This document shows positions 1-64,000 of a DNA stretch of 64,000 nucleotides, piece by piece (positions within the stretch are counted from its first letter, which is position 1; every line of letters starts with the position of its first letter). Under the pieces are notes generated by a model that saw only the letters and a program-made list of their open reading frames with translations, did no database searches and was not told where the DNA came from. The position numbers and the translations under genes are program-made. The stretch comes from Candidatus Uhrbacteria bacterium (GTDB lineage Bacteria > Patescibacteriota > Patescibacteriia > UBA9934 > GWF2-40-263). The stretch spans positions 2,697-66,696 of the forward strand of contig JAHFIQ010000004.1 in assembly GCA_023246355.1 (NCBI GenBank). The letters are read 5' to 3'.

Positions 1-373
1 AGCATTCTTCTCGTCTTGCGACAGTCCTTCCGTCGTCGAGCAGGATCGGACAGTACACCTCGCGCCAAAAGGCATTGTCCGCGTCGTCCGTTGGTGGGCC
101 TGGCATCGAGGTTATCGTCTCGTTGGACAGGGCGAACTTCGCCAGGCAGGGAGCTGTGCACTACCGCAATCGTCGATTGACAGCATACGGATCGCACAGC
201 AGAGTCGGGCAAAAGGAGCACCGTCTTGCGACAGCCCGAGTATCGCCCGACCAGACAGGACTACCTGAAAAAGCAGGAGATGTCAAACGCGGCGACCGCC
301 AATCGTTTGACAAATCGGGTGTTTTCTGGCACTGTGTCCGCCTCTGAGGCTGTCGCTTTAGAGCGGAGGATTC

Positions 374-1159
374 GTGTCACAGACCGATTCGCCAACGCCC
401 ACGCTGTGGGATCGTGCCAGACGAGGCGCCGTGATCACGGCCGCGCTCACCGTGGCCGGCTGTCAGCTGTGGATCTCGCCGCCAAGGGCGCCCAAGCAGC
501 TTCGGGTCAGCCAGGTCCGTCAAGATCCAGAAAAGATCACGATCGTCCTCGAGTATCCACACTCCTACGAAGGTGAGGACTCGAGCCAAACGGCCAGGGT
601 CACGGTCCTGCGTGATGGACCCAGGATCGACTGGCAGTTCACGGACAAGTGGCTGTTCGATCTTGAACACAAGGGATCGGGAGCGATCGGCTTGGCCCTC
701 ATGAGCCTGCCGATCACGCTGCCGTTGTCGCCGGTTCTTCTGTCAGTGAACGCCTGGTACGCTCGAGAAGAACGACGAGTGGGAATGTCGCGCCATGCGA
801 TCGCCCTTGTGGATCGCATCAGCAACCAGATCCAACCGCAGGTTCTCGCTGTCCTCGTGGAAGCCCTGCAAGACGACTGGGCGAGGCGTCAGCGTGCTCG
901 TGCCAAGGTGAGCTACCAGGAAGCGATCGATGTGTTGAGTCCCTGCCGACTGGTTTGGTATGAGAAGGACGGATTCATCTCGGCTCACTGGTACGACGAT
1001 GATGAAGGTCGTGCCGTTGCCGTATACGATACGCGTGCGGAGAATGCGATCCTCGTGCTGGGAAGTCGGTTCACGGGTGAACAGCGGGATGTTCTCATCA
1101 CTTGCTTCGATCCATCCAAGAGTGCCGATCGGTACAGCGAGTCCGACGACGAAGACTAG
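374..1159 (+). CDS. hypothetical protein (GC-rich segment)
   Basis: 261 aa ORF with a GTG start 5 nt after GGAGGA; no recognisable motifs; followed by a hairpin terminator. Confidence 0.5.
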   Translation: MSQTDSPTPTLWDRARRGAVITAALTVAGCQLWISPPRAPKQLRVSQVRQDPEKITIVLEYPHSYEGEDSSQTARVTVLRDGPRIDWQFTDKWLFDLEHKGSGAIGLALMSLPITLPLSPVLLSVNAWYAREERRVGMSRHAIALVDRISNQIQPQVLAVLVEALQDDWARRQRARAKVSYQEAIDVLSPCRLVWYEKDGFISAHWYDDDEGRAVAVYDTRAENAILVLGSRFTGEQRDVLITCFDPSKSADRYSESDDED

Positions 1160-1165
1160 AACGTG

Positions 1166-1190
1166 ATCCGCTCATCTGGGCGGATTTTAA
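1166..1190 (+). terminator. rho-independent terminator
   Basis: ATCCGC-tcatctgg-GCGGAT stem followed by a T run. Confidence 0.5.
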
Positions 1191-1214
1191 AATTGAAAAA
1201 CCCGACCGGAAAGG

Positions 1215-1682
1215 TCAGGCAGATTTGGTCTCTTCGACCACGGTGAGCACCGGGTCGCCAGTGGCGCGGGAGACCAGGGCGTGGGTCGGACACTCGCGGT
1301 TGGGACAGCGGTAGATGTGCTTGTCGCGTTGAAGTGGACGCGCCTTCTGGATCGGGATCACGCTCTTGCAGTGCGTGCAATCGAACGCACCGTGAGCGAT
1401 CACACGGCGACGGTCCCACTCAAGCCACCAGGCCGTGAGACGCAGAATGCTCAGAACCGCCTCAGTTGCCTCTTCCATCGTGTCTTCATGGACGACGAAC
1501 TCTTGAATCCTCCCTTGGGCGATCCTCATGATGATCGGGAAGATCAGTGTTTCCAGAGCCGATGGCAACTCACCTGGCGTCTTGGTGTGTTGTTGCATCC
1601 CGATAAGATGCGTCCATTCCAAACCGTTCGGATCAAGTTTGATCGTGAGCGGGAAAGAGGGTTCAGGGAGAGGTAGTGACAA
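1215..1682 (-). CDS. hypothetical protein with C-terminal zinc-ribbon-like Cys pairs
   Basis: 155 aa; TTG start 7 nt downstream of GGAGG; CTHC ... CPNREC spacing typical of a zinc ribbon. Confidence 0.5.
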   Translation of the reverse strand: MSLPLPEPSFPLTIKLDPNGLEWTHLIGMQQHTKTPGELPSALETLIFPIIMRIAQGRIQEFVVHEDTMEEATEAVLSILRLTAWWLEWDRRRVIAHGAFDCTHCKSVIPIQKARPLQRDKHIYRCPNRECPTHALVSRATGDPVLTVVEETKSA

Positions 1683-1724
1683 GGATGACCTCCAGTATCA
1701 GTAAGCCTCTGCTATAATACACCC

Positions 1725-3125
1725 ATGCATTCCACCATCACAGAAAAGACCTTTTATCAATACCTTAAGTGTCCCAACTGGGTCTATTTGGATTTTCACG
1801 CCCTTGAGCCACGGCCGCATGACGTGCTGCTTGCACGACTTCAAGATGACGGACTTCTTCCAGAGAAGGAACACGAGATGGTTTCCGATCGTGAAGATTT
1901 GGTTGAAGTCACAGCGGAAGATCCTGATCAAGCGTTCAAGCAAACGCTTGCGTTCATGCGCGAGGGACGCAAGACCATTTATCACGGCGTGCTTGTCGAC
2001 AAACATTGGGTCGGGCATCCGGATCTCTTGGAACGTGTGGAAGGCCGTTCGCGGTTAGGTGAGTATTATTACGTGGCCGCTGATTTGAAACGCACACGAT
2101 TTGTTCGTGATGATCACAAGTTTCAAGGATGTTTTTATGCTGAGCTTTTGGAGCGTGTGCAAGGTATGAAACCTGTGCAGGGCTATGTGGTGACACCAGA
2201 TCACGTCGCGCTTCCGTATCTTATCGAAGAATTTGAAGCCGAGTACGAACTCACCCTCACTGAGATTGAAAAAATTATAGCGGGCCAGCGACCAGCGCAC
2301 TTCGTCACCTCAGGCTGCAAGCAATCGCCATGGTTTGATGTATGTCGCACAGAGTCGGAAGCCTGCGACGATCTCTCGCTTTTGAATCGCGTGTGGCGAG
2401 AGGAAGTGCATCGACTAGAAGAGGCCGGTGTGAAAACCATTGCAGAGTTGGCTCTCAAGTCTGTTCCTGAGCTTGAGCATCTCTGTCCCACGGTCAGCTC
2501 CGTGCGTCTGGAGACCATGCGTGACCAAGCCATTGCAGTGCGTGAACAGCGTCACATCATTCGTCGCTACGTAAAAATGCCCGAGGCGAACGTGGAATTG
2601 TTTTTTGACATTGAGAGTGATCCACTGCGTGACTTTGATTATTTGTTTGGTGTGCTTGAAGTCAGTGGAAAGGGCGAGCAGTATTACTCGTTTATGGCGC
2701 AGTCACCTGAACAAGAAGGAGCCATGTGGAAAGAATTTGTGGCGTGCGTTGAGAGCCACATGGACTCACCGATCTATCACTACGGCTGGTTTGAACGCGA
2801 AGTGGTGAATCGTTTTGCGGCCAAGTACGGTATTTCAGAAATTGCACGCCAAGCGCTTGAGGAGAACATGATTGATCTGCTCGAGCTGATTCGTCCAGCG
2901 ATTATTTTTCCCTTATCGTTTTATTCCCTCAAAGATTTGGCTGCCTATATTGGGTTTACCTGGAGGAGTGACGATGCGGGCGGCGCGAATTCCGTGCTGT
3001 GGTTTGAGGAGTGGCTCAAAAAGAAAACGCCAAAGCTGTTGCAGAAGATCCTCGAGTATAACGAGGACGATGTGCGTGCCACGCACAAGCTGCAGCGATG
3101 GGTAAGAGAACACGCAAGTTTATGA
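1725..3125 (+). CDS. RecB-family nuclease, TM0106-like (Cas4-like PD-(D/E)XK N-domain plus RNase H-like C-domain)
   Basis: 466 aa; N-terminal YxYLxCPxxVYLD and D..EL.K nuclease signature; Cys cluster C..C..C (FeS-like); C-terminal FFDIESDP ... YHYGWFE ... EDDV exonuclease-fold motifs; -10 TATAAT at 1706-1711. Confidence 0.6.
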   Translation: MHSTITEKTFYQYLKCPNWVYLDFHALEPRPHDVLLARLQDDGLLPEKEHEMVSDREDLVEVTAEDPDQAFKQTLAFMREGRKTIYHGVLVDKHWVGHPDLLERVEGRSRLGEYYYVAADLKRTRFVRDDHKFQGCFYAELLERVQGMKPVQGYVVTPDHVALPYLIEEFEAEYELTLTEIEKIIAGQRPAHFVTSGCKQSPWFDVCRTESEACDDLSLLNRVWREEVHRLEEAGVKTIAELALKSVPELEHLCPTVSSVRLETMRDQAIAVREQRHIIRRYVKMPEANVELFFDIESDPLRDFDYLFGVLEVSGKGEQYYSFMAQSPEQEGAMWKEFVACVESHMDSPIYHYGWFEREVVNRFAAKYGISEIARQALEENMIDLLELIRPAIIFPLSFYSLKDLAAYIGFTWRSDDAGGANSVLWFEEWLKKKTPKLLQKILEYNEDDVRATHKLQRWVREHASL

Positions 3126-3439
3126 AAAAAGCCTTATGGATTTTTGTGCCTGTTGTTCTGATCGGCGCAATCATCGTGCTGATGCTCCTTCAACGAGTTG
3201 ATCGTGGACAGAATGATGCGCGTGACGCCACATCACCAGGTCGATATGAAGCATTGAATGAGACAACGTGTTCAGATATGGGAGGAACGTGGAATGCCTG
3301 CGGTTCTGTTTGTCGTACCACTCCGGAGGAACCGTGTATCGAAGTGTGTGCTACGTACTGTGAATGTACAGGGGATGCTCAATGTCCAACAGGATTCACC
3401 TGCGGTGACTATGTTGATAACGTCGGTGTTTGCCTATGA
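3122..3439 (+). CDS. membrane-anchored Cys-rich small protein
   Basis: ATG at 3122 overlaps the upstream stop (ATGA); N-terminal TM helix; 10 Cys in the last 50 aa. Confidence 0.5.
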   Translation: MKKALWIFVPVVLIGAIIVLMLLQRVDRGQNDARDATSPGRYEALNETTCSDMGGTWNACGSVCRTTPEEPCIEVCATYCECTGDAQCPTGFTCGDYVDNVGVCL

Positions 3440-4287
3440 AAGCCCTTCGTCTTTTTGTCACGTTTGTGATTTTGTCGATCGCGTTTGGAGCGGCGTTGTA
3501 CACGCAGCGAGTGAACGTGATGGATTGGTATCGTGAAGTAACAACGCCCGTGCTGCCAGAGTCGGTTGGGTATGAGGAGGTAGAAAAGGTGGCAGAGGTG
3601 GAGAAGGTGGATGAGGTGGAAGAAGCGGAAGAAGAAAATCCGACGGAGGAATCAGTCCCATTGGTCCCATCCGACCCAGTGGTTACCGAAGATCCATCCG
3701 TCGAAGTGGAGCTGACGGCGGTCAATCTCGCGGTTCCGTTCACGCCGCAAGCTCCGCAAGGAAACTGGGACGAGCCATACCAGGAGGCCTGTGAGGAAGC
3801 GAGTGTGTACATGGTGCAGCAATTTTACGAAGGCACGCCAGAGGGACTCATCAATGCAGATCAGGCAGAGACAGATATTTTAAAAATCGTTGCGTTTGAG
3901 CGTGAGCTGTTTGGGTATTACGAGGACACAACCGCAGAACAAGTCGCCACGTTTGCTGAACTCATGTTTGGCTTCACAACAGAATTGATCGTAGATCCAA
4001 CCATCGACGACATCAAAACACATCTTACCCTCGGCCATCCCGTGATCGTCCCAGCCGCTGGTCGTGAATTGCACAATCCGTATTTCACCGCTCCAGGTCC
4101 CGTGTATCACATGTTGGTTATTCGTGGATTCACAGACGAAGGGCAATTTATTGTGAACGATCCAGGCACCTATCGTGGCGAGGCGTATCTCTACGACTTT
4201 GACACGCTCATGAATGCGATGCACGATTGGAATAACGGCGACGAAATTACAGAGGGAAGAAAAGTGGTGATTGTGTTGACGCCATAA
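3436..4287 (+). CDS. membrane-anchored protein with papain-like C39-type peptidase domain
   Basis: ATGA overlap with the upstream gene; TM helix; acidic EV-repeat linker; QAPQGNW...QEACEEAS(V)YM resembles the Peptidase_C39-like Cys region; His/Asp further downstream. Confidence 0.45.
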   Translation: MKALRLFVTFVILSIAFGAALYTQRVNVMDWYREVTTPVLPESVGYEEVEKVAEVEKVDEVEEAEEENPTEESVPLVPSDPVVTEDPSVEVELTAVNLAVPFTPQAPQGNWDEPYQEACEEASVYMVQQFYEGTPEGLINADQAETDILKIVAFERELFGYYEDTTAEQVATFAELMFGFTTELIVDPTIDDIKTHLTLGHPVIVPAAGRELHNPYFTAPGPVYHMLVIRGFTDEGQFIVNDPGTYRGEAYLYDFDTLMNAMHDWNNGDEITEGRKVVIVLTP

Positions 4288-4857
4288 TTGAAAATAAATT
4301 TTGGATTTTTCATGAAACAACGTCGCAACAACATTGCCTATATTGATGGGGCGAATCTTCACAAAGGCATTTCAGCGCTTGGATGGCGGCTAGATTACCG
4401 TCGTTTTCGTGTTTGGCTTTCTGATAAATACCATGTTCAGACTGCCTATTTGTTTATAGGTCTGATCCCGAGATACAAAGATTTGTATGCATATCTACAA
4501 AAGTGTGGTTTTACTTTGATTTTTAAGGAAGTGGTTTACGATGGTTCTGGCAAGGCAAAGGGGAATTGTGATTCGGATCTTGTGCTTCAAGCCATGCAAG
4601 ATGTCTATGAGTCGGCGTTTGATCAAGCTCTTCTTGTAACAAGCGACGGAGACTATGCGTCGCTCGTCAAGTTTCTATTAAAGCGTGAGAAAATGAATGC
4701 CGTTCTCTCGCCGAGTACATCTAAAAAATGTTCGATTTTGCTCAAACAAACCAACGTAAGGATAGCCTACATGCAGGATCAGCGGACACTGTTGCAAGCC
4801 AAAAAAGAAAAAGCCCCCGGTGGGGACGGAACCCCACAAGGGTCTCTTTCGTGGTGA
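4288..4857 (+). CDS. NYN-domain (LabA-like) predicted RNase
   Basis: IAYIDGANL ... DSDL ... VTSDGDYASL conserved acidic residues of the NYN/PIN-like fold; alternative start at 4312; AT-rich (~40% GC). Confidence 0.65.
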   Translation: MKINFGFFMKQRRNNIAYIDGANLHKGISALGWRLDYRRFRVWLSDKYHVQTAYLFIGLIPRYKDLYAYLQKCGFTLIFKEVVYDGSGKAKGNCDSDLVLQAMQDVYESAFDQALLVTSDGDYASLVKFLLKREKMNAVLSPSTSKKCSILLKQTNVRIAYMQDQRTLLQAKKEKAPGGDGTPQGSLSW

Positions 4858-4912
4858 ATATTGATACAATAGTCCAAAAGGCAGCACGTGTCAAATTGAA
4901 ATCTCACAGAGT

Positions 4913-5740
4913 ATGCAAATAAAGCATTTTTACAGGCTCAAACAAGGCGATATTGTTTCGCTTTTTCGTGAATTTCTAGAAGACGATCTGTTTCGTCGAT
5001 ATCCTGAGTTGGTAGGGAACGTGAGTGTTATCATAACTGGGTCGATTCCATCTGGTCATTATGATCAATATAGCGATATCGATACTGAGTTTTTTTATAC
5101 GCAGGAAGGCGATCGCAAGAAAATGAACGCGTTTGTAAAGGAGTATAAGGCTTCTCTCCGTCAAAGGAAACTACCAATTCAGTTTCATCCTGCCAAGACG
5201 TTTCGTGAAGTGAAAAAAGAGCACTTGACTGGATGGGGTCACGATGACTCGCTGCGGGAATACTCGAGTGCACTTAGTGTGATCGATCCGCAAGATCGTT
5301 TTCAAAAATTACAGCAGCAAATCAAATGGTATCCGAAGGATGTCCTTCAGGAGAAAATAAACTGGTTATTTGCAGAAGCTGTTTTTTCCTATTATGATCG
5401 TTATGTGGTAGCTCTCAAGCGTGGCAATGCCCATTATGCTGAAGCGGTGAAGCTGCATATCCTCAAGTTACTTGGGAATGCTCTTCTCATGACCGCTCAT
5501 ACGTTTCCAGTTTTCGAAAAGCATCTATATTTCGAAATTCGAGAGTTGGGCGATCGTAAACTTCTCTTCTTCTTTGACGAGATGATCGCGGGGCGATCAT
5601 CCACGACACAGAACAATGTCGTTAGAAAATTTTTGAACGTCGTTGAACGTAGATTGATAATAGACGGCTGGATACAAAAGAAGCCGAAGGGCTATTGGAT
5701 TCTTTTGCGGCCAAAGTATAAAGTTGAGTTGGTTTCGTAG
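4913..5740 (+). CDS. Pol-beta-superfamily nucleotidyltransferase, KNTase/ANT(4')-like
   Basis: ITGSIPSGHYDQYSDIDTEF = GS-x9-SDID NTase motif; ~150 aa helical C-domain typical of KNTase_C; AT-rich. Confidence 0.6.
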   Translation: MQIKHFYRLKQGDIVSLFREFLEDDLFRRYPELVGNVSVIITGSIPSGHYDQYSDIDTEFFYTQEGDRKKMNAFVKEYKASLRQRKLPIQFHPAKTFREVKKEHLTGWGHDDSLREYSSALSVIDPQDRFQKLQQQIKWYPKDVLQEKINWLFAEAVFSYYDRYVVALKRGNAHYAEAVKLHILKLLGNALLMTAHTFPVFEKHLYFEIRELGDRKLLFFFDEMIAGRSSTTQNNVVRKFLNVVERRLIIDGWIQKKPKGYWILLRPKYKVELVS

Positions 5741-5745
5741 GGGTT

Positions 5746-6216
5746 ATGAACTATCTCCTTGGCGGATCATTGGGAGGGCTCGTGGCGTTCGCTTTTGCGA
5801 TTCCGGCGATCCTGCTGGAGATCACTCAACAAGGAAAGGTGAGTGAGGCGCCTCTGCTCATCGACGTCAAAACCATTTTTGGCGTGACCATCCGTCACAA
5901 GCATGAAGTTTTTTTTATCGGGCTGTTGCTTCATGTGGTGATCGGATTTTTGTTCGGACTCATCTATGTGACGTTTGTTGAGCGCGGCTGGTTGTTTGTG
6001 ACTCATGCACCGTATACGTTTTTGTCTTTGCTCGTGTATGCCTTTTTGAGTTGGATCGTGGCAAACCTGGTGGTGTATCCCGTTCTTGGCTTGGGAGCAT
6101 TTGGACTCAAAGAAGGTCGTCATGTGTGGATGGAAACGTTTGTGTCCCATCTCATTTTGGGCGTGAGTTTGTGGCTGTTGGTTCAGTATTATCAACCTGT
6201 ATTCTTCGGTTCATGA
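5746..6216 (+). CDS. integral membrane protein (4 TM), unknown function
   Basis: hydrophobic segments; stop overlaps the xseA start (ATGA). Confidence 0.5.
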   Translation: MNYLLGGSLGGLVAFAFAIPAILLEITQQGKVSEAPLLIDVKTIFGVTIRHKHEVFFIGLLLHVVIGFLFGLIYVTFVERGWLFVTHAPYTFLSLLVYAFLSWIVANLVVYPVLGLGAFGLKEGRHVWMETFVSHLILGVSLWLLVQYYQPVFFGS

Positions 6217-7409
6217 CACCCTCACTCTCCGTCTCTCAGTATCTTGAACTCGTCAACGTTTCCCTTGGACAAATCCCAGCCGACTTTGTGATCGAGGGAG
6301 AAATTTCAGATTATAAAGTGTCTCAAGGGAAGTGGGTGAGTTTTGATTTGAAAGACGAAGAGCATCAAGCGTTGCTCAAGTGCTTCATGACGACGTGGCA
6401 GTTGAAGACGCAGATCGAAGACGGGATGCGCGTGCACGTCAAAGGCGCTCCAAAAATTTACGAACGATTTGGAACGTTCAAGTTGAATGTGACGGAGGTG
6501 GAACCGGTTGGCGAAGGAGCCTTGAAACGTGCCTATGAACTTCTCAAGAAAAAATTAGAACGCGAAGGACTTTTCGATGTCTCGCGTAAACGACCTTTAC
6601 CAAGATTTCCAGAGCGCATCGGGTTGATTACGTCACGTGATGCGGCGGCGTACGGTGACTTCTTGCGCATCCTGAACAATCGTTGGAGTGGGGTGCAGGT
6701 CGTCTTTTGTCATGTACACGTGCAAGGCCGTGAAGCGGTTGACGAGATTGTGCACGCCCTCGACCAGTTGAATGGACTTGCAGATCGTCCTGACGTGATG
6801 GTTCTCACGCGCGGCGGTGGGGGACTGGAAGATCTGCATGCATTCAACGATGAGCAAGTCGCACGCGCCATCTATGCGTCAACGATTCCAGTTGTCTGTG
6901 CGGTGGGACATGAACGTGATGAGTCGCTCGCTGATTTTGTGGCCGACGTTCGTGCGTCAACGCCGTCCAATGCGGCTGAACGCGTGGTGCCATCGCGCGA
7001 GGAGGTCCGATACGAAATCGATGCTCTGTCTGCTCATCTGACATCCTGTGTGAGCGACGCGATTCGTGAACGTCTGTCCGTGATTGATCAAGCAACCAGC
7101 CGTGTGCGTTTTCTGTTGGAAAGGCAAAAGGATCGTTTGCGTCGTTTGTCCGAGACCCTTCAATCAGGATCAGCGCTGTGGTTGTCACGACTCAGTGATC
7201 GCCTTGCCCGTCATGCTCTTGTGCTCAAACAACTCGATCCCAGACGTGTCCTCTCACGCGGGTACAGCATTGTTCGCTTTGCTGGTCGCGTGCTTTCAGA
7301 TGTCTCGACCCTTGAAGTGGGGAGTGAGATTCAGGTACAATTTGCGACAGGCTCGGCTGACGCACAGGTACGTCGACTGAACGGCCGCGGTCAACAGAAA
7401 CTTGTATGA
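6213..7409 (+). CDS. xseA: exodeoxyribonuclease VII large subunit
   Basis: N-terminal OB-fold (VSQYLELVN...FVIEGEISDYKV) and central catalytic region typical of XseA; ORF-track start 6051 rejected because it overlaps the upstream gene. Confidence 0.85.
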   Translation: MTPSLSVSQYLELVNVSLGQIPADFVIEGEISDYKVSQGKWVSFDLKDEEHQALLKCFMTTWQLKTQIEDGMRVHVKGAPKIYERFGTFKLNVTEVEPVGEGALKRAYELLKKKLEREGLFDVSRKRPLPRFPERIGLITSRDAAAYGDFLRILNNRWSGVQVVFCHVHVQGREAVDEIVHALDQLNGLADRPDVMVLTRGGGGLEDLHAFNDEQVARAIYASTIPVVCAVGHERDESLADFVADVRASTPSNAAERVVPSREEVRYEIDALSAHLTSCVSDAIRERLSVIDQATSRVRFLLERQKDRLRRLSETLQSGSALWLSRLSDRLARHALVLKQLDPRRVLSRGYSIVRFAGRVLSDVSTLEVGSEIQVQFATGSADAQVRRLNGRGQQKLV

Positions 7410-7612
7410 CAGCAAAAAAATCATTCGCTAAGGATTTTGAAGAGCTCGAACACATCACCCAGTGGTTTGATTCCCAAGATCAGCTGGACCTGGATCTTGG
7501 GCTCAAGCAATTCGAACGTGGTTTGGAGCTCGCCAGTCAGCTGAAAAAGAAACTCTCTGAGGTTGAGAACAAGGTCGAAGAGATCAAACAAAAATTTTCT
7601 TCTGCCACCTGA
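7406..7612 (+). CDS. xseB: exodeoxyribonuclease VII small subunit
   Basis: 68 aa; FEELEHI...LDLDLGLKQFERGLELASQL matches the XseB helical pattern; ATGA coupling to xseA. Confidence 0.8.
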   Translation: MTAKKSFAKDFEELEHITQWFDSQDQLDLDLGLKQFERGLELASQLKKKLSEVENKVEEIKQKFSSAT

Positions 7613-7640
7613 TCCACCTCATCTACCTTTTCCACCTTCC
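7604..7640 (+). repeat. 9 bp-period CCACCT minisatellite (4 units) spanning the xseB stop to the next start codon
   Basis: tgccacctg/atccacctc/atctacctt/ttccacctt tandem 9-mers. Confidence 0.6.
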
Positions 7641-7643
7641 CCT

Positions 7644-7997
7644 ATGTCCTATATCCTCTTCCGCTGGATCATCAACGCTCTCGCGCTGCTCCTGGTCGCC
7701 AATGTTGTGCCAGGTTTTGGTGTGGATTCTTTCTACGCCGCGCTGATTGCGGCTCTGGTCTTGGGACTGGTCAATGCCCTGGTACGACCACTGTTTTTTA
7801 TCTTGACGCTCCCCATCACCATCCTCACACTGGGGTTGTTCACGTTTGTCATTAACGCCTTCATGATTCTACTCGTGTCCACGATCGTGAAAGGATTTGT
7901 GGTGGAAGGCTTTACTCCAGCGTTATTGGCCGCCTTGCTCCTGTGGATGTTTTCTCTCGCAACGAACTGGATTATTAAACAAGCAAAGGAATCATAG
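7644..7997 (+). CDS. holin-like membrane protein (Phage_holin_4_2 / DUF360 family)
   Basis: LLLVANVVPGF...ALVRPLFFILTLPITILTLGLF matches the DUF360 core; ATG at 7644 chosen over the longer ORF. Confidence 0.6.
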   Translation: MSYILFRWIINALALLLVANVVPGFGVDSFYAALIAALVLGLVNALVRPLFFILTLPITILTLGLFTFVINAFMILLVSTIVKGFVVEGFTPALLAALLLWMFSLATNWIIKQAKES

Positions 7998-8017
7998 GCA
8001 CCGTTGGTGCCTTTTTT
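7997..8017 (+). terminator. rho-independent terminator
   Basis: GGCACC-gttg-GGTGCC followed by TTTTTT. Confidence 0.7.
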
Positions 8018-8092
8018 AGTAGCAAGTATCAAGTAGCACGTAGCAAGTATTTTCGAAGCGCATATACTTGCTACTTGATACATGCTACTTGC
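8018..8092. repeat. IVS-like long imperfect inverted repeat (AGTAGCAAGTA family), inverted orientation, no cargo
   Basis: arms agtagcaagtatcaagtagcacgtagcaagtat / atacttgctacttgatacatgctacttgc; loop contains gcttcgaaa (reverse complement of the ctccgaaa loop at other copies). Confidence 0.7.
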
Positions 8093-8103
8093 TTCTTTCC
8101 CTT

Positions 8104-8811
8104 ATGACCCACTCCAACTCACTTAAACCTTCCACGCTCGTCATCTCTGTCGGCGGCTCGCTCGTAGTTCCCAATGGTGGAATCGATGTGGAATTTCTCA
8201 AAGACTTTCGAGAGCTCATTCACAAACACGTGAAGCTCGGTTGGCGTTTTGTGGTCGTGGTTGGTGGTGGGGGCACAGCGCGTCATTATCAAGAAGCCGC
8301 ACGTGACGTCGGCAAACTCACCCGCGACGATCTTGATTGGCTGGGGATTCACTCGACGCGTTTGAACGGACACCTCATGCGCACCGTGCTTCGCGACGTG
8401 GCGCATCCCATCATGATCAAAGACCCGACTGGGTCGTTCCACCACTGGACCAAGCCCGTGCTGGTGGCGGCTGGATGGAAACCAGGCTGGTCCACCGATT
8501 ACGTGGCCACGCGTTTAGCCAAACGTCTCAAGAGCAAACTTGTGGTGAACCTTTCCAACATCGACTACGTCTACACCAAAGATCCACTCAAGCACAAAGA
8601 TGCTGAAGTCATCTGTAACATCACCTGGAAAGAGTTTCGTAAAATGGTCGGCAACACCTGGGACCCGGGCATGAATGTGCCGTTTGATCCCGTGGCCTCA
8701 CGCCTGGCGCATCATTCCAAAATTTCCGTGGCGATTTTGAATGGCAAAAATATTTCAAATCTGGATGGACTCCTAACCGGCGAGCGATTCATTGGAACCG
8801 TGATTGGTTGA
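8104..8811 (+). CDS. pyrH: UMP kinase, archaeal type (amino-acid kinase family)
   Basis: VISVGGSL...VVVVGGGGTARHY...GIHSTRLNG pattern of archaeal-type uridylate kinases; ATG 8104 lies just after the repeat. Confidence 0.6.
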   Translation: MTHSNSLKPSTLVISVGGSLVVPNGGIDVEFLKDFRELIHKHVKLGWRFVVVVGGGGTARHYQEAARDVGKLTRDDLDWLGIHSTRLNGHLMRTVLRDVAHPIMIKDPTGSFHHWTKPVLVAAGWKPGWSTDYVATRLAKRLKSKLVVNLSNIDYVYTKDPLKHKDAEVICNITWKEFRKMVGNTWDPGMNVPFDPVASRLAHHSKISVAILNGKNISNLDGLLTGERFIGTVIG

Positions 8812-8879
8812 CAAAAAAGATGAAATGGAAGAAGAATAACGGATCCTAGATTCATAGGATCCCTTCCAAGGAGCCAACC

Positions 8880-9764
8880 ATGAGGGTCGAATATGTTGTG
8901 GTGAGCGTCCCCTCGTTGAAGGGGACGCCAAGTGAAGATGCCTATCTTGTGGATGGTGAGGGAGGTGGAAAACCTTTCTTCGCCGCGATTGCCGATGGGC
9001 ATGGCGAGGAGGTGGATGAACGAGGTGATCACTTTGAGAGATCTCAGACGGTTGCGAGATTTTCTGGTCGTCTGGTGGGCAGCCTTCACGAACGATTCGT
9101 GCAGTTCCCTGATCCAACATACCTTCCAGACATCTTCGATGTGACGGCACAGGACCTCGATGGAGAGTTTCGTGCACTCACAGAGCGTCAGCACCTGATT
9201 GCATCACTGCGCGTCGGAGCCGTGGCGAGTTGCGTTACGGTCGTGGATGGCAGAATCCATCTGGCACAGACAGGCGACTGCCGGTTCTATGCGGCTTCGG
9301 ATTCTCCTCGAGGATTCATTCAGCTCTCGCGCGACCATGACTGCAACCATCCGGATGAACTTGCCCGACTGCAGCCGATCCTGACACAGGGGAAGTTCGT
9401 GATCTGGCCGCCGTTTCTAGACGAGTCTTCTCCTCCCGTTACTCGCAAGAGGCGGCTGAGTTATTACGTGGGTGAGAACGTGGTGGCTGGAATCCTTCCC
9501 ACCAGAACCTTCGGTGATTGGCGCTACCACCCAGCCGTGATTCACACCCCTGAGGTGAACAGCTTCGAGCTTGCTGCTGTGCCAGAAGGAACGGTGTTTG
9601 CCCTGTGCTCAGACGGTGGGAACCGCTATGTCGAGCATGTGTTGGGGCCGGTGGCTGGGCATTCGCACGAGATTCCGCTTTCAGCTCTGGCAGAGGCCAC
9701 CAAGACACGAATTGATATTCCTGGTGACGATGTGACGATCATCTATTTCCGGGTGTATCATTGA
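8880..9764 (+). CDS. PP2C-family Ser/Thr protein phosphatase
   Basis: ADGHG, GDCRFY (GDSR-like), LSRDH, TRTFGD, CSDG motifs in canonical order; AAGGAG SD. Confidence 0.75.
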   Translation: MRVEYVVVSVPSLKGTPSEDAYLVDGEGGGKPFFAAIADGHGEEVDERGDHFERSQTVARFSGRLVGSLHERFVQFPDPTYLPDIFDVTAQDLDGEFRALTERQHLIASLRVGAVASCVTVVDGRIHLAQTGDCRFYAASDSPRGFIQLSRDHDCNHPDELARLQPILTQGKFVIWPPFLDESSPPVTRKRRLSYYVGENVVAGILPTRTFGDWRYHPAVIHTPEVNSFELAAVPEGTVFALCSDGGNRYVEHVLGPVAGHSHEIPLSALAEATKTRIDIPGDDVTIIYFRVYH

Positions 9765-9802
9765 GCGGCTCTCGTTTTTGATCCTTCCACGCAGGAGGTT
9801 TC

Positions 9803-10045
9803 ATGCCCTCACCCAGTTCCGTTCGTGATCAGAACATGACCACCCCTGTCTGGCTTGGCACAGTGGTTCTCGTGGTCTGCATGGCCATCGTTTTCCTTTC
9901 TGAACAGTTCCTTCCGGTCAACCAGACACATGGTGTGATCTTGGATACTCTGAGGAGCTTTGTGACGAATCCATGGGGCTACGCCAAGCCATTGCTTGTG
10001 AGCCTGTTTGCCTTTTGGATCGCCCTGCGCATCTCCAACTTCTGA
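9803..10045 (+). CDS. small membrane protein, unknown function
   Basis: 80 aa, two hydrophobic helices, AGGAGG SD. Confidence 0.4.
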   Translation: MPSPSSVRDQNMTTPVWLGTVVLVVCMAIVFLSEQFLPVNQTHGVILDTLRSFVTNPWGYAKPLLVSLFAFWIALRISNF

Positions 10046-10096
10046 GCCTCTCGGCTCACACGGTCCCTCCATCCGAGGGATTTTCTATTTCTGAGT

Positions 10097-10117
10097 TGGA
10101 AGCCTGGCTCCCAACTG
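10097..10117. promoter_or_regulatory. perfect hairpin/palindrome GTTGGAAGCCTGGCTCCCAAC, copy 1 of 2
   Basis: near-identical copy at 29135-29157; lies in the rplJ upstream region. Confidence 0.4.
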
Positions 10118-10126
10118 GATAAAAAT

Positions 10127-10155
10127 TTGACACAAAAAGCCTCGTTCGCTATCCT
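10127..10155 (+). promoter_or_regulatory. sigma70-like promoter (TTGACA-17-TATCCT) inside the rplJ leader region
   Basis: hexamers read directly; the 240 nt leader before rplJ may also hold an L10 autoregulatory structure (not verified). Confidence 0.35.
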
Positions 10156-10286
10156 AGGCCTCGAACTGAAGATTTGCCGTAGACAACGAGCTGGCTTGGC
10201 CATAAGTCTCGTCGAGGTAAAAGGTTTCGGCCTTTTTCTACTGCGGCGCAAGTCAGCAGTTTTTTATACCTAAAGGTCGAACAACT

Positions 10287-10805
10287 ATGCCAAAAACACG
10301 TGCTCAGAAAGAAGAAATTCTGGACGAGCTCTCGGAGAAACTTTCACGCATCAAGTCCGCCGTGTTCACCTCGGTCTCTGGGTACACCATGGACGACGCC
10401 AATGCCCTGCGACAAAAAGGTCGTACACAAGGTGTCGAACTGGTGGTTGCCAAGAAAACCCTTCTCACACGAGCCCTTGAGAAAAATGGCCTCCAGGTGA
10501 AAGAAGAGGATCTGACAGGAAGCATTCTCACCACGCTTGGATACCAAGACGAGATCGCTCCTTCAAAGCTCATGGCCGCATTCACAAAAGATCGTGAAGG
10601 CATGAAGGTCATCGGTGGAATTTTGGAGGGGGTCTTCGTGGGGTCAGAGGCCATCAAACAGCTGGCCACCTTGCCAAGTCGCGAAGAGCTTCTCTCAAAA
10701 CTCGTTGGCTCGCTCAATGCTCCTGCCTCAGGGTTTGTGAATGTCCTTGCTGGAAATTTGCGTGGCCTTGTCCAAGTGCTCAATGCTATTGGTGCAGTTA
10801 AATAA
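10287..10805 (+). CDS. rplJ: 50S ribosomal protein L10
   Basis: 172 aa with a typical L10 N-terminus and length, followed by L7/L12. Confidence 0.9.
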   Translation: MPKTRAQKEEILDELSEKLSRIKSAVFTSVSGYTMDDANALRQKGRTQGVELVVAKKTLLTRALEKNGLQVKEEDLTGSILTTLGYQDEIAPSKLMAAFTKDREGMKVIGGILEGVFVGSEAIKQLATLPSREELLSKLVGSLNAPASGFVNVLAGNLRGLVQVLNAIGAVK

Positions 10806-10814
10806 TTTAAAAAG

Positions 10815-10881
10815 AGTAGCAAGTATTTAGTAGCAGGTAGCAAGTATACATGCTACTTGATACTTGCTACTCACTTACTAC
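10815..10881. repeat. IVS-like inverted repeat (AGTAGCAAGTA family), short-loop copy between rplJ and rplL
   Basis: agtagcaagtatttagtagcaggtagcaagtata / tgctacttgatacttgctactcac. Confidence 0.7.
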
Positions 10882-10889
10882 GCTTCCCT

Positions 10890-11288
10890 ATGTCCGACGA
10901 AACACTCGAGGTTCCTGCCAAGTTTCAGGATCTCGTCTCCACGATTGAAAAAATGTCCGTGCTCGATCTTGCTGAACTCGTCAAAGTGCTTGAAAAGAAA
11001 TTTGGGGTGAGCGCAGCCGCTCCTGCCATGATGATGGCTGCTGGCCCTGCCGCCGGTGCTGCCGCCGCGGAAGAGAAAACCAGCTTCGATGTGGAGCTGA
11101 CGGCTGCCGGAGAGAACAAAATCAACGCCATCAAAGCTGTGCGTGCGATCACCGGGCTTGGCCTCAAAGAGGCAAAGGACTTGGTCGACGGCGCTCCCAA
11201 GATGGTGAAGGAAGGTGTCGATAAGGCCACGGCCGATGACATCAAGAAACAACTGGAAGAAGCTGGCGCCAAAGTGACAGTCAAGTAA
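10890..11288 (+). CDS. rplL: 50S ribosomal protein L7/L12
   Basis: MSDETLEV...Ala-rich hinge...[16 protein letters not shown]...EAGAKVTVK. Confidence 0.9.
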
Positions 11289-11291
11289 AAA

Positions 11292-11330
11292 TAAAAATCC
11301 CGCCCTGAGAACGGACGGGATTTTTTTATT
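11292..11330. terminator. bidirectional rho-independent terminator
   Basis: ATCCCGCC-ctgagaa-CGGaCGGGAT with an A run upstream and TTTTTTT downstream; overlaps the stop of the convergent gene. Confidence 0.6.
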
Positions 11331-11703
11331 CACTCACACGCTTCAGAACCGCTCCTTCGATTTGGATCACATCTGGATCATCCGTTGTGACCACGGTCAT
11401 GTCATATTCTTTACTGCCATCGCTGAAGGTTTTTCTCACGGTCATGGATCCATCCAGGAAACGTTCCGTGATGGAGTACGTTCCATCTTCTTTGTAGTAT
11501 GAGTCCGTGGTGAGCGTGTAATGGCGATTTTCAAAGGTATACTCCATCCACCAAGGGTATTCATCCGCACTGGTCCCTTCGGCTCGCCAGGTGCCGGTGA
11601 GTTCGTCTGCGTAGATGTCGGTACTGTGGAGCTTTGGCCAGAGCAGCATGCCTCCTACAACGACAGCGGCGATGGTGAGAACGATCCAGTGATGTGCTTT
11701 CAT
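11326..11703 (-). CDS. membrane-anchored small secreted protein, unknown function
   Basis: 125 aa with an N-terminal TM/signal anchor. Confidence 0.45.
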   Translation of the reverse strand: MKAHHWIVLTIAAVVVGGMLLWPKLHSTDIYADELTGTWRAEGTSADEYPWWMEYTFENRHYTLTTDSYYKEDGTYSITERFLDGSMTVRKTFSDGSKEYDMTVVTTDDPDVIQIEGAVLKRVSE

Positions 11704-11705
11704 AC

Positions 11706-13949
11706 CTATTTGATGTGACTCGCGGCGATAGAATAAATTTTCGATCCTGCTAAAAGATAAATGGTATAGCCCTCTTCGTCAACCACGAAGTCCGTCAGGC
11801 TTGCAAAGGCGCCTGAGCGATATTGCACAACAAATTCGCCGCTCTCCTTTTCAAAGACGATCAGTCGATTCGTCGCAGGTTCCAGAATGTACAGGTAGTT
11901 GCTTTCTGGGCTTGTCCACATTTTCGTGGCGTTTGTGATCGCTGGATCCACGACACCCACATCCCAGCCTTCTTCGCTGCCACTGGCAAATCGAGTGATG
12001 TTCCCATTTTTCATGAGCACGTAGACATTCCCATCCACCGCGAGAGAGATCGCACTATCAAATGAAACCGTCCGCGAGGTGATCCAGTTAGATTCACCTG
12101 AGAACTTGGATCCGCTTCGATCAAATCTCAAAATTTGGCCTTCTTGTCCGCCGGTGCTTGGCCGAAGGACGTACAGACGACTGGCATAGGCTTCTAAATC
12201 CACCCACGTGTTTGAACCGGCTCCTGTGGCTTCAAGTGTGGCGTCCTCTGGAGAGACGAAGTACACGTTTCCGTCTTCACCCAAGAAGTACAAACGGCCC
12301 TCTTCTTCAGAGGCAGACAGGGCAGGAGACGCTTTGGCGTCGTCGCCGATGGTCACTTCAAAGCGCTTGGTCTCGCGGTTGAAGGTATAGATGCGGCCAT
12401 CGGAACCGAAGACGAAGAGTTGACCTTCGCGCTCAATCAAACTATTTCCGAACACACCATCACTCAGATTTGCCAGATCGCCTAGGAGGGGAGGATTGGG
12501 AATAGTGACCACATGTCGAATTTCATCCAGGGCGTTTTCCAGATCCGTGGTCAGGGCGGCCGCTTTGGAGGCACGTTCGGGTGTGTCTGTCGGCAGTTCT
12601 GAAATGAGGGTCTCAGCATTCATGTAGAGGCTTCGCGCTTGATCTTCGTCTTTGTAAATGACCGCTCCACCGGCTCTCTCCATCAGATCATCTATCGTTG
12701 TGAGGCGCTCCTGATACGTTTTTTCTTCGGCTGATCGTGCCTGAGACTGTGAGAGAAATGAAATCCCAACAACCAAGACAACCACCGCGACGCCGATTCC
12801 CAGCAGTAAAAATTTTGTGGCGCGAGGAATACGCTGTGTTCGACGGACTGCCTGTTTTATACGCTCCAGTCCTGTTTCCTTGCTGAGACGGATACGTTTT
12901 TTTAGGCGCGTCCGTTCTTGTTCGTTCGAGAGGGTTTTGATCGCCTGGGTGGTGTGTTTCCATGAACGTTTTCCGAGAAAAAACAGCACACGCCAGAGCA
13001 TGCGTCCTACTCGTTTGATGGCCACCAGGCTTGAGTCCCGCGCGTTCAAGTCTTGTAAGATGCGTGACTTGCTCTGGGTTCGATGTTTGATCCAGGCTAC
13101 GAGTGATTGAACGAGAGATGAGAGTTTTGGACGTTGATCCTCAAGGAGGTCATGGGTTTCAGATTCCATGCGTTGAAACTCATCGACCGACACGTCCGCC
13201 TTTGCCATGGCAGATCGAGCGTCCAAGGTCGAAACAGAGAGTTCTGGTCCACCCACTTTGACGACCGTCAGCAAGAGCCCATCTTTATGAGAAAAATACT
13301 GACGGATTTTTTCGACGGAACTCACTGGAGGGAGGGTGCAGAGAATTTGGTTGAGCTCCTCAGGGGGAATGGCTTGTTGGAGATCGCGATCGCAGACGCA
13401 GAAGACATCACCAGGATGCAGGTCGCCATCCAAGACCACGGCGAATGGCTTTTCCCAGGTTGGGAGAGACTGCTCGGTTTGGATGCCACGGAAGAGATTA
13501 AAAATTTGATAGCGCTGAGAAGGTTTTTTGTGGAGGAACAGTGCGGTGAGTTCTCCGGTTCCGGAGAGAAACATCTGACGAGAGGACGCAACACCCACCA
13601 GGGCATGAACGTGTTCAATCGGGAGGACAAAACGCCCATCACGAACATGGGAGGAAAGGGTTTCATTGAGTGCACCAAGGAATTGTTCAAAGCGGTGCTG
13701 AGGATTGGCTTCTTTTCCGAAGGAGTCAGCCAGGCGATGGATTTGGTCGTTCAAGACCTGGAGAAAAAGGTCAGAGTCTGCGTTTTCTTTTTTCGTGTAC
13801 GCCAGCATGAACACAAAACCTCCTCGATCTTGAACCGGGAGAAGGATGGAAACGCCACGGATATGCTCATCGGGTGACTCGGGCTCCCACTGAGCGGCTT
13901 TGATTTCGGTTGGCATACGATTTGCTCTGATTTCCAGCATTGTGTACAT
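11706..13949 (-). CDS. single-pass membrane protein: cytoplasmic N-domain (possibly degenerate PP2C-like), TM helix, extracellular beta-propeller-like repeats
   Basis: 747 aa; TM FLLLGIGVAVVVLVVGISFL mid-protein; C-terminal repeated DG(R/N)(I/V)Y(T/F/V) blades; N-domain has weak PP2C-like spacing (GGFVF ... SGTGEL ... VCDRDL). Confidence 0.55.
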   Translation of the reverse strand: MYTMLEIRANRMPTEIKAAQWEPESPDEHIRGVSILLPVQDRGGFVFMLAYTKKENADSDLFLQVLNDQIHRLADSFGKEANPQHRFEQFLGALNETLSSHVRDGRFVLPIEHVHALVGVASSRQMFLSGTGELTALFLHKKPSQRYQIFNLFRGIQTEQSLPTWEKPFAVVLDGDLHPGDVFCVCDRDLQQAIPPEELNQILCTLPPVSSVEKIRQYFSHKDGLLLTVVKVGGPELSVSTLDARSAMAKADVSVDEFQRMESETHDLLEDQRPKLSSLVQSLVAWIKHRTQSKSRILQDLNARDSSLVAIKRVGRMLWRVLFFLGKRSWKHTTQAIKTLSNEQERTRLKKRIRLSKETGLERIKQAVRRTQRIPRATKFLLLGIGVAVVVLVVGISFLSQSQARSAEEKTYQERLTTIDDLMERAGGAVIYKDEDQARSLYMNAETLISELPTDTPERASKAAALTTDLENALDEIRHVVTIPNPPLLGDLANLSDGVFGNSLIEREGQLFVFGSDGRIYTFNRETKRFEVTIGDDAKASPALSASEEEGRLYFLGEDGNVYFVSPEDATLEATGAGSNTWVDLEAYASRLYVLRPSTGGQEGQILRFDRSGSKFSGESNWITSRTVSFDSAISLAVDGNVYVLMKNGNITRFASGSEEGWDVGVVDPAITNATKMWTSPESNYLYILEPATNRLIVFEKESGEFVVQYRSGAFASLTDFVVDEEGYTIYLLAGSKIYSIAASHIK

Positions 13950-13986
13950 TATACCCGGATCGATTCAAGGCGCAAACTAGGCCATT

Positions 13987-14592
13987 ATGAACAAAAAACC
14001 GTTCAAGCTTGAACAGATGTTTGGTTCAAAAACGCGTGCCCATCTCTTGGCGCTTTTTCTTCAGCATTCAGAAGAATCGTTCTTTGTTCGGGAACTGACA
14101 CGACGTGTGAACGCACAGCTCAACTCGGTTCGTCGAGAACTGAAGAACTTGGTTGATCTGAATCTGATCGTTGAGAAAGTCGGTGCAGACAAACAATCAA
14201 AAAAACTTTCTGAGAAGAAAAAATACTACGCCGTGAATACGGATTTTATTCTTTATGAAGATTTGCGATCGCTCTTTCAGAAAGTCCAAATTCTTTTGAA
14301 ACAAAATCTTGTCCAAGAGATTCAAGAGAAAGGTCACATTGATTATTTTGCATTCACCGGACGATTCGTTGACGCTCCTGACATTCCCACAGATATTTTG
14401 ATTGTCGGCGCTATCAAGCAGGCAGACTTGGAAAAAATGATCAGCAAGTTTGAGTCGGAGATTCCCTACGAGATCAACTACACCCTCATGCCCAAGGATG
14501 AGTTTCTCGATCGCCGTCAGGTGGCGGATCGCTTCCTCTTTTCGGTATTGAATGGAGAGAAAGTTGTCATGATTGATCGTCTGAGCCATTAA
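13987..14592 (+). CDS. winged-helix DNA-binding protein
   Basis: N-terminal FVRELTRRVNAQLNSVRRELKNL helix-turn-helix; C-domain unassigned. Confidence 0.45.
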   Translation: MNKKPFKLEQMFGSKTRAHLLALFLQHSEESFFVRELTRRVNAQLNSVRRELKNLVDLNLIVEKVGADKQSKKLSEKKKYYAVNTDFILYEDLRSLFQKVQILLKQNLVQEIQEKGHIDYFAFTGRFVDAPDIPTDILIVGAIKQADLEKMISKFESEIPYEINYTLMPKDEFLDRRQVADRFLFSVLNGEKVVMIDRLSH

Positions 14593-14595
14593 TGT

Positions 14596-15000
14596 ATGGA
14601 ACTTGCGATCCTTGCTCAGAACATTGATTCTCTCAGTCTTGCGTTGGTGGTTCAAGGAAACATTCTGCATCAGAGGATGGTTTCTGGGTCACCTGAGCAG
14701 TACTTGAAGTTGATCGATGAGACACTTCATGAGTGGGGGACCGTGCTGAGCGAGCTCTCGGGCGTGTTTATTGTCACAGGTCCTGGATCGTTTACTTCCA
14801 GCCGAGTGAGCACCACCATCGCCAATACGTTGGCATTTGCCCTATCGATTCCTGTCACAGCTGTTGAAAATCCAGATCATCTTTCACTTGAGGAACTACT
14901 CAGATCCACAACGATAGACCGTGTCACAGCTCCTTTTGCTCTGCCTAGCTATAATCGTCCGGCGAATATTACTTACCCTAAGGCAGGGCCTGCATCGTGA
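14596..15000 (+). CDS. TsaB/YeaZ-like protein (short form)
   Basis: GPGSFTSSRVSTTIANTLAFALSIPV matches the TsaB N-terminal ASKHA motif; only 134 aa. Confidence 0.45.
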   Translation: MELAILAQNIDSLSLALVVQGNILHQRMVSGSPEQYLKLIDETLHEWGTVLSELSGVFIVTGPGSFTSSRVSTTIANTLAFALSIPVTAVENPDHLSLEELLRSTTIDRVTAPFALPSYNRPANITYPKAGPAS

Positions 15001-15095
15001 CAGGACCCGCCTCCATGGGGATAAACCGTTGGATGGGACTCCTTTTTAGGTGGTACAGTAGACTTAATTACTAATTCATCTTCAATTTTGCTTCT

Positions 15096-15776
15096 ATGCC
15101 TTTTTCCTACGAAGTGCTTCAGGGCCCGCTCCTTTCGCTCTGGAACACCATCATTGCCTACCTTCCAAATGTGGTCGGGGCGATTGTGGTGTTTCTCATT
15201 GGCCTCATTGTGGCTATGGTTTTACGCTCTGCGGTCGAAAAAATCGTTGCGCTGTTGCGCATTGATGAAATTGCCAAAAAACTTGAGCTGACCCATCAGT
15301 TTGAGCGTGTGGGATTGCGACTCCACATTGGTGGCTTGCTTGGCTGGATTGTGAAGTGGTTCTTCGTAATCATTGCGCTCATTGCCGCCACGGACGTGTT
15401 GGGTTGGGATCAAGTCACGGATTATTTGCAGCAGGTGGTCCTGTTCATTCCAAACGTTATCATTGCGGTGATCATTCTGCTCGCAGGAATCCTCTTGGGG
15501 AACTTTGTGCAGAACGTGGTGAAGTCAGCTGTGGAAGCCGCACAACTTGCCTCAGCAGAATTTCTCTCCGGCATTGCCAAGTGGTCGATTCTCATCTTTA
15601 GCTTCATGGCCGCGATGGTACAGTTGCAGATTGCCCCTGAACTGATCCGCGTTTTGTTCACGGGCCTGGTCGCGATGTTGGCTCTTGCTGGTGGTTTGGC
15701 CTTTGGCCTTGGTGGCAAGGAACACGCCCATCAATTCTTGAATCGGTTGAAGAAAGATATTTCATCAGAGAAATAA
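15096..15776 (+). CDS. membrane protein with repeated conserved TM helices (MscS-N-terminal-like)
   Basis: 226 aa, 4-5 TM helices with internally repeated helix pairs. Confidence 0.45.
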   Translation: MPFSYEVLQGPLLSLWNTIIAYLPNVVGAIVVFLIGLIVAMVLRSAVEKIVALLRIDEIAKKLELTHQFERVGLRLHIGGLLGWIVKWFFVIIALIAATDVLGWDQVTDYLQQVVLFIPNVIIAVIILLAGILLGNFVQNVVKSAVEAAQLASAEFLSGIAKWSILIFSFMAAMVQLQIAPELIRVLFTGLVAMLALAGGLAFGLGGKEHAHQFLNRLKKDISSEK

Positions 15777-17261
15777 ATGACAGATCAGTATCAGTACGGA
15801 CAATCGCGTTTTTGGGAAATGTTCCCCGGCCTGTTGGTTTGGGGGACATTTACGTTTGCGCTTCTCTTGTCTTTTTTGGCTCCTTTGTGGGTGATCGTGT
15901 TCATTCTCATTTTCGATTTGCTCTGGCTCTATCGCGTGTTGTACTTCAATATCTTTGTGCTGATTTCCTGGAAACGGCACCGAGACACCGCGAGCATTGA
16001 CTGGCAGGCAAAGCTCGCAGAGCTGCCGCAGGCAAAGGACATGATCCATCTGGTTTTTTTGCCAACGTACAAAGAAGGCTATCCGATTATTCAGGAGACC
16101 CTTCGTTCACTGCGGGAGAATCGTTTTCCCAACAAACAACTCATGATTGTCTTAGGTGGAGAAGAGGGTGATGCTGAGGCATTTGCCCGACATGCTCTTC
16201 GTGCCAAAAAAGAATTCGGCAACGTGTTTAAGGAATTGATCGTGACGGTTCATCCAAAAGGTTTGGTCGGAGAAATTCCTGGGAAGGGATCGAATTTGAA
16301 TTGGATGGGACATCAGGTGGAAACGTTTTTGCAGACCAACTATCCAGATCTCAAGGACGAAGAGGTCATCGTCTCGTCGTTTGATATCGACACGATTGCG
16401 CACCCACAGTATTTCTCCTACCTCACCTATCTGTACTGCACGACTCAGAGTCCAACACGTTCCTCCTACCAACCCATCGCGTTGTTTTCCAACAACATTT
16501 GGAGAGCCTCAGCGCCTGTGAGGATCGCCGCGTTTGGCACGACCTTCTGGTTGTTCGGTGAGCTCACACGTCCAGACCGTCTGTGGACCTTCTCCTCTCA
16601 CTCCATGCCGTGGAAGATGTTGCGCGATGTCCGGTTTTGGCAGAAAGATATTGTGAGTGAAGACTCACGCATTTTCATGCAAGCGTTTTTGCACTATCAC
16701 GGCGACTACCGCGTAACACCATTGTTTTTGCCCGTGTCCATGGACGCGGTCAGTGGAAAAAATTATTGGGAGTCGCTCAAAGGTCTCTATGTCCAGATGC
16801 GTCGCTGGGCCTGGGGCGTGGAGCATCTTCCGTATTTGGTGCATGGATTTAGAAAGGACAAACAAATTCCGCGCTGGAAAAAGGTGAAGTATTTTTTCAA
16901 TCACGTCGAAGGGATGTACACGTGGGCCACAGCTCCTATAACGATGTTTGTTCTGGGCTGGCTGCCTCTGTGGGTTGCCAAGGGGGAGACGAATGCGCTC
17001 ATTCAGGCCGCGCCGTTTACCCTGGAGCAAATCATGCAATGGGCTATGATCGGTGTGTTTATTTCAGCCGTGATGTCCCTGACGTTGCTTCCACGCAGGC
17101 CTCAGGAGGTGAGGTCTCATGCCTGGATCGTGATGTTGTTCCAGTGGATTCTCTTGCCTGTCACCTTTATTCTGTTTGGCTCCTTTCCTGCGATCGACGC
17201 CCAGACGAGATTGATGCTGGGAAAGTATCTTGGATTTCATGTGACAAAAAAAGCTCGCTGA
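15777..17261 (+). CDS. processive family-2 glycosyltransferase (membrane-embedded, QxxRW type)
   Basis: PTYKE (UDP site), FDIDT (DxD), SEDSRI (TED) and QMRRWAWG (QxxRW) in canonical order with flanking TM helices. Confidence 0.75.
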   Translation: MTDQYQYGQSRFWEMFPGLLVWGTFTFALLLSFLAPLWVIVFILIFDLLWLYRVLYFNIFVLISWKRHRDTASIDWQAKLAELPQAKDMIHLVFLPTYKEGYPIIQETLRSLRENRFPNKQLMIVLGGEEGDAEAFARHALRAKKEFGNVFKELIVTVHPKGLVGEIPGKGSNLNWMGHQVETFLQTNYPDLKDEEVIVSSFDIDTIAHPQYFSYLTYLYCTTQSPTRSSYQPIALFSNNIWRASAPVRIAAFGTTFWLFGELTRPDRLWTFSSHSMPWKMLRDVRFWQKDIVSEDSRIFMQAFLHYHGDYRVTPLFLPVSMDAVSGKNYWESLKGLYVQMRRWAWGVEHLPYLVHGFRKDKQIPRWKKVKYFFNHVEGMYTWATAPITMFVLGWLPLWVAKGETNALIQAAPFTLEQIMQWAMIGVFISAVMSLTLLPRRPQEVRSHAWIVMLFQWILLPVTFILFGSFPAIDAQTRLMLGKYLGFHVTKKAR

Positions 17262-17269
17262 TTGTGTGA

Positions 17270-17440
17270 TTTCCAAAGTAAGGCGCTGTTGAAAAACCGT
17301 CACGGAAGGCCGCACGACTCATTCGATAGGTTAGAAGCATTTTTCTTGCGGCCTGAGTGACGAGGGGCGCCGAGCTCGACCGTTGGGAATAAGCTAAGGT
17401 GGGCGACCCCGTGTTTTGAAACAGCGCCTTGCTTTGGAAA
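17270..17440. other. ~170 bp element bounded by 23-25 bp inverted repeats enclosing two internal hairpins (MITE-like or structured RNA)
   Basis: gatttccaaagtaaggcgctgtt ... aacagcgccttgctttggaaatc; internal CGTCAC/GTGACG plus GGCCGCA/TGCGGCC hairpin and GGGGCGCC/GGCGACCCC hairpin followed by a T run; sits between convergent genes. Confidence 0.35.
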
Positions 17441-18154
17441 TCATCTAGTTTCCTTGAGCACAATCCTTTTTTCAAATCCTCCGCGTTCCTCGCGTTTTTT
17501 TGTTTGGATGAGCTGGAGCTGTTCGCGTGGCACTTTCTGCAGAGCCGTCAGGCTGTGAACGACTTCCAGGATGTCTGCCAGTTCTTCCGTGTCTCCACTC
17601 TCAAGATATTCGAGGACCTCCTCAGCAAGTTTTGCGCGAAGACGTTCTCCGTACTCTTGTAGGTCGGCCGTGTAGAAGTTGGCATGACCTGCTTGTGACT
17701 CAATGATTTCAATGATCTTGTCACGCACCAGTTTATCGTGGAAGACGGCAAGTGGATGATAGCCCTGGGCAAGATGACTTTGGACAGGAGCAAACAAGGG
17801 AGAGGGAAGGGATTCCCACTCAAACCATTCCCAGCCTGAACACTTTTCTGGTTCACAGTTTCGTGCTTCACCCGAGCTCCAGTCAGCACGCATCCAGATG
17901 GTCACATAGTGAGTGCTCCAGTCTGGCTGGTGGTTGTCAACGACGCCACCGAAACGGATATTTTGGATTTCAATCCCAGCTTCTTCCATTGTTTCTCGCC
18001 GTACGCATTGTTCCCAGGTTTCTCCAAATTCTAAATGTCCACCAGGCGGACACCAACTGTGCGCTCCGTGAGCACCCAGACGTTTGCCAAGCAGAACCTT
18101 GCCGTCTTTGACGATCCAGACACCGGTCCCAACTTTTGGTCGTTCAGGATTCAT
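17441..18154 (-). CDS. NUDIX hydrolase fused to MazG/HisE-like NTP pyrophosphohydrolase domain
   Basis: Nudix box [24 protein letters not shown]; C-terminal helical [22 protein letters not shown] pattern typical of MazG/HisE. Confidence 0.65.
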
Positions 18155-18783
18155 ACAGAGACAATAGAAAGAAGGTCTAAGAGATTCGTAAATAAATGAT
18201 CTGGTCGTTCAGACGCAAGAGCTTCTCGTGTGTGGTAGCCGGTTGCAACTCCTGCGGTCACGAGTCCGGCTTCCCGCGCTGAGGTGATATCGTGCGTCGT
18301 GTCTCCCACATAGAGGCTTCTGGCTCGATCGACGTTCAGAATCTGGCAGACGTCCTTCAGAGCGGAAATTTTATTGCGTGCGTCGCCGTGCAGGATTTCA
18401 AAAAACGGCGCGAGTAGATAGTCCTGTGCCTCTTGTTTCAAAAACACGGTTGGATGTGAACTCACGACGGCCGTGGGGATACCTGCCTTTTTGATCTGCA
18501 CAAGAACCTCGTGAGCGTCAGGATACACCTGGGGTCGTACGCCAACCTCGAGTGATTGTTGAAAGTAGGTTCGATAGAGCGCGTAGATCTCATCGCCAGA
18601 ATCTGTGACGCCCTGTTCTCGATAAAACTCGATCGGCGTCATCCTGGTCGTTTGAAAGAATTCCTCGAACGTATTGTTCGCGAGGCCATAGTGCGCCCGC
18701 AGGCCTTTGTTGGCTTCATACACGGGCCGTCGGTCATCGCTGAGCGTCCCGGACCAGTCGAAAATAACGGCATCGAATTTCAT
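18151..18783 (-). CDS. HAD-superfamily hydrolase (phosphatase)
   Basis: motif I FDWSGTL, motif [10 protein letters not shown]. Confidence 0.75.
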
Positions 18784-18815
18784 AGTTTGTTTTCCGGTTC
18801 GTCTTTGTTTATGAT

Positions 18816-19871
18816 ATGCCCGTTATGTATCCAAACGTTTCGATCAACATCGTTGCCTGGAACTCCATGAAGTTTATTCCAGACCTCATGAAGTCCATTA
18901 TGGCCCAGACCTACCGGGACTTCAATGTGGTTATCGTTGACAACGGTTCCAACGATGGGGTGGAGGCATACGTGCGTGAACACTATCCTGATGTTGTGCT
19001 GATTCGCAATGCACGTAATCTTGGCTTTGCTCCGGCGCACAATCAAGGGATTCGCTATGCGCTTGAACATTGGACAGAGACAGACGTGAAAGATCGATTT
19101 GTTCTTGTCACGAATCCAGACATTATTTTTACTCCAACGTACTTGGAAGAGCTGATGGCTCAGGTCCATGCGCATCCTGAGTGCGGAAGTTTTGGAGGAA
19201 AACTTCTCCGGGCCTTTGGAGAGAATCTGACAGACGAAGTGATGAAGGAAACCATTCACTCAGATCGCATTGATTCCACAGGGCTCAATCCTCATCGAAA
19301 TTTTACCGTAACGGATCGTGGAGCAGGGGAAATGGATGAGGGGCAATTTGATACGCAGGGACCGGTGTTTGGGATCAGCGGAGCGCTCGTGCTCTATCGC
19401 GCTGCCGCTTTGCAAGACGCTCGATACAAAGATGAATTCTTTGATCATCATTTTTTTGCGTACAAAGAAGATGTGGATTTGGCCTGGCGTCTCCAACAGC
19501 TTGGCTGGGACGCCCTTTACGTTCCGCAGGCAAAAGCTTTCCATTATCGTGGAATGTATGGTCCTGAGAAGAGCGGTCTCATGCAAAAACTTCGCAACTG
19601 GCGAACAAAATCCGCTATTCGGAATTTTTACTCCACGCGCAATCAGTGGCTTCTGCTCATGAAAAACATGGAGGTCGTTCATGCCATCTTGGCCCTGCCC
19701 TGGCTGCTTCCGTACGAGACGGCTCGGTTTGTCTATGTGGTGCTTTTCGATCGTGGTTTGAAGGCCTTCTTGGGAGCCCTCGCACTTTCTCCGGTCATGC
19801 TCAAAAAGAGACAGGCCACGCGTCTGAAACAGAAACGTTCAGGCAGCGAAATACGTCGATGGTTCATTTGA
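18816..19871 (+). CDS. family-2 glycosyltransferase (soluble, rhamnosyl/ GT-A type)
   Basis: NIVAWNS ... VVIVDNGSNDG ... DxD region; 351 aa. Confidence 0.7.
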   Translation: MPVMYPNVSINIVAWNSMKFIPDLMKSIMAQTYRDFNVVIVDNGSNDGVEAYVREHYPDVVLIRNARNLGFAPAHNQGIRYALEHWTETDVKDRFVLVTNPDIIFTPTYLEELMAQVHAHPECGSFGGKLLRAFGENLTDEVMKETIHSDRIDSTGLNPHRNFTVTDRGAGEMDEGQFDTQGPVFGISGALVLYRAAALQDARYKDEFFDHHFFAYKEDVDLAWRLQQLGWDALYVPQAKAFHYRGMYGPEKSGLMQKLRNWRTKSAIRNFYSTRNQWLLLMKNMEVVHAILALPWLLPYETARFVYVVLFDRGLKAFLGALALSPVMLKKRQATRLKQKRSGSEIRRWFI

Positions 19872-19885
19872 GGTATACTGAACCC

Positions 19886-21847
19886 ATGTCCCATTCAGAA
19901 AAATATCTTGAACGTCATCATCCACGAACCCATACAGCTCGAATTATTTTGGTCGTCACTGTGACAATCGTGGTGCTTTGGGTGGTTGCCGTCATGGTGA
20001 GTGCCACACAGGTCTTTGCTCACATGCTGGATGCCAGAGACGCCCTCATCCAAGCAAAAGAAGAAGCCACAGCGTTTTCTTTTACCTCAGCCTCTTCATC
20101 GCTTGAGAGAGCAGAGGAGGCGTTTGCTGCCTCAGAGCGTTTTCTTCCGGTGCTCTCATCTGTTTCCTGGGTCCCGGTTGTGGGCCACACCATGGCCTCT
20201 GTTTCCGATGTGGTGAGATCGGGTCACGATTTGGTCGAGGCTCTTCAGCCTTTTTTTGATCTTGGTGAAGACGTGGTTCAGCTCTCTGGTCTTTCCGATG
20301 CCTATCTCGCGCAGATGAACGAAGGACTTGTCCCAACCGTGACGTTTGGAGATTTATCCACGCAGACCAAGCGGGCCATGCTCACGCGTTTGAGTGCCTC
20401 CGCCGAGGATTTGGATTTGCTGTTCGCACGATTGGATTTGGTTTCTCAAGAGCTGACGATTCTCGCACAAGAAAGTCCGATCGGTCCTGTGCTCACCCTC
20501 ATGGACCCATTACGTGTTCAAGTGAATGAACTGACAGCTGAGTTAGATTTTTTAAGGTCTCTCGTCCGCCTCTTACCGACGTTTGCAGGTTTGGAAGATG
20601 AAGCCACATCGCTTCTGCTCTTTTTGAATAACAATGAATTGCGTCCAGGGGGTGGCTTCATGGGAACCTACGGCGTGCTCAAGACCTCAGGAGGCGATAT
20701 CACGGAGCTTGAGACCACGGACGTCTATGCCCTGGACGATGCAGCTTCCGACACGGTGACACGGACAGCGCCCTCTCCCTTGCAGAGATACAACGAAACC
20801 ACAAAATGGTTTTTTCGCGATAGCAATTGGTCGCCAGATTTCGCGGTGTCTTCCATGACCGCCTCTGCAATGTTCTTGGAAGAAGGGGGCGTTCCTGTTG
20901 AAAACGTGATTGGGTTTACGCCAACCTTTGCAGCGGACCTGCTCGCCATCACAGGACCCATCACGGTCGGAGGACAAACATTTACACCTGAGAACGTTGC
21001 TGATGCTCTTGAGTATCAGGTCGAGTATGGGTATGCAGAGTCGGGGAAACCTGTTGCGCAACGAAAAGAAATCTTGGCTGATCTCGTGAACGAGATGAAA
21101 GCACGACTGTATGCGCTTCCATCCGCGTCTTGGCAGAAGGTCTTTGATGTGACCCAAAAGGCTCTCGATGAGAAGCAATTGCTGCTATTTAGTTCTGTAG
21201 GGGAGGTGGAAAATGTCATCACCCGATTAGGCTGGGGTGGAAGTGTGGATTCCACAACGGTCGATGCGCTCATGATCGTGGATGCCAATCTCGCGAGCTT
21301 AAAATCCGATCCTGCGGTGAAGCGTGAGGTGACCTACACCCTGGAAAAAGATTCATCAGATCAATGGATCGGCAGGGTTTCGATTCACTACATCCACACA
21401 GGCGATTTTGATTGGAAGACGACCAGGTATCGAACCTACACGCGAGTGTATCTGCCCGTTGGGACAGAGCTTATTGATGTGGAGGGGTCTTGGCTCAATG
21501 ACAAAACACAAAACCCCACTGGGGCAAAAGGACCGGTGGATGTGGAACAAGAGCTTGGACTCACATCGTTTGGCACGTTTACGTCCGTGGAGCCTGGAGA
21601 AGAAAATACGTTGACGTTTACCGTGGCGCTCAGTCCCCAGGTGATTGAGACGATTCACAATGGCGACTATGCACTCTCCGTTCTCAAGCAAGCAGGTGCA
21701 CAAAATAACGCATTGACGCTCGACTTGAATTTTGATAAGAATGTCACGCACGCGACACCATCAGAGGACGAAGGGGAGTGGGGCGACGCCGCCTATCGCT
21801 TGAACACTATTTTAGATCAGGATTTGCAGATAGGGATTAGGTTGTAG
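19886..21847 (+). CDS. DUF4012-family membrane-anchored protein
   Basis: N-terminal TM helix; hallmark LNNNELRPGGGFMGTYGVLKT; alternative start at 19859. Confidence 0.65.
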   Translation: MSHSEKYLERHHPRTHTARIILVVTVTIVVLWVVAVMVSATQVFAHMLDARDALIQAKEEATAFSFTSASSSLERAEEAFAASERFLPVLSSVSWVPVVGHTMASVSDVVRSGHDLVEALQPFFDLGEDVVQLSGLSDAYLAQMNEGLVPTVTFGDLSTQTKRAMLTRLSASAEDLDLLFARLDLVSQELTILAQESPIGPVLTLMDPLRVQVNELTAELDFLRSLVRLLPTFAGLEDEATSLLLFLNNNELRPGGGFMGTYGVLKTSGGDITELETTDVYALDDAASDTVTRTAPSPLQRYNETTKWFFRDSNWSPDFAVSSMTASAMFLEEGGVPVENVIGFTPTFAADLLAITGPITVGGQTFTPENVADALEYQVEYGYAESGKPVAQRKEILADLVNEMKARLYALPSASWQKVFDVTQKALDEKQLLLFSSVGEVENVITRLGWGGSVDSTTVDALMIVDANLASLKSDPAVKREVTYTLEKDSSDQWIGRVSIHYIHTGDFDWKTTRYRTYTRVYLPVGTELIDVEGSWLNDKTQNPTGAKGPVDVEQELGLTSFGTFTSVEPGEENTLTFTVALSPQVIETIHNGDYALSVLKQAGAQNNALTLDLNFDKNVTHATPSEDEGEWGDAAYRLNTILDQDLQIGIRL

Positions 21848-21856
21848 GTTCGTTGT

Positions 21857-22021
21857 TGGCCAGCCAGGGATCTCCTCAAAAACACGGGGTCACCCACCCG
21901 TGTTTTATCCCACCGTTGGTTCTCGGTGCCCCTCGTAACTCGCCTGGCAAGAATGACAGAAGCAGACCGATGGACGCCTCAGCCAGGCTCCGTTACGGTT
22001 TTTTCGGAGATCCCTGGCTGG
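21857..22021. repeat. 165 bp element bounded by perfect 19 bp terminal inverted repeats (MITE-like), enclosing a terminator hairpin
   Basis: TGGCCAGCCAGGGATCTCC at 21858-21876 and its exact reverse complement at 22003-22021. Confidence 0.5.
21882..21910 (+). terminator. rho-independent terminator
   Basis: ACACGGG-gtcaccca-CCCGTGT followed by TTTAT. Confidence 0.55.
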
Positions 22022-22027
22022 CCACCT

Positions 22028-23032
22028 ATGTTTCAAAGAAAAATTGGGATTGATCTTGGGACCACCACCGTCCTCGTTTATGTTCCTAAACGAGGGATTA
22101 TTATTCATGAGCCATCTGTGGTGGCTGTGTCGGTTACGGATAAAAAAGTGCTGGCGGTCGGTAAGGAAGCAAAGGACATGTTGGGTCGCACACCAGACAC
22201 GATCGTTGCTAGACGTCCACTCAAGGATGGCGTGATCGCTGACTATCGAACGACTGAGGCCATGCTGCGCTACTTCATCAACAAGGCGTTGGGTGGTGTG
22301 AGACTTTTTCGACCTGAGGTGATGGTGGCGGTTCCCGGTGGCATCACGTCCACGGAGCGCCGCGCGGTCATCGATGCCACACTCGCGGCCGGTGCCAAAG
22401 CTGCCTACATCATCAAGGAGCCGATCGTGGCTGCCATCGGAGCCAACATTCCGATCGGCTCGCCTTCAGGCCATATGATTATCGACATCGGTGGGGGCAC
22501 GAGCGAGATGGCGGTCATTTCCTTGGGAGGCATTGTGGCTTCGGAATCTGTGCGCATCGGCGGGGTGAAGTTTGACTTGGCAATTTCTGAGTACATTCGG
22601 CGCAAGTACGGGCTTGCCATCGGTGAGCGAACAAGTGAAGACATTAAAATCCAAATTGGGGCGGCCATGTACTTACCCGACAAACTCGCCATGGAAGTGA
22701 AAGGCCGCGATATGGTCACAGGCCTGCCGAAAATTATCGAAGTGACATCAGATGACGTCACGGTTGCCATTCAAAACGAACTGGAGGGCATCATCAATAC
22801 GGTCAAAGAAGTTTTACACAAAACACCCCCAGAGCTTTCAGCCGACGTCATGGACAAAGGCATTGTGCTCTCCGGTGGCTCCTCGCAGCTGAGAAATCTT
22901 GATACACTGATTGCTGAGGCAACCGGTGTTCCAACGTTCGTGGCAGAAGATCCTCAACAATGCGTGGCCAAGGGAACAGGCATTGCGCTTGAAAATTTGG
23001 AAGCGTACAAGAGATCAATTTTTACATCGTAG
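22028..23032 (+). CDS. mreB: rod shape-determining actin homologue MreB
   Basis: GIDLGTTTVLVY, phosphate-1/2 and adenosine motifs; 334 aa. Confidence 0.9.
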   Translation: MFQRKIGIDLGTTTVLVYVPKRGIIIHEPSVVAVSVTDKKVLAVGKEAKDMLGRTPDTIVARRPLKDGVIADYRTTEAMLRYFINKALGGVRLFRPEVMVAVPGGITSTERRAVIDATLAAGAKAAYIIKEPIVAAIGANIPIGSPSGHMIIDIGGGTSEMAVISLGGIVASESVRIGGVKFDLAISEYIRRKYGLAIGERTSEDIKIQIGAAMYLPDKLAMEVKGRDMVTGLPKIIEVTSDDVTVAIQNELEGIINTVKEVLHKTPPELSADVMDKGIVLSGGSSQLRNLDTLIAEATGVPTFVAEDPQQCVAKGTGIALENLEAYKRSIFTS

Positions 23033-23034
23033 TT

Positions 23035-24201
23035 ATGCCAGCCGACTTGAATCTCCTTGCAACACAAACAACCGGAGACATTGTCTACGGCATCGACGCG
23101 TCGTCTGCAAACAAACAAAAGCGCACCGGAGTCGAGAACTATGCGCGAGAGCTAATTCAAGCTCTGAAATTGCAACCGCTCAAAGAACAGGAGCGCGTTG
23201 TTTTATATACACCTACGAAGTTAGATGATGAACTTGGCGTGCTTCCAGCTGGTTGGACCTCGCAGATTCTCCACTGGCCGCTCAAGCGTGGCTGGATGTC
23301 CTGCCGCGTGAGTTGGGAGATGCTGCGTCATCGGCCCAGCGTCTTGTTTGTTCCAGGTCAGGGGCTTCCAAGATTTGCAGGAGTGACTCTTACCACCATT
23401 CACGACCTTGCCTTTGCCCGCCGTCCTGATCTCTACGATCCATCCGTGCGTCGACGGCTCAAGCGCGTGACCAAACATGCGATCAAAAAAGCGACGCGGA
23501 TCTTGGTTCCTAGCCAAGCAACCAAACAAGATCTCGTTGATCTCTATCACGTGACATCTGATCGGATCGTTGTTACACCTGAAGCGGTGAACACCAAAGT
23601 GTTTCATCCTTACTCACCAGAGGACGCTCGAGTTACGCTACAACAGCATCGTCTTGGTGCAAATTTTTTTCTCACCGTCGGCAGGCTCGAAAAGAAAAAG
23701 AATCTCACGACCCTGATTCGAGCCTTTGAGTTGTTCAAGAGCCGTCGGGGAATGGGCGATCCGTTTGAGCTGTTGCTCGTGGGAGAGCCAGGCTTCGGCT
23801 ACACAGAAATTAAAAAGTATATCGATCTTTCTCCTTACAAAAATCAAATTCATGAACTCGGCTATCTTCCCGATGAGGAAGTCGCGCCACTCATGAGTGC
23901 GGCAACCGCGTATGTGTTTCCGTCTTGGTATGAAGGCTTTGGGATTCCGAATCTGGAAGCCATGCTTGCTGGGACAACACTTATCACCTCGGACATCGAA
24001 GCGCATCGTGAAGTCGTTGGCGACGCAGGCTTGCTTGTTGCCCCGGGTGAACCAGAGGCTTGGGCACAAGCTCTCGCGCGAGTCGTCAAAGAGGGAAGTT
24101 TGCGCGCTGAGCTTGTTGAGCGTGGCAAACAAAGAGTCATGGGTTTTTCTTGGCAGAAGACAGCAGCAATGACACTGGACAGCTTGAGATCTTTGGTGTA
24201 G
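23035..24201 (+). CDS. GT4-family (GT-B) glycosyltransferase
   Basis: C-terminal EGFGIPNLEAMLAG signature of the Glycos_transf_1 domain. Confidence 0.8.
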   Translation: MPADLNLLATQTTGDIVYGIDASSANKQKRTGVENYARELIQALKLQPLKEQERVVLYTPTKLDDELGVLPAGWTSQILHWPLKRGWMSCRVSWEMLRHRPSVLFVPGQGLPRFAGVTLTTIHDLAFARRPDLYDPSVRRRLKRVTKHAIKKATRILVPSQATKQDLVDLYHVTSDRIVVTPEAVNTKVFHPYSPEDARVTLQQHRLGANFFLTVGRLEKKKNLTTLIRAFELFKSRRGMGDPFELLLVGEPGFGYTEIKKYIDLSPYKNQIHELGYLPDEEVAPLMSAATAYVFPSWYEGFGIPNLEAMLAGTTLITSDIEAHREVVGDAGLLVAPGEPEAWAQALARVVKEGSLRAELVERGKQRVMGFSWQKTAAMTLDSLRSLV

Positions 24202-24212
24202 TGTCAGGGATT

Positions 24213-24989
24213 ATGGACGAACTCAAAAAAGAACTGCAACACTTGGGGCTTTCTGATAAGGAAGCAAAGGTGTACTTGGCTGCCCTTGAACTTGGCCCAT
24301 CGCCTGTCCAGGACATCTCCCATAAAGCCCATGTGAACCGGGCGACGACCTATGTGATGATTGAGTCATTGGCTTCGCGCGGGCTCATGTCAACCTTTCA
24401 AAAAGGCAAGAAACGTTTTTACGTCTCCGAGAGTCCTGATCGACTGCTCTCGATCATTCAAATCCAGCAAAAAGAATTGGCAGAAAAAGAATCAGAGTTG
24501 CAAGGCGTGATGCCGCTGCTCACCAGCCTCTACAATGCCGAAGGTGCCAAGCCGCAGATTCGATACTTGGAAGGCATGGAAGGCGTGAAAACCGTTCGGG
24601 CGATTTTTGAAAAGCTGCCTGGTGACTTTATCGAGATCGCGCCACTGGACGATGTCCATGAAACAAAAGAGTTAATGGGAGAAGGGCGCGAAGAACATCA
24701 TGCGGTGCTACGACAGAAAGGCGCCAAGTATCGCGTGCTCGCCATCACCAAAAATACCGACCCGATGTGTTTGCCTGACATGGGAGAAGGGGAATGGCGC
24801 ATGCTGCCACCGGAAAAGTTTCCCATTCATGGGAGCATCGTGGTGCGTCGAGATTATGTGTTCCTGTTCTCATATCGTTCGTCGATTTTGTCCGTTGTGA
24901 TTCGTTCGCAGGAAATTGCCGATGCGATCCGTGCCCTGTTTGCCCTGGCGTGGGATGGGGCAAAGGGTTATCCCTCAAAGGGTTGTTAA
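24213..24989 (+). CDS. TrmB-family transcriptional regulator
   Basis: N-terminal wHTH LGLSDKEAKVYLAALELGPSPVQDIS plus a C-terminal sugar-sensor-like domain; AGGGA SD. Confidence 0.6.
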   Translation: MDELKKELQHLGLSDKEAKVYLAALELGPSPVQDISHKAHVNRATTYVMIESLASRGLMSTFQKGKKRFYVSESPDRLLSIIQIQQKELAEKESELQGVMPLLTSLYNAEGAKPQIRYLEGMEGVKTVRAIFEKLPGDFIEIAPLDDVHETKELMGEGREEHHAVLRQKGAKYRVLAITKNTDPMCLPDMGEGEWRMLPPEKFPIHGSIVVRRDYVFLFSYRSSILSVVIRSQEIADAIRALFALAWDGAKGYPSKGC

Positions 24990-24995
24990 AAAGAA

Positions 24996-25022
24996 GACAG
25001 ACCTGCGTGGTCTGTTTTTCGT
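24996..25022 (+). terminator. rho-independent terminator
   Basis: GACAGACC-tgcgt-GGTCTGT followed by TTTTCG. Confidence 0.6.
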
Positions 25023-25435
25023 TTCGTCTGTTGGTCGATGGAGTGGGGATGTGGAGAGAACGTGAGAGTGAGAGTTGTCTCTTGCTAGCTGCCGCCTGGG
25101 CAGATGTAGCAAGGGCAGAACCGCCTGGGATCTTCGTCGACAGCGTGTCGACGAGTCCTGGCCAACCGTGTTGCACGGAAGGCACAAGCGGAATGCAACT
25201 CATTCATCACCATCCTCTCTATCTCCATCACATCCTCCTCACCTTTGTCTGTCCGTTGGACTTATTGTTCGCCGCTCATGTTGAGAAACGACAAGACAAA
25301 CTAACAAGAAGGCTGGTTCTCGTCAAGAGATTCTGTTGGCGAACGTTGGCAAACAAAAAACTCCGACGACTGTCGAAGTTTTTTGCTACTCCTTGGGAGA
25401 GAGTTGGGTAATGAAACCCTCGAAGGGTAGTAGCA

Positions 25436-25516
25436 AGTAGTTAGTAGCAAGTAGCATGTATGTTCACTCCGAAAATACTTGCTACGTGCTACGTGATACT
25501 TGCTACTGCTCTCAGA
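25436..25516. repeat. IVS-like inverted repeat (AGTAGCAAGTA family) at the left junction of the GC-rich segment
   Basis: gtagtagcaagtagttagtagcaagtagcatgtat - gttcactccgaaa - atacttgctacgtgctacgtgatacttgctac. Confidence 0.7.
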
Positions 25517-25570
25517 GCGTCGCCCGACACGTCCTTTCCCCAGCAATGGTTTGAGAGCGTGTCAGGCAGA

Positions 25571-25598
25571 GAGCGCTAGTCACGTCGTTCGCGAACGA
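25571..25598. terminator. perfect 28 bp palindrome AGTCACGTCGTTCGCGAACGACGTGACT (high-GC-style terminator or operator)
   Basis: perfect dyad immediately 3' of the small minus-strand ORF; near-identical palindrome at 27335-27356. Confidence 0.45.
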
Positions 25599-25732
25599 CG
25601 TGACTAGATGATGCCGCGCAGGTGCGGGCCTTCCTCGAAGAGGAGCTTGATCGCGTAGACGGCGGAGAAGGCCATCATCGCATAGAGGACATGCTCGAGC
25701 TCGCACTTCGCGATCAGTTCAATGAAATACAT
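25595..25732 (-). CDS. small hydrophobic protein (45 aa), hypothetical
   Basis: ATG 5 nt after a perfect GGAGGT SD; MYFIELIAKCELEHVLYAMMAFSAVYAIKLLFEEGPHLRGII; shorter than the ORF-track cutoff. Confidence 0.3.
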
Positions 25733-25745
25733 GGGGACCTCCTAG

Positions 25746-25815
25746 TCCTAGCAGGACACGACCGGGGTCATGTTCTCTTAGGACTCGGCGATCGATTTCG
25801 TGTCGATCGCCGTCC
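25746..25815. repeat. ~70 bp upstream element R1 (island repeat family)
   Basis: cctagcaggacacga...atgttctcttagg...GGCGATCGA-tttcgtg-TCGATCGCC; about 87% identical to R3. Confidence 0.6.
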
Positions 25816-25956
25816 GTTGGTTTCTCACCGTGGAGGTTCTGCTCCCTCTGGGCTCACCGTCCGGTGGCCGAAGTTCTCCATTGCTGGATCGCTTCGACCA
25901 CCGGCATCGCAGGTGACGCGCCTGGTTTGAGTCCAGGAACTTGCGGCCGCGGGGAC

Positions 25957-27216
25957 CTACTTCTTCTTGCCCGCCGACTGCATGTCGTTGCGGATCTGGC
26001 GATCCTTCTCGGCGCGCGCTGCCATCTTTGCCAGCTTCCACGCCGGGGCGCCATTGCCGCTCCCGCCGGTCGCACCGCCGTTGCCGACGACGTCTCCGAA
26101 TCGCGGACGCAGGTTCCGGCTGGCCGCCTGGTACTTCAGCTCCTCGTCCATCATCGTCCGCATGGTCTCCTTGAGGGAGTACCCGCGGCCGAAGCGACGG
26201 ATGCAACGCTCGCCGAACGCGTGCCGCCACAGGTCTTTCGACCCGATGCGGCTTCCGTTCTGACGCTCGCGCATCGCACCGATTGGCGGCACCTGGGCCA
26301 CCGACTCGAGCACGAGGTTGCCGCATCCGCAGACGCACCGGAACGCGAGTCCCGACGCGGTGCTGATTCGACCGAAGGGATCGCTCCCCTCGGGCTTCAC
26401 GCTGGGGATCACCAGGATCAGCGGCGCGGACGCAGGGGAGGCCGACTTGCGGGCGGGGAGGACGAGGCCGGGCTTCACGGTCGCCTTGGGCTTGCGGCTC
26501 TCGACGATCTCGCTCACGCGGGCCTGGAGGGCACCCGCGCTGCGGAACAGGAGATCGACACCGAAGCCCGAGAGCTCCGACGGCGTTTCTCCATTCCACC
26601 CGATCACCTTCACGACCTCGCGGTCGTCGGTGAGACGGGCGAGCTCGTCGGCGGCCTTGCACGCGGCGGTGACCGCGGAGAGGTAGTCGGCCTCCATGGC
26701 GCGGGGGTGATCGCTCCACCTCTCCATGATCAGGTCGGTGCGGCTGAAGCCGAACTGCCGGACCAGGACGTGGTCGTCGATCTCATTCACCGCGTCCGCG
26801 AGGCGCGAGAGCCTGTCCGTGTAGACCGCCTCGCCGACGGTGTCGTCGTCGAACTCGTACTCGCTTTCCTCGCTGTCGGCCTCGATCTCCTCGTCGGACG
26901 CCTCTTCCCAGCTCTCGTACGAGCCGGCGAAGTTGTCCCACTCGGTGGCCGTCAGGTAGACCTCGCGGGACTGGACGGACGCGCTCGCGCGCATGCCGCC
27001 GTTCTGCCGACGGTTCAGCTCGCGCTGCCACGCCACGTCCTGCAGAGCCTGGTCCTCGTCGACCATGTCGAGGTTCTCGAGCGCGATGTCCGAGTAGTCG
27101 GGCGAGTTCGCGTCGCCTTCGCTCGTGACGTGGGAAGTGATCCCACGGCGATTGAACTTGATGCCGAGTTCGCGCACGCCTTCGGAGGCGAGGATGGGGC
27201 TGGGGGATCGGGACAT
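25957..27216 (-). CDS. hypothetical acidic protein (419 aa), no recognisable domain
   Basis: ATG 7 nt after AGGAGA; balanced composition unlike the Arg/Pro-rich shadow ORFs on other frames; acidic region (SDEEIEADSEESEYEFDDD); CVCGCG Cys cluster; basic C-terminus GKKK. Confidence 0.5.
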   Translation of the reverse strand: MSRSPSPILASEGVRELGIKFNRRGITSHVTSEGDANSPDYSDIALENLDMVDEDQALQDVAWQRELNRRQNGGMRASASVQSREVYLTATEWDNFAGSYESWEEASDEEIEADSEESEYEFDDDTVGEAVYTDRLSRLADAVNEIDDHVLVRQFGFSRTDLIMERWSDHPRAMEADYLSAVTAACKAADELARLTDDREVVKVIGWNGETPSELSGFGVDLLFRSAGALQARVSEIVESRKPKATVKPGLVLPARKSASPASAPLILVIPSVKPEGSDPFGRISTASGLAFRCVCGCGNLVLESVAQVPPIGAMRERQNGSRIGSKDLWRHAFGERCIRRFGRGYSLKETMRTMMDEELKYQAASRNLRPRFGDVVGNGGATGGSGNGAPAWKLAKMAARAEKDRQIRNDMQSAGKKK

Positions 27217-27254
27217 GAGAATCTCCTGGTTCAGTGGGGGGGGGAAGTAACCTT

Positions 27255-27330
27255 GGGCAAAGCCCTAGCAGTTCACGATTTAAGATCATGGACTCTTAGG
27301 GCTGGGCGAGTCGACTCACGTACGAATCGA
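27255..27330. repeat. ~70 bp upstream element R2 (diverged copy)
   Basis: ccctagcag..cacgat..atcatg..ctcttaggg then GGGCGAgTCGA...TCGAtCGCCC hairpin. Confidence 0.5.
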
Positions 27331-27334
27331 TCGC

Positions 27335-27356
27335 CCACCACGTCGCTCGCGAGCGA
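27335..27356. terminator. perfect 22 bp palindrome CACGTCGCTCGCGAGCGACGTG
   Basis: 3' of the small gene at 27395-27602; paralog of the 25571-25598 palindrome with symmetric T/C and A/G changes. Confidence 0.45.
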
Positions 27357-27394
27357 CGTGGCCGTCGTTCCCTTCGCCGTTGGCGTCTAGCCGT

Positions 27395-27602
27395 TCATCG
27401 AGCGGTCGCGGTCTGCAGGCGGCGGGCCTGCTCCATGCGGCGGACGAAGCGGGGAAGGATCACGGGGACGGCGGGGCGCGGCGGCGGGGTGGTGCCGGTG
27501 CAGAAGATCATGCCGGTCGTGAGAAAACGATCGGCGTCCTCGTCGGTGAAGAAGCGGTCGGTGGCGCGGGCCACCATGAGGATCGTGGGGGAAGGGGGCA
27601 TG
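27395..27602 (-). CDS. small hypothetical protein (69 aa)
   Basis: ATG 7 nt after GGGGAG; the longer ORF to 27715 lacks an SD. Confidence 0.35.
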
Positions 27603-27804
27603 GGAAGACTCCCCTGGTCGGTTGGTTCGGGTCCGACGCAGGAATTCGGAGAAGAATGGTCCAGTGACCTACCCGAAGGTTGGTGTAGACCTGGAACAAC
27701 GGGCATATGGATCAAGTAAGCGTAAGCCTAGTTGGGCCATTTGTTGTTCCTCCTCACGACCGCTTTTGGCGGCCAGAGGTTTCTCTCTCCTCCGAGTTCC
27801 TGTG

Positions 27805-27875
27805 TCAGATTTCCCTAGCAGGACACGATCATCGATCATGTTCTCTTAGGGTTCGGCGATCAATTTCGTGTTGAT
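27805..27875. repeat. ~70 bp upstream element R3
   Basis: cctagcaggacacgatcatcgatcatgttctcttaggg...GGCGATCAA-tttcgtg-TTGATCGCC (compensatory change relative to R1). Confidence 0.6.
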
Positions 27876-28012
27876 CGCCGCCCGTGTGCACCTAGCGTTT
27901 TTTCGGAAGGAGCAGGTGCGCTCCTTCCAACCACCCTTTCGGTTTCCGTTGTTCGCATCCTGTCTGGGACGCGGTAACGGTGGGCTGTGGTGCCCGTGTT
28001 GCTCGCCTCGCG

Positions 28013-28657
28013 CTAGCCGTTGGTTCCGGTTCCTTCGCCCTCGTCCGCCTCGTCCTCATCGGACTCGGCGGGTTCGGGGGCGGCGGTTCCGGCGGCGATC
28101 GCGGCGGCCTCGGCGCGGCGGGCTTCCTCGAGGTCGGCCTTGAACTGCGCGTAGCCTTCCTCGCCGGCGATGAGCTCGAGGATCTGCAGCGAGGTGCGGA
28201 TGTGGAGGCCGTGCTTGCCGATGATCGCGCGCGCGACGGTCTTCTCGGTCTCCTGCGTCGGTGCGTTGAACACCGGCGCGAGGGTCTCGATCAGCACGTC
28301 ACGCTCGCCACGACCGAGCTTCACCGGGCGACCCTCGGGGGTCTTCTTGTCGAGCGCCACGCCTTCCTTGGCCGCCTTCATCTCCGGGATCCAGCTCTGG
28401 AAGTACCACTCGCGGCTGCCGGCTTCGAGCTCGACCTTGGCCATGGCCCACCCGATCTGCACGATCGCGAAGGCGGACTGGCGGGACGAGATCGCGAAGT
28501 CGAACAGCTTCTGTCCGTGGTCCTTGAGCGGCTCGTAGAGACCGACGATGAGTTGGACCGCGAGGTCCGCTTCGTCGCGGGACACCACGGGCGTGGTCTG
28601 GCGCGGAGCCTGGCGGGGGGCGACGGCACTGTTGCGGGTCGGGAGCGTGAGAGACAT
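28013..28657 (-). CDS. hypothetical protein (214 aa) with acidic Ala-rich tail
   Basis: ATG 7 nt after AGGAG; no recognisable motifs. Confidence 0.5.
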   Translation of the reverse strand: MSLTLPTRNSAVAPRQAPRQTTPVVSRDEADLAVQLIVGLYEPLKDHGQKLFDFAISSRQSAFAIVQIGWAMAKVELEAGSREWYFQSWIPEMKAAKEGVALDKKTPEGRPVKLGRGERDVLIETLAPVFNAPTQETEKTVARAIIGKHGLHIRTSLQILELIAGEEGYAQFKADLEEARRAEAAAIAAGTAAPEPAESDEDEADEGEGTGTNG

Positions 28658-29134
28658 TGGGACTCCTGTTCTTGCGGTTGCGGCCGTGTGGCCAGGGAAC
28701 TGAATCGCTCGACGGTCAGAAATGATCCCGTCAGCCTACTGGAGGCCAGCCGTCGCCCTTGCGGGCTATGGCTGGTAAATAGTGGTGCATTGACCGATCC
28801 GAGGATCTGGTGTGCACCGTGGAGATCGGGTGTGTGGGGTGAGTGAGCCAAGGCCCAGTCAATCCACTTGATCTCCTCCGCTCATCGCGGCCGAAGCGTT
28901 GATGAGACGGTTTTACTCTCTCCTCCATGAGGCTGATGGCATCAGAACAAAAACCGGTTGTTGAATACATCGTCCAGAGAGAGATGCGTACAACAACCGG
29001 CCTTTGTGAAGGTTACGATTGATGGCCATTTACTTGGCCTGAGTACTCTCTCCCCAGAAAGTGTTTCGTTGTAAGCTTTGTGTGATCTTGTATGGACGCA
29101 GTCTATCATATTTTGTCAACTTTGTCAAGACTTG

Positions 29135-29157
29135 TTGGGAGCCAGGCTCCCAACTCT
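29135..29157. promoter_or_regulatory. perfect hairpin/palindrome GTTGGGAGCCAGGCTCCCAAC, copy 2 of 2
   Basis: same dyad as 10097-10117, in the 350 bp non-coding region upstream of holB. Confidence 0.4.
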
Positions 29158-29250
29158 AAGCTAAAATTAGCTTAAAATAGCAATACACTCAGTGTTTACA
29201 ATACTGGACATCACAGGGCAATTTCAGCCTCGTGTTATACTAGTGCCTGT

Positions 29251-30150
29251 ATGGGACTTTTTTCTTCCCTCATCGGACACACAAAAGCAAAAGACGTTCT
29301 TTCAAGGATGATCGAACACAAAACCCTTCCACATGCCCTGCTTTTTGTCGGGCCAGATCACGTGGGAAAGACTCTGCTTGCCAAAACGCTGAGTCGTCAG
29401 GTTCTGGGGGTGCAGAATCTTGAGACTCAGCCTGACTATCTCGAGCTCAAACGTTTGGATGATGAAAAAACAGGCAAGCGCAAGTCCAATATCTCTGTGC
29501 GTCAGGTTCGAGAATTGGTGGGAAGGCTATCCATGACCTCGTTTACTGGAGGAGCCAAAGTGATTTTTGTAGAAGAGGCACATAGGCTCTCCATGGGCGG
29601 GGCGAACGCGCTTTTGAAAACATTGGAAGAACCAAAAGGCCAAACGCTTTTTGTCTTGCGAGCTCCGAGCGTTGAAGACGTTCCTGCGACTATTGCATCT
29701 CGTTGTCAGGTCATGCATTTCACGGTGGTCTCTGCATCTGCAATTGTTGATGGGCTTGTGCGAGCTGGATTCAGTCAAGCCGATGCACAAGAGGCGGCGC
29801 TTCACAGCGAAGGTCGGCCAGGACTCGCGCTGCGCTATCTCAAAGACAGTGAGTATCGAGCGCAGCGTGAAACCGATCGAGTGCAAGCAGAGACGTTTTT
29901 GGCAGCGAGTTTGCCAGAGCGTTTGCGCCTGGTGACAGAGCTCATTCCAAAAGCAGAAGTGAACAGTGCGAGTCGTTTGCAAAAAGTGATCACCGAATTG
30001 CAGATGGTCGCTCGTCGAGATCTTCTTGCCACCTCATCTACCTCCTCCACCTTATCCACCTTTCTCGAGCGTCTCTCAGAAGTCCGCCAAGCCGCACGTC
30101 ACAACATCAACCCTCATTTAGCTCTTGAGCACATTGCTCTTGCCACATAA
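29251..30150 (+). CDS. holB: DNA polymerase III delta-prime subunit
   Basis: LPHALLFVGPDHVGKT (Walker A-like), VIFVEEAHRL, SRCQV box; carries an in-frame TSSTSSTLST insert encoded by the CCACCT minisatellite. Confidence 0.8.
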   Translation: MGLFSSLIGHTKAKDVLSRMIEHKTLPHALLFVGPDHVGKTLLAKTLSRQVLGVQNLETQPDYLELKRLDDEKTGKRKSNISVRQVRELVGRLSMTSFTGGAKVIFVEEAHRLSMGGANALLKTLEEPKGQTLFVLRAPSVEDVPATIASRCQVMHFTVVSASAIVDGLVRAGFSQADAQEAALHSEGRPGLALRYLKDSEYRAQRETDRVQAETFLAASLPERLRLVTELIPKAEVNSASRLQKVITELQMVARRDLLATSSTSSTLSTFLERLSEVRQAARHNINPHLALEHIALAT

Positions 30151-30151
30151 T

Positions 30152-31198
30152 ATGAAACGTTTTTCACTCATTGCTCTTTCCCTCATCTTGATCGGCGCTG
30201 GCTGCTCAAGTTCCTCATCTTCTGGTTCAGACGGCGGAATTTTTTCCTCCGCAAACGCTGGTCAGGACTGGACACAGACCGTGATCGTTCCCACCGCCTC
30301 AGGCATCGGCACACTCGCGACCACGGATGTGCTCAACATGGAAATGGATCCAGAGGACGATACGTTCATGTACATCGGCACGCGCCAAAACGGGGTGCTC
30401 TACTCGCAAGACTCGGGTATCTCGTGGATGCAACCTGAGAGTGATGCTCTTTCCGACGGACTGATTTATCACATCGAGGTGGACCCCACAGATGTCTGTA
30501 CCGTGTATGTTGCCAAGGGTTCTCGTTTGTATAGCACACGAGATTGTATGCGCTCGTTTGATTCAGAAACGTACGTGGATAACAGAAGTGGCGTGTCAGT
30601 TGTGCAAGTGGCTGTGGACTGGTTCAGCGCAAGTACGATTTGGATTGGTCTCTCAAACGGAGATGTACTCAAGAGCACAGACTCAGGTGACACGTGGCAG
30701 ACGGTTCTCAAAACAGGAGAGGAAATTTCCAACATCCTGATTCACACAACCGACTCAAGAAACGTTCTCGTTTCGACCTTTGGAAAAGGCTTGTACAAAA
30801 CAGAGGACGCGGGTGCTGATTGGGATGAAGTTGATGGCGGACTTTCTGATCTGAAAAAATCTGAAACCGTGTACAGCCTGATTCAAAGCGATGATTCATC
30901 TGTGGTAATCGCAGCCAATGGGTATGGACTTGTGCGCTCAACAGATTTTGGTTCGACATGGGAGGCGATTGAGCTGGTGACCTCCGCCGGTCAGGTAACG
31001 ATCCGTGCTGTGGGCATGGACGTCACGGATCCTGACACGCTTTACTATGCTGCCAACGCCACGTTCTATCATTCAGACGATGCAGGCTCCACCTGGGACA
31101 CAGAAAAACTTCCGTCCTCTCGCGTGCCACGAGCCATGCTGGTTGACCCTGATGAGCCGGCGGTGTTATATATCGGAGTCGCGAGTGCGACGGATTAG
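30152..31198 (+). CDS. lipoprotein with BNR/Asp-box repeats (Ycf48/sialidase-like beta-propeller)
   Basis: lipobox LIGAGCSS; five SxDxGxTW repeats. Confidence 0.65.
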   Translation: MKRFSLIALSLILIGAGCSSSSSSGSDGGIFSSANAGQDWTQTVIVPTASGIGTLATTDVLNMEMDPEDDTFMYIGTRQNGVLYSQDSGISWMQPESDALSDGLIYHIEVDPTDVCTVYVAKGSRLYSTRDCMRSFDSETYVDNRSGVSVVQVAVDWFSASTIWIGLSNGDVLKSTDSGDTWQTVLKTGEEISNILIHTTDSRNVLVSTFGKGLYKTEDAGADWDEVDGGLSDLKKSETVYSLIQSDDSSVVIAANGYGLVRSTDFGSTWEAIELVTSAGQVTIRAVGMDVTDPDTLYYAANATFYHSDDAGSTWDTEKLPSSRVPRAMLVDPDEPAVLYIGVASATD

Positions 31199-31201
31199 TG
31201 T

Positions 31202-31756
31202 ATGCATGCACTTCTGATTCAAAAAAAACCATCGTTTGATAGCGCGCTTGAGCATCTCCAAAAAGAGTTGGGACAGTTGCGCACCGGACGTGCCACGCCA
31301 GCACTTGTGGAAAATATTTCGGTTTCTGCCTACGACGCATTCATGGAGATCAAGGGCTTGGCTTCCATTTCCACAGCCGATGCCAAAACGATTGTGATTG
31401 ATCCGTGGGACAAGAGCCTGCTCAAGAATATCGAAAAGGGCATTCGCGATGCCGGCGTTGGGCTTTCACCGGTCGTGGATAGTGATGTGATTCGCATCAT
31501 GATGCCGCAAATGACCGAGGACAACCGCAAGGCCATGGTCAAAAAGATGAAAGAGTTTTTAGAAGAGACACGCGTGTCGCTGCGCCAGGTTCGTGAAGAA
31601 ATTCGTGGAGAAGTCGTTGCCATGGAAAAAGACAAGGCGATCAGTGAAGATGAAAAGTTCAAGCTGTTTGATGAGGTTGATAAGCTCACCAAAGAATACG
31701 TGGATCGTGTGGAAGAAACGGGTGACAATAAAGAAAAAGAAATAATGACCGTTTAA
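31202..31756 (+). CDS. frr: ribosome recycling factor
   Basis: 184 aa; typical RRF pattern across the length. Confidence 0.9.
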   Translation: MHALLIQKKPSFDSALEHLQKELGQLRTGRATPALVENISVSAYDAFMEIKGLASISTADAKTIVIDPWDKSLLKNIEKGIRDAGVGLSPVVDSDVIRIMMPQMTEDNRKAMVKKMKEFLEETRVSLRQVREEIRGEVVAMEKDKAISEDEKFKLFDEVDKLTKEYVDRVEETGDNKEKEIMTV

Positions 31757-31854
31757 GTAGCAAACTGTTTAAGTAGCAAGTAGTTAGTAGCAAGTAGCAT
31801 GTATATCTGCTCCGAAAATACTTGCTACATGCTACTTGATACTTGCTACTTCGC
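31754..31854. repeat. IVS-like inverted repeat (AGTAGCAAGTA family), longest empty copy
   Basis: taagtagcaaactgtttaagtagcaagtagttagtagcaagtagcatgtat - atctgctccgaaa - atacttgctacatgctacttgatacttgctacttcgc. Confidence 0.7.
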
Positions 31855-31856
31855 TT

Positions 31857-33188
31857 ATGAACACAAACGTCACCATGGAAAAACTCGTTGCCCTCGCGAA
31901 GTCGCGGGGGTTCGTGTTTCCGGGCTCGGATATTTATGGAGGATTGGCTAACTCTTGGGATTACGGACCTCTTGGGGTGGAGTTGAAAAAGAACATTGTC
32001 GATGCCTGGTGGAAGCGCTTTGTTAGTTCGCGGCGCGATATGGTTGGCATCGACGCGGCGTTGGTGATGAATCCGAAAGTTTGGGAGGCGTCGGGGCATG
32101 TCGCTACGTTCACCGATCCGCTCGTGGAATGCAAAACCTGTCATGAACGCTATCGTGCTGATCAAATTGATTTGAATGCGGCTTGCCAGAAATGCGGCAA
32201 CAAAGGCACGTTCACCGATCCAGCGGCGTTTAACATGATGTTGAAAACGTGGCTTGGTCCGAAGGAGGATGCAAGCGCGGTCGCTTATTTCCGTCCCGAA
32301 ACGGCTCAAGCGATGTTTGTGGATTTCCCCCAAGTTCTTCAAAGCTCGCGCAAACGCGTTCCGTTTGGTATTGCTCAAGTCGGCAAAGCCTTTCGCAACG
32401 AGATCACGCCAGGAAATTTTATTTTCCGTACACGCGAGTTCAACCTAATGGAATTTGAGTATTTTATTCACCCATCGGAGTGGGAAAAGTGGTTCGAATA
32501 CTGGCTAGAAGAGATGAAGGCTTGGCTGAGATTTCTCGGGGTCAAGGATGATGAATTGGTTTTCCACGAAATTGAAGACGGTGAACGCGCGCACTACTCC
32601 AAGCGCACCGTCGATATTGAATATTATTATCCGTTTGGTCTGAAGGAATTGTATGGTTTGGCTTACCGCACCGATTTTGATTTAAAACTGCACATGGAAT
32701 CCTCAGGGAAGGATTTGCGCTATACCGACCCTCAGACGAACGAGAAGTATCTCCCGCACGTCATTGAGCCGGCTTTCGGTGTGGATCGATCGGTTCTTGT
32801 GACGCTGCTTTCAGCCTACCACGAAGAAGAAGCCCCGACGTCAGAGGAAGGGGAAACAGATAAACGTGTGGTGCTGAAACTTCCCAAAGCGCTTGCGCCG
32901 TTTAAGATCGCGGTGTTGCCGCTTTCCAAAAAAGACGAACTCGCTGTGGTCGCAGGACCTCTCGCAGATCGTTTGCGCCAGAGGTGGGCGACCGATTACG
33001 ACGAAACCCAATCCATTGGCAAACGTTATCGACGTCAAGACGAAATCGGCACGCCGTACTGCGTCACGGTAGATTTCGACACGCTCACAGATCAGGCCGT
33101 CACCGTCCGCGATCGAGACACGATGAAACAGGATCGAGTGAAGATAGATGATTTGGAAGTTTATTTTTCAGAGCGCCTCGCAGGCTAA
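31857..33188 (+). CDS. glyQS: glycine--tRNA ligase (dimeric class II)
   Basis: MEKLVALAKSRGFVFPGSDIYGGLANSWDYGPLG N-terminus and class II motifs. Confidence 0.9.
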   Translation: MNTNVTMEKLVALAKSRGFVFPGSDIYGGLANSWDYGPLGVELKKNIVDAWWKRFVSSRRDMVGIDAALVMNPKVWEASGHVATFTDPLVECKTCHERYRADQIDLNAACQKCGNKGTFTDPAAFNMMLKTWLGPKEDASAVAYFRPETAQAMFVDFPQVLQSSRKRVPFGIAQVGKAFRNEITPGNFIFRTREFNLMEFEYFIHPSEWEKWFEYWLEEMKAWLRFLGVKDDELVFHEIEDGERAHYSKRTVDIEYYYPFGLKELYGLAYRTDFDLKLHMESSGKDLRYTDPQTNEKYLPHVIEPAFGVDRSVLVTLLSAYHEEEAPTSEEGETDKRVVLKLPKALAPFKIAVLPLSKKDELAVVAGPLADRLRQRWATDYDETQSIGKRYRRQDEIGTPYCVTVDFDTLTDQAVTVRDRDTMKQDRVKIDDLEVYFSERLAG

Positions 33189-33195
33189 AGCCTGC

Positions 33196-33237
33196 GGCTA
33201 CCTCATCCACCTGATCCACCTCGTCCACCTTACCACC
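33196..33237 (+). repeat. 9 bp-period CCACCT minisatellite (4.5 units) filling the glyQS-M16 intergenic spacer
   Basis: ggctacctc/atccacctg/atccacctc/gtccacctt/accacct immediately 5' of ATG 33239. Confidence 0.6.
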
Positions 33238-33238
33238 T

Positions 33239-34510
33239 ATGAAAACCCCCCTTGCTCTTTCAAACGGCCTGCGTGTGCATCTGCTTCCATATTCTGGCAC
33301 ACAGGCGGTGACCATGTTGGTGCTCATCAAAGTTGGTTCGCGTTATGAATATTCAGCGATCAATGGCGCGTCGCATTTTATTGAGCATCTCATGTTCAAA
33401 GGCACCAAGCGTCGTCCAACCACGCTGGATATTAGTCGTGATCTCGATGCGGTGGGCGCCGAGTACAACGCGTTCACCGGAAAGGAATACACCGGTTACT
33501 ACGTGACCATCGAAGCCTCGAAGCTGCCCTTGGCAGTCGACCTGTTGCATGACATGATTTTTCACTCGAAGTACGATCCCAAAGAAATGAATCGTGAACG
33601 GCGTGTCATCATCGAGGAGATCAAAATGTACAACGAGAACCCCGTCATGCACGTGGAAGAGTTGCTGGAGCAGACGATGTTTGATGGCTCACCCCTTGGA
33701 TGGGATATTGCTGGCGATGCAAAACGGATGTTGTCGATGACGCGCAAGGACGTGATTGCGTACCGTGATCAGCATTACGTGCCATCGCGGATGGTGATTG
33801 CTCTGGCCGGTTGCGTGGACAAGAAAGCTCTAGCGCTTGTGAAAAAAACATTTGGATCTGTGAAAGGGAGACACACACCCGTTGCGTTTCAGGCTTTTCA
33901 CGGAGCAAAGAATCACTCTTTGCGCTGTCGAATCGAACAGAAAAAGTTGGAACAGATTCAGCTCGCGCTAGGCTTTCCGTCCTATGGTGTTGCCGACAAG
34001 CGCAATGCAGCTGTTTCACTTTTAGCGACGATTCTTGGCGGCACGATGTCGTCTCGATTGTTTATCTCGGTACGTGAACGCAAAGGCTTGTGCTATCACG
34101 TTCGTGCGGAGAACGGAACGTATGATGATGTAGGAGCGTTCATGATTCGCTCAGGCCTGGATGCGTCGCGTCTCAAAGACGCGGTGAAGACGATTTTGGC
34201 TGAAGTGGCTAAAATAAAAAAGACAGGAGTGACCGCGCGTGAACTCAAAGACGCAAAAGAAAATTATCGTGGCCGCATTTTGCTCAAGCTCGAAGAATCA
34301 TCCGCTCGTGCCGATTGGTATGCGAGACAGGAGTTGCTCTTGGGTCGTGCCCTGACACCAGAAGAACGCATGAGGGAGATTGACGCGGTGACTCTGCGCG
34401 AGGTACAACACGTCGCGCAGGAAATTTTGGACACCACAAAGATGTCTGTGGCGGCGATCGGGCCGTTTGCCGATGAACAAGCGTTTTTGAAAGCGGCTGG
34501 GTTATCATGA
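33239..34510 (+). CDS. M16-family (pitrilysin/insulinase-like) zinc peptidase
   Basis: HFIEHLMFKGT (HxxEH) plus a downstream Glu; 423 aa. Confidence 0.8.
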   Translation: MKTPLALSNGLRVHLLPYSGTQAVTMLVLIKVGSRYEYSAINGASHFIEHLMFKGTKRRPTTLDISRDLDAVGAEYNAFTGKEYTGYYVTIEASKLPLAVDLLHDMIFHSKYDPKEMNRERRVIIEEIKMYNENPVMHVEELLEQTMFDGSPLGWDIAGDAKRMLSMTRKDVIAYRDQHYVPSRMVIALAGCVDKKALALVKKTFGSVKGRHTPVAFQAFHGAKNHSLRCRIEQKKLEQIQLALGFPSYGVADKRNAAVSLLATILGGTMSSRLFISVRERKGLCYHVRAENGTYDDVGAFMIRSGLDASRLKDAVKTILAEVAKIKKTGVTARELKDAKENYRGRILLKLEESSARADWYARQELLLGRALTPEERMREIDAVTLREVQHVAQEILDTTKMSVAAIGPFADEQAFLKAAGLS

Positions 34511-34528
34511 TACTGAGCTTGTCGAAGT

Positions 34529-35305
34529 ATGAAAACCATTATTGCCAACTGGAAAATGAACGTGGGAGTGAGAGAATCAGTCGCCCTTGCGCGCGGCACG
34601 CTGTTGACGTTGCGTGGTCGCAAACATATTCCCGAGTTGGTGATTCTTCCACCGTTTGTCGCGCTCTCGGAAGTGCGCAAAGTTGTGGCGCGATCCGGGG
34701 CAATTTTGGGAGCACAGAATGTCTTTTGGGAAGACGCCGGTGCCTACACCGGAGAAATTTCTGCGCGCATGCTTCAAGAAGTGGGTGTGACCCATGTTTT
34801 GATAGGTCACTCAGAACGCCGACAGGTGCTTCACGAGACCGATGAAATGATCAACAAAAAAATCCTCCACGTCTTTGAACTGGGCTTGAAGCCGATTCTG
34901 TGCGTGGGTGAAACAGCACAGGTACATCAGGCGGGGAAGTCAAAAGACGTGGTCGCTCAGCAACTCAAAGCCGCGTTCTCATCTGCTCATCTTCGCCCAT
35001 CTGATCGATTGTCTATTGCCTACGAACCCGTGTGGGCGATCGGGACAGGACAATCGGCAACCGTATCGGAAATCGTGGAGATGCATGTGTTCATCCGTTC
35101 TCTGACGCAAGAGATACTCGGTGAACGCGTACTCAGTCAGATTCGTGTGCTCTACGGAGGATCCGTGGACGGCGAGAATGCGTACCGGTTTCTTCGTGAA
35201 AAGGAAGTTGATGGCGTGCTCGTGGGAGGCGCAAGTGTCAAGATCAATCAGTTCAAAGACATTGTTCAGGCGGCCTGTGAAGTCTTAGAAGCACAAAGCG
35301 TATGA
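34529..35305 (+). CDS. tpiA: triosephosphate isomerase
   Basis: ANWKMN, IGHSERR, IAYEPVWAIGTG, YGGSV motifs. Confidence 0.9.
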   Translation: MKTIIANWKMNVGVRESVALARGTLLTLRGRKHIPELVILPPFVALSEVRKVVARSGAILGAQNVFWEDAGAYTGEISARMLQEVGVTHVLIGHSERRQVLHETDEMINKKILHVFELGLKPILCVGETAQVHQAGKSKDVVAQQLKAAFSSAHLRPSDRLSIAYEPVWAIGTGQSATVSEIVEMHVFIRSLTQEILGERVLSQIRVLYGGSVDGENAYRFLREKEVDGVLVGGASVKINQFKDIVQAACEVLEAQSV

Positions 35306-36150
35306 ACGGGTTTCTTCTTCTGCTCATTGTTGGTTCTCTTGGCGTGATAGCCGCTGTCCTCTTTCGAAAGCTTCCACAGCTTCGTGTGATTGATGTTGCG
35401 TCGATTCCCAAGGAGCGCGAGCGGCAGGTAAAAGAGCAAATCATTCTTTCCAAACTTCAGCGCACCGGCTCTGCCAAGCTGCAGCATGTGGCTCGATGGA
35501 TGTCGGACGCTGTAAAAATGTTGTCACGCCACGGACGACGTGCGGTTCAGCGACTCTATCGACTGGAGCAGTACTATCAACGCTTGAGACGGACCGCCTC
35601 TGAGGGGACAAACAGTTATAGTGAGGATCGCATCAAGCAACGACTTGAAGAAGCGCAGAAATTGATCGATCAAGATGAATTTATTCCAGCGGAGAAGATT
35701 TTTATCGACGTCATCAGCCACAACCCAAAGAGTGTTGACGCATATGAAGCGCTTGGGAACATGTACATTGAGAGTGGTCAGGTGGAACAAGCTCGTGAGA
35801 CCCTGCAGTTTACGCTTCGACTTTCTCCTGATGATGCGTCTGTCCATGTGTCGCTTGCGGAACTTGAAATGAAACAAGAACATCCGAAACAAGCGCTGAC
35901 CTATTTGCGCAAGGCGGTTGAAAAGCGACCGAAGAATCCTCGGTACTTGGATTTTTATATTCATGCCGCGCTTTCGACCGGCTCTCTCAAAGATGCACGA
36001 AAAGGCATTTTGGCTCTCAAAGACGTGAACCCGGAGAATCAAAAGATCGAAGAGTTTGAACGGCTGTTTCAGGAAAAGAAAGATGCGTATATTCGCAAAA
36101 CCTCCCGTGAGGCTGAGAAACCCACAGACATGCCTTCACAAGAGGGATGA
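35302..36150 (+). CDS. membrane-anchored TPR-repeat protein
   Basis: N-terminal TM helix then 3-4 TPR-like helical repeats. Confidence 0.55.
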   Translation: MNGFLLLLIVGSLGVIAAVLFRKLPQLRVIDVASIPKERERQVKEQIILSKLQRTGSAKLQHVARWMSDAVKMLSRHGRRAVQRLYRLEQYYQRLRRTASEGTNSYSEDRIKQRLEEAQKLIDQDEFIPAEKIFIDVISHNPKSVDAYEALGNMYIESGQVEQARETLQFTLRLSPDDASVHVSLAELEMKQEHPKQALTYLRKAVEKRPKNPRYLDFYIHAALSTGSLKDARKGILALKDVNPENQKIEEFERLFQEKKDAYIRKTSREAEKPTDMPSQEG

Positions 36151-36174
36151 GCTTTGTTACCATCATCGCGCTTC

Positions 36175-36250
36175 GCCGTTGTAGCTCAGTTGGTAGAGCA
36201 CATCCATGGTAAGGATGAGGTCACCGGTTCAATCCCGGTCAACGGCTCCA
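36175..36250 (+). tRNA. tRNA-Thr (anticodon GGU), CCA encoded
   Basis: cloverleaf folded by hand: acceptor GCCGTTG/CAACGGC, anticodon loop ATGGTAA, T-loop TTCAATC. Confidence 0.85.
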
Positions 36251-36256
36251 GGTTTC

Positions 36257-36342
36257 GGGCAGGTACCGAAGTGGTCAAACGGGGGAGACTGTAAATCTCC
36301 TGGCTTACGCCTTCGAAGGTTCGAACCCTTCCCTGCCCACCA
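36257..36342 (+). tRNA. tRNA-Tyr (anticodon GUA), long variable arm, CCA encoded
   Basis: near-collinear with the canonical bacterial tRNA-Tyr; anticodon loop CTGTAAA. Confidence 0.85.
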
Positions 36343-36378
36343 AAAAACAATCAAGCATGCTTGATTGTTTTTTGTTAC
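36343..36378. terminator. bidirectional terminator
   Basis: AACAATCAAGC-atg-CTTGATTGTT followed by TTTTGTT. Confidence 0.7.
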
Positions 36379-37430
36379 AGCAAGAGACAGTCCACGGTCC
36401 AGGAACTCATGCCAGGTCCGTCAAAGGCCTCATCGAGTGCAAGACCGATGGGATGATAGATCGGATTTGTTTGGGAGAGATCAATGAAAAAAAGTCGAGA
36501 GAAACTCACGGTTCCCTTTGTGTCCGTGTTGCACGAGGTGCTCACAAGCAGGTGTTCATCATCACCACAGAAGGTCGGATAGTTGAAGCTGGCGCCCTCA
36601 CAGGAGGAAAAGACGGGGTCGTACTTTGTGAGCGCTTCTGGTTTGAGATCTGCAAGAAACAGCGAGCTCTCGCCCAGTGATCCGTTTATCCACGAGCGAG
36701 CAAACAAGCCCCCACCTTTGGAGTTGTCACACACCGTGAGGGTCCCTGATGGAGAAAAGGCACAATGACCGCTTTTATTTTCCCAGGTGGCTGTGTCTCC
36801 CGTCTGTGTATCCAAGATCACTCCATGTGCGCCGTCATCCAAAATTTCATGAAGAATAATCGTGTGCCCGTCTGGTGCGTAATCAGGATCGCCCTGTTCG
36901 TTTTCTTCGGTGAGTGCCGAAGATTCAGAGATCGAGAGGCCGTTCAGTGTCAGAGCAGCGGACATGAGTCTGTCTGTATCACTTGTGACATACAGAAGCG
37001 TTGTTCCCTCAGGGCTCACCTCTGGCCAGGTGGCGAGAGAGAGCAGTGTGTCTGTGACGCCTGTTGTGAGATCGACGTAGTTGATGAGCTTCTGTGTGAT
37101 CGTCTCAAACACACTCGCGTAGACCACCATGCCATTTGGATTCCAAACAGGATAGGACTCGCTGATCTCGGGTGTCTCTGTCACTTGCTTCACGTCGTCT
37201 ACAGAACCTGCGTCCAGATCAAGATTCGCGGTAAAGAGATCACAAGCGTCTGTGCTACTGTGATCAGCGCAACCTTCATCTGTGGCAAAGTCAGAAGCGA
37301 AAACGAGTCGGGCCTGTGTTGAGGAAGGTGGAGAGGTGGACAAGGTGGACGAGGGAGATGAGGTGGATATCACAACAAGGATGATCATGATCACACACAG
37401 GAACAGACATACTCCAAAAGTTTTCTTCAT
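36375..37430 (-). CDS. secreted protein with beta-propeller-like repeats and S/T-rich linker
   Basis: signal/TM anchor; the STSSPSSTLSTSPPSST linker is encoded by the CCACCT minisatellite; 351 aa. Confidence 0.5.
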   Translation of the reverse strand: MKKTFGVCLFLCVIMIILVVISTSSPSSTLSTSPPSSTQARLVFASDFATDEGCADHSSTDACDLFTANLDLDAGSVDDVKQVTETPEISESYPVWNPNGMVVYASVFETITQKLINYVDLTTGVTDTLLSLATWPEVSPEGTTLLYVTSDTDRLMSAALTLNGLSISESSALTEENEQGDPDYAPDGHTIILHEILDDGAHGVILDTQTGDTATWENKSGHCAFSPSGTLTVCDNSKGGGLFARSWINGSLGESSLFLADLKPEALTKYDPVFSSCEGASFNYPTFCGDDEHLLVSTSCNTDTKGTVSFSRLFFIDLSQTNPIYHPIGLALDEAFDGPGMSSWTVDCLLL

Positions 37431-37466
37431 AGATTTCTATTCTACCGCATCTCTTGACAAATCACT

Positions 37467-37495
37467 CCCACATGACATACTTTCCCTCTGCTCAC
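37467..37495 (+). promoter_or_regulatory. putative sigma70-like promoter (TTGACA-17-ATACTT)
   Basis: hexamers read directly, upstream of the J-domain gene. Confidence 0.3.
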
Positions 37496-37508
37496 CCACG
37501 GAGACAGC

Positions 37509-38048
37509 ATGACTCACTACGAGTTGCTCGCTGTCCCCATGGACGCGAGCACTGACGATATTCGACGCGGCTTTCGAGAGAAGGCTCAGGTTCTTCACCC
37601 GGATCGGTTTGCCAAGCTCGGCGAGTCGAAGGAGCAACAGACTGAACGGGCTCGCGTGTTTCAGCAACTGCGCGATGCCTACGAAACGCTCATAGATGAA
37701 CGTAAGCGTCGGGCCTATGACCGCCTGATTCAGGTTCCACAGGGTCTTGCTGATCTTGTGCGGCTTCCTGAAGGTCGGCGCGCCATGGCACGACTGCTTC
37801 CTCGAGCGACCAAGCAGGCTCGGGAAGGGGAAGATCGTCTCGTCCTCATCGAGGCTCCGCTATCTTTGCTCAGAACAGGAGGAGTGCTTGAGCTCACAGT
37901 GATTTCTTTACCCGGCTACGATCCACTGTTTGTGCCGCCGAACGCTCTTGACATGCCCTGGGCACATCTGAGCGAGCTGGGAAATCCGGGCGAAAACGAA
38001 GGAAATCCTGGAAACCTCTACCTCTTGCTGATTCCAAGCGCTTCTTGA
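37509..38048 (+). CDS. J-domain (DnaJ-like) protein with unknown C-terminal domain
   Basis: YELLAVPMDASTDDIRRGFREKAQVLHPDR carries the HPD tripeptide; elevated GC. Confidence 0.65.
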   Translation: MTHYELLAVPMDASTDDIRRGFREKAQVLHPDRFAKLGESKEQQTERARVFQQLRDAYETLIDERKRRAYDRLIQVPQGLADLVRLPEGRRAMARLLPRATKQAREGEDRLVLIEAPLSLLRTGGVLELTVISLPGYDPLFVPPNALDMPWAHLSELGNPGENEGNPGNLYLLLIPSAS

Positions 38049-38139
38049 CCCTTTCGGGGGTCATTTTCTTTTGCCCGCTTTTCTTGACATTCTCAGTCGT
38101 TTTGATAGTCTGAGTCCTCCTCTTCCAGGAGTAGGAAAC

Positions 38140-38595
38140 ATGGCCCTGTTTTCACGCAGTGGCGCTCGAAGCGCCCTGTCTACATTCGTTCGTCAAAATG
38201 ATGAAGGCGGCAGCACGGACAGCCGTGCGACTCAGTCCGCTCGATTGCTTCAAGCAGGCTTCGCCCCGATCCTGTGGGACGATGAGCTTGGCGGATTCGT
38301 GAGCGACCCGGCGATCTTCGCCGCGGCCGTGAGTCACATCGCTACTGCCTCCATGGCTCCCGCAAAGCTCGAGGAACTCAAAGCAGTGAAGACCATCCAG
38401 GCGATGCGAGCACTCGCAAAGGACGTGGACGCCAGCATCGTGACGCCCGAGGATGGGGCACTCTCTGCCTTCCTGCGCGGCGTTGCGGCTCTGGGAACCG
38501 ACGGCCGTGTGTGGCTCTTGCTCGTCGCGGCTCATCTTGGCAGCTTGAAAGCAACTGCGCAGCTGCGCCCTCTCATCTACCCCAACCTCAAGTAG
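38140..38595 (+). CDS. hypothetical protein (151 aa)
   Basis: ATG 11 nt after AGGAG; Ala-rich helical; elevated GC. Confidence 0.4.
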   Translation: MALFSRSGARSALSTFVRQNDEGGSTDSRATQSARLLQAGFAPILWDDELGGFVSDPAIFAAAVSHIATASMAPAKLEELKAVKTIQAMRALAKDVDASIVTPEDGALSAFLRGVAALGTDGRVWLLLVAAHLGSLKATAQLRPLIYPNLK

Positions 38596-38601
38596 GATGC
38601 C

Positions 38602-39372
38602 ATGCCCATCGATCCCAGTGACCTGAACGCACTTGCCGATGACAGGTTTCGACAAGGAGAAGGAGGCACAGCGCTCGCAAGGCGCGTGCAAGAAGACCCG
38701 GTCTCTGCTCTGCAGTTGATCGGCTCAACCTCGCTCGCCAGGGGGCAGAGCGCCAAAGCCTTGGACAACATCATCGGCGCGATCGGCGACGATGCGAAGG
38801 CCAAGGACTTGGTCGCGGAGCACGTGACCGCGGAAGTCCAAGCGGAAATCCTGGTGGCATGGGGGGACCGAGTGAGCTCGCTCGCTCAGATCGCCGACCC
38901 GGAAACGCTCATCCAGGCCATCTTCCGGATGAGCCATGAGGAAGGACATCTGGATCTGGCCGTGGCCTGCGCAACGGTTCGGGGGCTCGCGATGCAGATT
39001 CACGATCGTTCTGACTGGGACGAAGTGCTGGATCTGGAACTTTCCAGTGACTTCACCCTGCGGGATCTGCTCGTGATCGCGGTAGCTGCCGAGGTCGATC
39101 CTGTGGACTTGGATCCCAAGGACGCCGGTGATGATGACGAGGATGACGAGACGTCCAGTCAAGGAGCTCGACCGGCGGACGCCTGGGTGAATGTGGGACT
39201 CAATCCCGATGAGGCCGAAGAGCGACTGGAGGAGTTGGAACAGATGTCGCCAGACATCTGGCGCGAAGTGACGGATACGGCTCTGTTCTCTGCTCGTCTG
39301 GCTCTTTCCAAGAAGCGTGAAGAGCTCGGTCTGCCTGCGGATGCGACCCGCGGTTCGGCTCACGACGTGTAG
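38602..39372 (+). CDS. hypothetical acidic protein (256 aa)
   Basis: poly-acidic stretch DAGDDDEDDE; no known motif. Confidence 0.45.
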   Translation: MPIDPSDLNALADDRFRQGEGGTALARRVQEDPVSALQLIGSTSLARGQSAKALDNIIGAIGDDAKAKDLVAEHVTAEVQAEILVAWGDRVSSLAQIADPETLIQAIFRMSHEEGHLDLAVACATVRGLAMQIHDRSDWDEVLDLELSSDFTLRDLLVIAVAAEVDPVDLDPKDAGDDDEDDETSSQGARPADAWVNVGLNPDEAEERLEELEQMSPDIWREVTDTALFSARLALSKKREELGLPADATRGSAHDV

Positions 39373-39490
39373 CTCGCGATCGGCTTACCCACGCAGGGAG
39401 CCGATTTTCTTTCCCGTGACGGTCACGGGAGTTTTCTTCGCCGGTCATGATTCTCATGAACGTCGATTGAACCTTTCACTTGGGGATGCC

Positions 39491-41494
39491 ATGGAGACCG
39501 CACTTGTTCCTGTGCGGCGTTCCATCGCCCCACAGGTTTCTATCTCGCCCTTTGGAGCCATGATTGCCGATCTGGAAGCGCGTGCTTCACAGACCGGCCA
39601 CACTCACTTTGGCCGTGTCACGTGGTCGGCCCTTCCGGTGCGCCACCTGCTTGCTGATGCTGCCGCGCTCATCATCGATGCGGTGGGGAAGCGCAGTGAG
39701 ATGCGTTTGGGAACTCAGACAGACGCAGAACATATCGCCGAAGCCACAGATGCTCGGCTGAACGTGGGAGTGCTTCTGCTGTATGGAACACCTCAATCCG
39801 CGGCTGACGCCTTTGAGCTTCAAGTCTTTGGAGCCTTTAACCGTGCGATCAAAGTCGGATACCGTCCTGGGATGATTCTGACCGACGACGCGTGGCGGGC
39901 CCTGATGCGTGGTGCCTCAGGAATGGCTGTTCAGGAATTGAAGTCGCAGACGCCCTCGGGGGAGCAAGGAGATCTTGCGACCTTCTGGTGTCGTCCGGCG
40001 TATCTGTTTCTGGCGGCCTGTGTGAAGCGCGGAAGGGAACACACAGAAACCATGCGTGCTCGTGCAACGCAGCTCAACCATGAGAACGCTGTTCGCGTTT
40101 CTGAAGTTCATGTCCTGAGTGGTCTGTCTGGCCGTACCATCCGTTGGTTGGAAGGAGATAGCTCGCTCAAAGACCAGCTTGGGAAGGCCCTGCAGCTTTC
40201 CGCCAAGCTCGATGCCTACGAGGCCCTGCTTGCCGTGGGCATTGCCACGCTCAAAGCAGAACAGCCTCTGCGTGGTCACGAGATGTGCGTAGAAGAAAAT
40301 GGGATCTTTCTTCCCTGGCTCAACACCGCGGTTCTCAAGGTCGCCTTGGGGGATGTGAACATCACTCCAGGAGCACTCTCTCCCGAGCAAGCGGTTGAGG
40401 CACAGCAACGGTTGCGTGAACTCGACACCTCGGTGGTCACCGAGCAAGTGGTGTCCGTGGTTCGTTCAAGAGCCCGTCGCGTCGCACCTGCCTTGCTGGT
40501 CCGAGGCCTTGTCCAAGTTCGCGAACATCTCACCGGGCAGGTGGCGAGGCTTGTGAAGAGTCAGCATGCTCCCATGCTGGGTGATCATTTCATTGACCCC
40601 TACTTGGGAAACATCGCAAAGGTCGTGCTCACGCATGAATCCGCCATGGAGTACCTCGATCCCTTCAGCAATGATGATGTCCGCGAGCCATTGCCCGATG
40701 AGCTCATGGCCGCGATCGAAGCCGCGCTTGAGTGGAAACGGTTTGACCCAGAAGAGTTGCAGATGCTGATTGAGGGAGGCTCGCTTCCCCATGAGGTCAT
40801 CGTCAGACACCTGGGCGATCTGACCGCATCCGCCAAAAAGAAAGCTGTTGACACGCTGGTGGAATATCATCCAGAGCTCGTCAACGTGTTGCTCTCTACA
40901 GGGCATCTCGTGTGGGGGCGGGGTTTGGCTGAACGCTGTCTGCCGCATCTGTCTCCGGAATACCTGGCTCGTGCGCTCTGCGAGTCGCTTCTTCAGGAAA
41001 CCGCGTTTGAAGACACTCTGTCCAAATACGTCGGGATCATGCTCTTGCTGCCAGAGGCAAGGCTTCGAGAGATTTGGGCAGACCCCAGGTATCACGAAGC
41101 GCTCGTTGACTTCATGGACGCATTCCTCTTTGACAGTGGTGCCACGGACATTTCAGATGTACAGGAGAAGGCTCTTGCTGAGCGTGTTCTTACGTCCTTT
41201 CGGACCTACGGGCTTGAGGCCTACGTCAAGTTCCGCTCGGCGATCTACGGTGAGGAACCGCTCGTGCCCAAGTCAGAGCGGATGATGCCTCGATGGGAAC
41301 AGACCGCGTCGAGCAAACGCACGAGTTGGACCCTGGTCGTGCGCATGCGGCGGGTCTTTTCCAAGCACCTCGCTGCGATGATCGGTGAACTGTCAGAGGA
41401 AGAGTGTTTTCGACGCTTGGTCCATGACCGCCCAGATCGTGATCAACGTGTGCACGTGTTCCTTGCCAATCGGTCACGCTTCTACGGACCGTAA
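39491..41494 (+). CDS. large hypothetical protein (667 aa), mostly helical, no nucleotide-binding motif found
   Basis: ATG 39491 after GGGGA; the longer ORF-track start overlaps the previous gene; no Walker or catalytic motifs recognised. Confidence 0.5.
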   Translation: METALVPVRRSIAPQVSISPFGAMIADLEARASQTGHTHFGRVTWSALPVRHLLADAAALIIDAVGKRSEMRLGTQTDAEHIAEATDARLNVGVLLLYGTPQSAADAFELQVFGAFNRAIKVGYRPGMILTDDAWRALMRGASGMAVQELKSQTPSGEQGDLATFWCRPAYLFLAACVKRGREHTETMRARATQLNHENAVRVSEVHVLSGLSGRTIRWLEGDSSLKDQLGKALQLSAKLDAYEALLAVGIATLKAEQPLRGHEMCVEENGIFLPWLNTAVLKVALGDVNITPGALSPEQAVEAQQRLRELDTSVVTEQVVSVVRSRARRVAPALLVRGLVQVREHLTGQVARLVKSQHAPMLGDHFIDPYLGNIAKVVLTHESAMEYLDPFSNDDVREPLPDELMAAIEAALEWKRFDPEELQMLIEGGSLPHEVIVRHLGDLTASAKKKAVDTLVEYHPELVNVLLSTGHLVWGRGLAERCLPHLSPEYLARALCESLLQETAFEDTLSKYVGIMLLLPEARLREIWADPRYHEALVDFMDAFLFDSGATDISDVQEKALAERVLTSFRTYGLEAYVKFRSAIYGEEPLVPKSERMMPRWEQTASSKRTSWTLVVRMRRVFSKHLAAMIGELSEEECFRRLVHDRPDRDQRVHVFLANRSRFYGP

Positions 41495-41579
41495 CAGTCA
41501 CAACGACCTGGCCAGCAAATGGCCGGGTTTTATTATTGGACAGCTGTTTGCCAATCGCTTATACTCATCGAGAATTGAG

Positions 41580-41654
41580 GCCGGTGTAGCTCAGGGGTAG
41601 AGCAACACTTTTGTAAAGTGAAGGTCGTGGGTTCGAATCCCTCCACCGGCTCCA
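41580..41654 (+). tRNA. tRNA-Thr (anticodon UGU), CCA encoded
   Basis: acceptor GCCGGTG/CACCGGC, anticodon loop TTTGTAA, T-loop TTCGAAT; one U-U mismatch in the T stem. Confidence 0.75.
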
Positions 41655-41693
41655 TTGACTTATTTCAACGCCACCAGTAGGATCCTCCCATCT

Positions 41694-41849
41694 ATGTCAC
41701 AAGATAATCTCGTCAACCTCGAATGTACGCAGTGCAAACGCGTTGGATACCAGAGCAAGAAGAACAAAAAAAAGCTCAAGGATCGTCTTGAGATGAAGAA
41801 GTTTTGTAAGTGGTGCAAAGGACACGTCCTCCATAAGGAGACAAAATAA
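41694..41849 (+). CDS. rpmG: 50S ribosomal protein L33
   Basis: 51 aa; CTQCKRVGYQSKKNKKK...CKWCKGHVLHKETK zinc-ribbon L33 pattern. Confidence 0.85.
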   Translation: MSQDNLVNLECTQCKRVGYQSKKNKKKLKDRLEMKKFCKWCKGHVLHKETK

Positions 41850-41970
41850 GACTGTTGAAATTCCTTCATCTGCTGCGTTGCGGGACCCGGCCATCGCTTC
41901 GCTGTAGGATTACCTACAGCTCCAGCGACTGGCCACCCGCGCCTTGCAGCTGAAGTTTTTCAACAGTCTT
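41850..41970 (-). ncRNA. ~120 nt structured element, copy A (reverse orientation), candidate sRNA or complex terminator
   Basis: 12 bp closing stem GACTGTTGAAA/TTTCAACAGTC; conserved cores identical to the copy at 61956-62076; apical hairpin CTGTAGG-atta-CCTACAG. Confidence 0.45.
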
Positions 41971-42034
41971 AAATGAAAATCCCCACCTGTTGGTGAGGAG
42001 TGGAGATCGACCGCGTGTCGATCTTTTCGTTTGG

Positions 42035-42601
42035 CTACTCGCTCTGGAGCGCCTTTTCGATCTCGGTCCAGTTGTGCGGATCCTGACCTTCGCCGCCCGA
42101 GACCCAGCTTGCGCGCACGCGACCATCCTGGATCAGGATCAGTGCGTTCTTGGTGCGGCTGCTGAGGTTCGGAGGGTTGATCCTCAGAAGTCGCGACAGC
42201 GTGGCGCTGGGGGAGAACACGGTGCAGCGGGTGGGCTCACGTGTCAGGCCATGCAGGCCCGTGAGGATTCCGCAGCTGTAGAGGACACTGCCGATGAAGT
42301 CGGTCGCGCCACCACCGACCATGACGACCGGTACGCCGAGCCGCTCGCCGTGGCGAAGTACTTGTCCGATTGCGCCGTAATCAGCGAGATCTTCCACACA
42401 CACGAGAAGGTAGGTGCCGTCGCCGGGAAGGAGTTCGCCCACATGGAGCGTTCCGCCGTTGACTGGGGTCACACCACCCACGGGCTTTCGATGGATCTGG
42501 AAGGTGGCGTCTTCTGGCCACTCGATGAGGCTGGTGCTGTGGCCCTTGGACGGGCCGGAGGGAGCAAGGGCGGGAGGAGGAAGAGCGGGCGAGAGAGACA
42601 T
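42035..42601 (-). CDS. hypothetical protein, possibly divergent redoxin/peroxiredoxin-like fold
   Basis: ATG after GGAG; loose Bcp-like spacing (LLVCVED ... ILIQDGRV) but no canonical PGCT; GC ~62%. Confidence 0.3.
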   Translation of the reverse strand: MSLSPALPPPALAPSGPSKGHSTSLIEWPEDATFQIHRKPVGGVTPVNGGTLHVGELLPGDGTYLLVCVEDLADYGAIGQVLRHGERLGVPVVMVGGGATDFIGSVLYSCGILTGLHGLTREPTRCTVFSPSATLSRLLRINPPNLSSRTKNALILIQDGRVRASWVSGGEGQDPHNWTEIEKALQSE

Positions 42602-42750
42602 GGGTGCGTTCAACTCCGGGGGATGGTGGATGTGCATCCGCAAACAGGAGTGTTTCGGAAACACGAGCGCGATTCTACCCTGGCACTCTGAGCAAGTCAA
42701 TGCATGCCTGTGGATGGCGGGGATTCGCTCTGTGGTAGAATTTCACCACT

Positions 42751-43926
42751 ATGGTTTCACAAGATCTCGTCATCATCGGTGGAGGCTTTGCTGGAGTGTA
42801 TACCGCCCGTGGGCTGCTCAAGCGCGGCATTCCTGTGACCCTGGTGAGCGATGATAATCACTTCACGTTCACGCCTCTGCTGCACGAGGTTGCCACCGGT
42901 TCGCTGCTTCCCAATGACATTATTTTTGAATACGAACGTTTTTTTCATTCCAAGGCATTTCGGTTTATTCGAGGCCGCGTGGAAGATCTTGATCCTGAGA
43001 AAAAAACGATTCGCCTTACAGGCGGGCATAGCCTTGAGTATTCGTATCTGGTGATCGCCACCGGTTCTGTGACCAATCTCACCCAGGTGGCAGGATCACA
43101 ACATGCCTTTGTGCTCAAAGACGTGCATGATGCCGTGAAATTGAAGTCCGCGATTCTCGCTCGTGCACAAGATTACAATCGTCACGTCGCCATTTCGGTG
43201 GTGGGAGGCGGGCCGACAGGACTCGAACTCGTGTTTGATTTGGATTTGATGTTGCGCGCTTTACGTCGCAAGAATCCAGATTCTCACTACACGCTGCGCG
43301 TCGTTCATGGCTCTGACACGTTTTGTTCCATGAGTGTTCCACCGGTTCAAAAGTATATTCGCCGGGCGCTTGAGAGAGCAGGAATCGAGATTATCTGCAA
43401 CGCGATGGCGCAGGAGATCACACAGGACGAAATCAAGACGACTCAAGGAACATTTCATTCAGATGTGACGATTCTCTGTGCAGGTGTCTTACCCAACACC
43501 TCAATGCTTGGCACGCTCAAAAAAGACGAGAAAGGTCATATTCCCGTGAACGCGTTTTTGCAGACCCTGGAGCATCCTTCGATCTTTGCGTTGGGCGACA
43601 TCATTGCGGTGAATGGCACACCGGTTCCCAAACTTGCACAGACCGCTGTGAGAGAGGCAGATGTGGTTGCAGCCAATATCCAGAGTCTCATCAACAGTGA
43701 GCCACCTCGCGTTTCATACAAAGCGCAAGTCATTGGCATGCTGTTCTCCCTTGGATTTGGCGACGGTGTGGGAGTGATCGGACGGGTTGTGGTCAAAGGT
43801 ATTCCCGCCTGGTATCTTTGGCGCACGGTGTATCTCTTTAAAACTCCTGGCCTGTTTAACAAACTGCGCGTTGCCTTTACGTGGACGCTTGGCTTGTTTC
43901 AGGGCAGAAACTTAACAGAACTCTAA
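42751..43926 (+). CDS. ndh: type II NADH dehydrogenase (NDH-2) / pyridine nucleotide-disulfide oxidoreductase
   Basis: two dinucleotide folds IIGGGFAG and VVGGGPTG. Confidence 0.8.
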   Translation: MVSQDLVIIGGGFAGVYTARGLLKRGIPVTLVSDDNHFTFTPLLHEVATGSLLPNDIIFEYERFFHSKAFRFIRGRVEDLDPEKKTIRLTGGHSLEYSYLVIATGSVTNLTQVAGSQHAFVLKDVHDAVKLKSAILARAQDYNRHVAISVVGGGPTGLELVFDLDLMLRALRRKNPDSHYTLRVVHGSDTFCSMSVPPVQKYIRRALERAGIEIICNAMAQEITQDEIKTTQGTFHSDVTILCAGVLPNTSMLGTLKKDEKGHIPVNAFLQTLEHPSIFALGDIIAVNGTPVPKLAQTAVREADVVAANIQSLINSEPPRVSYKAQVIGMLFSLGFGDGVGVIGRVVVKGIPAWYLWRTVYLFKTPGLFNKLRVAFTWTLGLFQGRNLTEL

Positions 43927-43937
43927 TTCTCACTTCT

Positions 43938-44630
43938 ATGTTCAAGTCCTTGTTTCCCGCACTGCTGTTTCCCCTTCTTCTGATCGGTGCTGGCTGTTCC
44001 AAAACGTCTCTTTCCACGAACGCCGATTCACAACTTACCATCACCCCTGTCTCGATCGAAGAATCGGCTCCGGTTGATGCGACGGTTTTGGTTGATGGGA
44101 CCTACACACTTGATACAGCATCGAGTTCCATTGTTTGGAACGCGGAAAAACGTGTGGGTGCGCATCACACCGGAACCGTTGAGGCAGAACAAGGCGCGGT
44201 GGTGATTGAAAACGGTGAGGTGACCGGCGGTTCGATGGAGGTGAATATGCGCTCCATCGCGGATACGGATTTGACCAGTGAAGAGGATAATAAAAAACTC
44301 GTTGGCCACTTGAAGTCAGAAGACTTTTTCAATGTCGCTGTCTATCCAACCGCCACGTTTGCTCTTACGAGCGTGACCACGGTGGAAGGTGAGGAGACAC
44401 CGCAGGCGACGGGCATCATGACGATCAAAGGGATTGAAAACGAAGTGACGTTTCCAGCGATGTTTGTGATGACCGATGCAGGTGTTCGTCTCACGGGAGT
44501 CGTCACCTTGGATCGAACACTGTGGGACATCCGTTACGGCTCTGAAACGTTTTTTGAAAATCTCGGCGATAATTTGATTGAGGACCAGTTCGCTCTGACA
44601 TTGGATGTGGTGTTTGCGAGTGCGGAGTAA
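43938..44630 (+). CDS. YceI-family periplasmic lipoprotein
   Basis: lipobox LIGAGCS; YceI-like beta-barrel pattern. Confidence 0.7.
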   Translation: MFKSLFPALLFPLLLIGAGCSKTSLSTNADSQLTITPVSIEESAPVDATVLVDGTYTLDTASSSIVWNAEKRVGAHHTGTVEAEQGAVVIENGEVTGGSMEVNMRSIADTDLTSEEDNKKLVGHLKSEDFFNVAVYPTATFALTSVTTVEGEETPQATGIMTIKGIENEVTFPAMFVMTDAGVRLTGVVTLDRTLWDIRYGSETFFENLGDNLIEDQFALTLDVVFASAE

Positions 44631-44645
44631 GTCAAACAAAAATCG

Positions 44646-44675
44646 CCCAGCTCGCAGGGCGGTTTTTTTGTTGTT
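44646..44675. terminator. bidirectional terminator
   Basis: CGCCC-agctcgca-GGGCG followed by TTTTTTT. Confidence 0.7.
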
Positions 44676-44689
44676 CAAGTATGACCTCG

Positions 44690-45637
44690 TCATCGTGTTT
44701 GAGATCCATTTCCGGTAACGAATAAGATCGACAACACCGTAAACAACGTGATGTGAGCGTAGACTTGTTCGCCGAAGAAGAAAAAAGAAAGGGAGAGAAC
44801 AATGAAGGCGATCAGGGAGACCAGACGAGTTTTGATGCCCAGCACGAGCAGGATTCCGATCGCGAGTTCCACCATGCCCACCCATAGCACCCAGGCTTCG
44901 GGAGTGATGGGAATAAAACGTGTCAGTGAAAATTGTTCAACGACCAGGGCGCTGGCATGTGGATTCAGAAATTTTTCATAGATCGCCAGAAAGATCATGG
45001 ACACTCCAATCCCCAGGCGCAGGATCAGCGGCACAAAACGACGTAGGTGTTTGAAAGGAGAGAGAAAGGGAAGTTCAAGCAGATGATCAAGTCCTGGCCG
45101 TGGGTCGGCAAAGATGAGCAGGGAGAGAGCGAGGGCGAGAAATTCGGTGGATCCGAGTGTGTACGAGTTCATGCCAAGCGCAAAGAAAAAAAGCAGGATC
45201 GTTGCAAGAGTCGCTGGTGTCAGAAGAAATCCAACCAGAATCAAGAAGCCGAGAAGAAATTCAATCGTGGCGATGAACGGAAACGTTTCCATTCCAGGAC
45301 TTAGCAAGGCCTGCGAGCTTCCTGCGCCAATGAGCGTGATGCCCAGAGCCAAGCGGATCATCCACGGGAAAAAGGCTTCATACTGATGACGGCAGTCAAC
45401 GATATGCGCGTGTTCGTCCTTCACGAGTCGACTCCGTGAAGCGAGGACGTAGATGACGCTGAACACGATGAGAGAAGCACCAAGTAAGATCCACGCCGAG
45501 TGATCACTCAAAGCTCGCAGAAGAAACAGGTCGTCCCGTCCTGCCCAGGCGTCGAAAGACTCACCTGACACCACGTAACGGACATGCGCCTCTGCGAGCC
45601 TTGGAAGCAAGAGAGGAAGAGCAAAAAGCCATTTCAT
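44690..45637 (-). CDS. polytopic membrane protein (DoxX-like repeats)
   Basis: 315 aa, about 8 TM helices. Confidence 0.45.
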   Translation of the reverse strand: MKWLFALPLLLPRLAEAHVRYVVSGESFDAWAGRDDLFLLRALSDHSAWILLGASLIVFSVIYVLASRSRLVKDEHAHIVDCRHQYEAFFPWMIRLALGITLIGAGSSQALLSPGMETFPFIATIEFLLGFLILVGFLLTPATLATILLFFFALGMNSYTLGSTEFLALALSLLIFADPRPGLDHLLELPFLSPFKHLRRFVPLILRLGIGVSMIFLAIYEKFLNPHASALVVEQFSLTRFIPITPEAWVLWVGMVELAIGILLVLGIKTRLVSLIAFIVLSLSFFFFGEQVYAHITLFTVLSILFVTGNGSQTR

Positions 45638-45669
45638 ATAACGCTATCTTATCACGAATCTTGCAAGGG

Positions 45670-46695
45670 ATGAGAAAAAATCGTAGAGTCATGCGCATGA
45701 AATCGACTCTCGAGAATCATTTGCGTGACATGCTCACACTCGCGATTGTCCATAAACCATCGGCACGAGCATTGATTGTGTTTGACCATGCGTCAGGGTT
45801 AGCACGGCTGCTCACCGATGCCTACCACGCGATTCTCCCTACGGCCACGATGATTGAATTCTCTCCAGAAGCAGCTGGGGAGATTCGTGCAAGCGCCAAC
45901 GCTTTATCGCCTGGGGATCTGGTGATCCTTGTTCAGTCATCGAGTTTTCGTTTGAACGATTTTCGTTTTCGCTTGGAGTTATTTAATCGGAACCTTGCGG
46001 TTATTGAGCATCCCCATCTTGGTCGAATGCCTGAGAGTGAATTTCAAACGTATATCGATTCACTTGCGTATGATGCTGGTTATTATCGAACATTGGGTCC
46101 AAAGCTCAAAGAACGGATCGATAAAGCGAAGAAGATTCTTGTGAATGGTCCAGGGGCACAGCTTGAGTACTCCACGACGTTTGAAACAGCCAAACTGAAC
46201 ATTGGCGACTACACAGGCATGAAAAATATTGGCGGACAGTTTCCCATTGGAGAAGTGTTTACCGAACCTGTGAATCTCGATGGTGTGAACGGAACGGTGA
46301 AGTTGTTTGCCTACGGTGGGATGGGTTTCAAATTGGCGGTGCCAGAGGAGCCTGTTCTGGTCGTGATTGAAAAAGGGTTGATCGTGGATGCTCCAAACGC
46401 GCCGCACTCATTTACCGAGGTCCTTGATCAAATTCGTCAGGACGAACCGCTCTGGGTCCGTGAACTTGGCTTTGGTATGAACCGTGCCCTGACCCGAAGT
46501 CGGTTGCTCACGGACATCGGCAGCTACGAACGCATGTGTGGCATTCACCTTTCGCTTGGACAGAAGCACACGGTCTACGCCAAGCCGGGTTTTTCAAAAC
46601 GCAAAAGCAAATATCATGTGGATGTCTTCGTTGATGTGACGACCGTGCAGATCGAAGGGGAGACGGTGTACCGAGATGGTGCCTACTGCATCTGA
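45670..46695 (+). CDS. aminopeptidase-like protein (possibly M29 family)
   Basis: GGQFPIGEVFTEP and HLSLG ... HVDVFVD resemble thermophilic aminopeptidase motifs; low certainty. Confidence 0.35.
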   Translation: MRKNRRVMRMKSTLENHLRDMLTLAIVHKPSARALIVFDHASGLARLLTDAYHAILPTATMIEFSPEAAGEIRASANALSPGDLVILVQSSSFRLNDFRFRLELFNRNLAVIEHPHLGRMPESEFQTYIDSLAYDAGYYRTLGPKLKERIDKAKKILVNGPGAQLEYSTTFETAKLNIGDYTGMKNIGGQFPIGEVFTEPVNLDGVNGTVKLFAYGGMGFKLAVPEEPVLVVIEKGLIVDAPNAPHSFTEVLDQIRQDEPLWVRELGFGMNRALTRSRLLTDIGSYERMCGIHLSLGQKHTVYAKPGFSKRKSKYHVDVFVDVTTVQIEGETVYRDGAYCI

Positions 46696-46731
46696 AACGA
46701 AAAACGATCACCTTGCGATGATCGTCTCTCG

Positions 46732-46806
46732 TGGCAGGGGCGCAGGGATTCGAACCCTGAATGAGAGTTTTGGAGACTCTAGTGATAGCCATTTCACTAC
46801 ACCCCT
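46732..46806 (-). tRNA. tRNA-Trp (anticodon CCA), CCA encoded
   Basis: reverse complement folds as AGGGGTG...CTCCAAA...CAGGGTTCGAATCCCTG...CGCCCCTGCCA, near-collinear with the bacterial tRNA-Trp. Confidence 0.85.
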
Positions 46807-46896
46807 ATTTGGAAACAGTCCCTGTCTAACTTTGGACGGCTGCATTATAATGGACACGACTAAGTCTTACAAGCTCGTCATGAGCATTCTTTTCTT

Positions 46897-47862
46897 ATGA
46901 AACGCTTTATTCCTCTTCTTTTTCCGCTCATTGTTTTAGGCTTCGGATGCGCTTCTGCTGATTCACCTTCCGCGTCATCGACGAGCGAGGTTGAAGCGGA
47001 TGCGTCCACAACCACTGAAGCCGTAAACGAGGAGACAGCCATTGAGAACGAAGTCGAGCAGCCTGAACTCAATCCTGATCTCCCACCCATCATCGACACA
47101 CATGCTCATATTTATCCTGTGTCCAAAGAAGCCAACGAAGCCTACGTGGATGATCTTGTGGCTGCGGCCATGGAAAACGGGGTGAGCAAAATTTTGCTTG
47201 GTTTGAATGCGCGCCAGGTTCCAGATCGTCCGCCAACGTTTTCTTCCGAGCATGACGAAATGGTTTTGGATGCCTACGAACGCTATCCGGACGTGATCGT
47301 TCCGACGCTCAATGGATTTGATCCTGAAGATGAAGCTGCGCCCGAGTATGTTCGTGAGCAGTTGAAAACAGGGAAGTGGAAAATGGTCGGAGAGCTGGAT
47401 GTACGCAATCCCATCAAGCAGAATTCGATCGCCGCAGATTCCGATGTCCTCATGGACATTTACGACATCGCCGGTGAGTATCATGTTCCTGTGATGCTGC
47501 ACTTTACCTTTGCTTTTGGAACAGACGCCGAGAGTGGCAAGGCAGAGCTTGAACGCGCACTCTCTGGCAATCCGGACACGATCTTTATCTACGCGCATAG
47601 CTGTGCTTCCGAGATTGCGCTTCTCATGAGGTCGCATGACAACCTGTACTGTGAACAAGAATCCGGTTCTCCTGCCCCGGGCATTGATTTTTCGCGAGTC
47701 ATTCTGGGCACAGACATTCAGGTGACGGAGCGCGCACCAGAAAAAGTGGCGGACCATTATGCAGACGTGATCGATGCATTGCGTGACACCATCTCCACCT
47801 GGAGCGATGCAGATCAGCTCGCGGCTCGGATCGAGACGCCCACGGCTTTGTTTGGATTATGA
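46897..47862 (+). CDS. amidohydrolase-superfamily metal-dependent hydrolase (lipoprotein)
   Basis: lipobox LGFGCAS; IIDTHAHIYP HxH metal site. Confidence 0.6.
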   Translation: MKRFIPLLFPLIVLGFGCASADSPSASSTSEVEADASTTTEAVNEETAIENEVEQPELNPDLPPIIDTHAHIYPVSKEANEAYVDDLVAAAMENGVSKILLGLNARQVPDRPPTFSSEHDEMVLDAYERYPDVIVPTLNGFDPEDEAAPEYVREQLKTGKWKMVGELDVRNPIKQNSIAADSDVLMDIYDIAGEYHVPVMLHFTFAFGTDAESGKAELERALSGNPDTIFIYAHSCASEIALLMRSHDNLYCEQESGSPAPGIDFSRVILGTDIQVTERAPEKVADHYADVIDALRDTISTWSDADQLAARIETPTALFGL

Positions 47863-48647
47863 CAACACTGGCATTCGTTCTTCTTTCGACCTTTGGCATT
47901 GCCGTTCTTTCTCTGGTTGGGATTGTCTTTTTATCCGTGAGCGAACATCGCCTCGCGCCTCTTGTGCTTCTGTTGGTCGCGCTCTCGGCCGGCGCCATGT
48001 TGGGTAATGTCGTGTTTCATCTGTTGCCTGAAACCTTTGAAACCGTACAAGCCGGGGAGATCACCTTGTTCTTGGCCATGTTGCTCTTTGTTGGTTCGTT
48101 TGTTCTTGCGTTTTTCTTTGAATTATTTTTTTCTGCGTACCATTGCCACAACGTCGCTCACGCTGGTGAAGGAGAGAGTGTCATTGTCTGCAACCATCGC
48201 ATCAAGCCATTTGCGCAACTCGTTCTCTATAGTGATGCGCTTCACAATTTCATCGATGGGCTGATTATCGCTGCTTCGTTTGCTGTGTCTATTCCCTTGG
48301 GACTCACCACAACCCTGGCGGTTGCCCTCCATGAGATTCCTCAAGAGCTGGGAGATTTTGCGGTGTTGCTCCACGGAGGTTACAAAAAAAAACAAGCGCT
48401 CCTGTATAATTTCATCTCGGCGCTGACCGTCGTTGTCGGTGGAGTGATTGGATACTTTGTCACGTCTTCCGTGAGCGTTGCGGTTCCTGTGCTTTTGCCC
48501 TTTGCGGCTGGTAGCTTTCTTTATATCGCTGCCGCAGACTTGATGCCAGAGTTGAAGCATCAAGAAAAAATGAGCGAGACCGTTCTTCATGCGTCAGTGT
48601 TTTTGGTTGGGTTAGTGCTGATGGCGCTTACGGCCTTTCTTGAGTAG
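47859..48647 (+). CDS. zupT: ZIP-family zinc transporter
   Basis: HNFIDGL and HEIPQELGDFAVL signature helices. Confidence 0.8.
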   Translation: MTTLAFVLLSTFGIAVLSLVGIVFLSVSEHRLAPLVLLLVALSAGAMLGNVVFHLLPETFETVQAGEITLFLAMLLFVGSFVLAFFFELFFSAYHCHNVAHAGEGESVIVCNHRIKPFAQLVLYSDALHNFIDGLIIAASFAVSIPLGLTTTLAVALHEIPQELGDFAVLLHGGYKKKQALLYNFISALTVVVGGVIGYFVTSSVSVAVPVLLPFAAGSFLYIAAADLMPELKHQEKMSETVLHASVFLVGLVLMALTAFLE

Positions 48648-48648
48648 C

Positions 48649-49068
48649 TCAGTTTGCTTTCCTAAAGCAGAGAAACGCGATCGCGCCTCCAATCAGACCT
48701 AGCATCAAGTCCGCCATGGTATCCTGCAAAGAGACTTGGGCCTGGGGCCAGCCCATCCAAACTGTGAAGGTGTGATCAAGAACGTATTCGTGAAATTCCC
48801 ACAGGACAGCGATCAGAGCAACGAAGGAAATGACGAATAAAAAATGGTACCAGCCTGAAACGTGTTTGGTGCGAGCGTGTAAAATTTCACAGTGGTGAAC
48901 GGCAAGACCGAGCATGCCCATAGCAAAGCCTCCGGCAAAATGCATGGGGCCGTCAATTCCTGGAATCAAAAAATAGCCGTCCGTGAACAGAAGGATGCTG
49001 TGGAAGACAAGAACCGTAAGAATCGCATAAGAAGCCTTTGTAAACGTCATAACCGCATTATACATCAC
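48649..49068 (-). CDS. small membrane protein, unknown function
   Basis: 139 aa, 4 TM helices. Confidence 0.4.
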   Translation of the reverse strand: MMYNAVMTFTKASYAILTVLVFHSILLFTDGYFLIPGIDGPMHFAGGFAMGMLGLAVHHCEILHARTKHVSGWYHFLFVISFVALIAVLWEFHEYVLDHTFTVWMGWPQAQVSLQDTMADLMLGLIGGAIAFLCFRKAN

Positions 49069-49070
49069 TT

Positions 49071-49652
49071 ATGTTTACCCTTCCCGATCTCCCTTTTGCA
49101 AAAGACGCTCTGGCTCCTTGGACCAGCGCACAGACGCTTGAGTTCCATCATGGCAAACATCATGCCGGGTACGTGAGTAAGCTCAACGATGCTGTTGTTG
49201 GCACAGAATTTTTAGACAAGAGTCTTGAGGAGGTGATCGCATCTGCACGGAGTAAAAATCAGAAAGTGTTTAACCTTGCGGCTCAGCATTTCAATCATAG
49301 CTTCTTCTGGAATTGTTTGACGGGAGCCTCACAACAACCCTCTGCACATCTTCTTACCATGCTCGAACGAGATTTTGGATCCATCGATGCGTTCCGTGAT
49401 CAATTCTCCGCCGTGGCCGCAGCTCACTTTGGCTCTGGTTGGGCCTGGCTTGTGCAGGATCAGGCGGGGAAATTGATCGTGAAAGATTTTCACGATGCTG
49501 AAACTCCTGTGGGCACAGAGCTGCGTCCTATTCTGACTCTCGACGTTTGGGAGCATGCCTATTATCTTGATTTTAAAAATGACCGAGCCAGCTTTATCAA
49601 AGGTTTTTGGGAGCGTGTGAACTGGGCGTTTGTCGCTGAGCAACTTGTATGA
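49071..49652 (+). CDS. sodA: Fe/Mn superoxide dismutase
   Basis: HHGKHH ... DVWEHAYY signature. Confidence 0.9.
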   Translation: MFTLPDLPFAKDALAPWTSAQTLEFHHGKHHAGYVSKLNDAVVGTEFLDKSLEEVIASARSKNQKVFNLAAQHFNHSFFWNCLTGASQQPSAHLLTMLERDFGSIDAFRDQFSAVAAAHFGSGWAWLVQDQAGKLIVKDFHDAETPVGTELRPILTLDVWEHAYYLDFKNDRASFIKGFWERVNWAFVAEQLV

Positions 49653-50848
49653 TGAAAAAAAATTGGATCATTTGGTTTTCTGTTCTTGTCGGAGTCGTTG
49701 TTTTGGGTGGCGTGGCGTTCGTGCTTTTTCATGCACCAAACGAAACATCGAAGACAGAGTCATCCTCTGAGATTTCAGATGTAGGTGAGGATCAGGAACA
49801 GGAAGAGTCCACCACACAACAGACAGCAGACGAACGTGCGGTTGAGATTCCAACAGAAAAACCCACGAGCCCGGTGATTTATGCAACCGTGTTTACTCAT
49901 AATGAAGACGGTTTGGGAATAGAGGACCCAGATTACACACAGGACGAGGACGAGTTTTGGACGGATCGCGAAGCCGTGATTGAATTTGCGCAGATGCTCC
50001 AAGATCACCACGTTGGATATGATTTTCAATCGGACTGGAATTTTTTGCTCGCCATCCAAGCCTTTGATGAGGGCACAGACTCCACGGACGGGAAAAATGT
50101 CCTGCGCTATCTGTCGGAGGATCTCGATGCACAAGTGGACATCCATTCCCACCAGAACATGGGCTATAACACGGCCGATGTCGGCTATCTGATGACACAG
50201 CTTGGCGTGACGCCCTCTGGCATTGTGGGAGGCATGATCGCCTCTCCAGCCGAGGATTCTTTGCTCGAAGATTTTTGGGAACCGATGAAGGCCAACAAAT
50301 TTGATTACACCTGGAGTGCAGAAGCGGTCTTCGGTGGAGGGACGGGTTTGCATCAAGATGAAGAATCTTTGTGGACGTCCGGCGTGTGGCGACCACAGGA
50401 CAAGGAGCATTATCTTGTGCATGATGACGATGCGCCGATTCCATCGATTGGGCATTATGAATCGAACTGGGATGGACTGGATAATTTGTTAGCTCACCAA
50501 GAGGCCGGCGATCTTGAAGCGGGAAAGATGTACACGATCGCCATCAACGCGCATCAGCGAGATTTCAACGAGGCGTTCAAGAATGAATTCGAGGCACAAC
50601 TGAAAACATACGATGATGAAACACAAGAAGGAAGAATCGTCTGGGTGACGCTCAATGAAGTGTTAGACATTTGGCATACGACCTACAACGAGGAACCAAC
50701 CATTTTCAAATTTGATGGCGAGGCATCAAGCACGACAGACGCTCCGACCCTGCAACCTGGTGGAACCGGAACCGGCGGCAGCTGCGGAAACGGTGTCTGT
50801 GAAGCCTTGGAGAGAAAGATGAAGTTGTGCCCGGAGGATTGTTCGTAG
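49649..50848 (+). CDS. membrane-anchored extracellular protein, unknown function, Cys-rich C-terminus
   Basis: N-terminal TM helix, acidic linker, C-terminal CGNGVCE ... CPEDC. Confidence 0.45.
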   Translation: MMKKNWIIWFSVLVGVVVLGGVAFVLFHAPNETSKTESSSEISDVGEDQEQEESTTQQTADERAVEIPTEKPTSPVIYATVFTHNEDGLGIEDPDYTQDEDEFWTDREAVIEFAQMLQDHHVGYDFQSDWNFLLAIQAFDEGTDSTDGKNVLRYLSEDLDAQVDIHSHQNMGYNTADVGYLMTQLGVTPSGIVGGMIASPAEDSLLEDFWEPMKANKFDYTWSAEAVFGGGTGLHQDEESLWTSGVWRPQDKEHYLVHDDDAPIPSIGHYESNWDGLDNLLAHQEAGDLEAGKMYTIAINAHQRDFNEAFKNEFEAQLKTYDDETQEGRIVWVTLNEVLDIWHTTYNEEPTIFKFDGEASSTTDAPTLQPGGTGTGGSCGNGVCEALERKMKLCPEDCS

Positions 50849-51026
50849 CTGCCTCGCTTGACGTAATTCGTTCCATCAGGTAAAAAGATCTCTCTCATAT
50901 TTAACGCCGAAAAGCGCTATGACAACCACACGCACCATTTGTCTGTACATGGCCGCCGATACTGGTTTTCCAGTCTCGGAGATGTCTTTTATTTCGGCGT
51001 GGAGTCTCAAGGTTTAAGCAAAAAAC

Positions 51027-52985
51027 TTGAAACGCCCCGCTGAATCCTCAGAGGAGGATAAGACGGGGCCTATTTTGTTCCTTTCATCTTCACGTTCGGA
51101 GGCAGCTGTGGACGAAGACATTCGGAGTTACAAGGCTGATACGTCACTCAAGGACTACTTGAGGTCGATGAGTGAAACCGTCGAAGTGCTCTCTTGGTGC
51201 TTTTCTCAGTTTGTGAACGGGACGGCTTGGGGATACGTCAAGCGCATTCTCGCTTGGTCCAGCCTGTCGCGGATTTCAAGTCTGACCTATCCCTGGTTCA
51301 TGGGGCTTGGGATCGAAGGACTCATGACTCACAACGCGGCTCATGCCCTGACGGCGCTCTTGGGCATCTGGCTTTCCTACATGCTCGGCTCGGTCTTTGA
51401 ATGGCGAGCCGGACATTTCATCGAGCTCACGCTTGGTGAAAATCTGGCGACCATGGATCATCGCATCAACCAGCTGTTCTTCGAGAAAGACTTGGGACTG
51501 CATTTGGAGGAGGGGAGTCGGCTCACGCAGGAGAATATGGAAAAGGGCTGGAATCGATTCCACCAGGTTCAGCAGTCTGTGCTGTTCGCTGGCATTGATT
51601 CAGGACTTTCGTTTCTCATCTCGTTTGTGATGCTGATGGTCTTGAGTCCCGTCTGCGGTGGGATCGTTCTTACGATTCTCATGGCCAACATCCTTCTCTC
51701 GCTTCACCTCAACCGTTTCATCACGGTTGCGATGGGGCCAGTGGAATCGCGTTTTCGCGCGCTGCATCGGCGACGTGGAGAACGCTGGTTGGGTGTTGAA
51801 CGCGTCGTCACTTCGGGTCGGCACAGGGCTGAGGTCGAGGAGATGGACGCAGAGTTCCGTGCGACGATCGAAGAAGATCGCAAGATCTGGTTGCGCTACA
51901 TTCGTGGCACCATGCCGCGGTCTATTCTGTCGGGCTTTGCCGCAACTGCGACCGGGCTGTGGGCTGGTTGGCAGGTGTGGACAGGGACGATGAACGCCTC
52001 TGACATGATCCCGATTCTGACCTGGGCCGGCATGGCCACGCAGCAGATTCGATTCCTGGCTCGCGTTGAGCGGGAAGTCAACTGGTGCACACCAAGTCTG
52101 AAGTCACTGCGTGAAGCACTGACACTTCCTGTTCGTGTGATCGAGTCGGCCGATGCCCATGTCCTTCCCGACGAACCGATCACGATTCAGATTTCTGAAG
52201 TCGGACATCGCTACGAGCAGGGTCGTGGAGTGAAAGAAGGGAGGCAGACTCGTGTACTCCAAGGGCTCACCTTCACGATTCAACCGAGGGAAAAGGTCGC
52301 ACTCATCGGTCCCAGTGGCGCTGGCAAAAGCACGGTCACACGTCTTCTGCAGCGCTACATGGATCCGGAGCAGGGGGTCATTCACCTCAACGGCCATCAT
52401 CTTGGAGCCGTGAATCTACCCTCTTGGCGACGGTTGGTGGGAACGATTCCCCAAAGCCCGAAACTCTTCGATGGGACACTCAAAGACAATTTGCTCTACG
52501 CTCTCACCCCAGAACAACGAGCGCTGCTCACCGACGACCAGATCTGGGAGGTGATGCGATTGCTGCGGGTGGACTTCGGTCCACGACTGACTCATGGCCT
52601 TGAAACGCGCGTGGGTCGCAACGGAGTAAAACTCTCTGGTGGAGAAGCGCAGCGTGTGATGATTGCCTCGGTTGCTCTCAAGCGTCCGCGGTTCATGATT
52701 ATCGACGAGGCGACGAGTTCGCTCGACGCGGAGAATCAAGCCGCTGTCCAAGCCGGTCTCGAATCGCTCCTCGCAAGCATGGACGCCTCGGCTCTCATCA
52801 TCGCCCATCGACTTTCAACCGTCATGGGCTGTGACACGTTCGTGGTGCTCAAACCTGTGGACACGCTTGAAAACGGCAACAGCCAAATCGAGTGCATCGC
52901 GCACTCCAAGGAAGAAGTCTTCGCGAGTTCCCCGACCTTCCGTCGGCTCGCAGAACTCGAAGGCGTTCGCCTCACGGTTGCCTAG
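51027..52985 (+). CDS. ABC transporter, fused permease/ATPase (exporter type)
   Basis: N-terminal TMD; Walker A GPSGAGKST, signature LSGGEAQR, Walker B IIDEATSSLD. Confidence 0.8.
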   Translation: MKRPAESSEEDKTGPILFLSSSRSEAAVDEDIRSYKADTSLKDYLRSMSETVEVLSWCFSQFVNGTAWGYVKRILAWSSLSRISSLTYPWFMGLGIEGLMTHNAAHALTALLGIWLSYMLGSVFEWRAGHFIELTLGENLATMDHRINQLFFEKDLGLHLEEGSRLTQENMEKGWNRFHQVQQSVLFAGIDSGLSFLISFVMLMVLSPVCGGIVLTILMANILLSLHLNRFITVAMGPVESRFRALHRRRGERWLGVERVVTSGRHRAEVEEMDAEFRATIEEDRKIWLRYIRGTMPRSILSGFAATATGLWAGWQVWTGTMNASDMIPILTWAGMATQQIRFLARVEREVNWCTPSLKSLREALTLPVRVIESADAHVLPDEPITIQISEVGHRYEQGRGVKEGRQTRVLQGLTFTIQPREKVALIGPSGAGKSTVTRLLQRYMDPEQGVIHLNGHHLGAVNLPSWRRLVGTIPQSPKLFDGTLKDNLLYALTPEQRALLTDDQIWEVMRLLRVDFGPRLTHGLETRVGRNGVKLSGGEAQRVMIASVALKRPRFMIIDEATSSLDAENQAAVQAGLESLLASMDASALIIAHRLSTVMGCDTFVVLKPVDTLENGNSQIECIAHSKEEVFASSPTFRRLAELEGVRLTVA

Positions 52986-52998
52986 ACATTCCTCTCAC

Positions 52999-53025
52999 CC
53001 CCACTCTCTCGGTGGGGTTTTTGAT
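52999..53025 (+). terminator. rho-independent terminator
   Basis: CCCCAC-tctctcg-GTGGGG followed by TTTTTG. Confidence 0.7.
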
Positions 53026-53097
53026 TGTCAAAGTTGTTTAAGCATGCTAGTCTCCAATCTCGTCCAACAAGGACGAGACCGTTTTGGAGTCCCTCAA

Positions 53098-54075
53098 ATG
53101 AGCCAAGAAGTAACCGCAGACCAGCTGCTCACATTGATGAGTAAGCTGGTTGTACGACTCAGCAAGGAGATCGAGCTTCCAATAAGGGGAAAAACGTCAC
53201 GACCCCTCGCGAACGGAGAATTGTTCATTTGCAGCGAGAATGTGTTCATTCGTAGCGACGTGGATGATTGTCTCATAGGACGGGGTCCAGCGAGTCTGCA
53301 GGTGCTAGAAAATTTCTTGATTTGGGTGCTCATCAAGCATGAGCGAGTGTGTTTTGCTGATGATTACTTCGCAGACATAGAGAGGGCACAGCAAACAGAA
53401 GCGTTCATTCGTCTGACGACATTTCGTGAGAAGGTGTTGTCAGGTGAAGTCATCGTTCCTTGGTCACCGGAGGAGTTGTGGGATACGTTGTTTCTTCCAT
53501 GGCCAGATGATCTTCCAATGACCGTCCCTGTCCCGGAGGTTGAGTATTCTCTTGGGAGGCACATGACACCTGGGGAGGAGCTTCGCACGGCGTGGATTAA
53601 ATTTTGGAAAAGGCTTTTCTTTCACAACATGGATAGGGATGTTCCAGTTCAAGGTGCGCCATCCTTTTTTCGGCGAGCTGTACGAATCAGAGGTCTCGGG
53701 TTTTCTACTCTGACTGCGCGAGCGGAATCCCTGCCGGTGGAAGCGAGATCCCAGCTGGATCTGCGAGCGTCTACACAGACAGAACTCATTCGACATCGGT
53801 TTCCCGTGGGCCCCATGTACATGAAGCCGATAAGGGGTGGAGAGAGCGAGTTAGAGTTCAAGACACGACACTTCGACACACACGGACCCTGGAGCGGAAG
53901 TTTTCCGCTTGTCTACATCGATGACAAGCCAGAAGTCGTCAACGCCTACATTCGCTCGATGGAACGACAGGGAGTCAAAACGTATCTGGGTGTTCATTTC
54001 CAAGGTTCCTATAAATCCACAACTCCCTTGGACGCAAGAGCCGTTGTTCTCAAGAGCTATGTTTCCAAGCCATGA
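53098..54075 (+). CDS. hypothetical protein (325 aa)
   Basis: ATG after GGAG; no recognisable motif. Confidence 0.4.
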   Translation: MSQEVTADQLLTLMSKLVVRLSKEIELPIRGKTSRPLANGELFICSENVFIRSDVDDCLIGRGPASLQVLENFLIWVLIKHERVCFADDYFADIERAQQTEAFIRLTTFREKVLSGEVIVPWSPEELWDTLFLPWPDDLPMTVPVPEVEYSLGRHMTPGEELRTAWIKFWKRLFFHNMDRDVPVQGAPSFFRRAVRIRGLGFSTLTARAESLPVEARSQLDLRASTQTELIRHRFPVGPMYMKPIRGGESELEFKTRHFDTHGPWSGSFPLVYIDDKPEVVNAYIRSMERQGVKTYLGVHFQGSYKSTTPLDARAVVLKSYVSKP

Positions 54076-54177
54076 ATCTCCTACGGCCTCAGATTACTCT
54101 GGGGTTTTTGATTACAGCGCGGGGGCTTAGCCACCGCGGCACGGAAGCCTAGCCTCGGTTTTCAATCGGGAAAACAA

Positions 54178-54210
54178 AAATCCTCTGGACGAATCCAGAG
54201 GATTTTTGAA
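54178..54210. terminator. bidirectional terminator
   Basis: AAAAATCCTCTGG-acgaa-TCCAGAGGATTTTT. Confidence 0.7.
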
Positions 54211-54213
54211 AGC

Positions 54214-54468
54214 TTATTCAGCTTTTGGACGGGCGAGGGACACGCTGATCGCGCGGCCTTCGACCATCATACCGTCGGCGCCTTCGATGGCGGCTTGAGC
54301 GGAAGCGTCGTCAGCATACTCGACGAAGCCGAATCCGCGGCTGCGGCCACTCTCCCGGTCTGTGACAACGCGAGCAGAGACGACTTCACCAAACTTGGCA
54401 AAGATTTCCATCAGAGCGGCGTCGTCGGTTGCCCAGGGGAGGGAGCCGACAAATAACTTGTTCTTCAT
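54214..54468 (-). CDS. RRM-type RNA-binding protein
   Basis: RNP-2 LFVGSL and RNP-1 RGFGFVEY. Confidence 0.8.
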   Translation of the reverse strand: MKNKLFVGSLPWATDDAALMEIFAKFGEVVSARVVTDRESGRSRGFGFVEYADDASAQAAIEGADGMMVEGRAISVSLARPKAE

Positions 54469-54616
54469 AGCAAGAGAAGTGACAAGGGGAACCGAAGTTC
54501 CATCAAAGAGTTAGGAGCTTCTCTGACCACAAAGGGAACAAGAGGAAGCAAGGAAAGTATCTCACAAAAGTCGATCGATGTCAATGGGCCGGGTCTCGGG
54601 TATACTGGAAGGAACT

Positions 54617-55153
54617 ATGCAGCAGAGATCCTTGCTCTGGGTTTTATTGGTCGCATCGGTCTTATTGGTCGGTTGTGGAAAAACGACTGAACACGTTGAC
54701 GAGTCGGCTGCTTTGACGTTGCCAGTGGAGGTCGCGGGTTCGGTCTACCAGAACACGCGTTTTGCTTACGAATTTACAGTTTCAGATGGAATACTCGTGT
54801 ACGCTCTGAATCTTGAAGACCAAACCGCCAGGCTGGCAGGGCCTGAGGATGAGATTGTGTTTGTGGCAGGTGAGGGGACCAACGTGCTCACAGTTCGAGG
54901 GGTCGAGGGACAAGGATCACCTCATGAGTGGCTCACGAGTCATGTGACGTTTTTTTATCCCAAGGGCGAAGCCGCCCAGCAGATTCAAGATCTGGATGGG
55001 AAACAAGCGATCACTCTCTACGGTGACGGCACCAGTGACTCACCAGCTCGACTACTCGTCGCACAACATGACGACCAGTTGATCATCATTACCTTTGAAC
55101 AAGAGGACGAACGTTTTGATCAGATCCTTTCCTCGTTCACGTTTACCCCTTGA
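54617..55153 (+). CDS. lipoprotein, unknown function
   Basis: signal peptide with lipobox LLVGCG. Confidence 0.4.
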   Translation: MQQRSLLWVLLVASVLLVGCGKTTEHVDESAALTLPVEVAGSVYQNTRFAYEFTVSDGILVYALNLEDQTARLAGPEDEIVFVAGEGTNVLTVRGVEGQGSPHEWLTSHVTFFYPKGEAAQQIQDLDGKQAITLYGDGTSDSPARLLVAQHDDQLIIITFEQEDERFDQILSSFTFTP

Positions 55154-56423
55154 GAGCCTGGCGCATCTGTGTTTTGTAGAGCTCGACTTCTGGTTGGTCA
55201 AACGCGTTGACGTCCATGAGTCGTGCCAGATACATCACCTCGATCATGCGCCACTGAAGGTAATAGCCAAGTTCCCACGTGCCGATTCCTTCCAGGTCGA
55301 TGAGAAGACAAGGTCGATGTAATTGTCCGTAGGTTGCTTTCACGCCTGTGACGATCGCCTTCATGACCTGTTCAAGAGATTTGTTTTGCAGGTCAGACAC
55401 AAGACCAGAGAACAGCGGCTGACGAGGGACTTGATTGACATCTCCGCTCATGGAATAGATGAGGTGCGTTACTTTGTCATCAGGTCCGGCGAAATACAGT
55501 TGAGCCTGCGAATGTAAATCCGTTGATCCGATGGAGACGATCGGCGTGATACCCTTACCGTCTTTTCCCAGACTCTCGGCCATCAACTGTCGGTACCATT
55601 TTCCGAGTGACTCGAGTTTTGGTGAAAAAAGAAAGCTGTTGTGGATCGTACGACCAGCGCGGCGGTGACAATCGGTGATAATGGCGCTTGCCATGGCCGT
55701 GTTGACCTGTAGATCCTCCTGCGTGTTGTCGACAACTGACTGGCGTGCACCTTCCAGCAATCCCTCCACATCGATGCCGGAAAGCAACAAGGGAAGCAGT
55801 CCGACCGCGGTGAAGACAGAGTAGCGTCCACCGACCATGCTCGGGATCGACAGGCGCGCGATTTTTTTCTCCCCAGCTTGGTTCCAGAGTTTGGATCCTT
55901 CGTCGGTAATGGCGACAAACCGAGATCTGGGATCGCCAAAATGTTCACTCAGGTACGCAAAGAGGACCTCGGCATTGGCGATCGTCTCCGTGGTGGTGCC
56001 TGATTTGCTGATCACGATCACCGCAAAGTCGTCTTTCTTGGGAAGACGTTCGAGTGTACGCGTGACAGACGTCATTTTTTCATCGCTGACCGTATCGAGG
56101 AATAGCAGTTTGGGAAGGCGATCCACGAGCAAGTTCATGGATCCGGCCACGGCATCGTACACAGCCTGTGTTCCCAGGTTCGATCCGCCGATGCCGATCA
56201 CGACCACATATTGAAGCGTGTTGGTTTTGATGGCCGCGGCGACGTCGCGGACCTGTTTGAGGATTTGTTCATCAAAAGGAAGATGCAGAGAACTTTCAGG
56301 CTCGAGGTAGTCTGTTTGCGTTGAGATTTTTTTGAAACGCGAGACAGAGTCGCAGAGGGAACCAGCTCGGTCTTTGAGTTCAGCTTCGGAAACCAGAGCC
56401 CCAGCGTCGTGGATGAATTTCAT
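55143..56423 (-). CDS. pgi: glucose-6-phosphate isomerase
   Basis: SIS-domain motifs GIGGSNLG and SKSGTTTET. Confidence 0.8.
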   Translation of the reverse strand: MKFIHDAGALVSEAELKDRAGSLCDSVSRFKKISTQTDYLEPESSLHLPFDEQILKQVRDVAAAIKTNTLQYVVVIGIGGSNLGTQAVYDAVAGSMNLLVDRLPKLLFLDTVSDEKMTSVTRTLERLPKKDDFAVIVISKSGTTTETIANAEVLFAYLSEHFGDPRSRFVAITDEGSKLWNQAGEKKIARLSIPSMVGGRYSVFTAVGLLPLLLSGIDVEGLLEGARQSVVDNTQEDLQVNTAMASAIITDCHRRAGRTIHNSFLFSPKLESLGKWYRQLMAESLGKDGKGITPIVSIGSTDLHSQAQLYFAGPDDKVTHLIYSMSGDVNQVPRQPLFSGLVSDLQNKSLEQVMKAIVTGVKATYGQLHRPCLLIDLEGIGTWELGYYLQWRMIEVMYLARLMDVNAFDQPEVELYKTQMRQALKG

Positions 56424-56548
56424 ACACCACCATCATATCAAAGCCACGTGTGGATAACCATTTTCCTCTCTTGACTCACAAAATGCTACGATAGATCCAT
56501 AATTTATTTTTCTTTGCAGCTTTCGCTTTCGAAAGCTGAGATCATCGT

Positions 56549-56761
56549 ATGATGAATTCATCTAAGTGCGGCATCCACTGTGTCGCCTGGTGGCTCCTTT
56601 GGGTAGGAGGCATCAACTGGGGTCTGGTCGGTCTGCTCGACTGGAACCTCGTCGACACATTGCTCGGCGGCTGGCCATGGCTCGTGAAGCTCGTGTATAT
56701 CCTCGTGGGTATCTCAGCTCTGCTCGTGTTGCTTGAAAAGAAGTGTACGAAGTGTAAGTAG
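56549..56761 (+). CDS. DUF378-family small membrane protein
   Basis: 70 aa, two TM helices with a GLVGLLDWNLV motif. Confidence 0.5.
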   Translation: MMNSSKCGIHCVAWWLLWVGGINWGLVGLLDWNLVDTLLGGWPWLVKLVYILVGISALLVLLEKKCTKCK

Positions 56762-56880
56762 GATTCAAACAAAAAATGAGGATTGCTCCTCGTTTTTTGT
56801 TTGAAGGTCTTGCCAAAGTGTGGTTTTATTGTTAGTCTGAAACTGCCATTTGGCAAAACTCTGCAACCTACGGAGGACAC

Positions 56881-57036
56881 ATGTCCTTTCTTCTCTCCGG
56901 TGAAATTACCAACGAGCTCTTGGACGGCGGCTACATCACGGACGGCGGGACCCCGATCATCTCCGGCGGTGGCGGCGCCCAGCTCGTCGACGGCGGCCGC
57001 GTCAGCCAAGGCAAGACCGATAGCGGAACGCTCTGA
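56881..57036 (+). CDS. small Gly-rich protein (51 aa), unannotated in the ORF track
   Basis: ATG 6 nt after a perfect GGAGG SD; own terminator at 57082-57110; MSFLLSGEITNELLDGGYITDGGTPIISGGGGAQLVDGGRVSQGKTDSGTL. Confidence 0.4.
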   Translation: MSFLLSGEITNELLDGGYITDGGTPIISGGGGAQLVDGGRVSQGKTDSGTL

Positions 57037-57081
57037 TCAACCTCCAAGGCTGATCTCACACCAACGCTCCCCACGCACCCC

Positions 57082-57110
57082 GAGTCCACACTCGGGTTTT
57101 CTATTTGTGC
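57082..57110 (+). terminator. rho-independent terminator
   Basis: CCCGAGT-ccaca-ACTCGGG followed by TTTTCTATTT. Confidence 0.65.
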
Positions 57111-57124
57111 TAAACTAGAATCCT

Positions 57125-57601
57125 ATGATGAAAAAAGGCATGAAGGCTCCGGGGTTTTCACTTCCGGATCAGGAGGGGACCGTTCACTCACTCGCCGATT
57201 ACAAGGGCCAGTGGGTGCTGCTGTATTTTTATCCTAAAGACGATACGCCTGGTTGTACAAAAGAAGCCTGCATGATTCGTGACTCCTGGCCGAAGTTTAA
57301 AAAACTTTCCCTGAACGTTTTTGGTGTGAGTGTGGACTCGGTGAAGAGTCATGGAAAGTTTGTGAAGAAGTATGACCTGCCGTTTATCCTATTGGCTGAC
57401 GAGGACAAGGCGATCGTCAAAAAGTACGGCGTGTGGGGAAAGAAAAAGTTCATGGGTCGGGAGTATCTGGGAACGAATCGGATGTCGTTTCTGATCGACC
57501 CAACAGGCAAGATCGCCAAAGTGTACGAGAATGTGAAGCCAGAGGCCCATGCAGATGAGGTGCTCACAGACCTGAAAATACTCACCAAAAAAGCAGGCTA
57601 A
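57125..57601 (+). CDS. bcp: thiol peroxidase Bcp / peroxiredoxin Q
   Basis: FYPKDDTPGCTKEAC active-site motif. Confidence 0.85.
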   Translation: MMKKGMKAPGFSLPDQEGTVHSLADYKGQWVLLYFYPKDDTPGCTKEACMIRDSWPKFKKLSLNVFGVSVDSVKSHGKFVKKYDLPFILLADEDKAIVKKYGVWGKKKFMGREYLGTNRMSFLIDPTGKIAKVYENVKPEAHADEVLTDLKILTKKAG

Positions 57602-57617
57602 GCCTGCTTTTTCCTTA
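57590..57617. terminator. bidirectional terminator
   Basis: AAAAAGCAGGC-taa-GCCTGCTTTTT. Confidence 0.7.
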
Positions 57618-58637
57618 CTCCTTTCGCATGGCTCGTGCCATCTGTTCAAATTCTGTCCCGAGTTTCTTCTGTCGCGCTGGAAGGATTTGTTTGTAGACGC
57701 GTTCTTGATCGGCTTTGATACGAGCAAGCTTGGTCTTGAGCATCTTGCCTTTTTCGCCAAACCATTTTTGTACGAACCCAAGCTGTGCATACTCTGCATC
57801 TGCATCTTGCTGTTCTTGTCTTAAGATCATCCATTTTTTCTCAAGAAGCATTTGTTGTCTTGCCTCAACGCTTTCCTGTGATGGCTCACCCATTTTGGTG
57901 ATGACCTCGTGGCTGCCCCCAACGGCTCCTGTTTTTTTGAGTGCGATGTCTGATGGCCCCAGCACGTTGTCATGGGATCCGCCTAATCCACCGGTGGCTT
58001 TGAGCCGAGCGTCCAACAGTGTTCGCTGAGACTCACGCAACGTCTTACGCGACCCTGGGTTTTTTTCAAGGTCTTTGAGTACCTGCATGTACGCCTGGTG
58101 GGGAATGAATTCTGTTGCTGAGATTCGATCTGCATCTTGATCATTTACTTCTTCCAGTTTATTTTCAAGTTCTTGAGAGATTTCTTCTCCCCGTGTGAGC
58201 AAATAAGCTACATCAGCGCCGCTGGCAAGTTGCGCTAAAACTTTTTCACGCGCCTCAAACAAAGCAACCGCTTTGAGTTGTTCTTCAACTTGTTTTGCAT
58301 GAAAACGTGTCTCGTTGGCGAGCGTGGCCTGTTTATCTTCAACAAGACCTCGTCGTTGCTGTGCAAGTTCTTCCAACTCCATGAGCAGATGTCTCTTGTA
58401 TTCATCCATGTCTGCCCCTGTTTTGATTCTTGCTTCAACAAGTTCAATCGCCTGTTGTCGAGCGTTTTGCTCGCGTCGAATAACGTGTTCACGTTTGGGA
58501 ACCGTCCAGATGACGCCCTTGGTATCCACCACATCATCAGGTCGATCAAGTGGTACTCGCGCTGGTCTGGTGATGAGATCTTGATCTACATGCTGTTCTC
58601 CGTGTGGGCTCATATTTTGTGTATACAAATTACCCAC
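57615..58637 (-). CDS. coiled-coil protein, unknown function
   Basis: 340 aa of heptad-like, E/K/Q/L-rich sequence. Confidence 0.45.
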   Translation of the reverse strand: MGNLYTQNMSPHGEQHVDQDLITRPARVPLDRPDDVVDTKGVIWTVPKREHVIRREQNARQQAIELVEARIKTGADMDEYKRHLLMELEELAQQRRGLVEDKQATLANETRFHAKQVEEQLKAVALFEAREKVLAQLASGADVAYLLTRGEEISQELENKLEEVNDQDADRISATEFIPHQAYMQVLKDLEKNPGSRKTLRESQRTLLDARLKATGGLGGSHDNVLGPSDIALKKTGAVGGSHEVITKMGEPSQESVEARQQMLLEKKWMILRQEQQDADAEYAQLGFVQKWFGEKGKMLKTKLARIKADQERVYKQILPARQKKLGTEFEQMARAMRKE

Positions 58638-58708
58638 TCAGTATAGTCTGCCCAGGCTCTTGACGCCAAGGGTCAGTGGATAAACCACCATGGTATAATT
58701 CTGTCCGT

Positions 58709-59152
58709 ATGAAGGTGATCCTGCTCTCAAGCGTCAAGCCGCTTGGAAAAGAAGGGGACGTGGTCGAGGTGTCGGACGGGCACGCACGCAACTTTTTGTT
58801 CCCACAAAGTCTGGCGGTACCAGCAACGGACGAGGCCCTGAAGAAAAAGGCCGAGCGAGAAAAAATCGCCTCAGGCAAAGCCAGCAAGGCCCTTTCAGCG
58901 GCTGGAGACTTGGCGCACAAATTGGAAGGACACGAAGTGTTGCTTGAAGAAAAGGTCAGCGACGGAGGGGTGTTCTTTGCTGCGGTCACAGGAAAGATGA
59001 TTGCCTCAGCGCTCAAGAAAGAGGGTTTTCCGGTCGAAACGGATTGGATCCACATCGAGAGTCCGATCAAAGAACCAGGAGACTACACAGCTTCTGTGTC
59101 CCTGCCTCACGGCTTTGAAGCCGAAATAAAAATCATTGTCGAAGAGAAGTAG
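58709..59152 (+). CDS. rplI: 50S ribosomal protein L9
   Basis: MKVILLSSVKPLGKEGDVVEVSDGHARNFLFP N-terminus. Confidence 0.85.
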   Translation: MKVILLSSVKPLGKEGDVVEVSDGHARNFLFPQSLAVPATDEALKKKAEREKIASGKASKALSAAGDLAHKLEGHEVLLEEKVSDGGVFFAAVTGKMIASALKKEGFPVETDWIHIESPIKEPGDYTASVSLPHGFEAEIKIIVEEK

Positions 59153-59185
59153 CAAGTATCAAGTAGCATGTAGCAAGTATGCTCA
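59152..59185. repeat. IVS-like element, left arm (with cargo gene)
   Basis: agtagcaagtatcaagtagcatgtagcaagtat. Confidence 0.7.
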
Positions 59186-59562
59186 TAGGAATGAATGGAA
59201 ATGAAGGTCAGATAAAGAATTTTACAGATCTTGTTACATGGCAGAAAGGACATACTCTCGTCATCACAGTCTACAAACTAACGAAAAATTTTCCAGCAGA
59301 TGAACGATACGGACTGGTAAGCCAAATGAGACGCTGTTCTGTTTCAATCACCTCTAACATTGCTGAGGGTTTTGGAAGAAGAACAGGAAAAGAAAAAATT
59401 CGATTTTATGATATAGCCATTGGTTCTTTGTTCGAGCTTCAAAATCAGGTTCTCCTCTCGCAGGGGCTTGGATATCTTGATGAATCTCAAATTGCTCTTA
59501 TCCAACCACTTGCTTTAGAGGTGAATCGTTTATTGAATGGCTTAATCAAAACAGCCATCTAG
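59179..59562 (+). CDS. four-helix-bundle protein of the 23S rRNA intervening-sequence (S23p) family
   Basis: ERYGLVSQMRRCSVSITSNIAEGFGRR...FYDIAIGSLFEL hallmark of the PF05635/TIGR02436 family; flanked by inverted-repeat arms. Confidence 0.7.
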   Translation: MLIGMNGNEGQIKNFTDLVTWQKGHTLVITVYKLTKNFPADERYGLVSQMRRCSVSITSNIAEGFGRRTGKEKIRFYDIAIGSLFELQNQVLLSQGLGYLDESQIALIQPLALEVNRLLNGLIKTAI

Positions 59563-59565
59563 CTA

Positions 59566-59612
59566 ATATACTTGCTACTTACTACTTGATACTTGCTACT
59601 TTCCTTTATGAA
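59566..59612. repeat. IVS-like element, right arm
   Basis: atacttgctacttactacttgatacttgctacttt; the pyrG start lies at its edge. Confidence 0.7.
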
Positions 59613-61227
59613 ACATCGTTACATTTTTGTCGTAGGAGGCGTGATGTCAGGTGTTGGAAAGGGAGTGACCACGGCGTCTATTGGTAAAATTCTCCAGTCG
59701 CGTGGTTTGCATGTGACCGCCATCAAGATCGATCCGTATGTGAATGTCGATGCAGGCACCATGAACCCGGTTGAACATGGAGAGGTGTTTGTGACGGACG
59801 ACGGGGACGAGACCGATCAGGACATGGGAAATTACGAGCGGTTTTTGGAAGCGGATTTGACGAGCACGAATTACATGACCACAGGCCGTGTCTACCAGAC
59901 GGTGATCGAGAAGGAGCGCAACTTGGAGTACAAGGGAAAGTGTGTAGAAGTCGTGCCGCATATTCCACTGGAAGTGATTCGTCGTATCAAGAACGCAGCA
60001 CAGATGGCGAAGGCCGATGTCACGATGGTCGAGGTTGGAGGGACGGTCGGTGAGTATCAAAACATTTTATTTTTGGAAGCCGCGCGCATGATGCATTTGG
60101 ACGATCCTGAGAACGTCTTGTTTGTGTTGGTGAGTTACTTGCCTGTGCCAAAGCACTTGGGAGAGATGAAAACCAAGCCGACGCAGTATGCGACCAGAAC
60201 CTTGAATAGCGCGGGTATTCATCCAGACTTTATTGTCTGTCGCGGAGAGCAGTTCATGGACAAACCTCGGCGAGAAAAGTTGAGTGTGTTTTGCAATGTG
60301 AAGCCAGAGGCCGTGATCACCGCGCCGGATGTTCCTTCTATTTATGATATTCCGGCCTTGTTTGAGTCACAGGATCTGTCCAGCACGATTTTGAAAAAAT
60401 TTAAGATGAAGCCTCGCTCTACGGACTTGCGTACCTGGAAGGCCATGGCCGATGTTCAACGGACGGCCAAACGTACCGTAAAGATTGGCGTTGTTGGAAA
60501 GTACTTTGCCACAGGCGACTACACCCTTTCTGACTCCTACATCTCGGTGATAGAAGCACTCAAGGCTGCGGCGTGGAGTCACAAGGTCAAAATTCAGCTT
60601 GACTGGATTAACTCAGAAGATTTTGAAACGCATCCAAAATCCATTTCTCGCTTGAAAGAATACGATGGCATTCTGGTGCCTGGTGGATTCGGCACACGCG
60701 GCATCGAAGGGATCATTGCGGCGATCAAGTATTGTCGCGAGAAAAAAGTTCCGTATTTTGGATTGTGCTATGGCATGCAACTGGCCTGTGTGGAGTTTGC
60801 CAGGCATGTGCTTGGAAAGACGACGGCCCATACGGTGGAAGTCGATGAGGCAACGGTTGATCCAATCATTCATGTGAGTCCGATTCAGTTGAAGAACATT
60901 CGTGAGAATCGTTATGGCGGCACCATGCGTTTGGGGGCGTTCGATTGCAAATTGCAGCCTGGGACGCTCACGGCAAAGGCCTACCGAGCAAGTGTGATTT
61001 CTGAACGTCATCGCCATCGTTATGAGTTTAACAATGACTATGCAGAGGCGATTGAGAAAAAAGGTTTAATGATCACCGGTGTGAATCCCGGATCTGGTTT
61101 GGTGGAGATCGTCGAGCTTAAGAACCACCCGTTCTTCGTGGGTGTCCAGTTCCATCCAGAATTCAAATCTCGTCCGCTCAATCCACATCCACTGTTTAAG
61201 GCATTTATTGGCGCTGCGTTGAAATAA
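59608..61227 (+). CDS. pyrG: CTP synthase
   Basis: YIFVVGGVMSGVGKG N-terminus; C-terminal glutamine amidotransferase domain with GLCYGMQ. Confidence 0.9.
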   Translation: MKHRYIFVVGGVMSGVGKGVTTASIGKILQSRGLHVTAIKIDPYVNVDAGTMNPVEHGEVFVTDDGDETDQDMGNYERFLEADLTSTNYMTTGRVYQTVIEKERNLEYKGKCVEVVPHIPLEVIRRIKNAAQMAKADVTMVEVGGTVGEYQNILFLEAARMMHLDDPENVLFVLVSYLPVPKHLGEMKTKPTQYATRTLNSAGIHPDFIVCRGEQFMDKPRREKLSVFCNVKPEAVITAPDVPSIYDIPALFESQDLSSTILKKFKMKPRSTDLRTWKAMADVQRTAKRTVKIGVVGKYFATGDYTLSDSYISVIEALKAAAWSHKVKIQLDWINSEDFETHPKSISRLKEYDGILVPGGFGTRGIEGIIAAIKYCREKKVPYFGLCYGMQLACVEFARHVLGKTTAHTVEVDEATVDPIIHVSPIQLKNIRENRYGGTMRLGAFDCKLQPGTLTAKAYRASVISERHRHRYEFNNDYAEAIEKKGLMITGVNPGSGLVEIVELKNHPFFVGVQFHPEFKSRPLNPHPLFKAFIGAALK

Positions 61228-61233
61228 GTGTAA

Positions 61234-61296
61234 TGGGGTCAGGTCGGGTTATGGGCATTGTGAAAAACAAAATGCCCATAACCCGACCTGACCCCA
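61234..61296. repeat. perfect 24 bp-stem hairpin (REP-like)
   Basis: GGGGTCAGGTCGGGTTATGGGCAT - tgtgaaaaacaaa - ATGCCCATAACCCGACCTGACCCC. Confidence 0.6.
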
Positions 61297-61299
61297 TGA

Positions 61300-61328
61300 C
61301 AAATCACGGTTGACAGCACCGTGATTTT
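61300..61328 (+). promoter_or_regulatory. sigma70-like promoter TTGACA-17-TAGATT, overlapping a terminator hairpin
   Basis: AATCACGGT-tgacagc-ACCGTGATTTT hairpin contains the -35 hexamer. Confidence 0.4.
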
Positions 61329-61367
61329 GTGATAGATTCTTTCGTTCCGAATCTTCAGGAGGAACCC

Positions 61368-61853
61368 ATGTTTCTGTACAACTGTGCATTGGGTGCGCTT
61401 GCTGGTCTTGGTGCTATTTTCGCTGGGCCCTGGGTTTTGCGCAGCGGTTGGCATTGGGCAGCGAAGCTGATCGTTTTTGGAATGCTCGGTGTCATGCTCT
61501 ACCAGAGTTGGGCGCTCATCATGGGCGGACCAGGTTCGGACTTGCGCATCGTGACCGAGCTTCTGGCCTCCTACGGCGGAATCACCGCCGCCTCGAGGAT
61601 CGTGCAGCGTCCGGGAAACCCCTGGGTTCAGTACGGTATTCCTGCTCTGCTCGTTATCTTTCTCACCATCACCTGGTGGGAGCAGATTGAGCGGTTTCAG
61701 GATGGAGGAGCACGTGCTTTTGTCGGTGACCAAGTGACTCCCGACCAGGCGCAGCCCGCTTCGCAACCGCAGGAGGCCACTCCCCGCAAGAACTTCTGCG
61801 ACGAGAACATCTCAGTCTACCAACGAGAGCAGCTGGGATGTCCACCCAAGTAG
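61368..61853 (+). CDS. membrane protein, unknown function
   Basis: ATG 6 nt after AGGAGG; 161 aa; 3-4 TM helices. Confidence 0.5.
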   Translation: MFLYNCALGALAGLGAIFAGPWVLRSGWHWAAKLIVFGMLGVMLYQSWALIMGGPGSDLRIVTELLASYGGITAASRIVQRPGNPWVQYGIPALLVIFLTITWWEQIERFQDGGARAFVGDQVTPDQAQPASQPQEATPRKNFCDENISVYQREQLGCPPK

Positions 61854-61955
61854 CCGATCACGACTCCGACCCCGCGTCGGAGTTTTCTATTGACATTTTT
61901 TTCTCGTTTCGTTATGCTTTTCGCAAATAATACTTAGATTAAACTTCTGTTCATC

Positions 61956-62076
61956 CGGGAGCTCTGAAAAGCTCCAGCTGCAAGGCGCGGGTGGCCAGTC
62001 GCCAGAGCTGTAGCAGCGCTACTGCGAGGCGATGGCCGGGTCCCGCAACGCAGCAGATGGACGTTTCAGAGCTCCC
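61956..62076 (+). ncRNA. ~120 nt structured element, copy B (forward), candidate sRNA, leader or terminator immediately 5' of rpmA
   Basis: 13 bp closing stem GGGAGCTCTGAAA/TTTCAGAGCTCCC; conserved cores CAGCTGCAAGGCGCGGGTGGCCAGTCGC and GCGATGGCCGGGTCCCGCAACGCAGCAGATG; apical hairpin CAGTAGC-gc-TGCTACTG. Confidence 0.45.
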
Positions 62077-62078
62077 CT

Positions 62079-62360
62079 ATGGCACATAAAAAAGCAGGTG
62101 GTTCTACCCAGCTCGGACGTGACTCTGCTGGTCAACGTCTGGGCGTGAAAATCGCCGATGGACAGTACGCACTTCCCGGACAAATCATTGTCCGCCAGCG
62201 CGGTACGAAAATTCATCCAGGCACCGGTGTCCTTCGCGCTAAGGACGACACGCTCTATGCCGGCGTCAAAGGCATCGTGAAGTTCACGCAAAAAAAGATG
62301 GCGAATTTCCATGGAGTCTTGAAACATCGGACGTTTGCAAAAATGGTCTCTGAAAAGTAA
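62079..62360 (+). CDS. rpmA: 50S ribosomal protein L27
   Basis: [24 protein letters not shown] canonical N-terminus. Confidence 0.9.
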
Positions 62361-62431
62361 CCGAATACATCCAGCTCACCTGGATGTTTTGGTTTGCTCA
62401 AAACACAAAAAAAGGCTATCATAAAACGACT

Positions 62432-62671
62432 ATGAACGAGACGATAGAACAACAGATTGAACGCGTCCTTGAACAAGTCCGTCCCGCGCTTCGTCTGGAT
62501 GGCGGCGGAATTGAATTGGTGAAGTATGACGCACAGACCGGCGCGGTGCATGTGAAAATGCAAGGCGCCTGCGTTGGATGTCCGATGTCTCAGATTACTC
62601 TGAAGATGGGAGTTGAGGCTGCACTGCAGGACGCCATTCCTGAGATTAAAGAAGTGATTCCTGTTTCGTAA
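62432..62671 (+). CDS. NifU-like (Nfu) Fe-S cluster scaffold domain protein
   Basis: GACVGCPMS CxxC motif inside the Nfu fold pattern. Confidence 0.7.
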   Translation: MNETIEQQIERVLEQVRPALRLDGGGIELVKYDAQTGAVHVKMQGACVGCPMSQITLKMGVEAALQDAIPEIKEVIPVS

Positions 62672-62672
62672 T

Positions 62673-63074
62673 GTGGTGAAACATCATTACAAAAAATCTC
62701 TTCAGCAGTTTTTTAAGGACGGGGCAGAGTGTTTTAAGACGACGCGTCTCACGCAGGTGAGCTTGCTCGTCTCGATTCTGTTTCTTGTTCTCACCTTTGC
62801 CCTTCCCATCTGGCGCCTGGTTCCTCTGGCTTCTGAGTTGCCATTTATCGCCCTGCACTACAACATTTATTTGGGAGTAGATCAGTTTGGATCACTCTAC
62901 AGTATTTTTCTGCTACCGGTTTTAGGGCTGTTTTTTCTTGTATTGAATGTGGTTATTGAGGTCGCATCGTTTCGCAAACAAAAAATTCTTTCGATGTTTT
63001 TTGCCGGCGCCAATCCACTGCTTCAGGTTTTGTTATTGGTGGCGGTCTCACTCATTATTCTTGTCAATGTATGA
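62673..63074 (+). CDS. membrane protein, unknown function
   Basis: 133 aa, 3 TM helices. Confidence 0.4.
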   Translation: MVKHHYKKSLQQFFKDGAECFKTTRLTQVSLLVSILFLVLTFALPIWRLVPLASELPFIALHYNIYLGVDQFGSLYSIFLLPVLGLFFLVLNVVIEVASFRKQKILSMFFAGANPLLQVLLLVAVSLIILVNV

Positions 63075-64000
63075 ACCTTGAGTCATTTGAAATCGTCCGC
63101 GTGCTCCTGCTCTCGGCTGTGGCGTTTGTGTTTGCGTTTGCTTGGGCGCCGTTGTTGGTTCGTGCCTTGCATCGCCTCAAGGTCGGGAAATCCATTCGAG
63201 GTGAGGAACACGCACCCGTCTTTGCCAAGCTCCACGAAAAAAAACGCGGCACGCCCACGATGGGAGGGATTCTCATTTGGTGGACAGTGTTGGTGTTGGC
63301 CATCGTGCTGTATTATCTCGCGCCTTTTCTTCCTGCGAGCTCGCTTCTTTCACGTCTCAACTTTTTAACACGCTCTGAAACCCTTTTGCCCCTGGGCGCG
63401 CTCGTTGCCTCGGCCATCGTTGGATTTGTGGATGATTATTTTAACGTTCGAGGAATCGGTCCAAAGGGCGGGGGATTGCGCATGCGCCATCGTCTGCTCA
63501 TCTACACCGCGATTGCCGTGGTCGGCGCTTGGTGGTTTCGTGTGAAGCTCGATTGGGATCTTTTACATATTCCCTTCGTCGGCGACTTTAACATTGGGTT
63601 TTGGTATGTCCCATTTTTTATTCTCGTCATCGTCTCAACCGCGTTTTCTGTGAACGAAGCCGATGGGCTTGATGGTCTGGCCGGCGGTGCCTTGCTCACG
63701 TCTTTTGGGGCGTATGCCGTGATCGCCTTTGCACAGGGACATTATGACCTCGCGGTTTTTTGTGGCGTGATTTTGGGCGCGCTTCTTGCTTTTCTTTGGT
63801 TCAATATTCATCCAGCCAGTTTTTTCATGGGAGACACGGGTGCCATGTCTTTGGGGGTCACGCTGGGCGTTGTGGCCATGCTCACGAACTCCGCATTGTT
63901 TCTTCCGATCATCGGGTTTGTGTTTGTCATCGAATCCTTGTCCGTCCTTGTGCAACTCTTTTTCCGGCGAGTGCTCAAGCGGCGTCTCTTTAAATCATCG
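63071..64000 (+). CDS. mraY: phospho-N-acetylmuramoyl-pentapeptide transferase (partial, runs off the window)
   Basis: VDDYFNVRG, NEADGLDGLAGG, NIHPASFFMGDTGAMSLG MraY signatures; no stop before position 64000. Confidence 0.85.
   Translation, partial: MNLESFEIVRVLLLSAVAFVFAFAWAPLLVRALHRLKVGKSIRGEEHAPVFAKLHEKKRGTPTMGGILIWWTVLVLAIVLYYLAPFLPASSLLSRLNFLTRSETLLPLGALVASAIVGFVDDYFNVRGIGPKGGGLRMRHRLLIYTAIAVVGAWWFRVKLDWDLLHIPFVGDFNIGFWYVPFFILVIVSTAFSVNEADGLDGLAGGALLTSFGAYAVIAFAQGHYDLAVFCGVILGALLAFLWFNIHPASFFMGDTGAMSLGVTLGVVAMLTNSALFLPIIGFVFVIESLSVLVQLFFRRVLKRRLFKSS

Follow-up and report, generated by a model that had tools for sequence, protein, structure and literature searches.

Two probable recent insertions of a structure-conserved, ~105-nt hairpin repeat beside rpmG and rpmA in Candidatus Uhrbacteria

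The genome considered here is that of a Candidatus Uhrbacteria (CPR) bacterium, from a lineage of tiny groundwater bacteria. The window, that is, the whole 64-kb stretch of DNA that was analysed, contains two look-alike copies of a non-coding element, A and B, at the places where an earlier note on this DNA had put them (Table 1). Copy A occupies the 3' UTR of rpmG, in antisense orientation to this gene, and is probably included in the rpmG transcript, since the likely rpmG terminator lies downstream of it; the consensus terminator scan missed this terminator, in which 4 rather than 5 T directly follow the stem. On the strand of A that is matched by the family model described below, the terminator-like hairpin of a convergent gene lies upstream, so that this strand would be reached only by read-through or from a promoter of its own, and no promoter-like site for it was seen. 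Copy B lies in the 5' UTR of rpmA, in sense orientation, and ends 2 nt short of the ATG; a CAT at 61952-61954 is in addition able to pair with the rpmA start codon at 62079-62081. The earlier description of both copies as lying 3' of a gene holds for A, after rpmG, but not in a functional sense for B, which lies in the rpmA leader downstream of a promoter-like site. In the vicinity of A and B, the terminator scan flagged other hairpins and neither of the two copies, and the sequence right after B (CCCCUAUG) does not supply the U-tract that follows the hairpin of an intrinsic terminator.

Table 1. Coordinates of copies A and B and of the neighboring transcription signals in the window
Feature	Position	Strand	Basis or remark
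Copy A, whole hairpin including the 14-bp copy-specific closing stem	41847..41971	-	fold, R3 score
Copy A, family unit matched by the model	41856-41962	-	
Copy A, closing-stem arm TAAGACTGTTGAAA	41847..41860	.	first 3 nt are the rpmG stop codon TAA
Copy A, opposite closing-stem arm TTTCAACAGTCTTA	41958..41971	.	perfect 14-nt arms, 97 nt apart
Copy A, apical hairpin GCUGUAGG-UAAU-CCUACAGC	41901..41920	-	
Terminator-like hairpin and TTTTCATTTA of the convergent minus-strand gene	41980..41999	-	terminator scan
Likely rpmG terminator, GATCGAC-cgcgt-GTCGATC then TTTTCGTTT	42005..42032	+	read directly from the sequence
Promoter-like site TTGACA-17-TATGCT	61890..61918	+	would put copy B within the rpmA transcript
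Copy B, whole hairpin including the 13-bp closing stem	61957..62076	+	fold, R3 score
Copy B, family unit	61965-62068	+	
Copy B, 5' closing-stem arm GGGAGCTCTGAAA	61957..61969	.	perfect 13-nt arms, 94 nt apart
Copy B, 3' closing-stem arm TTTCAGAGCTCCC	62064..62076	.	
Copy B, apical hairpin GCUGUAGC-AGC-GCUACUGC	62007..62025	+	

The two copies share a unit of about 103 nt, TGAAA...TTTCA, and align by BLAST with 88.5% identity over 96 nt (E = 4e-30). Once A is reverse-complemented, the two cores reported earlier as identical, 28 nt (CAGCTGCAAGGCGCGGGTGGCCAGTCGC) and 31 nt (GCGATGGCCGGGTCCCGCAACGCAGCAGATG), indeed agree at 100%. The fold of either copy is a single long hairpin with an energy between -67 and -74 kcal/mol; compared with dinucleotide shuffles, z is -6.5 to -9.5. 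Among the 47 base pairs compared between A and B, 9 have both partners replaced, 6 of them within the outer stem and 3 inside, and 2 are broken, leaving 97.9% of cells paired. The closing stems, which had been described as 12-13 bp long and completely different, are perfect (14 bp in A, 13 bp in B) and copy-specific in their outer 8-9 bp, but the inner 5 bp, TGAAA/TTTCA, are common to both. The claim that the apical hairpins differ yet stay paired is likewise correct in part: one pair is compensated (G-C to C-G), but another is broken (U·U in B), and the loop differs. The flanks of the copies are inverted repeats, GACTGT/ACAGTC and GGGAGCTC/GAGCTCCC. As the 28- and 31-nt cores are identical and the flanks and outer arms unrelated, A and B appear to derive from a recent duplication.

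The window holds no third copy detectable by BLAST; 18-mer patterns taken from the cores occur exactly twice each, against 0.05-0.08 expected, and a covariance-model scan of the whole window with filters off recovered A and B alone. A search of the whole window against Rfam 15 at the gathering threshold returned just 4 tRNAs, permissive scans of A, B and the homologous copy P introduced below gave only chance matches below threshold, and the loci of five relatives yielded tRNAs only. The Rfam search thus gives the element no known family, and the motif represented by A and B is uncatalogued, with no Rfam counterpart.

The element belongs to a family that extends to related genomes. Smith-Waterman comparison links A to K (z = 8.3) and K to H (z = 14.6), which lie with I and J within one 1.7-kb intergenic region of the relative L210, H being a K-like core nested in extra stem layers. 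A covariance model, R2, built from five sequences with P and Q left out, matched P (L210:19985-20090, 81.6 bits, E = 4.5e-18) and Q (L202:2017-2123, 73.2 bits), and both matches were confirmed by a further model, R3; the additional covarying copies that the functional interpretation of the earlier note predicted for related genomes are thus found. P and Q are located directly after an RRM gene in two species, both in antisense orientation. They are orthologous, as their flanks align on either side, and their arms differ by compensated changes. Reverse-complementing the 5' outer arm of Q (GGAATAATGTTA) gives TAACGTTATTCC, a stretch made up of the spacer, the stop codon and the final codon of the RRM gene. 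At its two ends the family unit has (T)GAAA...UUUC(A), the only terminal repeat common to the copies; over their outer 8-19 bp, the stems are different from copy to copy. Between these bounds, short helices are separated by conserved purine-rich internal loops (71% purine) of the tandem G·A type, and the apical hairpin is often CGUAGGUAAUCCUACG; the motif GUAGGUAAUCCUAC of the apical hairpin of A recurs in K and Q. In the family alignment, the conserved parts are the internal loops and the apical hairpin, and variation is greatest at the ends. Covariation of the helices is pronounced: 14 of the 25 modelled pairs are changed on both sides, and 90.6% of cells are paired compared with 70.3% in shuffles, none of 500 of which reached the observed values. 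When the 3' partners were slid by 1-3 columns as a control, pairing dropped to 28-44%. The proposed combination of conserved internal loops with covarying helices is therefore supported across the family. The signal is also carried by one of the two strands, as the G·U counts and R3 scores given below show. In A and B several of the G·A loops of the family are replaced by other pairings, and these two are best read as recent copies within a diverged subfamily.

The element is gained and lost at orthologous sites. In the closest relative with rpmG (L33 98% identical), the TAA is directly followed by a plain terminator, with neither the element nor any arm sequence, and in a relative with the arrangement pyrG-promoter-rpmA the same type of promoter precedes a 35-nt leader that ends in ...tatcctATG and lacks the element. 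In all, the regions upstream of rpmA in L119 and L120 and downstream of rpmG in L210 and L211 lack it. The reverse holds at the site behind the RRM gene, where the window and four contigs of the same species contain a plain terminator only. None of the inverted-repeat sequence flanking A and B is present at the empty orthologous sites. Because relatives possess rpmG and rpmA without the element, other members reside elsewhere, and A and B have opposite orientations, the tie to ribosomal protein genes suggested by the earlier note does not hold, and this neighborhood is coincidental.

Taken together, the findings lead us to favor, by a modest measure, the view that the two copies arose by recent insertion of a rod-like, non-coding hairpin repeat of ~105 nt and represent a structure-conserved family dispersed in Candidatus Uhrbacteria. 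The best reading of the element is a REPIN/ERIC-like dispersed hairpin under structural constraint that is gained and lost among close relatives. Short non-coding dispersed copies with presence/absence polymorphism are one mark of a MITE, and both features are observed. The orientation of the copies is mixed (B is sense to its host gene, and A, P and Q are antisense) and GC skew is uniform over the window although A and B lie on opposite strands, as expected for insertions. Weighing against a dispersed repeat are the presence of only two copies within 64 kb and the exact-pattern scans of sequence collections, which returned no additional ones; the lack of a direct target-site duplication around A or B counts against insertion, and precise deletion could in principle account for the absence of the element from relatives instead.

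The main alternative, which we regard as possible but doubtful, is that of a functional structured RNA that acts as a small RNA or as a cis module. Its purine-rich strand would be bound by a protein through the G·A loops, with the closing stems as processing sites that free it from the transcript of the host gene or from one of its own, and A and B as working paralogues. It draws on the retained loop sequences and covarying helices that no shuffle matched, and on an asymmetry of the strands: across the family there are 12 G·U cells to 2 A·C cells, for which reason one strand is taken as the folded one, and R3 gives A 83.1 bits on the minus strand against 12.3 bits on the plus strand, and B 75.2 bits on the plus strand against 8.9 bits on the minus strand. 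Copy B is furthermore on the sense strand of a 5' UTR that appears to be transcribed, and the retention of P and Q right behind the gene of an RRM RNA-binding protein in two species, like the loop sequences and the one-strand G·U excess, could equally mean a host RNA function. However, the only transcription in evidence runs antisense to A, P and Q, with A situated beyond the terminator of the convergent gene with no promoter-like site for its model strand; the RRM-adjacent copy is missing in the species of the window, copies come and go between close relatives, several G·A loops have been exchanged in A and B, and copies are nested and clustered in a single non-coding region. Where the earlier note saw in covariation the signature of a functional RNA or a protein-binding cruciform, the structured covarying family stands, but covariation alone is no proof of RNA function, as REPINs covary too.

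A DNA-level element, in which a cruciform or folded single strand with one-strand shape recognition serves as a binding or recombination site, as in integron attC sites or IS200/IS605 ends, is improbable. Both strands of A and B fold nearly equally well, the shape is conserved while the sequence varies, orientation relative to transcription is mixed, and G·T and tandem G·A pairs are stable in DNA too, all of which would suit such a site; against it, no recombinase or integrase was found among the window ORFs scanned, the attC core sites RYYYAAC/GTTRRRY are absent from A and B, there is no cassette array, and the location of A and B on opposite strands of a single replichore disagrees with the bias toward one replication strand that single-strand recombination sites typically show. 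A ribosomal-protein leader or attenuator controlling rpmA and rpmG, to which the end of B at the rpmA start, the pairing of CAT with the start codon and the position of A directly after rpmG might point, is scarcely credible, being already contradicted by the element-free rpmA and rpmG of the nearest relatives and the opposite orientations of A and B, besides the location of other members next to the RRM gene or in a multi-element non-coding region and the lack of any Rfam leader match for A or B.

For the dispersed hairpin repeat, the following course can be proposed. The element would be selfish or near-neutral DNA that spreads via a folded single-stranded intermediate, recognized by its shape by a putative trans-acting protein; such recognition would account for conserved loops between covarying helices. 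It counts against this course that among the ~60 window ORFs scanned for the mobilizing enzyme, no transposase, integrase or reverse-transcriptase domain was found. After insertion, the closing stem might be extended or rewritten locally by template switching in the hairpin, the opposite flank being copied, which would give each copy a perfect outer stem of its own; the differences between the arms of P and Q and the match of the Q arm to the end of the RRM gene count in favor of such rewriting. Once inserted, the element would be co-transcribed with its host gene and add to the transcript a hairpin of -70 kcal/mol that stands on a long perfect duplex and could plausibly be cut by RNase III or stabilize the transcript end, and in B the hairpin, which abuts the rpmA start codon, may sequester it. 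More tentatively, the element may be a new CPR class of structured nucleic acid, a ~105-nt one-strand rod with a tandem-G·A ladder, a resident copy beside the RRM gene, satellites in the UTRs of essential genes such as rpmA and rpmG, a dedicated protein partner and outer stems made by hairpin-templated copying; candidates for the partner are the RRM protein and the Avd-like PF05635 four-helix-bundle proteins that sit in hairpin tips.

Genomes of CPR/Patescibacteria, of ~1 Mb, are usually called streamlined and poor in mobile elements. In the window, stem-closed structured elements repeatedly occupy and re-occupy intergenic regions beside essential genes, namely those by rpmA, rpmG and mreB, and the interval from frr to the downstream tRNA-synthetase gene is likewise occupied, both here and in relatives; even strains with an identical flanking protein have different occupants at a site. 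Short-read assemblies break at exactly such points, and the elements are open to confusion with regulatory RNAs. Should the outer stems indeed arise by local template switching, the family would offer a natural system for the creation and perfect upkeep of hairpins, and under the new-class proposal a visible, ongoing case of template switching that builds RNA or DNA stems; a protein partner, if it exists, would constitute a new RNA-protein or DNA-protein system in a lineage nearly without experimental genetics.

Among known systems, REPINs are hairpin-forming REP doublets that are mobilized by RAYT transposases. These extragenic repeats of ~100 nt commonly show compensatory changes, form clusters, and are believed to function as a folded single strand (PMC3116915). 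The Uhrbacteria element resembles them in being an extragenic non-coding hairpin of ~100 nt with compensatory upkeep and clusters, but REPINs conserve 16-mers at their ends around a variable middle, whereas in the present element conserved G·A loops are spread over the whole stem, the outermost part of which is copy-specific. No RAYT (Y1 transposase) gene was seen among the ~60 ORFs scanned of the 64-kb window. Integron attC sites are imperfect palindromes of 57-141 bp, conserved in shape rather than sequence and active as one folded strand; this candidate was rejected on the grounds given above, the junctions being TGAAAAAC...TTTCA and A and B being single copies beside housekeeping genes. 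The intervening sequences (IVS) of 23S rRNA are similar stem-loops closed by a long near-perfect stem and inserted at helix tips, but they reside in rRNA and are excised by RNase III, whereas A and B are in mRNA UTRs. A PF05635 '23S rRNA IVS protein' gene is itself present in the window between rplI and pyrG, where it occupies the tip of a repeat hairpin, and a close relative is without the gene. Cyanobacterial small dispersed repeats with compensatory changes, reportedly described by Elhai et al. in 2008, are said to be often nested in heptamer (STRR) repeats and hairpins; they belong to other organisms, have units of 21-27 nt and show no sequence relationship to the Uhrbacteria element. Heptamer-repeat hairpins also occur in the window. 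The ERIC/IRU and Correia/NEMIS elements of enterobacteria and Neisseria are imperfect palindromes of ~100-150 bp, small MITEs that are co-transcribed and strain-variable and whose long hairpins are cut by RNases, which alters mRNA stability. Their terminal inverted repeats are kept in all copies, and Correia elements have a TA target duplication. Copies of the Uhrbacteria element have the short TGAAA/TTTCA in common at their ends and are flanked by inverted rather than direct repeats.

The hairpin copies reported in the earlier note at 41850-41970 and 61956-62076, here called A (minus strand, after rpmG) and B (plus strand, before rpmA), are both present at those sites, and the two cores described as identical, of 28 and 31 nt, are indeed the same in both when A is reverse-complemented. 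Overall, A and B show 88.5% identity over 96 nt (E = 4e-30). The window has exactly two instances of each core pattern versus 0.05-0.08 expected, and sequence comparison reveals no third copy within the window. A single long hairpin is predicted for each (-67 to -74 kcal/mol, z = -6.5 to -9.5). The closing stems, previously said to differ completely, do so only in part: the outer 8-9 bp of A are unrelated to those of B, whereas the inner 5 bp (TGAAA/TTTCA) are common to both. In a hand-checked alignment of 47 pairs, 9 are changed on both sides between the copies (6 in the outer stem and 3 inside) and 2 are broken.

A and B are part of a larger family. Local alignment, with shuffled sequences as controls, connects A with K (L210:2172-2297; z = 8.3), an element of the relative GCA_016235605.1 (L210), and K with the inner part of H from the same contig (z = 14.6), the three being linked in one relative orientation. 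RNAalifold yields a common hairpin for A, B, K, the H core and I, and the alignment of these five was used to build the covariance model R2. Such a search of relatives had been proposed for this element, and R2 detects two members outside its building set, P and Q (see the table). The successor model, R3, gives A 83 and B 75 bits on the model strand vs 12 and 9 bits on the opposite one, and an unfiltered scan of the window with it yields no additional copy. The model R1, built from A and B only, behaved as a generic long-hairpin detector (reverse strands 40-46 bits), and its matches were not taken as homology; R3 also matches L121 weakly (22 bits), but this is a different long hairpin, which was left out of the family. 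Comparison with Rfam, likewise called for earlier, gives no match for any member, and inspection by eye led to SRP RNA, 6S RNA, C/D-box or K-turn RNA and TIGR arrays being dropped, given the lack of an Rfam match, the wrong loop geometry and the absence of an array. The 18-mer GCGCGGGTGGCCAGTCGC occurs at 114 loci in genome contigs, all of them chance matches in G+C-rich genomes and none accompanied by the second core; a two-anchor core pattern found nothing in viral and metagenome contigs, and two more scans of viral contigs returned no match and 3 chance matches, respectively. The region L210:786-2486 is a 1.7-kb intergenic stretch packed with four stem-closed elements, H, I, J and K, where additional stem layers surround a K-like core in H, and I sits within an imperfect hairpin that is older.

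The covariation claimed on the basis of the two copies extends to the family, with 14 of 25 pairs changed on both sides in the model-derived alignment. Paired cells comprise 90.6% vs 70.3% in shuffles, none of the 500 shuffles matches the observed values, and sliding the 3' partners by 1-3 columns lowers pairing to 28-44%, all of these statistics leaning towards the structure because the alignment was fitted to it. There are 12 G·U cells vs 2 A·C cells, and 71% of the interior unpaired positions are purines. The approximate consensus, GGAUGAGAUGCG - helix - GGA - helix - GA - helix - CGAG - CGUAGGUAAUCCUACG - UGAGG - helix - GA - helix - GA - helix - GAGCAGAUCGCC, describes a rod whose internal loops, of tandem G·A type, form a ladder. 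A and B retain both ends together with one GGA/GA loop and the apical hairpin, with several of the other family loops replaced; they are a diverged subfamily that was duplicated after diverging.

Homologues of MreB, CTP synthase and L33 place the window in Candidatus Uhrbacteria (CPR/Patescibacteria). The rpmG stop codon forms the first bases of copy A, which, lying upstream of the likely rpmG terminator and beyond that of the convergent gene, is carried by the evident transcript in the orientation opposite to that of B. Both copies are probably co-transcribed with their host genes. GC skew is positive throughout the window, so that no replication origin or terminus lies between A and B, although they are on opposite strands. 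With copy B, a hairpin of a predicted -74 kcal/mol, perfectly paired over 13 bp at its base, would stand 2 nt before the start codon of the essential rpmA, and in the extended predicted fold CAT at 61952-54 pairs with this codon. No recognisable Shine-Dalgarno sequence is found upstream of rpmA (62079), rpmG (41694), mreB (22028) or pyrG (59608) in the window or in relatives (L117, L119, L120, L200), and the start regions of these four genes suggest largely SD-independent initiation in this lineage. Expression of rpmA in the presence of copy B would require either that RNase III cut the perfect duplex or that structure before the start codon be tolerated. A unique hairpin directly after the pyrG stop resembles an "empty" closing stem in architecture.

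Coordinates of the hairpin elements, neighbouring signals and other repeats (in the window unless a locus is named)
Feature	Location	Remarks
Copy A, perfect closing stem	41847-41860 / 41958-41971	14 bp
Copy B, perfect closing stem	61957-61969 / 62064-62076	13 bp
Likely rpmG terminator	42005-42032	read from sequence; copy A upstream of it
Terminator of gene convergent to rpmG	41999-41980, other strand	copy A beyond it
Promoter-like TTGACA-17-TATGCT	61890-61918	copy B between it and rpmA ATG
Hairpin after pyrG stop	61229-61301	34-nt arms (27 bp perfect), loop AAAAC
P	L210:19985-20090	R2 81.6 bits, E = 4.5e-18
Q	L202:2017-2123 (identical to L203:2030-2136)	R2 73.2 bits
RRM gene	54214-54468, minus	plain bidirectional terminator after it
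C	17267-17443	closing arms 24-31 bp
D	21857-22024	closing arms 19-27 bp; ends 3 nt before mreB ATG
Elements at other sites in relatives	E, F in L117; G in L201; H to M in L210; N, O in L217	
N and inner part of O	L217:2731-2888 and L217:6734-7154	another family
Heptamer-like repeat hairpins (AGTAGCA AGTATCA ...)	8018-8097, 10814-10872, 25416-25520, 31771-31851	several end 6-10 nt before a start codon
Heptamer hairpin between rplI and pyrG	59147-59601	split at tip by 127-aa gene (59179-59562)
50-nt repeat, 90% identical	25768-25817 and 27836-27885	flanks 508-aa ORF
9-nt-period short tandem repeats, type CCACCTGATCCACCTCATCTACCTT	7605-7638, 30029-30062, 33198-33231	near gene boundaries

The sites of A and B are empty in relatives. 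In L210 (L33 98% identical) and the Logan contig L211, a plain terminator directly follows the rpmG TAA, and neither the element nor its arm sequence is found after the gene. Relatives of the rpmA locus were sought in metagenomes by the L27 protein, which mostly matched unrelated taxa because MAHKKAGG is universal; L119 and L120 were informative, and the element is absent before rpmA in both. In L119, whose L27 is 72% identical, TTGACA-17-TATACT comes after pyrG, and the leader of 35 nt ends in ...tatcctATG. For A, B and the further elements C and D, the idea that they had inserted into a palindrome or terminator already present at the site was rejected, the empty orthologous sites being without such a palindrome. 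Among contigs of other samples, those with an identical L27 or an identical neighbouring NADH dehydrogenase show breaks within B and within A; taking these breaks as a sign of many copies was abandoned, since two copies sharing a 31-mer, or the palindrome alone, suffice to break de Bruijn graph assemblies.

P and Q, the best-conserved members of the family, occupy equivalent positions in two species: each lies 4-5 nt beyond the stop of a gene encoding an 84-aa RRM_1 protein and is antisense to it, with flanks that align on both sides. After the RRM gene of the window and of four same-species contigs the element is absent and a plain terminator is present instead. The arms of P and Q differ by compensated changes, and the 5' outer arm of Q, GGAATAATGTTA, is the reverse complement of TAACGTTATTCC, which combines the spacer with the end of the RRM gene (last codon and stop). 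This coding end is ancestral, as it is conserved in all three species, so that one arm of Q appears, from these matches, to have been written from the opposite flank. Copy-specific perfect stems, which resemble neither target duplications nor terminal repeats brought in from elsewhere, may thus arise after insertion by hairpin-templated copying (template switching). Arms can also be inherited, since the copies of the N/O family have the outermost bases of their arms (GGCACCCT / AGGGTGCC) in common. N and O share a GUC-GGA-GGCCG...CGGCC-GA submotif with C, D and E.

A search for long-range inverted repeats identified more stem-closed elements, including C and D in the window. Their cores of ~115 nt, bounded by AAAAAC...GTTTT, are homologous on opposite strands (C(+) = D(-)) and are predicted to fold into a three-way junction in which changes from one copy to the other are compensated; C and D have no Rfam match. 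Both are absent at the orthologous sites of L117 and L118 (MreB 96% identical), where 6 nt separate the DUF4012 stop from the mreB ATG and the convergent genes at the site of C overlap. Strains with identical MreB (L213:1-80 and L214:1-78 vs window 21857-22027) carry entirely different repeats or hairpins directly before the mreB ATG: the heptamer-repeat hairpins there differ among these strains, and the closest other species has 6 nt. This site is a turnover hotspot, and the presence, absence and replacement of elements across relatives mark intergenic sites by start and stop codons as such hotspots in this clade.

Several other repeats were observed. Sites like those of the window's heptamer-like hairpins are taken up by different heptamer repeats in other strains and species. 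The 127-aa gene within one such hairpin belongs to the PF05635 '23S rRNA intervening sequence protein' / bAvd-like family; in a relative whose pyrG is 94% identical, rplI and pyrG are only 41 nt apart, with neither the hairpin nor the PF05635 gene. The region ~25800-28000 is a 65% G+C island (vs 52% for the window) that holds a 508-aa ORF with no Pfam match.

On balance, the A/B family is probably a structure-constrained dispersed hairpin repeat of the REPIN/ERIC type, with A and B as recent insertions. This reading is favoured because copies are gained and lost between close relatives, because orientation is mixed relative to both transcription and replication, because elements nest and cluster in the 1.7-kb non-coding L210 region, and because A and B have near-identical cores despite unrelated flanks. 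Against it count the lack of a transposase, integrase or reverse transcriptase among the ~60 window ORFs scanned and the lack of a direct target duplication at A and B, where the flanks are inverted and only GAGCTC of B could be read as a (palindromic) direct repeat, which led to the rejection of target-site duplication. An RNA or single-stranded DNA ligand used by the host would account equally well for the loop conservation, the strand asymmetry and the syntenic P/Q copy, an explanation that we consider possible yet rather unlikely; since they also occur in REPINs (PMC3116915), compensatory changes are not diagnostic of RNA function. That the element serves as a DNA site for recombination or binding is distinctly improbable. 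A ribosomal-protein leader is hardly credible, and the tie to ribosomal protein genes implied earlier does not hold, the element being missing at the rpmG and rpmA sites of relatives.

Searchable literature yielded no description of such elements in CPR bacteria, and Rfam holds no family for them. As a kind, small dispersed palindromic repeats are already known; what distinguishes this family of probable dispersed repeats is the conserved G·A-loop rods, the copy-specific closing stems that appear to be locally written, and the placement in UTRs of essential genes of a reduced genome.
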